The position numbers and the translations under genes were made by a program. From NCBI GenBank assembly GCA_965112735.1, contig OZ218957.1, positions 1,922,001 to 1,986,000 of the forward strand: a DNA stretch of 64,000 nt. Direction: 5' to 3'. Below are positions 1 to 64,000 of this stretch, one piece after another; the first letter of the stretch is position 1; every line of letters begins with the position of its first letter. The DNA comes from Phaeosaccion multiseriatum (lineage: Eukaryota > Protista > Ochrophyta, other classes). A model generated the notes under the pieces. The model did not search any database. It saw nothing but the letters and a program-made list of their open reading frames with translations, and was not told where the DNA came from.

Positions 1-3000
1 TCATGGAGATGGCAAAAGCATGCATTGGGGAAGCAGGCATCGAGCTCGACGCTTTGAGGCCTTTGATGGAGGCTGGGCTGGACTCCATGTCTACGGTGGA
101 GCTTCGGAGTCGACTCCAAGCTCGCTTCGGCGTGTCCGTCCCCAACGACGTGCTTTTCAGTCACCCCTCAATCGTAGCACTGTCTACCTGGCTGGAAGCC
201 TTGGTGATGGGATCTGAGGAGGATGATGAGGGTGAGAGTGAGTCGATTGGATACCAGAGGGGCGACATGAAGGCATCGTTAGCGGTGGTGGGCATGGCCT
301 GCCGCTTGCCAGGTGGTTCGAACAGCCCAGAGGAGTTTTGGGCCATGCTTAGCAATGGCAAGGACTGTGTCCAGCCTGCTCCGCTCGACCGCTGGGCGAG
401 CAAGGAGGAGGATGAGCAGCAGTGGCAAGGAAGCTTCATCGACGGCGTGGAAATGTTCGATCCATCTGTGTTCGGCATATCCAGCCCTGAGGCTTCTGCC
501 ATGGACCCACACCAGCGGGTGATGCTGGAGGTGGGACTGGAGGCGCTTGTGACTGCGGGCTATACCAAGCAAAGCCTGAGTGGCAGTCAGACCGGAGTGT
601 TCGTGGGCATGAGCGGCAGTGACTGGGGATCCCTCGGGGAAGGCTCATCCTCGACAGGCGCGTATAGCACCATGGGCGCAGCCGGGGCAAGCGTGTCCAA
701 TCGTCTGTCGTACACGCTCGGACTGCAGGGCCCGTCCATGACCACTGACACGGCGTGCTCGTCCTCTCTGGTGGCCCTGGACAGCGCTTGCAGCAGCTTA
801 CGCATGGGCAAGTGCGACGCAGCCGTGGTGGGCGGAGTGAATCTGTTGCTGGGCACGCAGAGCTTCGAAAGGCTGAAGGGAAGTGGTTTCTTATCGCCCG
901 ACGGGTACGTGCGCTTATGTGTGGAGTGCTTTCATTCCTGTTTGTGTTCACCCCTCTTCTCCCTTTGGCCATCGCCTCTCTGGCAAATCGCACAGTGAGA
1001 ACGACTTGAGTGCCTTACCAAGTCAACTTATCTCACCCCATCCCACAATTCCCATGCCCTTCTCAGGCGCTGCAAGACGTTCGACGCGTCGGCAAACGGA
1101 TACGTGCGTGGTGAAGGATGCGGTGCCGTTGTGCTGAAACTTTTGGATGACGCCCTCGCTGCCGGAGACACGGTCCTCGCTGTGATTGAGGGCTGTGCCG
1201 TGAACCACAACGGAACCAGTGCCCGCCTCACGGCCCCCAGCCCCGCCGCCCAGCAGAGACTCATCGAGGCGACGCTGCGTGAGGCCGGTCGAGAGGGCTC
1301 CGAGGTACGCATCGTGGAGGCACACGGCACGGGCACATCTCTCGGCGACCCAATCGAGATGAGTGCTCTCAGGGCCACGTACGGAAAGAACCGTGACGAG
1401 TCTTTCCCGCTGGTAGTGGGTGCGGTCAAGACCAACATTGGCCATCTGGAGGGTGCGGCGGGCATTGCCGGGCTCATCAAGGCCGTCTTGATGCTGCAGC
1501 ACCGCGCCGTGCCCGCCAACCTTCACCTCGAGAGCGTCAACCCGGAGCTGGACATGGACGGCTTCCCCGTGCAGCTCCCGTCGGTGATGGTGCAGCTGGA
1601 GGACGAGGGAGATATGTTGGTGGGGGTGAGCTCATTCGGGGCGGGAGGAACGAATGCACACGTGCTGCTGAGGAGCCATGGGGAGAAGAGTGAGGGTGCG
1701 CCAGGCCCTAATCCGGTGCAAGCAGAGACTCCAGTGGCGTTCTTGTTCACTGGGCAGGGTTCGCAGTACGTGGGCATGGGCAGGGAGCTGTACGAGAAGG
1801 AGGGCGTGTTCCGCGAGTGCATACAGCGGTGCAGCGGACTTCTCATGGAGCGGGCCTGGCTGGACAAGTCTGTGGTGGAGCTCATGTACCCTACCGCCGC
1901 TCAGGACGGGAAGGAGGAGCAGGAGAAGACTGCACAAGCGCTGCTGAAGGAGACACGCTACTGCCAGCCGTGCCTGTTTGTGCTGGAGTATGCCCTGTGT
2001 GAGCTGTGGAAGTCGGAGGGCGTGGAGCCTTCCATGGTGATGGGCCACAGCCTGGGCGAGGTAGTGGCGGCGTGTGTGGCCGGCGTCATGTCGCTGGAGG
2101 ACGGGCTGATGCTGTCCGCCAAGAGAGGGGCCGCCATGCAGGCCTGCCCCGAGGGCGATGGAGTGATGTTCGCAGTGAGGGCAGGCAAGGAGGCGACTTT
2201 GGCAAGCATCGACGCTGCGGGGGGGACAGGCGAGGTGGTGCTGGCGTCGTCGAATGGACCGAGCGCGAGCGTGATCTCTGGGGCGCGCAGTGCTGTGGAC
2301 AAGGTGGTGGAGAAGCTCACAGCCGATGGGGTGGGCTGCAAGGCCCTGGAGGTGTCGCACGCCTTCCACTCTCCTCTGATGGAGCCCGCTGTACGTGCGC
2401 TGGAGGAGGCTCTGAGGCAGGTGTCATTCAGCGCCCCACGCATTCCCCTGGTGTCCAACGTGACGGGCGAGGTGGTGAAGGCGGAAGAGGTTTCCCAGAA
2501 GACGTACTGGGAGCAGCACATGCTCTCTCCTGTGCTGTTTGCAGAAGGTATCCACACGCTGGTGGAGCACTTGATGAGGGACAGGAGGGGCTTGAATGTT
2601 GTGGAGGTGGGGCCCAATGCCGTGTTGAGCAGCATGGGAGCCAAGTGCGAGCATCGGGAGGGGCTGGTGTGGGTCTCTACTCTAAATAGAGGACAAAACT
2701 CCAACGAGGCATTTCGAGCGGCCCTGAGTAAAGTGATTGGCCGGGAGCACGTGGAGCTGTATCGGACACGCAGACCGTTTCCTTGGTACGATGTCAGGGG
2801 TAGTGGCAGGAGGAAGAAGAGAGGAAAGGGCATTGTCAAAGCTCTTCCCCCAGCGACGGCTTGGGAGGAAAGAGGAGGAGTGAGGCTGTCGGTGGAGCAG
2901 CACCCGTACCTTGCAGATCACGCAGTCAATGGTGGAGTGGTGTTGCCAGCGGCCGTCATGCTGGCAATTCTCTATGACACGCGCTGCTGCAGCACGTCAG

Positions 3001-6000
3001 GGGCCGGGGGTGAAGAGGGTGGTGGTGAGAGGACCATTTGCGACGCGGAGTTCGTTCGCTTCTTCCCAGTGAAGCAGTCCGAGGCTCAAGCTCTCGTAGT
3101 GTGCGACGATGTGTCTGGTAGTGGCAGGAGTGGCAGCGTCTCCCTGTGCAAGCCCGACAAGAAGGAGCTGCCCTACATGACAGCGAAGCTCGTGAGCGAC
3201 AGCGAGAGCGAGAGCCCTCCGCATGTACATAACGACATACACGCGCTATGGAAGGCTTGCCCGGACACGGTGGACGCCAGTCTGCTATACGAGGAGCTGG
3301 AGCGGCACACGGGCAGCCGCTTCGGCCCTGCCTTCCGGAACATTGTTGAGGCAAAGGCGGGCGACGGCGAGATGGTCGGGCGCGTACGGGTGCAAGGAGT
3401 GGCGCCGTTCGCTTTCGACCCCACGGCGCTGGAGAGCTGCTTCCAAATAGCGGGTCTGCTCGGCGGCGTCGCAGCGTTTGTGCCCACCAAGCTACGACGC
3501 CTTGTTGTGCTAACAGAGGCTGTGGGGCCGCAATTGCTGTGCCATACAAAGCTCATCGACAGGACTGCCACCAGCATCACCGCGGACATGGTGACCATGT
3601 CCCCTCGAGGAGAGGTGTATTGGAGAGTGGACGGACTGGTGCTCATGCAGCTGCCTCAGAGTCCGAATGCATGGCTGAAGCTGAGTGTGTACCACACTGT
3701 CTTCGCAGCCCCCGTAGAGTCTCCGGAGACGCCTCTGTCAGTAGCTGCAGCGGCAGCCGTGCCGTCGCGTCGCGTGTGCGTGCTAGGAATGGACAAGGAG
3801 ACGGAGGAAAGCATCGGCGTGCCGTGCGCTGACCTGGCTGAGGCTGATGTCGTGGTTGACGCACGACAGTCCGTCGAGGAGGCTGCCGAGCTGCTGCTCA
3901 AGTGTGTGGAGGCAAGCCGTGTTGGGCAAACTCTGAAAGCCCTCGTGTGGCTGGTCGTGCAGGCACCGCACACGCGGCAGGAGAAGGCACAGGAGGAGCG
4001 AAGAGCTTCCCCATCTCTCATGCTGGGATTGACTTGTGCTGCGCGCTGCGAGAACCCCTTTCTACCAATCTACTGCTTTCTGCTTCCTCCCGGCATGCAG
4101 CTCTCGGTCGGGTGGCAACACGTCCTTCCCTACATGCGGATGGAGAGGTTACCCGCAGACAAGGAGTGGCATCTCCTCCCAGGCACCGCTGCTCCCACTA
4201 CTCACGCGTGGCGTGTGCCTCGACTGCAGCTGCTGCCGAAGGAGCAGGCCGTCACACCGGAGGAACGTGCCGCGCCCGCCTTCCAGCTGCAAGTGGACCG
4301 CCCCGGGCAGCTGTCCAGCCTGCGCTGGCACGTGCTTCCTCGCTGGCCCTTGCAGGAGGGCGAGGTGCGTCTGGAGATCCACGCCGTTTCGCTGCACTTC
4401 AAGGACTTGCTGCTGGCCATGAGCATGTTGCCTGGGTTCCACCCCGTGCTGGGATTGGAGGCGGCAGGACGTGTCATCGAAGTGGGAGCAGGCGGAGAGG
4501 GGAGCACCCAACAGCACTGCATGTACTCGGTAGGCGACGAGGTGGTGAGCATGACCATGACCGCGGCCTCCAGTGACGCGCGCTACTCGCTGATGGGCAC
4601 AGAGGCCATCGCCCCCGTGTGGAGTCTGCGGCCCAAGCCGGCCAAGCTTAGTATGGTGGATGCTTCTGGCTTCTACGGTGTGACGGTGACGGCCTACTAC
4701 GCACTCATCGTGAAGGCCCAGCTGCAGCCCTCCGACACTGTGCTCGTGCACTCCGCAGCGGGCGGTGTAGGGCTGGCTGCGGTCCAAATTGCCAAGCACA
4801 CCGGCGCCACCATCATCGCCTCGGCCGGATCCGTAGCAAAGCGCGAGCTGCTGCGAGAGAGCTATGGTGTAAAGAACGTGATTGATTCCCGCGCACCCTC
4901 CAAGTTCGTCGATGAGATTCGACGCGTGACGGGAGGTAGGGGGGTGGACGTGGTGCTGAACAGCATCGCCGGGGAGGGCATGGAGCAGAGCTTGAAGGCC
5001 ATGGCTCCGCTCGGGCGCTTCGTGGAGATTGGCAAGCGCGATATTCTAAGCGACAACACGGTGCGCATGGGAGGCCTCAAGGAAAACGTGTCTCTCTTGA
5101 GTGTGCACATTGACCTGCTGATGGAGTCTCACCCGGAGGTGGTGCAGCAGCTCGTGTCAGACTGTCAGCAGCTGCTGGAGGAGGGGAAGCTCTCTCCCGT
5201 GCCCACGACTGCCTTCGCCGCAGCCGATGCGACGGAGGCCTTCAAGCTGATGCGCATGGGGTCGCACACAGGCAAGCTCGCCATCGTCATGACGGCGCCC
5301 GAGGGGGACGAGAAGAGCACTCCAACTCGCAATGTGCGTATACCTCCCTTTTTGTCCTCCTCTGTTGTGTTTGTCTGTATCCGGCGTTCCGGCGATTATG
5401 CTGAATGAGCTTTACTCATGTCCCACCCCGTCCCATCCTCCCCACCCATGACGCAGGCACGCTTCCTCCCGCAGCTCAGCGCCGACTGGACAGCCCGCTC
5501 GTCTCAAATCTTCCACAGTGCCGAAACGCTGGTAAGATCAGAGATGAGGACGTCAAGGGTAGCACTCACAACACCCTCCGCCAGAGTGGAGCAGTCGGTC
5601 ATTTGCTCTCTCTCACCTTTTAACTGTGCGGTCATCCGACAGCCTGCCTTCGCTCCATCTCTCTCTCCCTCTTGTCTCGTATCTCTCCTACGGCTGTACA
5701 GGTGGTGGCGGGAGGAGCGAGTCGGATGGGAATCTCCCTCGTGGAGTGGATGGTGACCAACGGGGCACGACACATCGTCCTGCTGGTGTCAAGGCCAGTG
5801 GGCAGTCTCTCCCGCTCCATACAGCTTCGAGTGGAGAATCTCCGCAAGACCGGCGCTCATCTGCTCGTGCGAAAGTGTGATGTGGCAGACGCGGGGGCCC
5901 TTGCCGCGCTCTTCAAGGAGGCATGTTCGCACCCGCCGCTCACGGGCATTTTCCACTTGTCCTCAGGCCACGAGACCACCACACCTGCCCGTGGGGAAGA

Positions 6001-9000
6001 AGCGACGTTTCAAATGTCAGATGTGAAGGCGATAGAGGCCGAGAATCTTCACCGCCTCTCTGCTGCCCCTGAGCACCGAGACCGAGTGCGCTACTTTGTA
6101 CTCTTCTCGTCTCTGGCAGCTGCTCACGGCAGCACCAAGCAGGCCGACGATGTGGGGGCACACGCCTCTCTTGGAGCGCTGGCGACGCACCGCCGGGCCA
6201 TGGGACTCCCTGCCATGGCCGTCAACCTTCCGTTGGTACTCGGGGCTGGCCTCTACGACGTGAGGCAATTGCGGCAGCGGCGTTCGGACTCGTCGGGCAC
6301 GGGGCTCAGCGGGGTTGAGGTTGAGCTCGTCTTTGCACACCTTCGGCGTCTGCTCCTGTACAACCAACATCTACCTGCAGAGATGAGCATCGATCGGCCG
6401 CTCTTGGACGCATATCGCAAGGCCAGCTCCAATGAGAGCTTGTACGATCTCGTGGATGAGGAAGGGCGTTTGCAGACACACACACCTATCTCTGCGAGAG
6501 AGACGCCTCAAGCACGCCAGCAGCCCCAGCACACAGGAGCGCAGCAGTTGTTGGAAGCCAGATTGGATGAGGAGAAGGAGCAGCATCGGAAAGTTTTCTC
6601 GGAGGGACACGCAAGGCTTGCTTCTGTAGTCCAGCCCGCTGTGGTGGCCCAAGTTGCCGCCCTGTTGGGAGCGGAGTGGCATGAGGTGGACCCAACGGCC
6701 AGCCTGCCCGAGCTTGGGCTGGACTCCCTGGCGGCGCTGGAGCTGGTGAACTGGGTGGGGGAGGAGTATGGTTTGACACTGTCTCAGAGCGAGCTTCTGG
6801 ACGGTGCATCAGCGAGCGATGTTGTCAACACGATCTGCTCAAGCGGAGGAGGGGGCATTGCTACTGTGTCTACACCTTCCAAGCTTTCGACTGTCGCAAA
6901 GTCGCCCCGGCAAGGCGTCAACTCTCCCGCCAGTTTTGCAGCCAATGAACCCGCCTCGCGTTCTGCCGTGGAGTCCGCTGTGGTGGCCCAAGTTGCCGCC
7001 CTGTTGGGAGCGGAGTGGCATGAGGTGGACCCAACGGCCAGCCTGCCCGAGCTTGGGCTGGACTCCCTGGCGACGCTGGAGCTGGTGAACTGGGTGGGGG
7101 AGGAGTACGGTGTGACACTGTCTCAGAGCGAGCTTCTGGACGGTGCATCAACGGGCGATGTTGTCAACACGATCTGCTCAGGCGGAGGAGAGGGCATTGC
7201 TACTGTGTCTGCACCTTCCAAGCTTTCGACAGTCGCGAAGTCACCCCGGCAAGGCGTCAGCTCTCCCGCCAGCTTTGCAGCCAATGCACCCGCCTCGCGT
7301 TCGGTCGTTGAGCCCGCTGTGATGGCCCAAGTTGCCGCCCTATTGGGGGCAGAGGTGCATGAGGTGGACCCAATGGTCAAGCTGCCCGAGCTTGGGCTGG
7401 ACTCCCTAGCGACGCTGGAGCTGGTGAACTGGGTGGGGGAGGAGTACGGTGTGACACTGTCTCAGAGCGAGCTTCTGGACGGTGCATCAGCGAGCGATGT
7501 TGTCAGCGCGATCACTGCGGACGGAAGTGCTCGAGAGAGCTACGCTGGAAACGGGTATCAGCGATCACGACAGCAATCGCTGCGCGCAACTGCAGTGCCT
7601 GAGCGAGTGGAGAAGGCGGCCCCTCTGTCCACACCTCCACCCACTCTCGCTTATACGAGCATTGCTGTGCCGCCCAAGCTGACAGTGGAGAGTACCCAGC
7701 GACTTCTGGCCGAGATCAAGCGCGCAAAGGGCGTGATTGCCTTCAGCGGAGGAAGCGCCACCGAGCCGTTCTGCCTGGGAGCGGATCTCGAGGGTGCGGG
7801 GGGCTTTGGTACCGACGCTATGGCGGAAACGCTAGAGAGCTTCCGACGGCTCCAGGAGGTGCTCAACGCGTACCCTTCTCCGATCATCGTGGTGGTGAAC
7901 GGCGCGTGCAGAGGAGGGGGCATGCTCTTCCCCTGCTGCTCGACCGTGTCCATTGCGGATAACGAGAACGCCTCCTTTGCCTTCCCAGAGATCCGCCGAG
8001 GGGGGCTGCCCGGCTTGGTGTCGGTGTCCGCTCAGCTGCGCATGACGAAAGCGCAAGTGACGAGGCTAATGTGCACTGCTGACGTCATTACTGCGGCAAG
8101 CGCACTCAACTTGGGGCTTGTTGATATCGTCACAGCCAATGAGGAGGAGGCGCATGTGGAGATGAAGCGCCTGGTGCAGCGCTTCCGTAGCATTCAACCC
8201 GACCTGCTCGAGCGCTGTGTGACGAAGTATCCATTGACCACCCCGGCGGAAGCAGCAGTGGAGATGGGCCGGTTCATGGCACCTCCTCCTCCCGCGCACG
8301 ATCCGAAGCTGGTGGAGGTGTCGTACAGGGGTGAAGGAGGGGGGGTGGCGGTGGTGGAGCTCACCGATCTGCAGCACTTTAATGCTATTTCTCGCAGCCT
8401 GTCCTCGGCCCTGTCCTCGGCCCTGGAGGAGGTGACCAGCAGCAAAAGGGTTCGCGCCGTGGTGCTGCAGGGGCGAGGGCGGCACTTCTGTACCGGAGCC
8501 AACCCTGCGGAATTTGCGGAGTCTCTTAAAACGCTCCCCGTGATGGCAGCTGCCCAGCTCGTCTTCGAGGTGTACGAGCCCTTTGCGCGGCTGTGTGAGC
8601 TCAAACTCCCCGTCATATGTGTGAGCCACGGCAAGGTATGAAGATGTTGGGCATCAAGCGGTGATGGTTGCTCTATTTCTCGCACGTTGTTGTGTTCCTA
8701 CGTCGATTCGCCGTCGCTGAAATGCCCTCCTCGTTCGCTCCTTGCGGTCTCTCTTGTGCACCAGGTGCTTGGAGGAGGGCTCGCCGCAATGCTGAACTCG
8801 GACTTCCGTATCGCAGTGGCGGGGAGCGTCTACAACTACGGAAACCTCCCGCGGGGTGTGTGCCCAGGCCTACTCCTGTCCCGTAACCTCGAGCGCACTG
8901 TAGGAGCCCCTGCCGCCATGGCGCTGTACCTCCGTGACGATGTGCTGAGCTCCAGCGACGCTCTCTCTGCCGGGCTCGTGCACGAGGTGTGCCCCACCCT

Positions 9001-12000
9001 ACAGGAGGCGCAGGATCGAGCTTTGGAGCTTGCTGAGACCATTTCCTCCTCTGCAAAGGGCGGTGTGGATCAGACGCTGATGCTCATGAGGCCAGACTTT
9101 GATCGGGCTCGCCTGGCAACGGAATCCCTGGTAAGCGCAACATGATCGCACATCTAGAGCTTCAGTCATCACCTCTGTACATTGCTCTGAGCTCCACGTC
9201 CTCCATCTAATCCGCGAATGTTTCTCTTGTCACGTGTAGGGCCTCGCCATGTGCGTGACTTCGGGAAAAGCGTTTTCGGACTCTTCGCAGTGGAGCTCGA
9301 CAGCTTTCCAAGAGGCTCTTCGTCGAAAGGGTAGGGAGGGGCTGGAGGCTCTGACCGCTCCTACTGCTTTGGTAGCGGAGAGAGGAGGGGCGGACACAGC
9401 ACCCCCAACACAGCAACTCCAGCCGCCAAGCCCCGGCCCACTCACCGCAGAGCCTGCTGTGACAAGCCCACCGCCAGAGCCTTCCACCGCCAGCAAGCCC
9501 ACACAGCCCCCCTTGGCTTCAGGGCAGGGAGGGAACCAGAGCCGGAGTAGAAGAGGAGCAGGGGGCAATGTCGGCATCCATGCCATGGAACTGTACGTGC
9601 CCAACCTGTCCGTCAAGCAGACCGACATGGAGGCTTTGTACGAGTGCCCCGGCAAGTTCACCGTCGGCCTGGGGCAGGAGGCGCTGGGCTTCTGCCACCC
9701 CTGCGAGGATGCTGTCTCCATGGCCATGATGGCGCTACACGGACTTCTGACCAAACATGGCGTTCGCTGGCAAGACGTGGGCAGGCTGGAGGTAAGACGG
9801 GGCAAGGTGTGCTCACAGTGAGAACAGCCATGCCAGCAGATGATACCGAAGGTGTGAGTGAGAGGGTTGTGTAAGAGAATGAGCTTAGTCGATGTCCCCA
9901 CGCGTGCTCCGCCTGCTCCTGCTGCTGCTAATCATCGCCCCGACCAGGTTGGCACGGAGTCCTCTGTGGACTACAGCAAGAGCATTAAGACATATTTGAT
10001 GCAGCTCTTCGACAACGCCGGGTGCAACGACGTGGAGGGCGTGGACAGCATCAACGCGTGCTATGGCGGGACGGCGGCACTCCTCAACGCAGCGGCTTGG
10101 TGCGGCAGCGAAGCCTGGGACGGGCGCTGGGCGGTAGTAATTTCTTCGGACTGCGCCTTCCTCCGCCCACCGCAAGACTTTTTGAACGGTGCTGCTGCTA
10201 TCGCCATTTTGGTGGGTCCAGAGGCGCCAGTGGTGCTGGAGCCCTGCCGAGCGACTCATATGACGCATAGTCACGACTTCTACAAGCCTGTTGGTAGGCC
10301 CGACCCCTACCCCTTTTTCCTTGCCAACGATGGAGGGGTCAGCGTGAAGCTGTACGAGGAGTCGCTCAGGCAGTGCCTCTGTCGCCTGCAGAGAGAGCTC
10401 CAGGCGCCGCTCGTTGGGGATGGCGGCGTGACAGACTACTTCGCCTTCCACTGCACCAGCACGTACCTGTGCAAGCGTGGCTTCAAGGTCCTAACCACGG
10501 GGGTGAAGGGACTGGGATTCGGTACGTTTGCCCGGAATTGTTGTCACAGACAGCACCCCCTTCTTGTCTGTGTGGCACATGCATGTTGTGCTCTACCACT
10601 CTCTTACTTGTCGCCCCATGCCAATGGCCTGTCTGTTTGTCTGTCTACTTCCTTTCTCATGTGAAACAGAGGCCAAGAAGGCGCTGTACGACGAGCGCTG
10701 CGAGCCATCCACCAGAGTCACCAAGCAGCTGGGGTCCACCTTCGCCGCCTCGGCGTATGTGAGCCTCTACTCGCTGTTCGTTAACGCGGAAGTGGACGGG
10801 CTGGACTTGCGAGACAAGCGCGTGTTGGTGTACTCGTACGGCTCAGGATCGGCCGCTACTCTGTACTCGCTCAAGGTACGGACTCCGCCAGCGATTAAGG
10901 GCGGAAGAGGCATGGGCATGATGGAGCGGCTGCGCCAGCGAGAGGTGGTGCATCCCGAGGTGATGCAGGCGAGCATGAGAAGGCGCGTGGAGTTGCTGCA
11001 CAGCGCAGACTACACGCTCGAGCCGGAGGGACTGCTGCCGGGCACTTTCTTCCTGCAGTCGGTGGATGCTGCGGGAGTGCGGTGCTACGCCCAGTATAGT
11101 ACACTGGGCGCCGACAGCCCCATCGTCCCCCTTGAGCAAGTCTCCGTGGCATTAGATGGTGAAGCTGTCATGCCACTTCCTCTGCGGCTGGCACCAGCTG
11201 CAGCGCCACCACGTCCCTCTGCATCGAAGCACATCGCCATTGTGGGCATGGCGTGCCGCTTCCCCGGGGGCGCTGACAGCCCTGAGCGTCTGTGGCAGCT
11301 GCTCTGCGAGGGCATCGATGCTGTCGGGCCCTTTCCCACAGACCGGTGGGGAGAGGTGGGCAGCGAACAGCACACGTATGCCAGAATGGGAGCGTTCTTG
11401 GACGACGCACATCTCTTCGACTACAGAAAGTACGGGCTCACGCATAGAGAGGCTGAGCACATGGATGTGAACCACCGCATAATGTTGGAGGTTGCGGACG
11501 CGGCCATGATCAATGCGGGTATGGGAGGCGGAGAGTTCTCAGGCACCAGCTCAGAGTCCAAGCACAGTCGCAGCTCCACGGGTGTGTTCGTGGGGTGCAA
11601 CAACGTCGAGTGGCTTCTATCCCAATGTATCGAGGGCCAGGGTGAGGGTGCGAAGCTGGGCGTTGCGAGGGTGCCAAAGACAGGGGCCTACACCCTGGTG
11701 GGCGGTGCTCCAAGCTTCGTGGCAAGCCGGCTCAGTCATCACCTCGGTCTCGGAGGGCCCTCTATGGGATTCGACATGGCCTGCTCGTCCTCCTTTGGTG
11801 CCATCCACGCGGCCGTATCGAGCTTGCGCAGCGGCGAGGTGACTGCTGCAGTGGTGGGCGGTGTCAACATCATGTCCTTGCCTTTCGCATTCGACTGGAT
11901 GGCCAAGCTGCAGCTACTGTCCAAGATTGGTCGGTGCGCTGCTTACGATATCGCCGGTGATGGCTACGCGAGGGGTGAGGGGTGCGGGGCGGTCGTGCTG

Positions 12001-15000
12001 AAGCGCTTGGAGGACGCCGAGGCGAGCGGCGACAACGTGCTCGGGGTCATTCTTGCGTCCGCTCTCACGAACAACGGGTGTCAGGACGAGGAGCAAAGCA
12101 GCGGCAGCAGCAGCAGCAAAAAGGCCAGCATCGCTGCCCCGAATGAAAACGCTCAACGGAAGGCCGTGAAGCAGGCGCTCGCGCAGGCGGGTGTGGCGCC
12201 TTCAGAGGTGGGCTTTGTCGAGGCACATGGTCTGGGCTCACCGATGGGAGACGCCATGGAGCTCCGTGTGTTGCAGAGCGAGCTGCGCGGTAGCAGGACT
12301 AGCACTTCATCCACATCATCATCATCAGTGGTGGCGCCTCTGCTCGTGAGCACCACCAAGCCCAACATGGGAAATCTGGAGGGCGCCGGAGGTATGCTGG
12401 CGCTGATCAAGACTGTGGTCGCGCTTCAGCACGGCTTTGTGCCGCCGAATATTCACCTTCATACGCCTCATCCCCGCTTGGAAGTGGACAATACAGCAAT
12501 ACGGCTGCCCTCTGCTGGCGCAGGGAACGCTCCCTTTGAGGGGAGTGTGGCGGGCATGCACTGCTATGGCATCTCGGGAGTCAACGCGCATGTTCTAATC
12601 AGGAAGGGGCTGCACAGGTTGCTCACGTCGAGCGAGGAGAGGAAGACACGAGGATGAAGACAGCTTTCCCGTGGCCCGCAGCCCCCTGTACTGAGATGCG
12701 TCGTCCTCCGACAGTTCTGGCCTCGGCGAAAGGTACTTATGAGACGGAGATGGCCTTGAAGCCGCCTCGCGACGAGATTCAACGCTCAACGACGACCGAA
12801 GTGATGGCCATAGCGAGGAGTTATCTAGGGCAGAACGGGGAGAAGCTGAGGGAAAATACTTCACTGATGGAGGCAGGCCTTGATTCGCTGGCACTGGTAG
12901 AGATGCGTGGCCAGCTGCAGTCTCGCTTTGGGGTGAACGTGTCCAGCGATGTGCTCTTCTCCAATCCGACCGTAGCAGCGGTGGCTGCGTGGGTGGAAGC
13001 GGAAGTGCTTGGAGCGGACACAGGATCTCCCACTGTTCGCTCTATTGGCGGTGCAAGCACTCTACGGAACCAAGCCGACTCGACCGCGCAGCTGGCCGTT
13101 ATTGGCATGGCGTGCCGCTTCCCTGGCGGTGCGAACAGCCCCGAGGCCTTCTGGGCCATGCTGTCTGCAGGTACGGACTGTATTGGTGCGGCGCCTGTCG
13201 ACCGCTGGGCAGACGATGGCAAGCAGAAGCAGTGGCACGGGGGCTTCATTGACGGAGTGGAGATGTTCGACAACGCCTTCTTCGGCATCTCGGCCGCCGA
13301 GGCACAGGCCATGGACCCCAACCAGCGACTCATGCTGGAGGTGGGATTCGAGGCCCTTCACCAGGCTAGATACGAGAAGGGCACACTACAAGGCAGCAAG
13401 ACAGGCGTGTTTGTGGGCATGTCTGGGAGCGACTGGGGCTTGGTGGTTGCAGATGAGAACAAAGGCGCATATTCCGTGATGGGCACGTCCAACGCAAGTC
13501 CTGCCAACCGAATGTCCTATGTCCTCGGACTGAGGGGACCGAGCATAAGTGTAGACACTGGCTGCTCGTCATCATTGGTTGCGCTGGATGCCGCATGCAG
13601 CAGCTTGAGACGGGGCAAGAGCAATCTCGCCGTGGTGGGAGGCGTAAACTTGCTCCTGGGTACCGATGACTTCGAAGCTCTCGCAGCGGGGGGATTCCTT
13701 TCACCTGACTGGTAAGTGCATTGAGTGGGCGTGCTCTTTTCTCTTGTTTTCTGGCTGGGCATCTCGCTTGGGGGAGGGAACGGCTTGTAGCTATGCACCT
13801 ATACATTTGCTCACAAATATCCATCTCATTGCCTCTGTCATGCCCTATCCGCGCCATCAGGCGTTGTAAAACCTTCGATGCATCGGCCAAGGGTTACGTT
13901 CGAGGTGAGGGCTGCGGCGCCGTGGTACTGAAGCGACTGGACGATGCACAGACCGCTGGCGACCACATTCTCGCCGTGGTGAATGGGTCTGCTGTGAACC
14001 ACAACGGCAGGTCCGTGCGCTTTACTGCACCCAACCCACTTGCACAGCAGGAGGTGATAAGGGAGGCTCTTGCGGAGGCCGACTTTGGTGGCTTGGACGT
14101 GCACTACGTTGAAGCACACGGCACAGGCACCTCTCTGGGCGACCCAATCGAGATGAGTGCTTTGAGGGCCGTATACGGCAAGGGTCGGGAGGAAGCGAGG
14201 CCTCTGGTGGTTGGGGCGGTGAAGACAAATGTCGGGCACCTCGAGGGTGCTGCGGGTATCGCTGGCCTCATCAAGGCAGTGCTTGTCCTTCAGCATGGAG
14301 CTGCCCCGCCCAATCTCAACCTGAACAAGCTGAATCCCGAGCTGCAACTCAAAGACTTTCCAGTGACATTACCTTCTGCCACGGTACCACTGAGTGGCGA
14401 GAGTGGAGAGACGCGCATCGCTGCCGTCAGCTCCTTCGGAGCTGGTGGGGCCAACGCACATGCTGTGCTCAGCAGCTTCGGAGCAGCGATGGTCGACAGG
14501 GGTGAGGCCCTGCCAGAGCCGGCTGAGCAGGACAGACGCATGAGCCCCCTAGTGGCGTTCTTGTTCACGGGACAGGGCTCACAGTACGTGGGCATGGGCA
14601 GAGATCTGTACGAGAAGGAGGGTGTGTTTCGCGAGTGCGTGCAGCGGTGCAGCGGACTTCTCACGGAGAGAACGTGGCTGGACAAATCTGCGGTGGAGCT
14701 CATGTACCCTAGTGCTGAGGAAGAAAAGAGCGCACAGGCTCTGTTGAAGGAGACACGCTACTGCCAGCCGTGCCTGTTTGTACTGGAGTACGCCCTGTGC
14801 GAGCTGTGGAAGTCGGAGGGCGTGGAGCCATCCATAGTGATGGGCCACAGCCTGGGCGAGGTAGTGGCGGCGTGCGTGGCCGGCGTCATGTCGCTGGAGG
14901 ACGGGCTGATGCTGTCCGCCAAGAGAGGAGCCGCCATGCAGGCCTGCCCCGAGGGCGATGGAGTGATGTTCGCAGTGAGGGCAGGCAAGGAGGCGACTTT

Positions 15001-18000
15001 GGCAAGCATAGACGCTGCAGGGGGGGCAGGCGAGGTGGTGCTGGCGTCGTCGAATGGACCGAGCGCGAGCGTGATTTCTGGAGCGCGCAGTGCTGTGGAC
15101 AAGGTGGTGGAGAAGCTGACGGCAGATGGGGTGGGCTGCAAGGCCCTGGAGGTGTCGCACGCCTTCCACTCTCCTCTGATGGAGCCCGCTGTACGTGCGC
15201 TGGAGGAGGTTCTGAGGCAGGTGTCATTCTGCGCCCCACGCATTCCCCTGGTGTCCAACGTGACGGGTGAGGTGGTGAGAGGGGAAGAGGTGACGCAGGT
15301 GACGTATTGGGTGCAACACATGCTGTCGCCAGTGCTGTTCGGAGAGGGCATCCACACGGTGGTGGAGCATTGGATGGGAGACGGGAGGGGGACTGACCTG
15401 AGCATCGTTGAGGTGGGCCCCAACCCTGTGCTGAGCAGCATGGGAGCCAAGTGCGAGCGTCGCGAGGGGCTGGCGTGGATCTCCTCCCTCACGCGAGGGC
15501 AGAACGCCGAGGATTCGTTTGGAGCAGCCCTAGGCAGTATAGCGGGGCCGGAGCATCGTGAGCTTTATCCGACTCGCCGATCATTTCCTTGGTACAAGCC
15601 TCCGCTGGCCTTTATGCCTAGCGGTGAGGTGGTGCGGGAAGGAGACGGAATGAGGCTCGCCAGCCCGTTCTCCCCTCATCTCAAGGACCTTCTCAAGGAC
15701 CATGCCGTCAACAATGTGGTGATCATTCCGGGGGTGACATACATTGAAGTGGGCGTTGTGGCTGCTCTAGGAGGAAGACAGCTCGGAGTGGAGCAGCAGG
15801 TAGTCCTGCAAGGAGCCAGCTTTGTGGTTCCACTGGAGATTGAGGGTTTCCAACAGGCCGGCACGGACCAGGCTCAAAGCCGCTATACAATGGTCTGTGC
15901 CGGGATGAGTGCCCTTCACGCGGCAGATGGAAGCATGCAGTTCTTCGGAGGTGCCACGGGCGACAAGGGTACCACGGCAGGAATGAAGCACGCATCTGTC
16001 ACAGAGCGAAGCTCGGGGCGTGTTTCTCTGCACGTGGAATCCATTCGAGCTAGAGTTGGCGAGCAGGACGTATCGAGTGAGCTCTACAAGTCATTCGAAG
16101 ACGCCGGCTTCCAGTACGGCCCCCGCTTTCAGCGGACCCGCCACATGTACGGAGGGGATGGAGAGGTTCTGTCGGTCGTGTGTGCCATGGATGAGGAGCT
16201 GTGCGAGCCGTGGGAGATGAAGGGCTTTGCTCTGCACCCCGCGGTGCTGGACAATGCTACCCATACCATCATGCAAGCGCTGCCAAGGAAGCTGCTCAAG
16301 AAGGGGGGGGACTCTCCATTCCTACCTGCAGGCTTTGACGAGGTGGTCGTTTCCGCCGCCATGACGGGAAAAAATGTGTGGGTGCACACGAAGCTGAGTG
16401 AGGTCCAGTCAGTGGCGGACAGCGTCAAGTTTGACATCCGCATTGCAGACTTCGACAGCAAAGAGGTGCTCGTGGAGATGCGGGGCTTCCGCGTGGAGCG
16501 GGCGAGGGGCTTTGCGCGTGTGAGTCCCGTTCGTCGTGCAATGTACGCATTGGAGTGGCACGCCGCTGAGCCGTCTACACAGGAGGAGGCCCCTGGTAGT
16601 GATACTGACGCTGCTGAGGCGGCGGTGCCACAGAAATGGCTGGTGGTTATTCCACAGGACGAGAGGGAGGAAGAGATGTCAATCATTGCTGCGGCACGGC
16701 GCTGCGTTCCGGAGAACGTGCACATACACACTCGATATAGGAGGGTGGAGGCCTCCGGGGATGATGGTGCTCTTCTTCTTGGACAGGACGAGTGGACTCG
16801 AGTCTTGTACGTGCCGATCTCTGGGGATGACAAAGAATACGTAGAAGGGGGTCAGCAAGCACGAGCGGCCTACGCTCTGTTATCGCTACTCAGGAGCATG
16901 TCCACTACGTCGAATGTGCCGCTGACGGTCTTGACGAGCGGCGTCCAAAGCGGCGAGGACTGGCGTCACAGCTGGGTGACTGGGCTGGTGCGGACTGCGA
17001 GGGTGGAGCACCCCTCCATGCAGATTGGTGTGGTGGACCTGAGCGACAAGGAGGTCCAAGACAGCGAGGTTGCCTTAGGCTTGGCCTTCCCTAATGCCAC
17101 AGAAGAAGTGTGGGTACGCGACGGACAGTGCTGGGCTCCTCAGCTTGTACGTCAGCCCCTGCAGCTTCCCTTCTCACTTGATTTGAAGGCAAGAGGCAGC
17201 ATTGCCAACGCTTTCGCCCTTCGTGATGATGTGAACCATGGCAAACATCAGCCCCTTGACCCAGCTGGAAGCTCCGTAGAGGTGGGGGTGAGGGCCGTTG
17301 GGCTGAACTTCCGGGACGTGCTGAATGTGCTGGACATGTACCCTGGCGACCCTGGAGATCCCTGCACCGAGTTTGCCGGGGAGGTGATCAGTGTGGGAGC
17401 AAGCTCGCGCTTCCGTATCGGCGATGCAGTGTTTGGCTTTGGCGATGCGGGATGTTTGCGCAGTCATATGACGACGAGTGATGTGTGTCTGGCCGTGATG
17501 CCGGCCGTGCTGAGCTTCGAGCAGGCCGCTGCACTTCCCACTGTATGCTTGACGGTAGTGAAGGCCTTCCACGACCTCAAGGCTGGAGAGAAGGTGTTGA
17601 TTCATGCCGCATCGGGCGGTGTGGGCCTTGCCGCCGTGCAGTATGCTCAGCGGGTGGGAGCAGAGGTGTACGCTACTGCCGGTGCTGCTGTGAAGCATGA
17701 CTTCCTCCGGAGCTTGGGAGTGGAGCACATTGCGTCATCGAGAGACGCGGAGGCGTTCAAGCAGTCCATGGGTGACATGAAGGTAGATGTGGTGCTCAAC
17801 TCACTAAGCGAGGATTACATTCCCTTCTCATTGGACATGCTGACAGAGGGAGGCAGATTCGTGGAGATTGGGAAGAGAGGTGTATGGAGTCACGAGCAGA
17901 TGCGCACCGCCCGGCCTGGTATAAGGTACGAGCTGCTGGCATTGGATAGTATGATTGAGTCTGACTTCGTAGCTCGTGAGCCAGGCTGGATCAGTGCCGG

Positions 18001-21000
18001 GCTGCAGCGTCTTGCTGATGACTGCATGTCTGGCGATGTGAAGCCCTTACCGACCATACCCTTTGACATGAGGGAGGATACTCAGAAGGCCATGGCACTC
18101 ATGAGCCAAGCGAAGCACGTCGGTAAGGTGGTGCTGACCAACCCCTCGTACGGTGTGCCAGTAGTGTCCGATGGCACGTACGTCATCAGCGGCGGTCTGG
18201 GGGCTCTCGGCCTTGTGACGGCCCAGCACCTCGCGTCGAGGGGCGCTCGTCACTTGGTGCTGCTGTCGAGGAGTGGGAAGGTCGCTGAGAGCATGACAGA
18301 GCAGTGGCAGCAGCTTCAGAACAAGGTGGAGCTGATCCATACTCCTACTTGTGATGTTGCTGACGCTGAGGCACTTCGGACTTGCCTGGGGGGCGTGCTG
18401 CCTCTGCTGCCCCCTGTGCGCGGCGTGGTGCATGCTGCCGGGGTGCTGGATGATAAGCTGCTGGGAGAGCAGACGGTGGAGAGCGTGACGAACGTCTTCC
18501 GACCGAAGATGCAGGGGGCGGTGAACTTGCACGAGCTTTCGTTGGCTTGGGCGAAGGAGGAGGGGCGCGCCCCTGGCCTTGACTTCTTCTTTTGCTTCAC
18601 ATCCATGGCCGGAGTACTGGGCAACGCTGGACAGGCCAACTACGCTGCCGCAAATGCGGCTGTGGACGGGCTGATGCGGCACAGGCGACACCTCGGGCTC
18701 ACAGGGACGTCATTGCAGTGGGGGCCGTGGGCTGATGTGGGTATGGCTGCTCAGCTCGATATCGTTCAAAAGCAGTTGGAGCTGGCGGGTGTGGGCACGG
18801 TGTCAGCTGAGCTGGGCATGGCTGCCTTAGATGCCGCTGCGATGCCGTCAGCGTATTTGGGCGATGTGGCTGTTTTGCCAGGGATGGACTGGGGCAAGTT
18901 TGCAGACAGCTTGGGTGCGTCCCGCGGCTCGTTCCTGCTGTCAGGGCTTGTCTCAACAGCAGCAGGCGCGTCCAGCAACACCGAAATCAACAATGAAGTG
19001 CGCGAGGCGCTCTTGAGACTGCCCCCTGGCGAGCGACAGCAATCAGTGCGATTGGCGGTGCTTGATATCGCCAAGGACCTCCTTGGGGAGGGTGCCGAAG
19101 AGCTGGACGCGAACACGCCTTTGATGGAAGCAGGTCTTGACTCTTTATCAACAGTGGAGCTGCGCGGCCGGCTACAGGCTCGCTTCGGGGCTGTAGTGAC
19201 CACTGACGTGCTCTTCGCGTATCCCACGGTAGCGGCGCTGGCAGTGTGGATCGAAGCGGAGGTGCTTGGCGAGGAAGAGGAACCCTCTAGCAGTCGCTCT
19301 GCGGCGATCGCTGCAGAAGCGCACCGCACTGACTCAAGGGCGCCGCTGGCCGTCGTCGGGATCGCCTGTCGCTTCCCTGGAGGGGTTAAGAACCCCGAGG
19401 ACTTCTGGACTATGCTCTGTGCAGGGACAGACTGTATTGGAGCCAGCCCTGTTGGTCGCTGGGCCGATGAGGGTCAGAAGCAGTGGCAAGGGGGCTTCAT
19501 TGATGGAGTGGAGGCTTTTGACAATACCTTCTTCGGCATCTCGGCGGCCGAGGCGGGTGCCATGGACCCTCATCAGCGCGTCATGCTGGAGGTGGGGTAC
19601 GAGGCTCTGCACAGGGCGGGATACCGCAAGGACACACTACATGGCAGCAACACCGGTGTGTTCGTGGGTATGTCCGGCAGCGAGTGGGGCTCAGTGGTAG
19701 ACGATGCGAACAAGGGTGCGTACTCCGTCATGGGCATGTCCAATGCGAGTCCGGCAAATCGGATGTCTTACGTGCTGGGCCTCGGAGGGCCGAGTATGAG
19801 TGTCGACACGGCGTGCTCGTCGTCTTTGGTGGCACTGGAAGGGGCCTGCAGCAGCTTGCGACTGGGCAAGTGTGACATCGCCTTGGTGGGAGGCGTCAAC
19901 TTGTTGCTGGGTACACAGAGGTTCGAGACCCTCGCCGAAGGAGGTTTCCTGAGTCCTGACTGGTAAGTGCGTGTCTCTTTTGTGTGAGTGGGAACTTGTT
20001 CTTGGGGCCGCTATGAGAGCCAGATCAAAAGGCCCAAGCTGTCTGAAAGGCCCCCTGTTGCTGATGGATTACCTCTTGTCTGTTCTTCACTTTTGCAAAC
20101 CCTCAATTCCCCATGGTCAGGCGCTGCAAGACGTTCGACGCTGCGGCCAACGGTTATGTCCGAGGTGAAGGCTGCGGCGCCGTGGTGCTGAAGCGACTGG
20201 ACGATGCACAGGCCAATGGCGACCACATCCTCGCTGTCGTCAATGGCTGCGCTGCGAACCACAACGGGAGAAGTTTGCGCTACACTGCCCCGAGCCCTTC
20301 TGCTCAGCAGCGTCTGATGGAGCAGGCACTGGCGGAGGCCGGCTTGAGCGGTCTGGAGGTTGATTACGTGGAGGCACACGGCACCGGGACTTCTCTCGGC
20401 GACCCCATCGAGATGAGTGCTTTGAGGGCCGTGTACGGCCATGGCCGCGAGGAAGCTCGGCCCCTGGTTATTGGGGCGGTGAAGACCAATATCGGGCATC
20501 TAGAGGGTGCCTCCGGAATCGCTGGCTTCATCAAAGCTCTGCTGGTCCTTCAGCATGGATCTGCTCCCCCCAATCTCCACATGAGGAAGCTCAATCCGGA
20601 GCTTCGTTTGGATGGCCTTCCGGTGACTTTGCCGTCTGCCATGGTGCCACTAAGTGCCAGGGATGGGGAGAGGCGCACTGCTGCCGTAAGCTCCTTCGGC
20701 GCGGGAGGAGCCAACGTCCATGCGGTGCTCAGCAGCTTCGGACCAACGTTGGTTGAGAGGGGCGAAGTCTTGCTGCAGCTGGATGGACAGCATAGCAAGA
20801 AGCGTTCAGCGGTGGTGTTCTTGTTCACAGGACAGGGATCGCAGTACGTGGGCATGGGCAGGGAGCTGTACGAGAAGGAGGGCGTGTTCCGCGAGTGCGT
20901 GCTGCGGTGCAGCAGGCTGCTCATGGAGCGGAGCTGGCTGGACAAGTCTGTGGTGGAGCTCATGTACCCAGCGGTCGCTGAGGACGGGAAGGAGGAGGAG

Positions 21001-24000
21001 GAGACTGCACAAGCGATGCTGAAGGAGACACGCTACTGCCAGCCGTGCCTGTTTGTGCTGGAGTACGCCCTGTGTGAGCTGTGGAAGTCAGAGGGAGTAG
21101 AGCCGTCCATGGTGATGGGCCACAGCCTGGGCGAGGTAGTGGCGGCGTGCGTAGCCGGCGTCATGTCGCTGGAGGACGGGCTGATGCTGTCCGCCAAGAG
21201 AGGAGCCGCCATGCAGGCCTGCCCCGAGGGCGAGGGAGTGATGTTCGCAGTGAGGGCAGGCAAGGAGGCGACTTTGGCAATCATCGACGCTGCGGGGGGG
21301 GCAGGGGAGGTGGTGCTGGCGTCGTCGAATGGACCGAGCGCGAGCGTGATCTCTGGAGCTCGCAGCGCTGTGGACAAGGTGGTGGAGAAGCTCACGGCAA
21401 ATGGGGTGGGCTGCAAGGCCCTGGAGGTGTCGCACGCCTTCCACTCTCCTCTGATGGAGCCCGCTGTACGTGCGCTGGAGGAGGTTCTGAGGCAGGTGTC
21501 ATTCAGCGCCCCACGCATTCCCCTGGTGTCCAACGTGACGGGTGACGTGGTGAGAGAGGAGGAGGTGACGCAGACGACGTATTGGGTGCAACACATGCTG
21601 TCGCCAGTGCTGTTCGCAGAAGGCATCCACACGGTGGTGGAGCACTGGATGGGAGACGGGAGGGGGGCTGACCTGAGCATCGTCGAGGTGGGCCCCAACC
21701 CTGTGCTGAGCAGCATGGGAGCCAAGTGCGAGCGTCGCGAGGGGCTGGCGTGGATCTCCTCCCTCACACGAGGGCAGAACTCCGAGGATTCATTTGGAGT
21801 AGCCCTGGGCAGAGTAGCGGGGCCGGAGCATCTTGAGCTTTATCCGACTCGCCGATCTTTTCCTTGGTACAAGCCTCCGCTGGCTTTCATGCCGAGTGGT
21901 GAGATGGTCCAGGAGGGAGACGGAATGAGGCTCCCCAGCCCCTTCTCCCCTCACCTCAAGGACCTTCTCAAGGACCATGCCATCAACAATGTGGTGATCA
22001 TTCCGGGGGTGACGTACATTGAAGTGGGCGTCGTGGCTGCTCTAGGAGGAAGACGACTCGGAGTGGAGCAGCAGGTAGTCCTGCGCGGAGCCAGCTTTGT
22101 GGTTCCACTGGAGATTGAGGGCTTTCAGCACACCGATACAGACCAATCGCAAAGCCGCAACACTTTTGTCTGTGACGGCCTGAGTTCGCTGCACGGGAAA
22201 GATGGAGGCATGGAATTCTCCGGCGGTGCTGAGGGTGACCGTGGCACCACCGCGAGGATGGCCCACGTGTCTGTCACGGAGCGAACCGAGCCGCGTGAAA
22301 CGCTCGATGTGGAGGATATCAAAGGGAGAGTAGGGGAGGACATGTCCAGCGACGTGTACGTGGTAATGGCCAACGCCAACTTCTGCTTCGGCCCTCGATT
22401 CAAGCGAAACACGTGTATGTACGAAAAGAGCGGAGAGGTGCTTGCGGTCGTGCGCGCCTTAGACTCGGAGCTTTGCGAGCCGTGGGAGGAAACGAGTTTT
22501 GTTCTACACCCTGCGGTCCTCGACAGTGCAGCACACTCCATTTTCCGCGCAATCCCAAGTCAGCTCTTCAACTCGAGTGGTGGAGCTCCGTTCTTGCCCG
22601 TTGGCTTCGACGAGGTGGTAGTCTCTGCTCCGATTACGGAAGAGAGAGTATGGGTGCACACAAGGCTCACTGAAGTGGAGAAAGGGGGCAACATCATCAA
22701 CTTTGACATCACCATTGCCCATTACGAGAGCAAGCTGGTGCTTGTCGAGATGCGAGGATTCCGCGTGCAGAGGGCGAGAGGCTTTGCGCCTGTCAATTCT
22801 CTTCGTCGCGCAATCTACACGCTGGAATGGCAGGAGGCCCCTGATGCTCACACTACTGAGGAGGCGGCGCGACAGAAATGGCTGGTCCTCGCTGCGCAGG
22901 AGGAGAGAGGCGGCGAGACTTCAATGACTGCGGCAGTGCGGCGCTCTGTTCCGGAGGGCGTGGATGTTCACACTCGGTATGGAGAGATGAGGGGCTCCTG
23001 GAATGATGATGCTCTCCTCGTTGGGGAGGAGGAGTGGACTCGAGTCTTGTACGTGCTAATCCCCGGAGATGGCGACGAAGACGCAGAAGAGGGCCTGCAA
23101 GCTCGAACGGCCTACGCCATGATGGCTCTACTCAGAGGCCTATTCACTGCTGCATCGAGTGCGCCGCTGACAGTCTTGACGAGGGGCGTCCACAGCGGCG
23201 AGGACTGGCGTCACAGCTGGGTGACCGGCCTAGTGCAAACTGCGAGGGTGGAGTACCCCTCCTTGCAGATTGGCTTGGTGGACCTCAGCGACAGGGAGGC
23301 CCAAGACAACGAGCTTGCCTTGGGGCTGGCCTTCCCCGCTACCACAGATGATGTGTGGGTCCGCGATGGGCAGTGCTGGATGCCTCAGCTTTCACACCAG
23401 GCCCTGCAGCTTCCTTTCTCTTTTGACTTGAAGGCAAGAGGCAGCATTGCCAACGCTTTCGCCCTTGTTGACGATGTAGATGTGGGCAAGCATCAGCCCC
23501 TCGACCCGACTTGCAGCTATGTGGAGGTGGCAGTGAGGGCCGTTGGGCTGAACTTCCGGGACGTAATGAATGTGCTGGACATGTACCCTGGTGACCCTGG
23601 AGATCCCTGCTCCGAGTTCGCCGGTGAGGTGACCCGTGTGAGAGAAGGGTCACGTTTCAGCGTCGGAGACGCTGTCTTTGGCTTTGCGGATGCGGGATGT
23701 TTGCGGAGTCATGTGGCGACGAGTGATGCGTGCCTGGCCGTGATGCCATCCGTGCTGAGCTTCGAGCAGGCAGCAGCACTTCCTACGGTGTGCTTGACGG
23801 TACAGAAGGCCTTCCATGACCTTAAGGCGGGTGAGAAGGTGCTGATCCATGCTGCAGCTGGTGGTGTGGGCATTGGCGCCATTCAGTACGCTCAGCGTGT
23901 GGGCGCAGAGGTGTACGCGACTACTGGTCCTGCTGTGAACCACAACTTCCTCCGGGGCTTGGGGGTGGAGCACATTGCGTCATCAAGAGACGCAGAGGCG

Positions 24001-27000
24001 TTCAAGCAGTCCATGGGTGAGATGAAGGTGGATGTGGTGCTCAACTCACTGAGCGAGGATTTCATTTCCTTCTCACTGGACATGCTGACAGAGGGAGGCA
24101 GATTCGTCGAGATTGGGAAGCGAGGCGTGTGGAGTCATGAGCAGATGTACACCACCAGGCCCGACGTGACGTACGAGCTGCTGGCTCTGGACACCGTGAT
24201 CGAGGCTGACTTTTCGGCGGGGGAGTCTGGGTGGATTGGCCACGAGCTGCAGCATCTTGCTGACGAGTGCATGTCTGGGGCTACGCAGCCGTTGCCCGTG
24301 ACTCCCTTCGACATGCGAGGCGGGACACCCACAGCAATGGTGTCTATGATGGAAGCGCAGCACATCGGCAAGGTGGTGCTGACCAACCCCTCATATGGTG
24401 TGCCAGTTGTGTCAGATGGCACGTACGTCATCAGCGGCGGTCTGGGGGCTCTCGGCCTCGTGACGGCTCAGCACCTTGCGTCAAGGGGTGCTCGACACTT
24501 GGTACTGCTGTCAAGGAGTGGAAGCGTCGCTGAGAGTATGACTGAGCAGTGGCAGCGACTTCGAAAGACATCGCATTTGACCATCCATACTCCGACCTGT
24601 GATGTTGCTGATGCTGAGGCACTTCGGACTTGCCTGGGGGGCGTGCTGCCTGTGCTTCCCCCTGTGCGTGGTGTGGTGCATGCTGCTGGGGTGCTGGATG
24701 ATAAGCTGCTGGGAGAGCAAACGGTGGAGAGCGTGATGAACGTGTTCCGACCGAAGGTGCAGGGGGCGATAAACTTGCACGAGCTTTCTTTGGCTTGGGT
24801 GAGGGAGGAGGAGCGCGCTGCCAGCCTTGATTTCTTCGTGTGCTTCACATCCATGGCCGGAGTACTAGGGAACGCTGGACAGGCCAACTATGGTGCGGCA
24901 AATGCCGCTGTGGACGGGTTGATGCGGTACAGGCGACGCCTCGGGCTGGCAGGGACGTCATTGCAGTGGGGCCCGTGGGCTGATGTGGGCATGGCTGCCC
25001 AGCTTGACGTGGTTCAAAAGCAGTTGGAGCTTGCGGGTGTGGGCACAGTGTCAGCTGAGCTGGGTATGTCGGCCTTCGATGCGGCTGCGACGCCGTCAGC
25101 GTCTTTGGGCGATGTGGCCGTCCTGCCTGGCATGGACTGGGCCAAGTTTGCAGACAGCTTGGGGGCGTCCCACAGTCCGCCTCTACTGTCAAGCCTCGTC
25201 TCAAGGGCCGTAGCAGGAGAAGAGGGGTTGAGAAACACTATGCTGAACGAACAAGTGCGAGAGGAGCTGTTGGAGCTGTCCCCTGGAGACAGAAAACGTA
25301 TGGTGAGCCTTGCGGTGATGGACATCGCAAAGGACCTGATTTGGGAGGGTGTCGAAGAGCTGGACGCATCCACTTCGCTCATGGAGGCCGGCCTTGACTC
25401 GTTGTCGACGGTAGCTATGCGCACCCGACTCCAGGCTCGCTTTGGAGTGAATGTGACCGGCGACGTGCTCTTCTCATATCCTACGGTAGCGGCGTTAGCG
25501 ACGTGGGTCGAAGAGGCCGTGTTGGGAGAGGAAACAGACGCTGCCAGAGGTCGCTCAGCTGGCGGTGCGAGATCTGGCCCGGATCAAATGGACTCAACAG
25601 TCCCCTTGGCCGTTGTGGGTATGGCCTGCCGCTTCCCTGGCGGCGCAAGCAGCCCCGAGGCCTTCTGGTCCATGCTCTCTGCGGGTACAGACTGTATTCG
25701 AGAGGCCCCTGTTAACCGCTGGGCAGACGATAAGAATCAAAAGCAGTGGCACGGGGGATTCATTGACGGAGTGGAGATGTTCGACAATGCCTTTTTCGGC
25801 ATCTCTGCGGCCGAGGCGGGTGCCATGGACCCTCATCAGCGCGTCATGCTGGAGGTGGGGTACGAGGCTCTGCACAGGGCGGGATACCGCAAGGATACAC
25901 TACATGGCAGCAACACCGGTGTGTTCGTGGGTATGTCCGGCAGCGAGTGGGGCTCAGTGGTAGACGATGTGAATGCGTACTCCGTGATGGCCACGTCAGA
26001 CGCAAGTCCTGCTAACCGGCTGTCTTACGTGCTGGGGCTGAGGGGCGCTAGCTTCAGTGTAGACACGGCGTGCTCGTCATCATTGGTAGCATTGGACGCT
26101 GCATGCAACAGCTTGAGGCTGGGCAAGAGTGACCTCGCCGTGGTGGGCGGCGTAAACTTGCTTCTAGGCACCACAGGCTTCGAATATCTCGCAGCTGGGG
26201 GATTTCTTTCACCTGACTGGTAAGTTTGCGTCGTGCCTTGATGAGAGACTCACATATCCCCGATGACGGCGTGCAAAGTTGTAGTTTTTGTTATCTTCCT
26301 GGGAGCAAACTGCATCACCCTCATAGCCTTTGCGGCCCATCTTGTTTTCATTTGCTTGTACCCTGTTGTAATCAAGGCGCTGTAAAACCTTCGATGTATC
26401 GGCCAACGGTTACGTTCGGGGCGAGGGCTGCGGCGCTGTGGTGCTGAAGCGACTCGATGATGCAAAGGCCGATGGCGACGTCATTCTCGCACTTTTGAAT
26501 GGATCCTCCGCGAATCACAACGGGAAAAGCGTGCGATACACCGCCCCGAGCCCGCTGGCCCAGCAGGAGGTGATGAATGAGGCTCTTGCGCAGGCCGCCT
26601 TTGACGGTTTAGACATGCACTACGTTGAGGTGCACGGCACGGGCACCTCTCTTGGTGACCCCATCGAAATGAGCGCTTTGAGGGCCGTGTACGGCAAAGG
26701 TCGGGTGGAAGCGAGGCCTCTGGTGGTCGGAGCGATGAAGACGAATATCGGGCACCTAGAGGGGGCTTCCGGAATAGCTGGCGTCATCAAGGCTGTGTTG
26801 GTGCTTCAGCATGGAGCTGCCCCTCCGAATCTCAACATGAGCAAGCTCAATCCGGAGCTGCCACTGGAAGGCTTTCCAGTGACTCTACCTTCCGCCATGG
26901 TATCTCTGAGTCACGAGAGCGGGGAGCGACGTATCGCTGCAGTCAGTTCCTTCGGTGCTGGTGGTGCCAATGCACACGCTGTGCTCAGCAGCTTCGGACC

Positions 27001-30000
27001 AACGTTGGTTGAGAGGGGCGAAGTCTTGCTGCAGCTGGATGGACAGCATAGCAAGAAGCGTTCAGCGGTGGCGTTCTTGTTCACAGGACAGGGATCGCAG
27101 TACGTGGGCATGGGCAGGGAGCTGTACGAGAAGGAGGGCGTGTTCCGCGAGTGCGTGCAGCGGTGCAGCAGGCTGCTCATGGAGCGGAGCTGGCTGGACA
27201 AGTCTGTGGTGGAGCTCATGTACCCAGCGGTCGCTGAGGACGGGAAGGAGGAGGAGGAGACTGCACAAGCGATGCTGAAGGAGACACGCTACTGCCAGCC
27301 GTGCCTGTTTGTGCTGGAGTACGCCCTGTGTGAGCTGTGGAAGTCGGAGGGAGTAGAGCCGTCCATGGTGATGGGCCACAGCCTGGGCGAGGTAGTGGCG
27401 GCGTGCGTAGCCGGCGTCATGTCGCTGGAGGACGGGCTGATGCTGTCCGCCAAGAGAGGAGCCGCCATGCAGGCCTGCCCCGAGGGCGAGGGAGTGATGT
27501 TCGCAGTGAGGGCAGGCAAGGAGGCGACTTTGGCAATCATCGACGCTGCGGGGGGGGCAGGGGAGATGGTGCTGGCGTCGTCGAATGGACCGAGCGCGAG
27601 CGTGATCTCTGGAGCTCGCAGCGCTGTGGACAAGGTGGTGGAGAAGCTCACGGCAAATGGGGTGGGCTGCAAGGCCCTGGAGGTGTCGCACGCCTTCCAC
27701 TCTCCTCTGATGGAGCCCGCTGTACGTTCGCTGGAGGAGGTTCTGAGGCAGGTGTCATTCAGCGCCCCACGCATTCCCCTGGTGTCCAACGTGACGGGTG
27801 AGGTGGTGAGAGAGGAGGAGGTGACGCAGACGACGTATTGGGTGCAACACATGCTGTCGCCGGTGCTGTTCGCAGAAGGCATCCACACGCTGGTGGAGCA
27901 CTGGATGGGAGACGGGAGGGGGGCTGACCTGAGCATCGTTGAGGTGGGCCCCAACCCTGTGCTGAGCGGCATGGGAGCCAAGTGCGAGCGTCGCGAGGGG
28001 CTGGCGTGGATCTCTTCCCTCACGCGCGGGAAGAGCTGTGAGGATTCTTTTGGAGCGGCTCTGAGCACAATACAGCAGCAAAAGTGTAAGGGCAAGGAGC
28101 ACATCCTGTTCCCAACGCGCAAAGCCTTTCCTTGGTACACAGCGCGAGCCACAGCAGCACCTCAGAAGTGGAGTGAAGCGGAGCAGGGCCCGCTCTATGT
28201 TGTTGAGTGGGAGGCGGTGGAGGTGCCCACGGCCTCGCAGCAGGCGTTGCTGACCGGCAGCCTTCCGTGGCTCGTCGTGATTCCCGATGCAGCCGAAGAG
28301 CAGGACGCATGGAGCAACCACAGAGCGTTGGAAGCTATCGGAAGCGCGGCGACAGCAAGTGGCGTAGAGGTGCACATGGTGGAGGCAGTCGGTTCAGACG
28401 CGCAGCCACGTGGGGCCCATCTCTTCTACTTGACGTCAGGAACGGGCTCTGCTACCGATGGGGCAATCCACTTTGTGCAAACTGTACAGAGCTTAGACGG
28501 GGACGCGGCAGGGATGCCGATCACGGTGGTGACAACGGGAGTGTACAGCGGTGCTGGTTGGCAGGGCAGCTGGGCAGTGGGACTGGTGAGAAGTGTACGC
28601 CTGGAGCGGGGCGACCTCGATGTGAACCACATCGACCTTGAGTATGCCATGTATCCACAGTCTGAGGATGCACGACCTAGAGCAGAGAAGATGGAAGCCC
28701 AAGCTATCTCCCAGGCTGTGACGCTGGCTGCAGGAGCCCGCGACGGCGGCCGAGGCTTGGACCTACTGGTTCGAGGGTGTGAGATCCTCGCTCCGAGGCT
28801 GGTGCCCAGCACACTCCATCTGACATCGGCAGGAGGGGATCGCTTCACGTACAGGGAGGATGGGACCTACCTGATCAGCGGTGGTCTGGGGGGGCTGGGT
28901 CTGGCGACGGCGAATCACTTGGTCTCCCAGGGCGCTCGACACCTGCTCCTTCTATCTCGAAGTGGCCGGGCGGCGGAGGAAGTTTCAGAGCTGTGGCAGG
29001 CCCTGCAGAGCATGGAGAGTGTCACCGCTGTGGCCGTGGCCTGCGATGTGTCCGATATGGGCCAGCTTCGAGATGCTGTAGCAACGGCCTTGGTGGGGCT
29101 GCCTCATGTTCGGGGTGTGATTCACGCAGCGGGTGTGACTGGCGCAAAGGGAATGTTGTCGAGCGAGACGGAAGAGAACGTGCGAAATGTCTTTGCCGCC
29201 AAGATCCAGGCAGGTTGGAATCTCCACGTGCTGTGCCTTGAGTGGGCGGCGAGCGGCAGGGAGGAAGTCGACTTCTTCGCCTCGTACTCATCGACCTCCG
29301 CTTTGCTTGGCTTGTCCAATCAGAGCGCCTATGCCGGGGCCAATGCTGCTTTGGACGGGCTGATGCGGTACCGCCGACGCCAGCTTGGCCTTCCTGCTTC
29401 CAACATTCAGTGGGGCCCATGGGGCGACGTGGGTATGGCGGTGCGGCTCGGAATGGTGTCCAAAGCTGCAGACATGGCCGGAGTGGGCCTGATCTCATCG
29501 GCGCTGGGAATGAAGGCTCTGTATACCGTCCTTGCAAGTCACGCGCAAGCCAACGTGCAGGAGGTGGCCGTCATGCCGGCCATGAGATGGGGCAGGTTTC
29601 GAGCGAGTTTGGACCCGGTGCACAGCGATTTCCTCGGGCAATTGACGGACCGCGGAGAAAGTGGTGAGGCGGCAAAGGGCCTCAACGTCAACGCCGAGGT
29701 GCGGGAGGAGCTCCTGCACTTGCCGGAGTCAGCACGGCGGGAGAGGATCGAGCAAGTCCTGACGGACATTATGGTCGAGTGCGTTGGCGAGGACTTGACC
29801 ATTACATCTACGATGCCTTTGATGGAAGCCGGACTCGATTCCATGGCGTCCGTGGAGTTTGGCAAGCGAATCGAGGCCTGGTGTGGTGTCACCATGTCGA
29901 GCGGCGCCTTCTTTACGTATCCATCAGTGTCTGCAATGGCTTCATGGATCGAAGAGGAAGTGCTGGGAGCGGACTCGGGGCCGCTGAGTGAGCCTGATGA

Positions 30001-33000
30001 TCAAGCAACAGGTCTTTCGCACTACTCCTTGGATGCTGACGCCCCCGCGGCTTACCAGCAGGAGCACATGTACCTTTCGGACGTAGCACTGCGGACGACT
30101 GCCCCTGGAGGGCAGAGCGCGTACAATCTCCCAGTGGTGCTGCCGCTGCCAGTCTCGCTGATCTCCGGACGAACATCCGCTGAAATTGTGGACATGCTAG
30201 CACAAGTGTTGGGCAGCATAGTGGAGCGACATGACGTGCTCCGGACGGCGCTTGAGTGGACAAAGCAGGGCTCTCTGAGGCAGGTACAGCTTGGAACTAC
30301 GGCAGCCGCGGTGGTGTCAGCTTGTCTCTCTTCTGCCGTGGCCAGCAGTGTTGGGGCGGCTCGGAGCCTGATCGAGGCCGATATCGCTCGTACATTCGAT
30401 TTGGAGCGGAGCCAGCCTCTATGGCGTACGTTGGTCGTACACCTCCCGCAGCAGAGCGGAGTGGAGGAGCAGTATGCTGCGGTATCTACTTTCCATCATT
30501 GCATCTTTGATGGTGTATCCTACTTGCTCTTCCAGGGCGAGTTCAAGGCCACATGCGCAGCTGCCATGGCGGGGAGAGGCATTGCACAAGACCTACCGGC
30601 TCTGCCCTTCAGCTTCGCGGACTACTCCAGGTGGCAACGAGCTCGGCTGGACGGCGAAGGTCGTATTGAGGAGCTGCTTGAGTACTGGCAGGGTCAACTG
30701 GCTGGTACCAGTCCACTGCAGCTGCCTCTCCATCAGCGACATGCCCAAAAGGGCCTCATTGGAGAAATGGTGCATGAAGATATCAGTGTGGGAGGAAGTG
30801 GGAGGGTGAACTTGGTGCTACCCAATGCAGTGGTGGTCAAGTTGAGTAAACTGTGTGCGGATAGCTCCGCCACGCTGTTTGTGGGGCTCATGGGCGCGTT
30901 CCAAGTGCTGCTGGCTCGTGTGTGCGGAGCGGAGGATGTGGTGGTGGGCACTGCTCACTTCGGAAGAGACTTGGCGCAAGGCTTGGAGGGTGTGCTGGGA
31001 TGCTTCGTCAACACCCTCGCGTTCCGTCTGGGCCTGGGAGGAAGCCCCAGCTTTCGGGAGGTGCTGCTTCGCGTACAGGTCGCGTATCTGGGTGCCATGA
31101 AGCACGCCGAGGCGCCATTCCACAAGGTGGTGGAGCGGGCCCAGCTGGGCAGAGATGAGCGTGGCAAGGCGCTACAGGCATTCTTTGTACTGCAGGAGGC
31201 GGGTTTGGATATTTTGAAGGATCAGTACGCGGGTGTGGACACTTGGAAGAATAATACGACTGACATCGAGCTATGCCTTGTGCGCAGCACGGACAGTGCG
31301 TCGGACATGCACGGCAGCCTGTGCTTCAATACGGCGGTGCTCGACAAGGCCACAGTGGAGACCCTGGGGCGGAGCTTTGTGGCGCTGCTGGAGAGTGCAG
31401 TGGGCAGGCCGGGCGAGAGCGTGTGGAAGCTGAGTCTCTTGGCACACGAGGACCGTGTGAAGGTGGTGGAGACATTGAGCGGCGCTGCACTGGTGGCGGG
31501 GGGTGCAAATGGAGATGAGGAGGGAGGTGCAGAGGAAGTATCGCCACCACCGCCCCTCCTGCATGCAGCTTTCGAAGAGATGGCCTCTCGCAGTCCGGAG
31601 CAAGAAGCCTTGCACGAGTATGAGACAGGTCGGGTGATGAGCTACGGGGAGCTGAATGGGCATGCGAATGCGGTGGCATGCATGCTGCAGGGGAGGGGCG
31701 TGGGGCCGGAGTGCCTGGTGGGGGTGCTGATTGCTGGGGACTGCGTGGAGGCGGTTGTGGCAGTGCTGGGCGTGCTCAAGGCCGGGGCGGCGTACGTGCC
31801 CCTGGATCCCGAGCATCCCGACGATAGGCTGTCGATGATCGCACAAGACGCCGGGCTGAACGTCGTTCTGACAGCAGCATCTGGGGCGGACCATGTGGAA
31901 CAAGGCCCACCCTCAGGCGGTAGGTCGGCTCGCACCGTCGGAGACGCGAGCTGTGTGGATGTGAGGACCATGATGCAGCTCGAGGGGGCTGCTACGACAG
32001 TCTCTGAGGTGGAGTGCAAGGCCGTCGACATCAATGTGGCGTATGTGATATACACGTCTGGCAGCACCGGGCGACCGAAGGGTGTGGTGGTCGAGCATAG
32101 AAACGCGGCCAGCTTCATGGCGACTCTATACGAAACGATGCTCGGCACCATAGACCCTTCGTCACGGGTTCTGCAGAGCAGCGCTTTGACTTTCGACATG
32201 TCGGTGACGTTGATCTTCGGGGCTCTGTCATGCGGGGCGACGCTGTGCCTGGTGCAAAGGCTCTCCATGTTGAGCGAGCTGCCAGAGGTTGTGCGCTCGC
32301 TTGGGGTATCGATCTTGATGTGCACTCCGTCACTACTGTCCTTGCTCCCACAGCCTCATGGTGGAGAAGTGGCTTTCCCGAGTCTTCGGTCGATCGCGCT
32401 TGGGGGAGAGGCCTTACGTCAAGAGCAGGTCGAGTACTGGAAACACCGAGTGCGACTGTGGAACGGATTTGGACCCACCGAGACGACGATGGTAGTTACC
32501 TGCCACGAGTACACACCTTCTGCCGTGCCGAGCGCGTCCGTCATCGGCAAGCCCCAAGCCGGCGTGCAAGTGTATGTGGTGGACAAGCGTCTGCAGCTGG
32601 TGCCTCAGGGCGTGGAGGGCGAGCTGTGCATTGGGGGGAGACAGCTGGCGCGTGGGTACTTGAATCGCCCAGAGCTCACGTCGAAGGCCTTCATCCCCGC
32701 GCCCTTCCTGACGGATCAGCGCAGAGTGTATCGTACGGTAAGTCGAAAAGGTTGCCCATGGGTGTGCGGCTTTGTGTAGTGTACATTTGGCTTGCTTTTG
32801 GCATGCCATGCCGTGAAAAGCAGAGACCGCAGGGGGAGGTAGTTCTCTCTGTTGCCCTGTGGCACTGTTCTCCCCCCTCATCTGACGCGTCTCAAACTTA
32901 ACACGTTCTGACAGGGTGACTTGGTGCGGCAGCTGGCAGACGGATCGCTGGTGTTTAGGGGTCGCCGAGACTCTCAAGTGAAGGTGCGCGGCCATCGCAT

Positions 33001-36000
33001 TGAGCTGGGCGAGGTGGAGGCTGCCCTGCTCCATCAAGAGGGTGTGAGGAGCGCTGTGGCAGCCGTGGACAGAGAGCGTGAGACGGTTGTGGCGGCTCTG
33101 ACACCTTCTAGTGCCGAAGTTGAGATGGTTCTGCAAGGAGTGAGCAAGCTGCTACCGGCATACATGGTGCCGAGCAAGGCTGTGGCCATGGATGCTCTAC
33201 CGATGACGAGCAGCGGGAAGCAAGATGTGAAAGAGGTTCTCAGAGCCATTCGAGTGGCACATGACCATGGCCCTGGCCGGCAGCGAAGCCTAGGCGTCAG
33301 CGATGACGCACCTATGGACGCACCTATGGACGACACCACCCGTCAAGTGCTCGACATTATGCGAGAGGCCGTTGGGCGACCGGATCTGCGAGCCAGCGAC
33401 GACTGGTTCGCCGAGGGAGGTACTTCGCTTAACGCTGCAAGTGTCACTGCGCGCATCCGCGCAGAGGTGCCAGGCCTCGAGGTGAGTAGGATGGAGGGCG
33501 GTCTTTCTGCTGTGGTCGGTACTTCCAAATGGTTTGCTAATATAGATGTTGACTGTCGGATATCCTTACTCGTTGCTGTACTCAGGCGCTCCAGGTGGCG
33601 GAGATGTTCCAGACACCCACCGCGAGGGGTGTGTCTCGCTTGTGTGCGAGCAGGGAGGACACGCTTCCTGGCATGATGGTGATATCGCCTGTAGGCGACG
33701 ATTGTGAGGCTCCAGCGTCGTACCAACAGGAGCACATGCTGCTGTCGGACCTGGCGCTGCGAGCGGGCGACCCAGACGGGAGGGCGCGATACAATGTGCC
33801 CATGCTTCTACCCGTGCCCAGCTCCGAGTCGGAGAGAGAGCCCAGCGAGGTTGTGGACGGCTTGTCCCGTGCCCTGTGCGCCGTGGTGGAGCGTCACGAT
33901 GTTCTACGATTGGCGCTAGGCTGGTCACCGGAGGGGACGCTGCAGCAGGTGCGGCTGCAGACCACAGCAGCGGAGGTTGTGGCGTCAGTGCTCCTGTCCG
34001 CCGAGGCGAACAGCATCGAAGAGGCCGAGAGCGTACTATTGGCAGAGGCGGGGCGTCTGTTTGACTTGGACGAGGAAAGGCCACTCTGGCGCAGCACCAT
34101 CGTCACGCTTGCACCGCCCCAGGATGGTGAGAAGGAGCACCCGCTGGGGCCGCAAGCGGTGCTGTGTGTCTTCCACCACTCCATCATGGATGGGTGGTCG
34201 TCCAAGCTGTTCTCGCGCGAGCTGTTGGTCATGTGGGGGGCTGTCGTGTCTGGCCGAGAGGCGACGAAGGCGCTAGCAGCTCTGCCGTTTGGGTATGCAG
34301 ACTACTCCCGGTGGCAGCGGTCGCGACTGGACGGGGACAACGGCCTGGCCCTGGAGCAGCTGTTGGAGTACTGGCAGGGGCAGCTAACGGGGGCGTCTTC
34401 ACTGAACCTGCCCCTCGACCGACCGCACGGTGCTTTCGGCCCGCACCTGACGGAGACTGTAGGTCAAGATGGGATTGTGGGGGTGAACGCCGGGAGTGTC
34501 GCTGTAGTTCTGCCGGCTTCGCTGATAGTGAAGCTGAGCAATTTATGCTCGAGCAGCTCCGCCACGCTGTTTGTGGGGCTCATGGGCGCGTTCCAAGTGC
34601 TGCTGGCTCGTGTGTGCGGAGCGGAGGATGTGGTGGTGGGCACTGCGCACTTCGGAAGAGACGTGGCGCAAGGCTTGGAGGGCGTGCTGGGATGCTTCGT
34701 CAACACCCTCGCGTTCCGTCTGGGCCTGGGAGGAAGCCCCAGCTTTCGGGAGGTGCTGCTTCGCGTACAGGTCGCGTATCTGGGTGCCATGAAGCACGCC
34801 GAGGCACCGTTCCACAAGGTGGTGGAGCGGGCCCAGCTGGGCACACAGAGTGGTGGCAAGGCGCTGCAAGCCTTCTTTGTACTGCAGGAGGGAGATGCCA
34901 GCGCCGTGGAGGAGGAGGCCCTGCTGTCATCTGGAGCACGCCACAAGATCATGACGGAGGAGGCTGGAGAGCAGCAGGCCAACCACTTTAGCAAGACGGA
35001 CATCGAGCTATGCCTTGTGCGCAGCACGGACAGTGCATCGGACATGCACGGCAGCCTGTGCTTCAATACGGCGGTGCTCGACCAGGCCACAGTGGAGACC
35101 CTGGGGCGGAGCTTTGTGGCGCTGCTGGAGAGTGCAGTGGGCAGGCCGGGCGAGAGCGTGTGGAAGCTGAGTCTCTTGGCACACGAGGACCGTGTGAAGG
35201 TGGTGGAGACGTTGAGCGGCGCTGCACTGGTGGCGGGGGATGCAAATGGAGATGAGGAGGGAGGTGCAGAGGAAGCATCACCACCACCGCCCCTCCTGCA
35301 CGCGGCTTTCGAAGGGATGGCCTCTCGCAGTCCGGAGCAGGAAGCCCTGCACGAGTATGAGACGGGTCGGGTGATGAGCTACGGGGAGCTGAATGGGCAT
35401 GCGAATGCGGTGGCATGCATGCTGCAGGGGAGGGGCGTGGGGCCGGAGTGCCTGGTGGGGGTGCTGATTGCTGGGGACTGCGTGGAGGCGGTTGTGGCAG
35501 TGCTGGGCGTGCTCAAGGCCGGGGCGGCGTACGTGCCCCTGGATCCCGAGCATCCCGACGATAGGCTGTCGATGATCGCAGAAGACGCCGGGCTGAGCGT
35601 CGTTCTGACAGCAGCATCTGGGGCGGACCATGTGGAACAAGGCCTCCCCACAGGCGGTAGGTCGGCTCGCACCGTCGGAGACGCGAGCTGTGTGGATGTA
35701 AGGACCATGATGCAGCTCGAGGGGGCTGCTACGACAGTCTCTGAGGTGGAGTGCAAGGCCGTCGACATCAATGTGGCGTATGTGATATACACGTCTGGCA
35801 GCACCGGGCGACCGAAGGGTGTGGTGGTCGAGCATAGAAACGCGGCCAGCTTCATGGCGACTCTATACGAAACGATGCTCGGCACCATAGACCCTTCGTC
35901 ACGGGTTCTGCAGAGCAGCGCTTTGACTTTCGACATGTCGGTGACGTTGATCTTCGGGGCTCTGTCATGCGGGGCGACGCTGTGCCTGGTGCAAAGGCTC

Positions 36001-39000
36001 TCCATGTTGAGCGAGCTGCCAGAGGTTGTGCGCTCGCTTGGGGTATCGATCTTGATGTGCACTCCGTCACTACTGTCCTTGCTCCCACAGCCTCATGGTG
36101 GAGAAGTGGCTTTCCCGAGTCTTCGGTCGATCGCGCTTGGGGGAGAGGCCTTACGTCAAGAGCAGGTCGAGTACTGGAAACACCGAGTGCGACTGTGGAA
36201 CGGATTTGGACCCACCGAGACGACGATGGTAGTTACCTGCCACGAGTACACACCTTCTGCCGTGCCGAGCGCGTCCGTCATCGGCAAGCCCCAAGCCGGC
36301 GTGCAAGTGTATGTGGTGGACAAGCGTCTGCAGCTGGTGCCTCAGGGCGTGGAGGGCGAGCTGTGCATTGGGGGGAGACAGCTGGCGCGTGGGTACTTGA
36401 ATCGCCCAGAGCTCACGTCGAAGGCCTTCATCCCCGCGCCCTTCCTGACGGATCAGCGCAGAGTGTATCGTACGGTAAGTCGAAAAGGTTGCCCATGGGT
36501 GTGCGGCTTTGTGTAGTGTACATTTGGCTTGCTTTTGGCATGCCATGCCGTGAAAAGCAGAGACCGCAGGGGGAGGTAGTTCTCTCTGTTGCCCTGTGGC
36601 ACTGTTCTCCCCCCTCATCTGACGCGTCTCAAACTTAACACGTTCTGACAGGGTGACTTGGTGCGGCAGCTGGCAGACGGATCGCTGGTGTTTAGGGGTC
36701 GCCGAGACTCTCAAGTGAAGGTGCGCGGCCATCGCATTGAGCTGGGCGAGGTGGAGGCTGCGCTGCTCCATCAAGAGGGGGTGGTGAGCGCTGTGGCAGC
36801 CGTGGACAGAGAGCGCAAGACGGTTGTGGCGGCTTTGACACCTTCTAGTGCCGAAGTTGAGATGGTTCTGCAAGGAGTGAGCAAGCTGCTACCGGCATAC
36901 ATGGTGCCGAGCAAGGCTGTGGCCATGGATGCTCTACCGATGACGAGCAGCGGGAAGCGAGACGTGAAAGAGGTTCTCAGAGCCATTCGAGCGGCACATG
37001 ACCATGGCCCTGGCAGGCAGGGTAGCGTAGGCGCCAGCGATGACGCACCTATGGACGACACCACCCGTCAAGTGCTCGACATTATGCGAGAGGCCGTTGG
37101 GCGACCGGATCTGCGAGCCAGCGACGACTGGTTCGCCGAGGGAGGTACTTCGCTTAACGCTGCAAGTGTCACTGCGCGCATCCGCGCAGAGGTGCCAGGC
37201 CTCGAGGTGAGTAGGATGGAGGGCGGTCTTTCTGCTGTGGTCGGTACTTCCAAATGGTTTGCTAATATAGATGTTGACTGTCGGATATCCTTACTCGTTG
37301 CTGTACTCAGGCGCTCCAGGTGGCGGAGATGTTCCAGACACCCACCGCGAGGGGTGTGTCTCGCTTGTGTGCGAGCAGGGAGGACACGCTTCCTGGCATG
37401 ATGGTGATATCGCCTGTAGGCGACGATTGTGAGGCTCCAGCGTCGTACCAACAGGAGCACATGCTGCTGTCGGACCTGGCGCTGCGAGCGGGCGACCCAG
37501 ACGGGCGGGCGCGATACAATGTGCCCATGCTTCTACCCGTGCCCAGCTCCGAGTCGGAGAGAGAGCCCAGCGAGGTTGTGGACGGCTTGTCCCGTGCCCT
37601 CTCCGCCATGGTGCAGCGTCACGATGTTCTGCGATTGGCGCTAGGCTGGTCACCGGAGGGGACGCTGCAGCAGGTGCGGCTGCAGACCACAGCAGCGGAG
37701 GTTGTGGCGTCAGTGCTCCTGTCCGCCGAGGCGAACAGCATCGAAGAGGCCGAGAGCGTACTATTGGCAGAGGCGGGGCGTCTGTTTGACTTCGACGAGG
37801 AAAGGCCACTCTGGCGCAGCACCATCGTCACGCTTGCACCGGCCCAGGATGGTGAGAAGGAGCACCCGCTGGGGCAGCAAGCTGTGCTGTGTGTCTTCCA
37901 CCACTCCGTCATGGATGGGTGGTCGTCCAAGCTGTTCTCGCGCGAGCTGTTGGTCATGTGGGGGGCTGTCGTGTCTGGCCGAGAGGCGACGAAGGCGCTA
38001 GCGGCTCTGCCGTTTGGGTATGCAGACTACTCCCGGTGGCAGCGGTCGCGACTGGACGGGGACAACGGCCTGGCCCTGGAGCAGCTGTTGGAGTACTGGC
38101 AGGGGCAGCTAACGGGGGCGTCTTCACTGAACCTGCCCCTCGACCGACCGCTCGGTGCTTTCGGCCCGCACCTGACGGAGACTGTAGGTCAAGACGGGAG
38201 TGTGGGGGGGGGCGCCGGGAGCGTCGCTATTGTTCTGCCGGCTTCCCTGATAGTGAAGCTGAGCAACCTATGCTCGAGCAGCTCCGTCACGCTGTTTGTG
38301 GGGCTCATGGGCGCGTTCCAAGTGCTGCTGGCTCGTGTGTGCGGAGCGGAGGATGTGGTGGTGGGCACTGCTCACTTCGGAAGAGACGTGGCGCAAGGCT
38401 TGGAGGGCGTGCTGGGATGCTTCGTCAACACCCTCGCGTTCCGTCTGGGCCTGGGAGGAAGCCCCAGCTTTCGGGAGGTGCTGCTTCGCGTACAGGTCGT
38501 GTATCTGGGTGCCATGAAGCACGCCGAGGCACCGTTCCACAAGGTGGTGGAGCGGGCCCAGCTGGGCACACAGAGTGGTGGCAAGGCGCTGCAAGCCTTC
38601 TTTGTACTGCAGGAGGGAGATGCCAGCGCCGTGGAGGAGGAGGCCCTGCTGTCATCTGGAGCACGCCACAAGATCATGACGGAGGAGGCTGGAGAGCAGC
38701 AGGCCAACCACTTTAGCAAGACGGACATCGAGCTATGCCTTGTGCGCAGCACGGACAGTGCATCGGACATGCACGGCAGCCTGTGCTTCAATACGGCGGT
38801 GCTCGACCAGGCCACAGTGGAGACCCTGGGGCGGAGCTTTGTGGCGCTGCTGGAGAGTGCAGTGGGCAGGCCGGGCGAGAGCGTGTGGAAGCTGAGTCTC
38901 TTGGCACACGAGGACCGTGTGAAGGTGGTGGAGACGTTGAGCGGCGCTGCACTGGTGGCGGGGGATGCAAATGGAGATGAGGAGGGAGGTGCAGAGGAAG

Positions 39001-42000
39001 CATCACCACCACCGCCCCTCCTGCATGCGGCTTTCGAAGAGATGGCCTCTCGCAGTCCGGAGCAAGAAGCCCTGCACGAGTATGAGACAGGTCGAGTGAT
39101 GAGCTACGGGGAGCTGAATGGGCATGCGAATGCGGTGGCATGCATGCTGCAGGGGAGGGGCGTGGGGCCGGAGTGCCTGGTGGGGGTGCTGATTGCTGGG
39201 GACTGCGTGGAGGCGGTTGTGGCAGTGCTGGGCGTGCTCAAGGCCGGGGCGGCGTACGTGCCCCTGGATCCCGAGCATCCCGACGATAGGCTGTCGATGA
39301 TCGCACAAGACGCCGGGCTGAACGTCGTTCTGACAGCAGCATCTGGGGCGGACCATGAGGAACAAGGCCCACCCTCAGGCGGTAGGTCGGCTCGCACCGT
39401 CGGAGACGCGAGCTGTGTGGATGTAAGGACCATGATGCAGCTCGAGGGGGCTGCTACGACAGTCTCTGAGGTGGAGTGCAAGGCCGTCGACATCAATGTG
39501 GCGTATGTGATATACACGTCTGGCAGCACCGGGCGACCGAAGGGTGTGGTGGTCGAGCATAGAAACGCGGCCAGCTTCATGGCGACTCTCTACGAAACGA
39601 TGCTCGGCACTATAGACCCTTCGTCACGGGTTCTGCAGAGCAGCGCTTTGACTTTCGACATGTCGGTGACGTTGATCTTCGGGGCTCTGTCATGCGGGGC
39701 GACGCTGTGCCTGGTGCAAAGGCTCTCCATGTTGAGCGAGCTGCCAGAGGTTGTGCGCTCGCTTGGGGTATCGATCTTGATGTGCACTCCGTCACTACTG
39801 TCCTTGCTCCCACAGCCTCATGGTGGAGAAGTGGCTTTCCCGAGTCTTCGGTCCATCGCGCTTGGGGGAGAGGCCTTACGTCAAGAGCAGGTCGAGTACT
39901 GGAAACACCGAGTGCGACTGTGGAACGGATTTGGACCCACCGAGACGACGATGGTAGTTACCTGCCACGAGTACACACCTTCTGCCGTGCCGAGCGCGTC
40001 CGTCATCGGCAAGCCCCAAGCCGGCGTGCAAGTGTATGTGGTGGACAAGCGTCTGCAGCTGGTGCCTCAGGGCGTGGAGGGCGAGCTGTGCATTGGGGGG
40101 AGACAGCTGGCGCGTGGGTACTTGAATCACCCAGAGCTCACGTCGAAGGCCTTCATCCCCGCGCCCTTCTTGGCGGACCAGCGCAGAGTGTATCGTACGG
40201 TAAGTGGAAAAGGTTGCCCATGGGTGTGCGGCTTTGTGTAGTGTACATTTGGCTTGCTTTTGGCACCCCATGCAGTGAAAAGCAGAGAGCTCAGGGGGGG
40301 GGGGGTGGAGGTAGTTCTATCTGTTGCCTTGTGGCTCTGTTCTCATCTGACGCGTCTCAAACTTAACACCTTCTGACAGGGTGACTTGGTGCGGCAACTG
40401 GCAGACGGATCGCTGGTGTTTAGGGGTCGGCGAGACTCTCAAGTGAAGGTGCGCGGCCATCGCATTGAGCTGGGCGAGGTGGAGGCTGCGCTGCTCCATC
40501 AAGAGGGTGTGAGGAGTGCTGTGGCAGCCGTGGACAGAGAGCGTGAGACGGTTGTGGCGGCTCTGACACCTTCTAGTGCCGAAGTTGAGATGGTGCTGCA
40601 AGGAGTGAGTAAGCTGCTACCGGCATACATGGTGCCGAGCAAGGCTGTGGCCATGGATGCTCTACCGATGACGAGCAGCGGGAAGCGAGACGTGAAAGAG
40701 GTGCTGAGAATGATCAAGGTGGAAGCGAAGGGGAAGGAGTCCGGTGTACAATCGTCCGACGGCGACGAGGCGTTAGGCGACACTGCCCGCCAAGTGCTGG
40801 GCATCCTTAGGCAGGCCACGGAGCAGCCTCACTTGCAGGCCAGTGACGACCTGTTCGCAGAGGGAGGCACATCGTTGAGCGCGGCTCAGGCGGTTTCGCG
40901 TATCCGGGCAGAGGTGCCCGGCTTCGAGGTGAGTGACTTTGAGCACAAAGCATTTGTCATCTTGTGTCCCGCTCTTGTCGCTGACCCTGTTGTGTCTGTG
41001 TGACTCCTGCAGGCTCTGACAGTAATGCAAATCTTCCAGAACCGAACCGCTGTGGCACTTTCAGTGCTTGGTGCCGCGGAGGAGGGCCGAGGCAGAGGAG
41101 ACAGCGAAGCCCGACTGAAGGACGAGGAGCGCGATTTGTCAGTCGGTGGAGAAGGGGAAGCGATGAAAGCGCACCGGAGGCTCAGCACTGGCAAGCAAGT
41201 GGTGCTGCAGATTCTGAGTTGGCTACTTGTTGTTGCTGTGCTCAGCTGCGGGTTTTCTCCCAGCTTCGTTGGCGTGTACTTGCTACGTAGAGCAGGGCGC
41301 GGCAATACGACGATTCTTTCTTGGCTACCACTCCTCGTCGTCGTGTCAGTAAGCTGTGTCCTTGCCCTGATTGCAGTGGTGAAGTGGACTGTGCTTGGCC
41401 GCATGCGACCGGGGCGATGGTCCGTGAGGAGCTCGTACTACTGGCGGTGGTATGCTGTGCAGAATGTGCTGAAACTTGCCACACTGCTGATTTCTGTCCT
41501 CCGTGGTACCTTCGCCTTGCGGGTGTGGAACCGCCTGCTGGGGGCACGAATCAGTGGAAGCGCACGCTTAGAGAGCTGGTTGCTGCACGAGCATGACTTG
41601 ATCGAGATTGGAGAAGGGGCCGTGATCGAGTACGGAGCCATCATTCGCCCGTCTGTAATTACTCGGAATGGCATGCTCCATGTTCATCGCGTGAGGATCG
41701 GGAAGGGAGCAAAGGTGGGAATACTGTCCAACGTGTGTCCGTCTCCCTGGGAGGGGCGGCAGACACAGGAGGGGGAGGAGGGCCTGAATGAGGAGCCAAA
41801 GGACTTGGTCATCGGCGAGGGGATGGAGCTCGGTCCGTACGCGTCGCTCGGCCATTCGTCACTCTCTGGCCCGCTGGCAGAGGTCCAGCGCGAGCAGGGG
41901 CTGCGGCGGATAAGAAAAGAGCTTTGTGCCTTGGTCCTGCTTTCAGTGACCAACTTGGGGTCGTACCTGCTGCCCCTCTGGATACTCGTGCTTGCCGGTG

Positions 42001-43637
42001 GGGGCGATGACGACGGCGCGGGGGAGAGTGTCCCCATCTTCGCTCGTGCATTGGCATTCCCCGTGCTGCTGTTGACTGTAAGCCTGCTGTACATGGTGGC
42101 AGTGCTATCGCTACAGCGTGTGTTCTTGCTGCTCGGCCCCAGCGCCACGACACGGCTGTCACTCGGAGTTCTTCAGGAGAGTCCTCTCTTCAAGGTTGGC
42201 TCCCTTCTTGTGGCACAATGTGGGCTCAACCGTGCTTTTGCTTCCGCCATGGGCGCCAGGCTGGAGCGGGGGTGCGCACTTCTTACCCTTCCTATCACTA
42301 CGATATGGGAGAAGCTCAGGATGGAGGAAAACTCCCAGATCGCGGGCTCTGTGCACCTTTTTGCTGATGCGGGTGGTCGTGGAGAGGAGGATACGCAAAG
42401 CATCACAATCGGGCGCTTCAGCATTGTTGCGAACGAAGCTGTTCTCCTAGGCGGAGCTTGCATTGGGGACGGAAGCACGGTCGCAGATCGCACCGTTGTG
42501 AGTAGAGACGACGACGTGCCGCGCAACTCTTCTGTAGTGGGCGCCCCTCGGCCGTTTGTATTGCCGAACCCAGTGAGTGCTGCTGCTGAGAAGGATAGCG
42601 TCGATGCAGCAGCCAGTCTTCCTGTTCCGTCGAGGATGCACAATGCGCTGTGTGGGCTTGCGACTGTGGTGCTGTTCCTCGGCGTATGGTGTCCGGGGGT
42701 GCTGATCAGCGCGTCGGCATCTGACCTGCTTCTTCGCAACGGCCATGTGCATGGGGCTGCCGCCTTCTGTCCCTTCGTCCTTCCGGAAGTGGTGGCGAGG
42801 GATACTCTGAGCGAGAGCCATACTGGAGTGTTCTTTCTTGTGTTGGGGAGCTTCGTCTTTCAAGTTCTCATGGGCTTGGCGGGCGCTTGCTCAGCCATAA
42901 TTTTCCATCGCCTTCTCGCCACATCCTTGCATGCCAGAGAGGGGCAGCCTCCCATAGCGCTCGATTCGTCTTCGTTGGATTTATACCGCTTGGGCAGCAT
43001 GGGCCCCACCTTCATAGAAGCTCTCTGCATCAATTACTTCGCGGGCGGGCCGGTGTACGCGGCGTGGCTGCGGCTGCTGGGGGCACGTGTTGGCAAGGAC
43101 ACATCTTTATGGCTCAGGCCTACTGATGCGCATCTTCTCGTCATTGGAGACGAAGCGGTGATGTTGCAAGACTCCACAGTCTTCGCGCACACCATCGAAG
43201 GCACGGGAGGGTTCGTCTTCAAGACTGTGCAAGTCGGGGAGAACGCGTGGCTCGGAGCAAGGGCTCACTTGCAGCCTGGATGCCGCGTTGAAGCAGGAGC
43301 TAACGTTGGTGACTTGAGCATGGCCATGAGAGGTGAAAGTGTCACCAATTCAAAGCGTGGAGACGTGGTGTGGGTGGGCATACCGCTGAGAAAGCACATC
43401 TTGTCCTCCCGAGCGCGCGCTGCGCCGCGTCACGGAACGGAGCTGGACAGCGGCGGAGCCCCGGCAGAAGAGCGAACCCTTCGCAACAAGGGCAGTGGAG
43501 AGTCGAGGAGACATGTGGTTCGAGAGAGAAGTAGCCCTCGCCGAGGAGTAGCGGCTTTCCGGTGGCAGAGTGGCAGTGGCGTCGATGAGCATCAGCCTGA
43601 CGAGACAAAGACTGACGATGGATTCGAGGTAGTTTGA
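1..43637 (+). CDS. Giant hybrid cis-AT type I PKS / NRPS megasynthase (5'-partial), 17 exons, ~13,780 aa within window; one apparent 1-nt frameshift at ~12601
   Basis: The long + ORFs join through GT-AG introns at 905-1066, 5334-5456, 5532-5701, 8636-8764, 9131-9239, 9792-9947, 10522-10669, 13712-13860, 19963-20120, 26220-26376, 32738-32914, 33482-33585, 36475-36651, 37207-37310, 40200-40379 and 40929-41012. Splicing restores motifs such as SPDG/W|RCKTFD (KS), HGK|VLGGG (ECH), GRLE|VGTES (HMGS) and YRT|GDL (A7). Stop TGA at 43635-43637. The ORF begins inside an ACP, so the gene starts upstream of the window. Confidence 0.9.
3..205 (+). other. ACP domain (end of an upstream PKS module)
   Basis: [19 protein letters not shown], GxDS phosphopantetheine motif. 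Confidence 0.9.
270..5295 (+). other. PKS module A, part 1: KS1-AT1-DH1-ER1
   Basis: KS motifs DTACSSS/HGTGT/NIGHLE (intron 905-1066); AT motifs GQGSQ, GHSLG, HAFHS (malonyl-type); [18 protein letters not shown]; [12 protein letters not shown] and [10 protein letters not shown]. Confidence 0.92.
5457..6350 (+). other. Degenerate ketoreductase (KR0) of module A
   Basis: KR scaffold present ([25 protein letters not shown]). The NADPH motif reads GGASRMG, and the catalytic GQANYAAAN reads KQADDVGAH (Tyr->Asp at 6149-6151, Asn->His). Includes mini-exon 5457-5531. Confidence 0.8.
6630..7520 (+). repeat. Three tandem ACP domains (339-nt tandem triplication)
   Basis: [10 protein letters not shown](A/T)[12 protein letters not shown] occurs three times; DS codons at 6722, 7061 and 7400 give an exact 339-nt period. 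Confidence 0.93.
7670..9330 (+). other. Two tandem enoyl-CoA hydratase/crotonase domains (ECH1 dehydratase-like, ECH2 decarboxylase-like)
   Basis: ECH1: [32 protein letters not shown]2: [30 protein letters not shown]|[18 protein letters not shown] (no catalytic Glu). Introns 8636-8764 and 9131-9239. Confidence 0.85.
9565..11095 (+). other. Embedded HMG-CoA synthase domain (eukaryotic/mevalonate type)
   Basis: [24 protein letters not shown]|VGTES (catalytic Glu), [17 protein letters not shown] (catalytic Cys), [12 protein letters not shown] (catalytic His), YSYGSG. Introns 9792-9947 and 10522-10669. Confidence 0.92.
11230..13010 (+). other. Atypical KS2 (Cys-His-Asn) followed directly by an ACP, no AT: probable non-elongating module
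   Basis: DMACSSS (Cys 11782), EAHGLGS instead of HGTGT, NMGNLEG instead of NIGHLEG (Asn 12373). [16 protein letters not shown] at ~12790-13010. The frame discontinuity lies between KS2 and the ACP. Confidence 0.8.
13090..19270 (+). other. PKS module B: KS3-AT2-DH2-ER2-KR2-ACP (fully reducing)
   Basis: DTGCSSS/HGTGT/NVGHLE; GHSLG/HAFHS; [11 protein letters not shown] with HPAVLD; IHAASGGVG; GGLGALG, AGVLDD (B-type), GQANYAAAN; GLDSL. Confidence 0.93.
19345..25525 (+). other. PKS module C: KS4-AT3-DH3-ER3-KR3-ACP (fully reducing; duplicate of module B)
   Basis: Same motif set as module B, offset ~6.25 kb (KS introns at 13712, 19963, 26220). Confidence 0.93.
25605..29970 (+). other. PKS module D: KS5-AT4-KR4-ACP (beta-hydroxy-forming)
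   Basis: DTACSSS/HGTGT/NIGHLE; GHSLG/HAFHS; no DH or ER; KR GGLGGLG and NQSAYAGAN, lacks LDD; ACP GLDSM. Confidence 0.9.
30040..33640 (+). other. NRPS module 1: C-A-T
   Basis: C HHCIFDG; A motifs [43 protein letters not shown]|[30 protein letters not shown]; T FAEGGTSL. Confidence 0.93.
33700..37365 (+). other. NRPS module 2: C-A-T
   Basis: C HHSIMDG; A and T nearly identical to module 1, offset 3737 nt. Confidence 0.93.
37425..41065 (+). other. NRPS module 3: C-A-T
   Basis: C HHSVMDG; A nearly identical to modules 1-2 (offset 3725 nt); T more diverged ([11 protein letters not shown]). Confidence 0.93.
41190..43390 (+). other. Terminal membrane domain: three units of TM helix pair plus left-handed beta-helix (Pls / NRPS_term_dom-like)
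   Basis: Pairs of hydrophobic segments followed by [44 protein letters not shown]; AMGARL...[27 protein letters not shown]; [12 protein letters not shown]...[10 protein letters not shown]...SMAMRGESV...WVGIP. This is the pattern of the C-terminal region of epsilon-poly-L-lysine synthetase-like NRPSs (recognised by eye). Confidence 0.8.
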
Positions 43638-43745
43638 TCCCTCTAGAATTGTAGCGACAAAGAAGAAGAATAATATATTATTTGTAAAAGGAAATTGAAC
43701 TACGAGTTGTAAAAGGAAATTGAAAATTTAAAGAAGACAAAAATG
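43638..43745 (+). promoter_or_regulatory. AT-rich putative 3' UTR / polyadenylation region of the megasynthase with an 18-nt direct repeat
   Basis: Abrupt AT-rich stretch after the stop codon; TTGTAAAAGGAAATTGAA at 43682-43699 and 43707-43724. Confidence 0.4.
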
Positions 43746-43987
43746 GGGAAAGGGCTCAGGCCGTCAGGTGCCATCCACCGATGGAGGAAGAGGAAGTTAA
43801 CTTAGCTCAATAAGCGATGGTACAAAGTACAATGAATAGGGGACAATGGGTGTTTATGGTGGCCTCGTTCATCCCCCGGAGCATGGACAATGGCAGGTCA
43901 TGTGTGCCACCGATCGGAGAAGGCGTAACATACAAACTCCCACCCAACTCGCACGCACGCACGCCACACACGCACGCACACAACTCC

Positions 43988-44887
43988 TCAGTGCGAGAGT
44001 AGCTCTTCTTTCCATGACATATCCCCCTGCATGAAGCGAGACACATGTTTGCTGGAGAGCGGCCTGAGGTTTGTGGTATCTCCCACGGCCCTGTCCGCCG
44101 CCCTCCGTTGTCCTCCTCTTCTTCTTCTTCCTCCTCCTCCTCCTCCTCCTCCTCCTCCTCCTCCTCCTCCTCCTTCCCCTCCTCCTCCTCCTCCAGCATG
44201 TACCTTATGCCCTGGAGTGAAGGGCGTGCTCTGCTGCATTCGAGCGCACATCTGATGGGGAAAAGCACTTGGGTGGAGAGGAAGGCGAATGTTCAGCGCA
44301 TCACCTCGGCCCGCTCCAATTAAGAAGAGTGCTTTCTGTCGCTTCTTCTCTGTCCGAGGTCCTGCCGCTACCCTCTCCTTTCTTCCACCACTCGCATCAG
44401 CAGGACAGCCGCAGGACAGCGGGCCTCCGCCCCTCATCGTTGATCAAGATTGCAAAGTTGTGCTGGCATCGAACTTGAGCATCAGAGGCACTCGATGTGC
44501 TGGACCCCCCCTCCCCCCCCCCGGTGCTATCACACGCGCTGTCTCACTGTCATGCCAGACGCCACGTTCGGCAGCTAGTGCGACTTCTCTCACACAAGGG
44601 AGAGGGTGCATGGGGAATAGCTCACATGCTCCTTCCTTCCGCCCATCCTCTTGCCTGTCTCGTGTCGTCAAGTAGGGCGGCGACGAGCTGGCTCTGCCCA
44701 GCTCAGCTTAGCACGCCAACGATGCCCCTTCCCTCATCTTTGTTGAGGACTGTGCTATGTGCGGCTGCGGCTGTCTTGTCTCGGCCTCGGCTGTGCGTCT
44801 TTCTCTCTCTCTCCCTCTCCGGCGTTTGAAGTTCTGTTGCCCATTCGAGGCAAACAAGAGGAGGCTTGACCTTCTCCCCTCCTGCCT

Positions 44888-44923
<36 letters not shown>

Positions 44924-45743
44924 CTCTCTCTCTCTCTCTCTCTCTCTGTCTGTCCGTCTGTCTCTGTCTGTCTGTCTCTTTCGTTAATGCCTCTGAAGGA
45001 TTCACCCCAAGTCTTCCGAAGCCTGCACACAAGCTCCGTTGGAACGCGGGGAGAGGCAGGTCCGGTTTGGCTCTTCCTTTATTTGGCGCTCCCTTCCACG
45101 CCGCTATAGCTACGACGGCGCCTTGCGAACCCTTAATCCTGCTGCAGCCTTCAGTCTCCTTCTCCGCGAAGGGACAAAAGGAGCCCTAGGCTTAGGAATC
45201 TCTCCTAGGGCAGTGGCATAGCTGCGTCCCTTGGCTTGGACACGGCTAGCGATGGACTCTGGCTTTCTGAGCTCCCCCAACTCTCGCGCAATCTCTACGC
45301 TGGTCTGTCACGGCACGACACGGGGAGAGTCAAGTCGATGAGAAAGGGAGAAGGAGAAGGTGGAGGAGGAGGAGCACGGTAGCGGTATTAACTCCCTTAT
45401 CCACAAGACTTGTACGAACCTTCTGCAATTCCCGCCCTTGTGAATTTGTCTCTTCCTCCCGTGTCACGTACAGCTTCCACGACCGCCACGCCAGTGCCAT
45501 CATCAGAACAGAGCCCAGGGATCCAAGCACACTCTTCAATAGCCCGCGACTGACAAACCCCAGCGTCAGGAGGAGAAGCATTTGCCACGGCGTGAGGGAG
45601 CCTTGTGGTTGTGCTTCTGCAGCTGGCAAGGAATCAGGTTTTTCCCCGCTGTGCCGCTGCTTCGCCTGGCCAAGCGCAGGAAGGGGGAAAGGAGGGTCCA
45701 GGAATCGGCTGCCTCCTGGACGAAACCCGTCTTGCATCGACAT
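43988..45743 (-). CDS. Possible spliced hypothetical (membrane) protein; exon structure unresolved
   Basis: ORF 45330-45743 has two hydrophobic segments and a plausible donor (AAG|GTTCGT) near 45419; further exon-like patches lie between microsatellites. No recognisable family. Confidence 0.25.
44890..44980. repeat. (CT)n/(CTGT)n microsatellite
   Basis: Direct reading. Confidence 0.9.
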
Positions 45744-45883
45744 CGAGAGAGAAGGGAGGAAAAAAGGATGGGGGGGACTCCAACGGTTGGGCCATCTGTG
45801 ATCTTCATGGGTTGGTTCTCCGGCTTACCCTGGTGAAGCTTCACACGCGCTTCACGCCTACGTTGTAGCCTTTCTCTCTCAAG

Positions 45884-47368
45884 ATGGAGGATGGGGAAGA
45901 CCACAACCCTCTCCGGCTGGGCATGTTTTCCTTTGGCAGCAATCATCAGCAGCAGATGAGAGCGAGAGTAAAGAACGCGTGTTTGCAAGGGCGGCCCGCC
46001 TATCTCCAGGACTATACAAGGTAGGAAGAGTTCCCGTATGGTTATGTTATGTTGTAGCATCTGTAGAACAGTAGGGGGAAGCGGAGGACTGATCGATCGG
46101 CGCCCATGTTATGAGGGCAGTTGAGGCATTTGAGGTGTGTGTGAGAGGAGGGGGGAGCAGACAAGAGGAGATGGGCCACACCCTATAGCTTGGACTGGCG
46201 ATAGACATTCCATCTTCCCCTCTCGACGCTCTGCTTAACTGCATGCTGCCTTGCCCGTTGCAGGGTGTTTGGAGCCAATGCTGCTGACTGGGAAGGAAGT
46301 GTGGCGAGTGTGGCACGGAAGGAGGGCGCTCGTGTGTACGGGTGCTTTTGTAAGTGTGGCTGAGAGAGAGAGAGAGAAGTCTTCCTCCTCATTCTCTCAT
46401 GCCATCATTATCTCTCTCTCTCTCTCTTTCCTCTCTCCGGCCCCACAGATTTGCTGACACCAGCGGAAGTGGCCATGATCGATGTGTTCGAAGGCGTGGA
46501 GCAAGGCCATTATGTGAAGACCCCCGTCATGTGTAAAGTCACCACTTTCGAGTCTGCTGCTGCTGCCATCCTCAACCCGTCCGCACCTGAAGCTTTGAGC
46601 AGCAGCAGCACCAGTTGTGGTAGCTCGAGCAGCAGCAGCACCACCACGGCAGCTTCAGAGAGCAGTAGTGGCACTAGCGGCAGCAGCAGTGATGGTGATG
46701 AAGGCAGCGCTGCGGATAGTCTCGTGGTGGGTAACTGCATCGACTGCCCGGCCTTCACCTACATATTGAGCAAAGACTACACGCACATTCGACCGGGAGG
46801 AACGTTCGAAACCTTCACCCCCCCAAGCTCGCAGTACCTCTCGGCAGTCCACAGATGTGTCACGCAGAACTGGCCTTGTCTAGCCAAGAAACCCATCGAC
46901 ATTCTCCACCCCACCACGCTGAAGAAAGAATCGGCGTGGTCGTACCCTCTTCAAGCCAGTGAGTTGCCATTGGCTGCCTTCTTGCTCGAGGTGGGCATCC
47001 GAGTCAAGCAACCTTGGGTTTTCCCCAAGGAGCTGTTTAAAGTAGTCACGTGCCTGAGGGACGGTGGAATTGGGACCACAGCCCTGTTCATTAGCGCTGT
47101 GTTGGAGGAGGATGCAAAGGGCACCGAGGGGGGGGGGGCTCTCCGTGCAGCGTTGCAAGCATCGGTTGGCGAGGGAAGAAAAGGCGACCCATCAGCAGTT
47201 GGTGATACAGCTGCAGTAGTTGGGGAGGGGGGTGCTGAGCATCAGAGGGAAGAAGGCCTGGGGGCGGAGCAGACTGAGCCAAGAGCGCGGAGAGCAGAGG
47301 CGGAGCGTTTACTGTACGCGAGCGAGGTACGGAGTATTGTGCGCAGCCTTGCGGATAGAGGAGCATGA
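45884..47368 (+). CDS. Gamma-glutamylcyclotransferase (GGCT/AIG2-like fold) protein, 3 exons: 45884-46020, 46264-46349, 46449-47368
   Basis: Splicing gives MFSFGSNHQQQMRARV...PAYLQDYTR|VFG..DWEGSVASV..KEGARVYGCFY|LLTPAEVAMIDVFEGVEQGHY...PSSQYLSAV, matching the GGCT consensus (YFAYGSN, VxGxxY, LDxxEG with catalytic Glu). Intron phases are consistent. The first two exons are absent from the ORF track. The 3' end is uncertain (alternative donor ~47327). Confidence 0.75.
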
Positions 47369-47745
47369 GGAGCATGAGAGGGAGTCCGCCTTGATGGCGG
47401 AAGAGGAGAGCATCAACAGGGAGAGATAGAGAGAGAGGGACACAGAAAGATGGGAGAGGGAAAGGGAGGGAGGGAGCGAGAGACTCACCCCAAAAGATGG
47501 AACCCGTTGGAGACTGACTCCAGGCATTCTCCCGTCCCCACGCGGCCCAGAGGCAATGCACAACACCAGCCCAGATGGAATTTGACGTGTACACAGAAAC
47601 GACCTCCGCCCGAGCCAGACCCACGTCACTCTCGCAAGCGCACGATGCGAGGAATGTATTTATGAATTGAAAGAGGGAGAAAATGAGAGAATCTATGGTA
47701 CGATAGGACAAAACAAGCCGCCCACACGGCCTTCCTTACGTTAAA

Positions 47746-55593
<7,848 letters not shown>

Positions 55594-56104
55594 CCCAGCA
55601 CTCCCTGTAGTCCACGTAGGACACGTAGAGGGAAGAAGGAGAATTGAGAATTGGGCGGAGAATTGGGGGGCCATCGGGTGCCATCTGGTCGACCCTGCCA
55701 TATCCTGCCATCGGGGGGGGCACGCTTTCACAACCCCCCCTTTATTATTCATATCCACCAATCTCTCTCCTTGGTAAGTAGTGCCCCCCTTGGTCTCTGA
55801 TGGGCTCTGTTTCTGGGGACAAATCTCCGCTCTACGTGTGTTCCTGCTGCTGCTCCGCCCTCCTCTCGCCCGCTTTTTTTCCGTTTGGGGAGTGGGAGTG
55901 TGGAGGAGGAGGTGGGGGGTGGTGTCGTTGTTGCTGCACTTCTTCTTCGCCCCGAACTCACATCAAGCGTGCCCCACGTCTTCCCGTGGTCCCTTCCCGC
56001 CTGTTTCTGCCGTTCTTTGGACAGAAGCAGGCACGCGAAATAAGAAGAGGCTGCAGAGGGCGCGAGAGCGTTGATCTGAGGCAAGCAGAAGAGCGGCTCC
56101 CGCT

Positions 56105-56978
56105 ATGGTGAACAAGAAGTGCAAGACCGAAGGGTGTAACAAGTACGGCGTGAGGAAGGGCCTCTGCCTGACGCATGGACGGGGTGAGCGAGCTTCGTGC
56201 AGTGTCGATGGCTGCGACCGGTATCCCAAACGGCAGGGCGTCTGCATTGCCCATGGGGCCAAGCTCAACCGATGTAAAACGGAGGGCTGCGATAAGCAGG
56301 TCGTGCAGGGCAAGCTCTGCCTCAAGCACGGCGCCAAAGTCAAGCAGTGTAGTAAGGAGGGCTGCGAGAAGCTGGCAAGGCAGGGGGGCGTCTGTCTGAG
56401 GCACGGCGCAAAGGTGAAGATGTGCACCATTGAGGGTTGTACCTCGCACCGCCAGAAGGGAGGCGTGTGTACCAAGCACTATTTGGAGTCCGGGGAGCCC
56501 AAGGGCAGTAGGAAGCGCCGCCGCATCATGGGGGAAGGAGGGGTAGACGGTGTGGTGGAGGGCGGGGCATCTTCCTCCGCCGCCGCCGACCCTGGGACAG
56601 CGGCATCAGCAGCAGCGATAGATGCGGTCGCAGGCTCAGCCGAGGGGGCAGCGGCAGCAGCGGCGGCAGCAGCAGCAGCAGCAGCGGTAGTAGCAGGAGG
56701 AACAGGGGCGGGACCAGGAGCGGGGGGTCAAGCAGCAGCGGTAGCGGCAGCGGCAGCAGCAGCAGCACACCAGCAAACAGCAGCAGCCGCAGCAGCGGCA
56801 GCAGCGGCGGCGGCAGGGGTAGCGCCAGGGGCAGGTGGAACATTTCCATCTGTGCCTTCTGTGGATTCTGCCTCTCTCCCCATTGTGGCCGCGGCAGCCG
56901 CCACAGCAGCCGCGAATGCCCGAGCGACGAACGCACCGCCACCCCCCCCGGCCCTTCCTTCAGTCTTCCCACCACCAC

Positions 56979-57012
<34 letters not shown>

Positions 57013-58360
57013 TCAGCCCCGGCAGGCAGCACCCAGGGTCAAGGCGATCAAGGCCGCTGTCTCCTCCCAGCCCCAGGCAATGATGCCGTCATCATCGCTG
57101 CCAGGGGTCTCCTCCGGCCCGGCAACAGGATCTCTTCCGGGCGTGTCGGCCGGCCTCACAGATGCCGGAGGGATGCCCAAGCGAGCTTCCTCCTCGACCA
57201 ACCACCCCCACCCCACGCTCCTCCAACCCAAGGGAACGGGGGGGCAGACCATCTTGCCCCGCGGTACGGGGGCGGTCGTCAATGCCGGTGTGGGCGGTAC
57301 CGGTGGCGCCTTCGCCCCCCCTCCTTCTGCTCCTGCTGCTGCTCCTGCTCCTGCCGCTGCTCCTGCCGCTGCTCCTGCTGCATCTCCTTTCGGCTCGTAC
57401 GTTAGCTCAGCGGCAGCTCACGCGACACCTGAGGCCATCTCTGCAGCTGCAGTGAAGGCCCGAGCAGCTGCGGCGGCGGCGGCGGCGGTGGCGGCGGCGG
57501 GGGCGGCAACGGCGGCAGGAGGAGGAGGGGCCACCTCTGTACCACCAACGGTTGGAGCTTCACCCCCTCCCATCGGCACGCTTCCCGTCCCCTACCCGCC
57601 CTCTTCGTCAGCGGTTGCTCCCTCCAAGCGAGCAGCGGCCGCAGCGTCGATGCGGGCGGCGATGGATGCTGTGCCAGTGGCGCCAGGAGCAGGAGGGGCA
57701 GTCAGTGGTCTCATTAGCACGGTCGATCCAGAGTCGGCAGCTTCGTCAGGCCTGGCAGTGGTGGCACCAGCACCAGCAGCACCAGAAGCAGCAGAAGCAG
57801 CGCCCCCAGCACCACCAGCACCACCAGCTTTTTCAGCAGCAAGGGACGAAGCAGGGCCACTCGCATCATCAGCAGCAGCACCACCTCCAGAGAGCGTGTC
57901 AGCGATGTCCGAAGACATGCAGTTGGCGGTCGCAGCGGCAGCGGGTGCACCCTCCTCCGCACTGAATGCTCCTCACGTGCCATCATTACCGACCATGGCT
58001 ACCTCCACGCCTGCAGCAATTCCAGCACTCCCGGTTTCCGCAGGGCAGGAGGCCGCGCAAGAAGCCACCCACCAATCTTCTTCCTCCCTGTCACTCGCCA
58101 GTGCAAGCCAAGCGGCAATGGGTGGTGCTGCTGCGTCATCATCGTCAGAGGGAAGTGGAGCACCACCACCAGCGGTAGTCACCGCCGGAGCCGGTGCGGC
58201 AGAGGCTGTGGCGCCCGTGTCTGGAGTAGTCGGGGCATCATCGGGATCATCCCCACCATTGGAAGGATCTCTGCCGTTACTCGCAATGCCGGCGATAACG
58301 CCTGCACCGGGCTCTCTTGCCACCGCGCAGTCGGTGACGGATTCCACGGGGCGAGAGTGA
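56105..58360 (+). CDS. WRKY19-like Cys/His repeat (C-x4-C-x7-8-G-x-C-x2-HG) zinc-finger protein with Ala/Pro-rich tail, intronless, 751 aa
   Basis: Five N-terminal repeats such as CKTEGCNKYGVRKGLCLTHG and CSVDGCDRYPKRQGVCIAHG, followed by a basic NLS-like RKRRR. No WRKYGQK motif, so this is not a true WRKY factor. Confidence 0.8.
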
Positions 58361-58776
58361 GAGTCGATGAGAGAGGCGTGCGCCTTTTTTCTTTCACCCC
58401 CCTTGTGGTCTGCGTGCATGTATGTTCGTTAAGTTAGGGCAGGACCTGAGAGCTGTAGTTAGTGGAAAGTATAACGTAAAGTGAAGGGATAAGGGATAGA
58501 TGTGATCGGGAAAAAGTGTGACAATCACTCCCCTCATTTGGATTTTGCCAAAATTCAAAAACGCCCGCGCGCGGCAAAATACGATGTGGGTGTTCGGCCT
58601 CACAGTTGGATGGATGGCTTAACTTTATCTCTGCACGAGCAGAGCCTTGGTGGCATGCATTAAATGAAAGTCGCAGGGAAGGCTTAGGAGCAGGTCATGA
58701 AGTAGATGGGGGCAGGGTAAGGAAGGCGCGAAACAAGGTTGGAACAGGGTAAGAAGTAGGGGAAGGCGCTTTAGTA

Positions 58777-61700
58777 ATGTCCTGGGTCACCAACCGAGAC
58801 GTCGAGCTCCAGCAGCAGCAGCAGGAACAACGGCAGGCGGAGGAGGAGGAGCACAGAAGGGAGGAGGAGAAGAGGTGGCAGGAGCGGAATCAGGAAGGGG
58901 GTGTTTCTGCCGCAGCTGGAGCTGACGGCGGCTCTGGGCAAGAGGGGAAAGGCGCGGGAGCGGCGGCCACGGCTGGCGGAGCTCCCGCAGAGACCCAAGA
59001 GGCGGCGGAGGGGAGATGCCATGACGCCTACCAAGCCGCTCTGAGGCTGCAGAGCGGTAATAGGCCTGGGAGCGGCGGCTGGGGCGAGGCGGTGGCTCAG
59101 TACACGAGGCTGCTCGACGAAGAGGGCTTTGTGCTGCAGCGATGGACAGAGCTGCGATACCTGTGTCTCAAGCACCTGGCCTTCATGAGGGATAGGGAGG
59201 GGAATGACGAGAGCGCGCTTGGCCTGAACATTCAGGCTCTCCAGGTGAGAGACAGAGAGGGGAAGGGAGGGTGCCAGTCTTATTCGGGCATAGATATATA
59301 TACCATAGCAGCACTTAATCACCTGACCCCTCTCCGTGAGTTGGTTGGTCCCCCTTTCTCCCCTTTCTCTGTCCCCAAACGCCCCCACCGCGCCCCCCCC
59401 GATGCCCCACCCCCGTCTTCAAACTCCCCTCCCCCCCGGTAGGTGGATAGCTCGGACGCAGTGGTGTGGCTGCGAGCAGCAAGACAGGCTCGCTCCCTGC
59501 ACAAAACCTCCCTGGCCCGCATGTGTCTGGAGCGGGTGGTGCAGCTCCAACCCACGCACATCGTGGCCCTGCGGGCTCTCCGAGACCTCCTCTTGTCCAT
59601 CCAGGATACAGAAACCTGCCTGGAGGTGGCGCAGCGGCTGGTAGGGCTCGACCCCATGGACAAGCACTCTCGATGGCTCATTTGGCACATCCTACACTCG
59701 AATCATGCCGAGTCCAGCAGCAGCGGCATTGACGGTGACAGCGGCAGTCGCCTCGGTTGGGTGGGGAACACGCACTCAGACCCACACAGGGGGAGAAAGA
59801 GGCGAAGAGCTAGGGCGGAAGTAGGGGTGGAAGGAGGAGACGCGCCGGGTGGTGTCGGAGGAGCTCCCGTCATGGCAAGTGTCAAAGAAGGAGCAGCAGC
59901 GGCCGCCCCTGCTTTGTCTGAGTGGAAAGGCAGCAAGAGCAGGGTCTTGTACCTCAAATTTCCGTCTTGGGCTCGCTTGGGCCGTTTGTTGCTCCAAGTG
60001 TTCGATGAGTCACAGGGAGGTGGCGCTGCTGTCAGGAGGAGCAAGAGCAGCAGCAGTAGTAGAAACAGTAGCAAGGTTTCCCTCGGGAGCCGGGGCCGGG
60101 GGCAGCACCAGCAGCAGGCGGAAGAGCAGCAGACGCAGACGGAGGAGAAGAGGGAAGAGGGGGAGGAGGAGGGAGCGGGGCTCTTTACACCGGTGCGCGT
60201 GGTGGTGCAGAAGCTGTCGGAGGAGGGCAGCGAGGGCGGCGAGGGGGGCTCGTCAAATGATCTCAAGGCAGGACCTCTTGAACGGCGACCGTCTGTGGCG
60301 AGGGCATTTCTCACCATGCCGGATGACTCAGACGAGGAGGGAGAGGAGGAAGGAACGACGGCGCCGTCTACTGCCATCGCCAAGAAGCGGAGCAAGAAGC
60401 ACTGGGGCCCGACGAAGCAGGCCCGCAGCTCGAGGCGCCTTCAGCAGCAGAAGGAGGACGAGTCAGAGGCGGGCAAGGCAACGAAGCGGGAGGGGACGAA
60501 CTTGCGATTGCGACTGAGGACAGTGCTATTTGGAGCGCAGGTGGCCGCTGCTGCTGCGGCTGCGGAGGAGAAGGAGGAGGAGGAGCAGGAGGGGGAGGGG
60601 GACGGGGAAGAAGATCAAGTGCGGGGAGGAGGGGCTAGAGGAGTTGCTGCTGCCGCTGAGGGTGAGGTAAGCCTGCATCTGTGGCCGCTGGGGGTGAGAG
60701 ACTCTGTAGAGGAGGCCCGTCGCAAAGGCGGAAGAGGGGCCACGAGTGTAGCAACACCAGTTGCTGCTCCAGCAGGAGCAGCAGGAGCAGCAGCAGCAGC
60801 AGCAGCAGTTGGTGACACAGCAGCGGCGGAAGAGCAGCTGTGCGACAGAGTGATGTGCCGCTGGAAGAAGGGCCACAACTGGGAGTGCGCAACCTGTGGG
60901 GACGGAGGCAACATGTTTGTGTGTGACTTTTGTCCACTCGTCTTCCACCTCAAGTGCTTGCCTCTCCAACGACGGCCGTCTCGAGGTCGAGGAGGAGGAG
61001 GAGGAGGAGGAGGAGGAGGAGGAGGAGGAGGAGGAGGAGGAGGAGAGAGAGAGGACCTCTTCGCCTGCGAGGAGTGTATCGCGGAGGCAGATGACTTGTT
61101 CGACAAACAACAGCTCCAGCTGCAGCATGTGCGCTACGAGGACGGCTGCATGCCGGTGCTGAGGTCTCTCTTGCAGGGCATGGAGAGAGAAGGAGAAGGA
61201 GAAGAAGGGGAAGGTGGCAGCCGCAGCAGCAGCAACAGCATGTTCTCCGGTGTGAGCGGCAGGAGCGTGCTCCACCTCCTGCGGGCCTTTCTCGAGGCGC
61301 TCGCCTTGGCTCAGCCTAGCGAGGTGCTGACCTCGCTGGAGTGGGGAGGGGGTGCCGGGGCTGGGCAAGCGCTTACCGCGATGGCCCTCCGCATGGCTCG
61401 CATTTGCAAACGCTGCCTGTCCCACAGTAGTAGCAGCAGCAGGCGCGGTGATGGGGGTGGTGGTGGTCTGTGGTCCAGTGTCGCACTCGAGGGTCCTGCG
61501 CCAGGGGCGCTCTTCTTCTCTCCAACGTGTGAGGTCATGCTTGCGGAGATGCGAAGCTCAGTGGCGGCCACTGCGGCGGCGGCGGCGGCGGCGGCTGCGG
61601 ATGGAAGGGCGGGGGGCGGGGGGCGAGGAGGAGGAGGAGGAGGAGGAAGTGGGGCGAGGAGAGGAGGAGGAGCTGCTGCTAGGAATGACAAAGCGGACGC

Positions 61701-63632
61701 GAAGGATAGGCAAGTCAGCATGGATCGAGGGGAGAGTCGGCACGAACGCGAGGTAGCAGCAGGGTGGTGGGAAGAGACTATGTTGTCCTATCTTATGGCG
61801 GCCTTCGCTTCGGTTTCTGTAACGCTGGGCCCTCCTTCATCGAGCAGACAGCTTGGATCAGGGGAGGAGGGGCAGGATATGGAGGGGGAAGAGGCGAGGG
61901 GAGAGGAGGAGGAAGATGAGGAGCCAGCAGGCATGGAGGTCGAGGAGGAGGAACGCAATGGTGCTGGGTGGCAAGGCGAGGAGGCAAGGAACGGAGAGAA
62001 GGACTACGGGAAGAACCACCACGGGAAGGAGAACATCACGACCATGCGAACCACGACCATGCGGAGCGAAGGAGAGAGGAGCAAGGGGACGAGGAAGAGA
62101 ATGAGGTATACAGAGCGAGGAGGCGAAGAGCTAGGGTATGGGGGTGGGTGGCGTGGGTGGGACAATCGTGTCATGCGCGCAAGGCTGTGGTGGCTGGGCG
62201 GGCTGGCTGCACAACGCAACAGTCTCGAGGGGGGAGAAGGAGGAGACGGAGGCGAGTCCTCGTCAGAAGCAGCAGCAGTGGCGGCGGAAAGGGCGTTACA
62301 ATGCTTCCGGTGCTGTGTGGAGGAGTTGCGGGCGTCACAGTTGGCGAGTAAGAGCGAGACCGAGAAGACCCATCATGGCCGGGGTCAGGGTGGGGGTGGG
62401 GGTGGGGGAGAGGCTGGAGTGGCTTTGATGCAGCCGCAGCAGCAGCAGCAGCAGCAGCAGGAGAAGGAGGACAAGAAGGGGGAGAAGGAAAAGGATGAGG
62501 AACAGTGCTCTCCGTGGCAGCCGCAGTTGACCATCGCGATCCTCTCAGCACGAATTGCCGACCTAGAGGCGACCGTGTCAGGCCTTGCGAGGGTATCGGC
62601 CTTTGCAGAGGTGCTGGGGAAGGCCAGAGAGTACAGCGAGCGACAGGCGCAGCTGCGGCAGTTGGTGATTCAGCGGCAGCGGCAACAACGGCAGAGGGCG
62701 GTGGCTCAAGGGCAAGGGCCGGGGCAGGGGCAGGGTCAGCAGCGGGAGGGGGGGGGGGAGGACGAGGAGGAGAAGAAGGAGGACGAAGACGAAGAGGAGG
62801 AGACGGAGGAAGAGGAAGAGGAGGAGGAGACGGAGGAGCAGGAGGAGGGATTGCCCGCCGACCTCCGTGAGCGGCTTGGAACCATGCTGGCGACGCTGGA
62901 GAAGAGGTTCCTAAGGAGGGTCCGGACCACACAGAGAGACAGAGAGAGCGACAGAGGACAGGGACAGGGAGGAGCGTCGTCGTCGTCTTCAGCGGCCGCA
63001 GCTCGAGCAGGGGGAGGAGGTGTAGGGGGCGGCAGTACTGAACAAGGCGCTGGTGGTGGTAGTGGCGGCGGTGGAAGAGAAGGCGGAGGTGAAGAGGGCG
63101 AGACAGAGATAGAAACAGAGACAGAGACAGGCTTCACCACCGTGCTGCAGCTCGTGAAGGGCAAGGAGAAGGACCTGCTATGCGGGTGGCTGGAGGACTC
63201 TGATGCCGGTCTTAGGCGCCTCCAGCAGCTCGCCATCACCGCCACTGCAGCGGCCAATACCGCCGCATCTACTTCCGCGCGTACCTTATCTATCTCCTAC
63301 TCCCCCTCTTCTTCTAGTGGTGGCGGTGGGGGGGGTGGTGGGAGGGGGGTGAAGAGGAGCTTAAACCAGCAGCATCAGCAGCAGCAACAGTTGGTGATAC
63401 ACCAGGACCTGGTCATGGAAGACTCCTCCGCCTTCGCCATGCTCGTGCGCTGTGCGTGGCTGCTGGATCGCCTCGACGTGTGTCTGACCGCCGTGCTGGG
63501 CGTGTTGATTCCTGTGCTGCGGGGCCACTGGGCTGCCATCGACGGGCTGGTGGGAGGCCAGCAGCAGGAGAAGCTGCGCACTCCCCTCATTGAGTTTTTA
63601 TCCTCCACTTTGTTCATGCTCTTGCAGCGGGC

Positions 63633-63664
<32 letters not shown>

Positions 63665-64000
63665 TGGTGATTCGGCAGCGGCAGAGGCGGCGGCAGCAGG
63701 AGCAAGAGAGTACCCGTGGGGCGTCAGAGACCCCCGTGACTGTGGCGGCCCTCCCTCTGCGCCAGACTCTGCGGTGCCTGGAGCAGCTGCTGCACTTTGC
63801 CTCGGAGGGGGAGAGTGCCATCGTACTCGCGCAGGCCCTATACGGTATGAAGGTACTGCTCCTGTCTTTCCCCCGGGGGCTACTCCCGTCTCTCCCCCAG
63901 GCGGCACTGCGGACTGCTTGCTCCGAGGGGGCTTCCGAGTCGAGGAGGAGCGGCGGCGGCGGCGGCGAGGTCTGTCCCGAGCTTGCGGTGAGAGTGGCGC
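58777..64000 (+). CDS. CABIN1/Hir3-like TPR protein (HIRA histone chaperone complex) with internal PHD finger; 3'-partial
   Basis: Exon 58777-59244, intron 59245-59442, then exon 59443 apparently open to the window end (absent from ORF track). QEAAE..CHDAYQAALRLQ...YTRLL...LRYLCLKHLA...ALQ|VDSSDAVVWLRAARQA...LARMCLERVVQLQPTH resembles the CABIN1 N-terminal TPRs. PHD: CATCGDGGNMFVCDFCPLVFHLKCL...FACEEC at ~60885-61078. Confidence 0.7.

Follow-up and report, generated by a model that had tools for sequence, protein, structure and literature searches.

The locus at positions 1-43637 of the window, which is the whole 64,000-nucleotide stretch of Phaeosaccion multiseriatum DNA analysed here, raises the question whether its long open segments encode a single megasynthase or several proteins, and what kind of product would leave such an assembly line. 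Through Pfam analysis, PKS and NRPS domains have been identified in collinear order in the open segments between 3 and 43637, all on the + strand and about 40 in number, which matches the domain count of the initial annotation. The domain order of the 5' part is ACP / KS-AT-DH-ER-KR0-ACPx3-ECH1-ECH2-HMGS / KS(Cys-His-Asn)-ACP, and that of the 3' part is KS-AT-DH-ER-KR-ACP x2 / KS-AT-KR-ACP / (C-A-PCP)x3 / a six-TM, three-beta-helix Pls/PosA-type domain. The assignment to modular type I PKS-NRPS is carried by four intact KS, four AT with GHSLGE and HAFH, and three C domains with HHxxxDG. The favoured explanation, fairly probable when taken as a whole, is that 1-43637 contains 41 kb of coding sequence, the 3' part of a single nuclear algal gene with introns that encodes a collinear modular PKS-NRPS; this estimate covers jointly the single gene, the collinear PKS-NRPS, the mechanism set out below and the occurrence of an interrupted and an uninterrupted allele. 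It counts against this explanation that the 5' end of the gene lies beyond the window: the reading frame is open from base 3 and the first domain is the ACP of an upstream module (27..194, Pfam PP-binding).

Sixteen introns have been rebuilt, all of them GT-AG, 84-180 nt long and consistent in phase, in full agreement with their first description. The supporting features are as follows: (i) an in-frame stop in 13 of the 16 introns and a shift of frame in the remaining three; (ii) a base composition of GC 51.5% and T 30%, against GC 61.3% and T 20% in the exons; (iii) a donor consensus, GT[A/G]NG(T/A), shared by all; (iv) Pfam profiles that run on across the junctions, ketoacyl-synt for example being matched to 226 before and from 223 after; (v) KS domains of four paralogous modules that are interrupted at one and the same position and phase, and introns splitting the same A- and PCP-domain positions in the three NRPS modules. 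Taken together, these features place the introns beyond chance. No further in-frame introns were found hidden in the long exons. Four sequencing runs on 8050-14049 cover the introns evenly and contain no splice joints, and thus behave as DNA.

Since the introns cut KS, ECH2, HMGS, A and PCP domains, the exons cannot be separate genes, and the PKS-to-NRPS junction itself falls inside a single exon (26377-32737). It is accordingly very improbable that the open reading frames are adjacent genes whose separate polypeptides dock non-covalently in the style of a bacterial cluster. A frame break within the locus might be taken for the border between two genes, in favour of such an arrangement. For 15 of the 16 exon boundaries, however, the junction falls inside a single domain or its immediate flank, at canonical splice sites, only the linker intron 9131-9239 being different; the other boundaries are devoid of start/stop pairs.

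The spliced + strand segments comprise 3868 + 9912 codons (about 13,780) with no internal stops within either part. A single polypeptide of more than 13,700 aa, as claimed, does not hold for the assembled allele: this is interrupted at 12606-12609 by a shift from frame 0 to frame 2, distinct from the 16 introns, on which the initial annotation was silent. The AT-less KS upstream is read in frame 0 and reaches its end at about 12603 (...NAHVLIRK), this frame has a stop at 12655-12657, and the ACP that follows lies in frame 2. An intron at this place was considered and rejected: the GT-AG pairs able to fix the frame, all of which were listed, span 50-137 nt, possess poor donors and would remove conserved KS residues. 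Contigs of four runs from the same organism (X1-X4) have one additional base behind 12608 and read straight through, so that the spliced frame, stop-free save at 12606-12609, is continuous in this other allele. Contigs of runs X5 and X6 carry the exact 70-nt stretch of the window across the break (share 1.00, on 4 sampled words); the presence of the break in the window and in both of these runs counts against the favoured explanation, according to which the assembled allele would be interrupted behind the AT-less KS by a frame break of one base, another allele of the same organism being uninterrupted.

There is a considerable chance, if somewhat short of even, that the break is real and that the allele has been recently inactivated or split. 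Translation would then end 16 codons past the AT-less KS, and the downstream 9,900 codons (modules B-D, NRPS modules and terminal domain) would be unmade, or made only via an unlikely re-initiation at ATG 12654. The lack of a usable intron, the recurrence of the 70-nt sequence in the X5 and X6 contigs, and an ATG overlapping the TGA at 12654-12657 are consistent with a real break. The rest of the 41 kb of coding sequence is nevertheless intact, including all catalytic motifs examined, and X1-X4 read through; X5 and X6, moreover, may be the assembly's own source reads, which makes a systematic read error possible, and the match rests on the 4 words sampled. The domains on both sides of the break are described below under the reading of one gene with an interrupted and an uninterrupted allele.

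The catalytic part of module A (279..5282, Pfam) contains a KS (279-904 and 1067-1532, split by a GT-AG intron at 905-1066) with intact Cys/His/His, an AT (1740-2729) with GHSLGE and HAFH, a DH (2883-3659) and an ER (4356-5282) with HSAAGGVG. The second DH motif carries Glu where Asp is normal, a feature counted against the favoured explanation. Two GT-AG introns of consistent phase (5334-5456 and 5532-5701) enclose a 75-nt micro-exon (5457-5531), which encodes the residues just ahead of the Rossmann motif of the KR. This KR (5702..6238) is predicted to be inactive: its catalytic Tyr is replaced, the segment reading QADDVGAH as against QANYAAAN in modules B-D, and its glycine motif is weakened (GGASRMG). 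Three tandem ACPs follow (6641-6832, about 6980-7171 and 7292-7522; three Pfam PP-binding stretches). Each of the three carries LGLDSL and, nine residues downstream of the Ser, a Trp that the remaining carrier domains of the gene lack; this Trp is a candidate for the Trp flag of branching ACPs. Module A would add malonate and, its KR being dead, leave a beta-ketone on the tandem ACPs.

Directly behind the tandem ACPs, ECH_1 is matched twice by Pfam (7604..9130). ECH1 (about 7604-8323) keeps the second crotonase Glu (FPEIRRG), and its best solved relative is isohexenylglutaconyl-CoA hydratase; ECH2 (about 8324-8635 and 8765-9130, with an intron at 8636-8764) is devoid of both Glu residues. The linker intron (9131..9239) opens with a GTAAGC donor and has an alternative acceptor at 9290, the frame being kept with either. 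It is followed by an HMG synthase domain in three exons (9567..11091; Pfam HMG_CoA_synt_N and HMG_CoA_synt_C; introns 9792-9947 and 10522-10669), of which the catalytic Glu, Cys and His all align with plant HMGS 2f82. Its best NCBIfam match is TIGR01833, the eukaryotic HMGS, and among structures it matches 2f82 at E 1e-41 and plant and human enzymes at 1e-41 to 1e-37, compared to E 1e-5 for PksG. The domain thus resembles in sequence the eukaryotic mevalonate-pathway enzymes more closely than bacterial PksG. The fused HMGS would add acetate to the beta-ketone, with acetyl-CoA as the plausible donor since the domain derives from a eukaryotic acetyl-CoA-using enzyme. ECH1 would then dehydrate and ECH2 decarboxylate the intermediate to a beta-methyl branch, which the ER of module A may afterwards saturate.

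HCS cassettes are known from bacteria, as in bacillaene (PksF-I/AcpK), curacin (CurB-F) and mupirocin biosynthesis. The algal block has in common with them the order of action HMGS, ECH1, ECH2 on a beta-ketoacyl chain, an HMGS triad, an ECH1/ECH2 pair of putative activities, and tandem ACPs in a module predicted to leave its ketone unreduced. In contrast to the bacterial cassettes, its parts are fused in cis, a Cys-to-Ser decarboxylase KS is missing, the HMGS is eukaryote-like and outside the PksG/CurD/MupH lineage, and the ECH domains match primary-metabolism hydratases and not PKS ECH structures. By its sequence, the cassette looks as if it had been recruited independently from the primary metabolism of eukaryotes.

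Between the cassette and module B lies a KS with no AT (11227..12603, Pfam), in which the alignment identifies a Cys-His-Asn active site (DMACSSS, EAHGLGS, KPNMGNLEG), followed by an ACP (12801..12995, Pfam PP-binding) that is like the in-line ACPs and unlike the tandem ones. The first summary of the module path omitted this pair, its other steps being supported. In the proposed mechanism, the AT-less KS-ACP hands the chain on, more likely with no extension. It is possible, but rather doubtful, that the pair is instead the cassette's own malonyl-decarboxylase and donor ACP, the counterpart of PksF/AcpK and CurC/CurB in bacteria; the tandem ACPs would in that case pass the chain straight to the module B KS, and the fused block would constitute a complete five-part HCS cassette. 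The contiguity of ECH1-ECH2-HMGS-KS-ACP and the missing AT are in keeping with this assignment. The decarboxylases of bacterial HCS cassettes, however, are known to carry Ser in place of the KS Cys, whereas the algal KS retains its Cys and has the second His changed to Asn, so that the Cys-to-Ser decarboxylating KS with its donor ACP is not recognized here; furthermore, the ACP resembles in-line ACPs in both sequence and linker, and the HMGS belongs to the eukaryotic type that uses acetyl-CoA. Transfer through the AT-less KS-ACP to module B is consequently retained below.

Modules B (13092..19243; KS intron 13712-13860) and C (19343..25509; KS intron 19963-20120) each consist, according to Pfam, of KS, AT, DH, ER, KR and ACP, and share 82% DNA identity. 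The active-site motifs of module B are present, its KR carrying LDD. Module D (25603..29950; Pfam; KS intron 26220-26376) is formed from KS, AT, KR and ACP, with neither DH nor ER; its KR has the Tyr and is devoid of the LDD motif. Each of modules A-D has an AT of its own, in line with the description of the gene as cis-AT, and all four AT domains carry GHSLGE and HAFH and are of malonyl type. With complete DH-ER-KR sets and their active-site motifs, modules B and C would lengthen the chain by two saturated C2 units; module D, in which the KR is the only reductive domain, would contribute a 3-hydroxy C2 unit.

Three C-A-PCP modules follow. NRPS module 1 (30113..33585, Pfam) comprises a C domain (30113-31456) with HHCIFDG, an A domain (31571-32737 and 32915-33220, split by the GT-AG intron 32738-32914) and a PCP from about 33344-33481, which continues after a second GT-AG intron (33482-33585). 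Modules 2 (33586..37310; introns 36475-36651 and 37207-37310) and 3 (37311..41012; introns 40200-40379 and 40929-41012) have the same Pfam composition and are 97.5% identical in DNA, introns included. All three modules are near-identical, and the A pocket reads D-M-T-M-I-L-G-M-V-K in each of them, for which no matching A-domain code is known. Deducing the substrate from the overall similarity of the A domain to LgrA was rejected, as such similarity does not indicate specificity. The pocket is hydrophobic, with Thr and no acidic residue at position 239; cationic A-domain codes have Asp235 and Glu239 in the pocket (PMC10522769). Because of the Thr in place of Glu at 239 and the hydrophobic pocket, the loaded amino acid probably has no side-chain amine, and three copies of one hydrophobic amino acid would be added.

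The last domain (41013..43634) is of Pls/PosA type as judged from TIGR02353, hydropathy, a structure model, a fold match and an alignment. Six TM helices are predicted from hydropathy (41199-41255, 41325-41381, 41922-41978, 42051-42107, 42651-42707 and 42825-42920), together with three beta-helix blocks (about 41520-41882, 42210-42572 and 42990-43400), and the alignment identifies a conserved His (43188-43190) and Glu (43197-43199). The Pls/PosA terminal domain has been described as spanning about 730 residues, with six TM helices arranged as three pairs and three soluble segments, each about 180 residues long (PMC10522769), and this topology recurs here. The predicted structure (pTM 0.76) was matched by Foldseek to PosA A0A5K6CNB8, residues 618-1330, at an E-value of about 1e-25 (1.2e-25), with a TM of 0.64 by query and 791 aligned columns, both structures being predicted; the modelled fold is thus that of a characterised domain. 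The TIGR02353 match (E 8e-42, 143.4 bits) lies below the curated cut-off of 423.1, which is counted against the favoured explanation, and identity to bacterial family members is about 20-35%. A PDB sequence search with the terminal domain returned only weak hexapeptide transferases. Like the Pls (epsilon-poly-L-lysine) and PosA (delta-poly-L-ornithine) synthetases, the algal protein has an A-PCP immediately followed by a C-terminal domain of about 750 residues (PMC10522769); unlike these single-module enzymes of about 1,300 aa, which load a diamino acid through a specific A domain, it is a PKS-NRPS that exceeds 13,700 aa and has a hydrophobic last A pocket.

No TE, R or terminal C domain was detected in the gene by Pfam. 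In the proposed mechanism, the terminal domain neither hydrolyses nor polymerises; a membrane acceptor with an amine or hydroxyl group would instead receive the acyl-tripeptidyl chain from the last PCP, the predicted product being a methyl-branched hydroxy-fatty-acyl tripeptide. Off-loading at the membrane, as predicted in the initial annotation from a domain that hydropathy, model and fold match place within the membrane, thereby finds sequence support, as do the preceding steps of its chain: beta-branching in module A (KR with no catalytic Tyr, three tandem ACPs, two ECH, HMGS with intact Glu, Cys and His), full reduction in B and C, a 3-hydroxy group from D and three copies of the same amino acid (an identical pocket in three A domains).

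Two other fates of the chain have been weighed. Beauveriolides are 13-membered cyclodepsipeptides of a 3-hydroxyacyl unit and three amino acids, a composition that matches the predicted chain, and the missing TE, R and terminal C domains would also be compatible with intramolecular release, in which the 3-hydroxyl from module D attacks the last thioester to give a 13-membered cyclic lipodepsipeptide. Such a cyclisation is nonetheless unlikely: no sequence feature speaks in its favour, and the characterised relatives of the terminal domain take a free amine as acceptor (PMC10522769). Still less probable is an iterative terminal domain that acts as in Pls/PosA and builds an oligomer or polymer, which could be a poly-amino-acid tail or a series of joined lipopeptide units. 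In its favour, the domain has the six-TM, three-block topology and the fold of PosA and keeps the conserved His and Glu; but with Thr for Glu239 in a hydrophobic pocket the amino acid probably lacks a side-chain amine to polymerise through, and identity to the bacterial family is only about 20-35%. Transfer to a membrane acceptor is thus the preferred release. The stop codon (43635-43637) opens an AT-rich 3' stretch (43635..43730) in which a unit of about 20 nt is present twice and holds TGTAA, at 43683 and 43708, a motif which by analogy with green-algal genes may serve as a polyadenylation signal. No accessory biosynthetic genes were identified downstream by Pfam.

Searches for relatives were conducted with several parts of the gene. 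For the exon 26378-32737, nothing close was found, the matches being bacterial PKSs only, at 27-57% local identity. Among candidates of 0.55-1.75x query length and at strict thresholds, limits that distant or giant relatives may escape, there were no relatives of the HMGS-KS exon at E<=1e-90 and none of the ACP3-ECH region at E<=1e-25. A metagenome scan revealed nothing beyond matches at 32% identity, and atlas searches gave generic KS and WRKY19-finger clusters alone, with no HMGS-KS fusion.

The statement that this architecture is not recognised from any pathway was overstated, as its elements occur in other protists. Multimodular PKSs with ECH-ECH-HCS modules have been predicted, from the genome only, in the haptophyte Emiliania huxleyi (O'Neill 2020, Mar Drugs, PMC7073580), where a single N-terminal AT serves the enzyme ('semi-trans'). 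Compared by description, both are algal megasynthases with two ECH and an HMGS fused into a PKS module; in contrast to the E. huxleyi enzymes, for which no NRPS or Pls-type end is mentioned (PMC7073580), the present gene has four in-module ATs, three NRPS modules and a Pls/PosA-type end. The Chrysoparadoxa australica protein CAM9397790.1 is organized as ER-KR-ACP-C-A-PCP-terminal domain, with an A pocket that is likewise non-cationic, and a Stygiella incarcerata transcript encodes PKS modules and then a Pls-type terminal domain. What these uncharacterised proteins share with the present one is a Pls-type end behind reducing PKS modules, which may or may not be followed by an NRPS module; they differ in a terminal-domain identity of only 27-29%, and their examined parts contain no HMGS cassette. 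The PKZILLA genes of Prymnesium parvum are likewise algal PKS genes of giant size that contain a few short GT-AG introns, and every one of them yields a single huge polypeptide, with RNA and proteomic support (10.1101/2024.01.29.577497). They differ from the present gene in that their description has no HMGS/HCS in its text and uses NRPS only in naming the ANL-superfamily loading ligase.

Acetate-derived pendant methyl groups are typical of algal polyketides. The HMG-synthase route to them in dinoflagellate polyethers was still regarded in a 2019 review as lacking molecular evidence (PMC6835853). The gene described here offers an intact, testable eukaryotic beta-branching cassette, whose HMGS points to an independent recruitment from the mevalonate pathway, and the broken and intact alleles provide a natural comparison for metabolomics. 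In the literature searched, no characterised Pls/PosA-type off-loading of a long PKS-NRPS was found, and the gene is a clear case of a membrane domain of this type at the off-loading end of such an assembly line; should the acceptor of the terminal domain be identified, this would be a new release mechanism for assembly lines. It may tentatively be suggested that the alga carries a family of such megasynthases in which the cassette was built independently of bacteria, from a mevalonate HMGS and primary-metabolism crotonases with direct use of acetyl-CoA, that a Pls/PosA-type domain replaces the thioesterase so that release is a transfer to a membrane or extracellular acceptor, and that the products may form a new class of branched lipopeptide conjugates.

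An ORF scan of the window revealed about 20 long open segments on the + strand between positions 3 and 43637, with PKS and NRPS domains arranged collinearly in their translations (Pfam); the gene extends upstream beyond the 5' end of the window. GT-AG pairs were enumerated between adjoining segments and selected by protein continuity with the paralogous modules and with Pfam profiles. The 16 GT-AG introns reconstructed in this way on the + strand measure 84-180 nt, exactly the range reported in the initial annotation: 905-1066, 5334-5456 and 5532-5701 (the 5' and 3' flanks, respectively, of a 75-nt micro-exon), 8636-8764, 9131-9239, 9792-9947, 10522-10669, 13712-13860, 19963-20120, 26220-26376, 32738-32914, 33482-33585, 36475-36651, 37207-37310, 40200-40379 and 40929-41012. 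The spliced product comprises 3868 + 9912 codons with no internal stops. These introns are not chance findings, since (i) all 16 donors follow the pattern GT[A/G]NG(T/A); (ii) 13 contain an in-frame stop and the remaining three shift the frame; (iii) their composition (GC 51.5%, T 30%) differs from that of the exons (GC 61.3%, T 20%); (iv) one intron occurs at an identical residue and phase in four paralogous KS domains (between …SPD[G/W] and RCKTFD), and two sites, between YRT and GDL in the A domain and within the PCP, are common to the three NRPS modules; (v) no additional in-frame introns were found in the long exons. The feature is real and well defined.

The 16-intron spliced frame of the proposed single polypeptide is stop-free except at a break in the window allele that had been overlooked. 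The AT-less KS has the usual KS C-terminus, reached in frame 0 at about 12603; that frame stops at 12655-12657, and the linker and following ACP lie in frame 2. A 17th intron at 12606-12609 was ruled out: the only frame-restoring GT-AG pairs span 50-137 nt, possess poor donors and remove conserved KS residues. As no credible pair restores the frame, positions 12606-12609 are read as a one-base frame break, bridged by X in the spliced translations. Contigs of four public sequencing runs (X1-X4, four of four) carry a one-base insertion behind 12608 and with it a single frame from the KS into the ACP; they bear the same organism label and differ from the window by about 1%. The window form, a 70-nt stretch over the break, is complete in contigs of two further runs, X5 and X6 (4/4 sampled words), so the broken and uninterrupted forms both exist in public data. 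The window form is possibly, if somewhat doubtfully, a real frameshift allele; either that, or X5 and X6 are the source reads of the assembly and share a systematic error. Over 8050-14049 (6 kb), the window and the X1-X4 contigs differ at about 58 single bases, and some sites show both forms within one run, so that the public data represent two haplotypes or strains. The ATG of the downstream frame overlaps the TGA closing the broken frame (ATGA, 12654-12657), an arrangement that resembles a bacterial coupled stop-start and is probably a coincidence.

All four AT-containing modules possess a KS with Cys-His-His (alignment) and an AT of the malonyl type (GHSLGE and HAFH). The KR of module A lacks the catalytic Tyr (QADDVGAH versus Q[AS][NA]YAxAN in modules B-D) and its glycine motif is weakened; the DH of this module retains the His motif, with Glu replacing Asp in the second motif, and the ER motif is intact. 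Three tandem ACPs, nearly identical to one another, share a Trp nine residues past the Ser that is absent from every other carrier domain of the gene. Behind them are located two crotonase domains, the first (ECH1) with one catalytic Glu and the second (ECH2) with none, and an HMG synthase (HMGS) whose Glu, Cys and His align with plant HMGS. Judged by these motifs, the dead KR, tandem ACPs and HMGS-ECH1-ECH2 would combine to introduce a beta-methyl branch: the inactive KR would leave a ketone, and the retained ER may saturate the branch. The AT-less KS(Cys-His-Asn)-ACP that comes after the cassette is probably an in-line, non-extending module, and its ACP resembles the in-line ACPs; a rival reading assigns its two domains to the cassette itself, as a decarboxylase with its donor ACP. 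In modules B and C, whose DNA is 82% identical, the DH-ER-KR sets are complete and the KRs have an LDD motif; module D has only an active-type KR without LDD. The predicted outcome is two saturated C2 units and then a 3-hydroxy unit. The domain logic by which a beta-methyl-branched 3-hydroxyacyl peptide had been proposed is sound, apart from the omission of the AT-less module.

The central HMGS exon matches plant HMGS 2f82 (E 1e-41) and the human cytosolic (1e-38) and mitochondrial (1e-37) enzymes, and far more weakly PksG (1e-5) and other bacterial or PKS-type enzymes (1e-13 to 1e-4); the NCBIfam eukaryotic HMGS model scores best on all three HMGS exons. Among solved structures, ECH1 is closest to an isohexenylglutaconyl-CoA hydratase, ECH2 matches ordinary enoyl-CoA hydratases, and the matches of either include no PKS-cassette ECH. 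Judging by these affinities, the cassette appears to have been drawn from eukaryotic primary metabolism and not acquired by transfer of a bacterial HCS cassette; such an origin would make acetyl-CoA a plausible donor for its HMGS.

The NRPS part consists of three C-A-PCP modules, the C domains with HHxxxDG. Modules 2 and 3 share 97.5% DNA identity over 3.4 kb, introns included, and the A-PCP parts of modules 1 and 2 are 98% identical. The NRPS modules form a tandem repeat (31258-40709) with a unit of about 3.7 kb, 97.5-98% identical with its introns, an identity suggestive of gene conversion or recent duplication. Strains may differ in the number of copies, which could also be mis-assembled. 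The A-domain pocket, read from core motifs in a register consistent with the HMMER alignment to LgrA, is identical in all three modules: D-M-T-M-I-L-G-M-V-K. Asp235 and Lys517 would indicate an alpha-amino acid substrate, and the other pocket residues are hydrophobic and are not known to match any specificity code. In contrast to the polycation synthetases, which have an Asp-x-Glu pocket, these A domains are of a different type.

The Pls/PosA terminal-domain model TIGR02353 recognises the terminal domain (41013-43634) at E 8e-42, with a score under the curated cut-off. Six hydrophobic helices, arranged as three pairs, alternate with three hexapeptide-repeat blocks; the soluble blocks all match acetyltransferases with a left-handed beta-helix, and the third keeps a His and a Glu near-invariant across the family. 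Among 1.84 billion representative proteins, 396 relatives were found at E<=1e-10, the best no better than 1e-41 or about 35% identity; they are mostly bacterial A-PCP-terminal-domain proteins of about 1,300 aa. An AlphaFold model built from 32 aligned relatives (pLDDT 69.9, pTM 0.76) matches the terminal domain of the delta-poly-L-ornithine synthetase PosA over 791 columns (E 1.2e-25, TM 0.64), from which we conclude that the modelled fold and topology are those of Pls/PosA. Since the last amino acid is predicted not to be a diamino acid, the domain is more likely to transfer the chain once, to an external nucleophile, than to polymerise. Proteins of Eucalyptus grandis and E. globulus (about 2,300 aa, with a carrier domain) have an end related to this domain at E ~1e-19; the family reaches well past microbes, into land plants.

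Beyond the stop codon (43635-43637) the sequence becomes AT-rich. Here a unit of about 20 nt with TGTAA, present twice in 43680-43725 (46 and 71 nt past the stop codon), is a candidate for a green-algal-type polyadenylation signal. Just downstream of the gene is a long CCT/CTC trinucleotide repeat (44110-44195). Pfam analysis of 43.6-64 kb revealed no tailoring, transport or phosphopantetheinyl transferase genes. The open frame at 56075-58357 (+) contains three WRKY19-type zinc-finger repeats (PF24906, E 9e-23), its closest atlas clusters coming from diatoms, green algae and oomycetes. A 1519-codon frame without a Pfam match (59443-63999, +) leaves the window at its 3' end, where the purine skew is strong (GC skew 0.24-0.32, AT skew about 0.2).

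The claim that the architecture is novel was overstated. Modules with fused ECH-ECH-HCS domains have been described in Emiliania huxleyi PKSs (PMC7073580), and ECH and HCS domains are also present in Euglena megasynthases; the fused beta-branching cassette is therefore already known at annotation level. A 2019 review describes dinoflagellate polyethers as lacking molecular evidence for an HMG-synthase branching route (PMC6835853), and the PKZILLA preprint leaves HMGS unmentioned, naming NRPS only via an ANL-superfamily loading ligase (10.1101/2024.01.29.577497). The survey in the PosA paper was limited to proteins of 1,100-1,800 aa (PMC10522769), so fused megasynthases fall outside it; a 2026 survey includes a bacterial cluster with a separate Pls/PosA-type NRPS beside a PKS-NRPS. 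Pls-type ends are found on other protist proteins: Chrysoparadoxa australica CAM9397790.1 (ER-KR-ACP-C-A-PCP-terminal domain) has the same kind of end, as does a PKS encoded by a Stygiella transcript. The gene is classed as a eukaryotic PKS-NRPS in which a fused beta-branching cassette, apparently of eukaryotic origin, is joined with a release domain of the Pls/PosA type, both of known kinds.

Follow-up and report, generated by a model that had tools for sequence, protein, structure and literature searches.

The window analysed here is a stretch of 64,000 nucleotides from the stramenopile alga Phaeosaccion multiseriatum (GCA_965112735.1 OZ218957.1:1922001-1986000). It carries a eukaryotic, intron-split giant PKS-NRPS gene, in which module A has a built-in methyl-branching unit. 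The domains of this module are arranged in the order KS-AT-DH-ER-KR-ACPx3 and are continued in the same gene by ECH1-ECH2-HMGS (Table 1). An ACP of another module lies upstream of the unit; downstream, the gene goes on with modules B to D plus three NRPS modules.

The intron that interrupts the KS at the SPDG/RCKTFD motif occupies a position common to the KSs of modules A, B, C and D. The ER/KR junction is split by two GT-AG introns and a mini-exon of 75 nt, which is 100% and 96% identical to the corresponding exons of two paralogues in the genome. The region 2890-6350 is thus not a single open frame: the ER exon stops at 5333, and the introns at 5334-5456 and 5532-5701 interrupt the region. 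For the analysis, the mini-exon was treated as a sequence apart from the KR exon.

Table 1. Features of module A and of the adjoining units (positions counted from the first nucleotide of the window).
Feature	Position	Strand	Motifs and basis
Upstream ACP of previous module	about 27-200	+	Pfam PP-binding
Module A KS, N-terminal exon part	279-904	+	Pfam ketoacyl-synt; donor GT at 905; catalytic Cys 753-779
GT-AG intron splitting KS	905-1066	+	SPDG/RCKTFD motif
KS C-terminal half, linker and AT	1067-2730	+	HGTGT 1317-1337, NIGH 1431-1445, GHSLGE 2043-2060, HAFH 2358-2369
DH1	2853-3740	+	His motif 2916-2948 kept; Glu 3432-3434 in place of family-invariant Asp of DxxxQ
Stretch from DH1 to ER1: structural (pseudo-)KR subdomain with linker	3741-4277	+	Position; weak homology to corresponding stretch of orthologues
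ER1	4278-5333	+	NADPH glycine motif 4749-4772; EIGKRD 5019-5042; clade signature SLHFKDLL 4389-4412
GT..AG intron, ER exon to mini-exon	5334-5456	+	
75-nt mini-exon, strand just before KR glycine loop	5457-5531	+	AET motif conserved in bacterial orthologues
GT..AG intron, mini-exon to KR exon	5532-5701	+	
KR0 catalytic subdomain	5702-6355	+	AGGASRMG 5708-5731; Lys, Ser kept; Tyr to Asp 6149-6151; Asn to His 6161-6163
Three tandem ACPs	6662-7492	+	Ser motifs 6716-6733, 7055-7072, 7394-7411
ECH1	7673-8269	+	
ECH2	8342-8635, then about 8765-9115	+	Intron starting at 8636
HMGS, three exon pieces	9567-11094	+	Catalytic Cys motif 10050-10070; Glu, His motifs present
AT-less KS, then one ACP	11233-12971	+	Cys and first His of KS retained, Asn at second His

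The KR and DH domains of module A

The ketoreductase of module A (KR0) was aligned with its counterparts in modules B, C and D, with the solved KRs of AmphB and EryAI and with those of 12 orthologous loci. In these gap-free alignments, an Asp occupies the position of the catalytic Tyr and a His that of the Asn, both within the motif QADDVGAH (6140-6163, + strand), and in GGASRMG (5711-5731, + strand) an Arg replaces the middle Gly of TGxxxGxG. The broken glycine loop and the Tyr to Asp and Asn to His changes proposed by the original prediction were thus confirmed, both by the positions of the motifs and by the alignment with modules B to D. Of the strings to which KR0 had been compared, QANYAAAN is indeed found in module B (18632-18655, + strand), but module C reads QANYGAAN. 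The catalytic Lys (DVKAIEAE, 6020-6043) and Ser (FSSLAAAHG, 6104-6130) are retained. The Pfam PF08659 score is 106 bits, compared with 177-203 bits in modules B to D, and KR0 keeps 38 of 69 family-invariant positions (55%), the lowest proportion among all domains.

Short-chain dehydrogenases cannot work without their catalytic Tyr, and KR0 is almost certainly catalytically dead; with Tyr, Asn and the loop Gly gone, module A would leave the beta-ketone unreduced. Like the inactive KR (KR0) domains of modular PKSs, it has a recognisable KR fold but neither the catalytic Tyr nor an entire NADPH loop; unlike them, it is located in a beta-branching module that has kept its ER. A word-indexed search of 5.8 billion proteins returned no close relative of KR0 above 41% identity. 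An epimerase-only role was rejected, because such a KR would have no substrate when the AT carries the HAFH motif, which we take to be of malonyl type, and because the Tyr is lost.

The DH domain (DH1) has an intact His motif and, in PTALESCFQ (3420-3446, + strand), the pattern ExxxQ, as against DxxxH in modules B and C and DxxxQ in the orthologues. The substitution of Glu for the catalytic Asp, noted in the original prediction, is real, but it is conservative and says little on activity. In the scheme proposed below, DH1 would have no obvious substrate.

Module A occurs in three copies in the genome, whose AT-to-next-KS blocks are 95-97% identical in DNA, introns included (dS 0.02-0.05). These copies are recent duplicates or gene-conversion products and hence not independent. 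The module A exons are open in all three; the introns have canonical GT-AG ends. The Tyr to Asp change is common to the three copies, and the Gly to Arg change is absent from one of them. Because this copy shares the Tyr lesion yet still has the loop glycine, the comparison points to a stepwise decay of KR0, the loop-Gly change being younger than the Tyr change. Between copies, KR0 shows 3 synonymous against 9-10 non-synonymous changes and ER1 shows 6 against 7 (dN/dS 0.39-0.47 from 6-13 changes, weakly below 1); with counts this small, dN/dS is underpowered and does not tell the two domains apart. For KS and AT, dN/dS values of 0.08-0.26 were obtained.

The HMGS cassette and ER1

The HMGS domain matches PF01154 and PF08540, and its GTES, NACYGG (10050-10070) and FHC motifs align with those of the orthologues. 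Both members of the ECH pair have the crotonase fold and share 43% identity with the ECH1 and ECH2 domains in orthologue P0001. All three module A ACPs have a Trp nine residues past the Ser. This Trp flag has been described on the ACPs of beta-branching cassettes, and HMGS cassettes work on beta-ketones (PMC10006238). It is also carried by the ACPs of the three orthologues checked (P0001, P0005 and P0006); the ACP upstream, the one that follows HMGS and those of modules B and C lack it, and no other Trp-flagged tandem ACPs occur in the window. With the Cys, Glu and His motifs of HMGS, both ECHs and Trp-flagged tandem ACPs, the cassette looks competent. The KS that follows HMGS (11233-12489) is the sole extra KS in the window and probably forms with its ACP a non-elongating hand-over unit before module B. 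Neither a decarboxylating KS with a Cys-to-Ser change nor a separate donor ACP was found in the window.

ER1 has retained its NADPH glycine-rich motif and EIGKRD. It is 43-49% identical to cassette-fused ERs, against 29-32% to the ERs of modules B and C, and in the ER tree it falls in a clade with 100/100 support, placed on a long stem and seen only adjoining this cassette. The original prediction had described ER1 as keeping its NADPH motif but diverging from ER2/3: SLHFKDLL does differ from GLNFRDVL in module B (17300-17323, + strand), but module C reads GLNFRDVM. The accompanying idea that ER1 was repurposed from an ER2/3-like domain had to be abandoned, as its divergence, seen in the FKD signature, is that of a distinct group of ERs accompanying the cassette.

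ER1 keeps 88 of 107 family-invariant positions (82%), with 0.87 bits per residue. It is the best-conserved domain of the module A reductive loop and, relative to the family, the best-conserved enzyme domain of the module; it is as well conserved as the domains of the cassette (79%, p=0.55) and better conserved than KR0 (p=1.4e-4). This pattern speaks for an ER1 that is functional and tied to the cassette. As regards its position, ER1 is found between DH and KR, upstream of the ACPs, and not directly after ECH2. Its assignment to the CurF/JamJ type was rejected, since by PDB scores (CurK 165 bits and MAS 157 versus CurF 136 and JamJ 133) it is no closer to CurF and JamJ than to ordinary PKS ERs.

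Fused synthases in bacteria

From the DH onward, module A belongs to a family of fused synthases with the layout KS-AT-DH-ER-KR-ACPn-ECH1-ECH2-HMGS, present in at least five bacterial phyla, with members in Dyella, Nitrospirales, Rhodospirillales, Symploca, Acidobacteriota and others. The algal and bacterial proteins have in common the DH-to-HMGS domain order, the ER clade (100/100), the Trp-flagged ACPs and an unusual KR subtype with the signature LPxxAxxLPxxLGAG. The algal KS is 59% identical to the alga's own KSs versus 37-42% to the family KSs. The seven bacterial loci with full flanks encode single-module, stand-alone proteins, which leads us to infer an iterative mode of action for the bacterial relatives. 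Among the neighbours at these loci is a thioester reductase, an MMPL transporter or a fused carnitine acyltransferase. The algal unit, in contrast, is part of an assembly line, with a dead KR and Glu in its DH.

At all 12 orthologous loci, the Gly loop of the KR is intact, as are its Lys, Ser, Tyr and Asn, and the DH Asp is kept. The original prediction had regarded KR inactivation as part of the logic of the cassette, and had proposed a search for the same lesions in orthologues, naming an intact KR in cassette-bearing orthologues as its refutation. Because the orthologues pair the fused HMGS cassette with an intact KR (12/12), inactivation falls outside the general logic of the cassette; on this comparison, a dead KR is not required for it and is a derived state of this alga. 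Of the other loci retrieved, L015 shows frame breaks next to one another, as expected of a long-read contig with low coverage, and was not counted as eukaryotic. Metagenome loci L029-L032 (HMGS alone on short contigs) and L033 and L034 (weak 26% matches to the ECH part) have no bearing on the KR.

A Dyella jejuensis protein combines an AprA-like loader with KS-ACP-ER-ACP-ECH1-ECH2-HMGS; AT, DH and KR are gone and the ER is kept. P0002, a truncated representative, has the same downstream layout, with no AT, DH or KR and with the ER between ACPs before ECH1-ECH2-HMGS. This type shares with the alga the lack of a working KR and an ER retained by the cassette and nested in the clade. It differs in that AT, DH and KR were deleted outright rather than inactivated, in a single bacterial protein with an adjoining hydrolase gene. 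A literature search for the fused family or for algal fused cassettes yielded nothing specific.

A proposed branching module and its possible product

In curacin, jamaicamide and apratoxin biosynthesis, HMGS/HCS and ECH1/ECH2 act on a beta-ketoacyl chain held by tandem ACPs, and an ER finishes the branch (PMC3075265, PMC3252866). For an ER acting after ECH2, as the original prediction supposed, the published precedent for a saturated pendant methyl is apratoxin, where the set of HCS, ECH1, ECH2 and ER is predicted to yield this group and the branching module has no KR (PMC3075265). These cassettes resemble the algal one in their HMGS and ECH1/ECH2, their tandem ACPs, the lack of a working KR and the presence of an ER. 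However, a single eukaryotic gene holds all the algal parts, fused in cis, the algal ER is in an ordinary DH-ER-KR loop upstream of the ACPs whereas theirs comes after ECH2, and the algal window has no Cys-to-Ser KS or donor ACP, the post-HMGS KS keeping its Cys.

A saturated beta-methyl branch is a plausible product of module A. All the chemical steps are read from the domains present. Since KR0 is dead, although folded, the beta-ketoacyl chain would stay unreduced on the three tandem ACPs; the fused HMGS would add an acetate unit to the ketone, ECH1 would dehydrate and ECH2 decarboxylate the adduct, and ER1 would most likely reduce the resulting 3-methyl-2-enoyl thioester to give one saturated methyl branch, before the AT-less KS-ACP unit hands the chain to module B. 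The DH-to-HMGS block would have been inherited as a unit from fused synthases with an intact KR, and the KR would have been lost in the algal lineage only, probably after the block had come to act just once on each chain within an assembly line, by a decay that is still going on. To this reading of module A as a branching module, with a dead KR, an ER1 that saturates the HMGS-made branch and a block inherited from the fused family, we assign a probability of about 0.6. The description of the product as "phytanoyl-like" was overstated, because one cassette per gene implies one branch per gene.

It is unlikely, given the conservation of ER1, that the whole reductive loop (DH1, ER1 and KR0) is baggage, ER1 being idle on the branched enoyl and the product being a 3-methyl-2-ene or an exomethylene. 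Such a product is compatible with the loss of family-invariant catalytic residues from DH1 and KR0, with the weak constraint on ER1 among the genome copies, and with the fact that sequence does not predict whether ECH2 gives the alpha,beta-enoyl product needed by the ER or its beta,gamma isomer (PMC11350588). However, ER1 has kept most of its invariant positions and an intact cofactor motif, and an independent lineage deleted DH and KR yet kept this ER. A more serious possibility, although we would not favour it, is that the death of the KR was neutral decay following the conversion of an iterative stand-alone synthase into a one-pass line, and not an adaptive loss that served to expose the ketone, HMGS having already outcompeted the KR in the ancestor. 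The intact KRs beside the cassette at the 12 orthologous loci, the younger age of the glycine-loop lesion and the 9-10 non-synonymous changes in KR0 between copies all agree with it. It differs from the preferred reading in cause and not in outcome, the data do not separate the two, and the iteration from which it starts is deduced from the single-module, stand-alone form of the bacterial proteins.

Three near-identical copies, with two catalytic motifs changed in one module, would also be expected if the locus or copy had lost its function and were decaying, with the lesions in KR and DH as first signs. With exons open in every copy, canonical introns, intact catalytic motifs in the cassette and low dN/dS in KS and AT, this is very improbable. 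We give still less credit to a KR0 that would be active through non-canonical residues, or replaced by a KR in trans, module A then making a saturated methylene and the cassette acting elsewhere: the Lys, the Ser and the fold are kept, but the essential Tyr is gone, the cofactor loop contains an Arg, and the Trp-flagged tandem ACPs of the window are confined to module A.

The chemistry of the preferred reading, in which HMGS cassette and ER yield a saturated methyl where KR activity is missing, is already known from cyanobacterial pathways and does not represent a new kind of system. The layout is new, with the ER in a normal reductive loop and all parts fused in one intron-split eukaryotic gene. 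For the alga, the predicted product is a lipopeptide whose single saturated methyl branch comes from acetate. More tentatively, and with some doubt, the fused family may be a widespread class of programmed iterative branched-lipid synthases, in which ordinary cycles and saturation of the HMGS-made branch would share a single reductive loop; the alga would then illustrate conversion to a one-pass module, with KR and perhaps DH decaying and the ER under selection. The bacterial enzymes are expressible, and in them a choice between KR and HMGS would be made on the same carrier. The comparison itself is also new: the cassette is accompanied in bacteria and in the alga by an ER clade of its own, and the state of the KR varies, stand-alone units having it intact, one lineage having deleted it and the alga having inactivated it by point changes.

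Organization of the synthase gene

The + strand of the window carries a single giant PKS-NRPS gene, which appears split into pieces in open-reading-frame lists. The breaks are spliceosomal introns and not frameshifts: the junctions are of the GT...pyrimidine tract...AG type, an intron lies at the identical point of the SPDG/RCKTFD motif in every KS of the window, and the adenylation domains are all interrupted at one common profile position. Two further introns occupy the ER/KR junction of module A and enclose a 75-nt mini-exon, whose conserved AET motif matches the orthologues. Searches were run exon by exon, the KR mini-exon and the KR exon being analysed apart.

The order starts with the ACP of an upstream module, followed by module A (KS-AT-DH-ER-KR-ACP-ACP-ACP) and the beta-branching cassette ECH1-ECH2-HMGS. 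Next come a KS-ACP unit, modules B and C (each a full KS-AT-DH-ER-KR-ACP) and module D (KS-AT-KR-ACP), and then three C-A-T modules and a terminal domain. The three C-A-T modules are near-identical, and each contains an intron at an equal position, where the adenylation core meets its C-terminal subdomain.

Positions of the features discussed (window coordinates unless a contig or locus is named)
Feature	Positions	Remarks
PKS-NRPS gene	1 to about 43.6 kb	+ strand
ER/KR introns of module A	5334-5456; 5532-5701	
KR mini-exon	5457-5531	75 nt
Block shared with the C1 copy	1847-14481	12.6 kb
AT-less KS after HMGS	11233-12971	range includes the one ACP that follows
C-A-T modules	32779-41003	
Gaps at the C-A-T introns	32779/32921; 36516/36658; 40241/40386	
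Terminal domain	41025-43637	hexapeptide match
ORF downstream of the PKS-NRPS gene	56105-58360	751 aa, three WRKY19-type zinc-finger matches (PF24906)
C3 copy (L008+L010)	contig C3, 366,500-386,499	
C1 copy (L009+L011)	contig C1, about 2,403,700-2,416,400	
Dyella jejuensis synthase	L017, 3773-12751	
P0006	L014, 3272-14221	family member with acyltransferase domain

KR0 and DH1 in the three algal copies

The motifs on which the original prediction relied are all present where it had placed them; of the comparison strings ascribed to both modules B and C, those of module B are correct and module C is off by one residue from each. KR0, the KR of module A, aligns gap-free to its sister KRs, to the solved AmphB and EryAI KRs, and to the KRs of 12 orthologous loci belonging to a family of fused synthases. 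As had been claimed, the catalytic Tyr is replaced by Asp and the Asn four residues on by His. The cofactor loop has Arg in place of its middle glycine, while Lys and Ser are retained, and the Pfam KR score falls to 106 bits, versus 177-203 bits in modules B to D. An unusual KR subtype is common to KR0 and the family KRs; by its sequence, KR0 is an orthologue of these KRs that has lost its catalytic residues, and not another domain type.

The Glu reported in DH1 was confirmed at a position held by Asp in modules B and C and in all the orthologues checked (10/10 loci), and the catalytic His motif is intact. FabZ-type dehydratases use Glu, so the Asp to Glu change need not inactivate DH1. With KR activity absent, however, DH1 is predicted to be without its ordinary substrate.

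The algal assembly (67 Mb, 22 contigs) contains three PKS-embedded HMGS genes, and a fourth, separate HMGS gene lies on contig C14. In both other embedded copies the module recurs and its exons are open. Over 16 kb, the DNA of the C3 copy matches the window at 97% identity. The block shared with the C1 copy, at 95% DNA identity with introns included, spans mid-AT, DH, ER, KR0, the three ACPs, ECH1/2, HMGS and KS-ACP and reaches into the next KS; for the KS upstream of this block, identity drops to about 70% and dS exceeds 1. The branching unit, from mid-AT to the next KS, thus looks like the product of a recent segmental duplication or gene conversion between genes. The Tyr to Asp, Asn to His and DH Glu changes are common to all three copies, which are, from their similarity, non-independent witnesses. 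As the C1 copy shares Tyr to Asp and retains the loop glycine, the catalytic lesion would be the older one and the cofactor loop would have broken later. Per-domain dN/dS among the three copies was underpowered.

Association of ER1 with the cassette

The glycine-rich NADPH motif of ER1 is intact, as originally noted, and the family-invariant EIGKRD motif is retained. ER1 shares 43-49% identity with the family ERs, against 29-32% with those of modules B and C. A maximum-likelihood tree placed it with all the cassette-fused ERs in a long-stemmed clade of 100/100 support, separate from the module B/C ERs and from 14 other PKS ERs. The SLHFKDLL string, previously taken as divergence, turned out to be the signature of this clade. 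A CurF/JamJ-type ER was ruled out, no special closeness to the CurF and JamJ ERs being seen.

Conservation was then counted at positions invariant in seven bacterial family members and scored in the alga. The fraction kept was 82% for ER, 88% for ACP, 79% for ECH1, 83% for ECH2 and 76% for HMGS, versus 70% for KS, 62% for AT, 64% for DH and 55% for KR; ER1 is conserved to the level of the cassette domains (p=0.55) and better than KR (p=1.4e-4). On phylogeny and conservation, ER1 is assigned to the cassette.

The Dyella jejuensis protein consists of an AprA-type loader (AprA_N, winged helix, MT2-like) followed by KS-ACP-ER-ACP-ECH1-ECH2-HMGS, and its ER is nested inside the cassette ER clade; an alpha/beta hydrolase gene follows. 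An incomplete representative, P0002, matches this layout starting at the methyltransferase domain. Since AT, DH and KR are absent and the ER is kept, the ER in such a layout can, judging from its domain composition, only serve the branch. The Dyella jejuensis protein appears to be a compact enzyme that produces a small branched acid in a single pass.

The cassette itself looks competent: the Glu, Cys and His motifs of HMGS are all present, and the Trp that marks branching ACPs (PMC10006238) is found in all three module A ACPs and in the ACPs of three orthologues checked, and is absent from the other ACPs of the window. In the AT-less KS that follows HMGS, the Cys and the first His (HGLGS) are retained, and NMGN puts Asn at the NIGH histidine. 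Its Cys sets it apart from the decarboxylating KS of bacterial cassettes, in which Cys is changed to Ser; together with its ACP, it probably forms a non-elongating transfer unit that only hands the chain on.

The fused synthase family and the proposed mechanism

When the KR-ACP-ECH exon was searched against 1.84 billion representative proteins in a profile-free scan, the matches included proteins with the identical order KS-AT-DH-ER-KR-ACPn-ECH1-ECH2-HMGS. Bacterial-genome and metagenome scans added members from Dyella, Nitrospirales, Rhodospirillales, Myxococcales, Symploca and Acidobacteriota, and the family spans at least five bacterial phyla (bacterial and metagenome loci L012, L014, L016, L018, L022, L024, L025, L026 and L028). 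Seven bacterial loci have full flanks; each encodes a stand-alone synthase with one module and about 3,100-3,650 residues, and no other PKS domain occurs in the flanking DNA, which covers roughly 3 kb on the upstream side and 4-10 kb on the downstream side. Neighbours were checked at three loci: L012 and L016 have a thioester reductase with a GXWXG/DUF4334 protein, and L025 has an MMPL transporter alongside a cupin protein and a methyltransferase. In P0006, a carnitine/choline acyltransferase domain is fused at the C-terminus.

The KR glycine loop, Lys, Ser, Tyr and Asn are present in 12/12 distinct orthologous loci, and three further KR fragments keep at least Lys, Ser, Tyr, and Asn or Gln. 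Orthologues with the HMGS cassette therefore carry an intact KR. The original prediction had listed such orthologues as counter-evidence; they refute a dead KR as part of the cassette logic, without implying that the algal KR is active. The original prediction, that KR death and ER retention together serve a saturated beta-methyl branch, is confirmed in its observations and partly supported in its interpretation: the KR is dead, the cassette intact and the ER conserved, but KR death is not a cassette rule. KR state in the family varies with context, as far as the residues indicate, and one could guess that the bacterial enzymes combining an intact KR with HMGS are used iteratively in a programmed manner. 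This family, whose KR state differs by context, is a by-product of the analysis, and our literature search found no paper on it.

In the algal module, as read from sequence, the KR is dead, the cassette is intact and the ER is conserved and cassette-linked. HMGS cassettes require a beta-ketone (PMC10006238). In apratoxin, HCS, ECH1, ECH2 and ER are predicted to yield a saturated pendant methyl, and the branching module is devoid of KR (PMC3075265). In the alga, the chain on ACP1-3 would stay a ketone, which the cassette would branch, dehydrate and decarboxylate. ER1 would then saturate the branched product, provided that ECH2 delivers the alpha,beta isomer, a point on which PMC11350588 bears. 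The algal module would represent a new layout of a known logic.

Two observations on individual proteins may be added. The P0006 gene lies in what looks like a bacterial operon, where it is preceded by a cyclopropane-fatty-acid-synthase-type methyltransferase, an aspartate decarboxylase and a TauD-type oxygenase. P0003 (901 aa) contains the unusual family KR subtype with Tyr intact, then four ACPs and a left-handed beta-helix domain of hexapeptide repeats, which recalls the hexapeptide match in the terminal domain of the algal gene.

Follow-up and report, generated by a model that had tools for sequence, protein, structure and literature searches.

Architecture of the locus

The window analysed here, a stretch of 64,000 nucleotides from Phaeosaccion multiseriatum (contig OZ218957.1), carries a type I PKS-NRPS hybrid, with KS, AT and ACP domains plus C, A and T domains running in one direction and joined across introns. 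Pfam searches of the large plus-strand open reading frames (ORFs) from 3 to 41003 found four to five PKS modules, with no fewer than five KS domains between them, and three C-A-T modules, all upstream of a C-terminal domain that we call TERM. The last PKS module has the order KS-AT-KR-ACP and would leave a beta-hydroxyl. The end of the assembly line is laid out as follows:

37320..40199, + strand: C3 (HHSVMDG) and the N-terminal part of A3, ending at A8 (...VYRT); Pfam Condensation 1.9e-44, AMP-binding 5.1e-78, and motifs
40200..40379, + strand: phase-0 GT-AG intron (GTAAGT...GACAG) splitting A8 between YRT and GDL; the junction restores YRTGDL
40380..40928, + strand: C-terminal subdomain of A3 and first half of T3; Pfam AMP-binding_C 2.9e-08, PP-binding 1.1e-04
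40929..41012, + strand: intron inside T3; 84-nt GT-AG, codon position as in T1/T2, in-frame TGA
41013..41198, + strand: second half of T3, homologous to the T1/T2 exon starts (ALQVAEMFQ...), and a charged 42-residue linker of low pLDDT
41199..41381, + strand: transmembrane (TM) hairpin 1, TM1 residues 63-81 and TM2 105-123; hydropathy, AlphaFold2 (AF2) helices 48-93 and 98-128
41382..41912, + strand: soluble unit 1 (C1-like), starting KW..GR..PG; alignment A1, pLDDT above 90
41922..42107, + strand: TM hairpin 2, TM3 304-322 and TM4 347-365, with GGGDDDG in the loop; hydropathy, AF2
42108..42632, + strand: soluble unit 2 (C2-like); alignment, AF2
42651..42920, + strand: TM hairpin 3, TM5 547-565 and TM6 605-636; hydropathy, AF2
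42930..43412, + strand: soluble unit 3 (C3-like), hexapeptide beta-helix; Pfam Hexapep 4.3e-12, alignment
43413..43637, + strand: disordered Arg/Ser/Gly-rich tail (pLDDT under 50 from residue 802) and TGA stop (43635-43637)

Bacterial contamination was rejected as an origin of this locus, its spliceosomal introns sitting inside conserved motifs.

The last exon contains the ORF 41025-43637, the frame of which is open already from 41013. The sequence-only reading had proposed that T3 splices in frame into this exon across 40929-41012, and the DNA sequence argues for it: the intron begins with GTGAGT and ends with CAG, and its removal would join ...VPGFE to ALTVMQIFQ..., thereby completing the T3 carrier domain. 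Since a TGA lies in frame within the intron, its removal is required, and since T1 and T2 carry an intron at exactly the same codon position (PGLE before it, ALQVAEMFQ after it), the splice site is conserved across the three paralogous modules. The four sequencing runs that cover the window behave as DNA, with contigs that enter the introns, no spliced 84-nt joint reported and a depth over the intron equal to that of intergenic sequence (about 90 in X1), so that they lend no transcript support to the splice. Together with the ATG present at 41025, this could suggest that TERM is a separate gene and that the fusion is an artefact of the gene model. We consider this very improbable, since that ATG sits in what is the second half of T3, the first half of this carrier domain ending 84 nt upstream at a GT donor, since T1 and T2 share both the intron position and a homologous exon start, and since an unspliced T3 would be truncated and run into a stop.

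TERM therefore directly follows a carrier, the phosphopantetheine serine of T3 (GGTSL, codon 40872-40874) being separated from TM1 only by the 42-residue linker. By Pfam, neither a thioesterase (TE) nor a reductase was found in the large plus-strand ORFs from 26 to 43.6 kb or in the ORFs downstream. Low-complexity sequence occupies 43.7 to 45 kb. The only protein recognised among the ORFs downstream is a zinc-finger protein of the WRKY19 type.

TERM as a divergent member of the Pls/PosA superfamily

TERM matches the TIGR02353 model (NRPS_term_dom) in three stretches with an E-value of 8.1e-42, although its score of 143.4 bits stays below the curated cut-off of this equivalog_domain model (423.1 bits), whereas the bacterial control P0003 and the Nematostella control P0127 reach 483 and 505 bits, respectively. 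Pfam Hexapep (PF00132) scores 45.6 bits for a gathering score of 27. Kyte-Doolittle hydropathy reveals six hydrophobic segments arranged as three pairs, AF2 places six long helices at the same positions, and each pair precedes one of three hexapeptide beta-helix units in tandem; the sequence-only reading had described just such repeats, and the motifs that it had quoted are present in the exon.

The AF2 model (pLDDT 81, pTM 0.88) shows the three soluble left-handed beta-helix (LbH) units in tandem as one pseudo-trimeric domain. With Foldseek, residues 2-796 could be overlaid on residues 579-1330 of PosA (E 5e-25, TM-score 0.68), a model of which was described previously (PMC10522769). Single units also matched the LbH folds of SAT, MAT and GAT, with Foldseek E-values of about 1e-4 to 1e-3. 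Neither sequence nor fold searches returned a solved structure of a Pls-like domain, the matches being single LbH acetyltransferases only. We conclude that TERM, as encoded by the last exon, belongs to the Pls/PosA terminal-domain superfamily as a divergent member. The model match, the whole-length match to the PosA fold, the six helices and the conserved intron position thus bear out the earlier proposal that this assembly line ends, right after T3, in a membrane domain of the Pls/PosA type where a TE or a reductase would be expected.

TERM keeps unit 1 motifs and a unit 3 histidine

Across the domain, TERM retains 49 of the 107 family-conserved columns. Unit 1 is the best conserved and keeps K124, W125, G129, R130, G134, R145, G177, D195 and G236 in alignment A1. 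In unit 2 the fold is kept with a strongly diverged sequence, most family-conserved residues being replaced, including W382L, R411S and G491A. Unit 3 keeps R687, G690, G694, H726 (codon 43188-43190) and E729, and has D705 and H707 in place of the family E and D. Of the charged residues that the family conserves in units 2 and 3 (alignment A1 columns 752 E, 776 D, 1075 E and Q-T-H-L-F-E-D-R..K), H726 and E729 alone remain in TERM. The H726 position is a histidine in about 96% of family sequences, and a weak alignment to LacA (E 7e-4) places it within four residues of LacA His115, which we take to be the catalytic base of that enzyme.

Such losses raise the possibility that TERM is catalytically decayed and persists only to anchor or scaffold the enzyme at the membrane, while hydrolysis or a trans-acting enzyme frees the product. 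Since unit 2 and the unit 3 E-x-D motif have changed (W382, R411, G491, E705 and D707 are replaced) at positions that most other divergent relatives conserve, catalysis could indeed be impaired. The variants listed among paralogous copies look nearly neutral: 11 are synonymous and 24 non-synonymous, for an unweighted random expectation of 26% synonymous, and 48 further sites exist. Among those listed, this ratio gives no clear sign of purifying selection and is uninformative. We nevertheless regard decay as unlikely, since AF2 predicts the fold of each of the three units with high confidence, since the unit 1 motifs and H726/E729 are retained, since none of the listed variants is a frame-breaking indel or a stop over 2.6 kb, since the same fusion persists in distant eukaryotes, and since Pfam finds no other release domain in the ORFs searched.

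The adenylation domains lack the signature of polycation synthetases

All three A domains of the window (A1-A3) have the code DMTSAGGMVK. In canonical A domains, the code begins with D-x-E in 14 of 14 sampled sequences (DAETIGTVVK, for example), while none of the six A domains of the divergent clade described below has a glutamate at position 3. This glutamate, which binds the side-chain amine of the diamino acid, is reported to be conserved in all polycation synthetases (PMC10522769). The window thus does not show the combination of Asp1 and Glu3 that characterises cationic homopoly(amino acid) synthetases, and we infer that its A domains probably do not select diamino acids.

These codes bear on whether TERM could act like Pls, with A3-T3-TERM reloading iteratively and extending a free (Xaa)n chain into an acyl-(Xaa)n ladder or a polyketide-capped homopolymer. 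The domain order A3-T3-TERM is that of Pls, the three identical codes suggest a homo-oligomeric peptide tail, and the Pls mechanism is itself iterative with free acceptors. But a code with neither Glu3 nor an acidic pocket residue gives no reason to expect a side-chain amine for isopeptide growth, TERM does not have the charged residues that every canonical polymerase conserves, its TIGR02353 score is under the curated cut-off, and a C domain precedes A3, so that T3 would normally carry the full chain. Iterative polymerisation therefore seems rather improbable to us, and the polyamide or oligomerisation outcome that the sequence-only reading had entertained is disfavoured by the missing charged residues and the missing position-3 glutamate.

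TERM groups with divergent, mostly eukaryotic sequences

In phylogenetic trees, TERM clusters with nine further sequences on long branches; most of these are eukaryotic, and several are fused to PKS or C-A-T modules. This grouping holds under both LG+G4 and LG+C20 (SH-aLRT 99 in both), although it may be partly artefactual since all ten rows are long branches. The two nearest neighbours of the window's TERM are CAM9397790.1 (P0006) from Chrysoparadoxa australica and the metagenomic P0011 (SH-aLRT 88-93); the contigs of P0011 and of another metagenomic relative, P0060, look eukaryotic, and their neighbourhoods gave no operon-type clue. Six other members of the group score 166-329 bits with TIGR02353.

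Canonical and divergent sequences share 31 conserved columns, including K124, W125 and H726, the histidine being kept in nine of the ten divergent rows, while 49 columns, many of them charged, are conserved in canonical sequences only and lost in the divergent group. The named acidic and charged residues of polycation synthetases are absent from all ten divergent rows. Judged by these alignments, the divergent sequences are a mostly eukaryotic sister group of the polycation-synthetase domain, in which the core is kept, the charged residues are lost, and TERM is paired with putatively non-cationic A domains or with PKS carriers.

Comparison with known systems

Like Pls of Streptomyces albulus and PosA of Acinetobacter baumannii, the window has a C-terminal domain directly after a carrier, with three pairs of TM helices and, in tandem, three LbH units for which a like overall fold is predicted, and it keeps the KW..GR..PG of unit 1 and the histidine of unit 3. 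Unlike these enzymes, in which a single A-T module with no condensation domain precedes the terminal domain, it has a multimodular PKS and three C-A-T modules upstream; its score is 143 bits for a cut-off of 423, 49 canonical columns are not conserved in its group, its code DMTSAGGMVK is devoid of the diamino-acid glutamate, and its gene is eukaryotic and split by introns.

The Chrysoparadoxa protein CAM9397790.1, of at least 3195 aa with an open frame that reaches the contig end, likewise ends in DH-ER-KR-ACP-C-A-T-TERM, also scores below the TIGR02353 cut-off (178 bits) and also has an A code with no Glu3. It differs in having one C-A-T instead of three and no introns over 9.6 kb, and the identity is only about 22%. 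A word-index search started from its TERM gave 21 matches, almost all of them fungal or bacterial A-T-TERM proteins, and was too insensitive for a survey of fusions. Public data also contain a PKS-TERM protein from Stygiella (4380 aa) and a FAAL-PKS-TERM protein.

An earlier case is the alga Coccomyxa subellipsoidea C-169, in which seven FAS-I-like proteins have their TE replaced by an NRPS terminal domain (Blanc et al. 2012, PMC3446292). Compared by description only, this multi-copy family resembles the window as an algal type I megasynthase with an NRPS terminal domain after a carrier where a TE is expected, but each of its members has a single FAS-like module and lacks NRPS modules. These Coccomyxa, Stygiella, FAAL-PKS and Chrysoparadoxa proteins show that the architecture is not confined to single-module A-T enzymes, for which the sequence-only reading had called it typical. 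In the literature on multimodular PKS-NRPS enzymes with a Pls-type end, we found no description beyond Coccomyxa and a mention in Symbiodiniaceae. The architecture is hence not wholly new, and the gain is tempered by earlier annotations of the fusion itself, those of Coccomyxa in 2012 and of the NRPS_term_dom genes of Symbiodiniaceae.

At the level of folds, TERM also resembles LbH acyltransferases such as LacA, the maltose and serine acetyltransferases and LpxA/LpxD, which have comparable unit folds, hexapeptide repeats, thioester donors (CoA or ACP) and a histidine in the coil region. It differs from them in that its three units are fused in one chain, interleaved with TM hairpins, and that the conserved histidine is found in one unit only.

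Discussion

LpxA and similar LbH enzymes take their acyl groups from acyl-ACP. By analogy with Pls, we favour a reading in which TERM is a release acyltransferase that replaces the TE and serves a non-cationic acceptor, a free or membrane-resident nucleophile, with one release per chain; we would give this a probability of roughly 0.55. The six membrane helices would carry the three fused LbH units, packed as a pseudo-trimer on T3's side of the membrane. The Pls chain is never covalently bound, and its acceptor diffuses freely (PMC9205021); by the same logic, an untethered nucleophile would attack the phosphopantetheine thioester of T3. On T3, the finished branched hydroxyacyl-(Xaa)3 chain would serve as donor, and its acceptor would be an amine or hydroxyl, free or resident in the membrane, or possibly some group of the chain itself, with H726 of unit 3 as the likely general base. 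Since the acidic pocket residues are absent and the A domains probably do not select diamino acids, a single release event per chain would be expected rather than a polymerisation of the polylysine type. Release onto a free nucleophile at the membrane, in line with the amine or lipid acceptor that the sequence-only reading had suggested, stays the best reading, its chemistry, acceptor and topology being proposed by analogy.

If the nucleophile lay within the chain, TERM would instead catalyse an intramolecular release, in which the 3-hydroxyl or some other nucleophile of the chain closes a macrolactone or macrolactam, and would deliver the product into the membrane. The beta-hydroxyl that the last PKS module would leave is compatible with such a cyclisation, as is the missing acidic acceptor pocket of polycation synthetases. 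We nonetheless hold this to be quite improbable, since Pls chemistry is intermolecular and since, to our knowledge, no LbH enzyme performs cyclisation.

More tentatively, and with some doubt on our part, the divergent TERM group may be a distinct off-loading class that couples chains to a membrane or extracellular acceptor (a lipid head group, a polyamine or a wall polymer) or threads them through the six-helix bundle, so that release, targeting and export would be combined in one domain. Many giant PKS/NRPS assembly lines from algae and protists are devoid of a TE, and the window clearly exemplifies how a Pls-type membrane domain can occupy the release position. If the divergent group does consist of release-and-export acyltransferases, it would represent a new termination logic for eukaryotic megasynthases and would explain why TE or reductase ends are absent from the giant megasynthases of algae and protists. 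It would also guide product prediction for algal toxin-like lipopeptides, and the products could then be traced by looking for acceptor adducts.

The assembly line is spliced into its terminal exon

One very large intron-split gene on the + strand enters via the left edge of the window, and Pfam searches with its large ORFs outlined a PKS-NRPS assembly line that ends with three condensation-adenylation-carrier (C-A-T) modules.

Domain order (Pfam, large ORFs) and phase-0 GT-AG introns of the PKS-NRPS gene
First part (+): ...ACP-KS-AT-DH-ER-KR-ACPx3-ECH-HMGS-KS
Second part (+): ACP-KS-AT-DH-ER-KR-ACP, two times
Third part (+): KS-AT-KR-ACP
End before the terminal domain (+): three C-A-T modules
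40200-40379: module 3 intron in the A8 motif, between YRT and GDL
40929-41012: module 3 intron in the carrier, between PG[LF]E and AL
About 32780-32920, 33540-33640, 36510-36640 and 37260-37330: equivalent introns of modules 1 and 2

The PKS part carries a beta-branching set in cis at 5672-12657 (three ACPs, ECH and an HMG-CoA synthase C-terminal domain), then a KS without an AT of its own.

The terminal ORF spans 41025-43637 (+), in a frame already open from 41013. The preceding exon (40380-40928) ends with ...GGTSL...VPGFE followed by GTGAGT, while a CAG at 41012 forms the 3' end of the intron in the third carrier (T3) and the following exon opens with [20 protein letters not shown]. The first two carriers (T1 and T2) are split at exactly the same codon position (between PGLE and ALQVAEMFQ...), and a second phase-0 intron cuts the A8 motif of the third adenylation domain (A3), after which the exon opens with [10 protein letters not shown] in A3 as well as in modules 1 and 2. 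Considering these GT/CAG borders and the intron positions in T1, T2 and A8, the predicted splice from T3 into the terminal exon is the sole reading that completes T3. The in-frame junction proposed by the sequence-only reading is thus supported at the DNA level by paralogous introns in T1 and T2. That reading was also right that the assembly line lacks a thioesterase or reductase, since Pfam detected neither in the gene nor in the downstream ORFs of the window.

Past the stop codon, low-complexity tracts at 43800-45050 (GAG/CTC runs, translated as poly-E or poly-S, and (GA)n/(CT)n) are probably 3' UTR or intergenic. Further downstream, a 751-residue ORF (56105-58360, +) encodes four WRKY19-type zinc-finger repeats (PF24906, E 8.7e-23), and the other large ORFs had no Pfam match.

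The terminal exon encodes a Pls-like membrane domain

Pfam detected only Hexapep in the terminal exon (41013-43637, +), and NCBIfam TIGR02353 (NRPS_term_dom, Pls/PosA family) matched it in three stretches (E 8.1e-42, 143 bits). Hydropathy analysis revealed three pairs of hydrophobic segments, and an AlphaFold2 model built from an alignment of 79 sequences (mean pLDDT 81, pTM 0.88) displayed three beta-helical units and six long helices. Among Swiss-Prot models, residues 2-796 overlaid residues 579-1330 of the delta-poly-L-ornithine synthetase PosA (TM 0.68, E 5e-25), and a series of carrier-domain proteins in AFDB clusters share this fold. PDB matches were single left-handed beta-helix (LbH) acetyltransferases only, each on single units; this search found no solved Pls-type terminal domain, in agreement with the literature (PMC10522769). 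Altogether, the TIGR02353 match, the six helices and the PosA fold match uphold the earlier claim of a Pls-like membrane domain.

The domain belongs to a divergent group

The 143 bits are below the curated TIGR02353 cut-off (423 bits), with bacterial and Nematostella controls reaching 483 and 505 bits, and only 49 of the 107 columns conserved at ≥75% are kept. Unit 1 is well retained, unit 2 is heavily altered, and unit 3 retains R687, G690, G694, H726 and E729. Judged by sequence, the domain counts as a divergent relative rather than as an equivalog. Searching 1.84 billion representatives yielded 1281 matches, mostly ~1300-residue A-T-terminal domain proteins, the best with just 35% identity (E 1e-40). 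Trees placed the window's domain in a ten-member group separate from 69 canonical sequences (SH-aLRT 99 under LG+G4, and also 99 under LG+C20 with a 41-row subset), with P0006 and P0011 as its nearest rows; this grouping should be taken with caution, since all members are long branches. Six other members scanned against TIGR02353 scored 166-329 bits, each under the cut-off.

Other members of the divergent group
P0006: Chrysoparadoxa australica
P0093: Stygiella, 4380-residue PKS with the terminal domain at its end
P0012: Phalansterium
P0048: Gymnodinium smaydae
P0060: FAAL-ACP-KS-AT-KR-terminal domain; contig looks eukaryotic
P0011: amine oxidase-ACP-terminal domain; contig looks eukaryotic
P0029 and P0033: pair; bacterial MAG names among their cluster members
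P0110: ENA metagenome sequence

In a metagenome (JGI sample 3300068088), two contigs that look eukaryotic (L001 10001-18568 and L002 4143-10592; annexin, Nramp, cNMP-binding kinase) carry unusual FAAL-ACP-KS-AT-KR and amine oxidase x2-ACP x2 fusions to a divergent terminal domain.

Conserved residues and adenylation codes separate the two groups

Both groups conserve 31 columns, including K124, W125, G129, R130, G134, R145, G177, D195, R687 and H726, the last being His in 9/10 divergent rows. Another 49 columns are canonical-only (conserved in ≥80% of canonical rows, kept in ≤4/10 divergent ones), including charged columns 752 E, 776 D, 871/904/912 R and 1075 E of our alignment. The motif Q-T-H-L-F-E-D-R..K around the His is likewise canonical-only: divergent rows mostly retain just the His, and three of them, the window's included, also its Glu (E729). 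The window's domain moreover differs from both groups by W382L, R411S, G491A, P613S, E705D and D707H.

Adenylation codes co-vary with the terminal domain group among these sequences: D-x-E... was found in 14/14 sampled canonical A domains (DAETIGTVVK, DFETNGTVTK and similar), and Glu at position 3 in 0/6 divergent ones. Asp1 and Glu3 are reported to be shared by all cationic homopolymer synthetases, where the Glu binds the side-chain amine (PMC10522769). The window's three A domains share the identical code DMTSAGGMVK. The sequence-only reading had suggested that the domain may oligomerise the product into a polyamide; as an iterative polymerase of the polycation type it is disfavoured, because these charged residues are missing from it and the code lacks Glu3.

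Sequencing reads point to many exon copies

Four sequencing runs from one sample contain the window's DNA; intron and intergenic pieces were identical to the window, with ~90-fold depth in one of the runs. In all four, exon k-mer depth was 10-100x that of flanking intron/intergenic DNA (39500-43640 versus 43640-45210), exon reads had many variant letters (most commonly A>G and T>C), and loose ends of read contigs ran into other intron variants. We take these runs to be DNA of a genome in which paralogous copies are numerous, the high exon depth and variant letters suggesting many copies of the NRPS and terminal-domain exons. Among the terminal-exon variants listed (11 synonymous, 24 non-synonymous), no indel breaks the frame, and a single 3-nt insertion, in the linker, preserves it; as to constraint, this pattern is both weak and ambiguous.

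The three C-A-T modules (29800-40709) are 97-98% identical in DNA over 2.0-3.4 kb, introns included, which points to a recent tandem duplication or concerted evolution. This similarity ends near 40709, immediately before T3, which has diverged from its paralogues T1 and T2. In contrast to these three modules, the Chrysoparadoxa frame (at least 3195 codons, open up to the contig end) has a single one, DH-ER-KR-ACP-C-A-T-terminal domain, which fits an ancestral ...ACP-C-A-T-terminal domain end whose C-A-T may later have been tandemly duplicated in the window's genome.

A predicted release acyltransferase

LbH acyltransferases use CoA or ACP thioester donors, with a general base that is usually a His. 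In a weak alignment, H726 lies within four residues of LacA His115, presumably the catalytic His. In Pls, three tandem units link the extender on its carrier with an acceptor that diffuses freely, so that the growing chain is at no point held covalently (PMC9205021). The most economical reading is that the window's domain may be a membrane-embedded release acyltransferase: the donor would be an acyl-(Xaa)3 thioester on T3, the acceptor would be a nucleophile not tethered to the enzyme, and one transfer would take place for each chain. Rival, less probable readings are that the domain may act as an iterative polymerase, may be a decayed anchor or may perform cyclisation.

For bacterial and fungal enzymes with a single module, both the domain family and its mechanism had been described before. 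The Coccomyxa genome paper of 2012 described seven FAS-I-like proteins whose TE is replaced by an NRPS terminal domain, with land-plant acyl-protein synthetase-like proteins as relatives (PMC3446292), and this land-plant type was among our matches (Eucalyptus P0111). The P0111 cluster (Eucalyptus grandis, E. globulus, ~2300 aa) combines amine oxidase, A, T and terminal domains with a catalase-like insertion, and the Atlas holds a Streptophyta catalase/hexapeptide cluster. A 2026 preprint reports a large NRPS_term_dom gene family of unknown function in Symbiodiniaceae. The suggestion of an undescribed system stands in part: our literature search found no description of a multimodular PKS-NRPS with such an end, while replacement of a TE by this domain is known from Coccomyxa. 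Nor did it find a description of a split between polycation-type and non-cationic terminal domains. The PKS-NRPS ending in this domain is real and interesting, with a function that is predicted.
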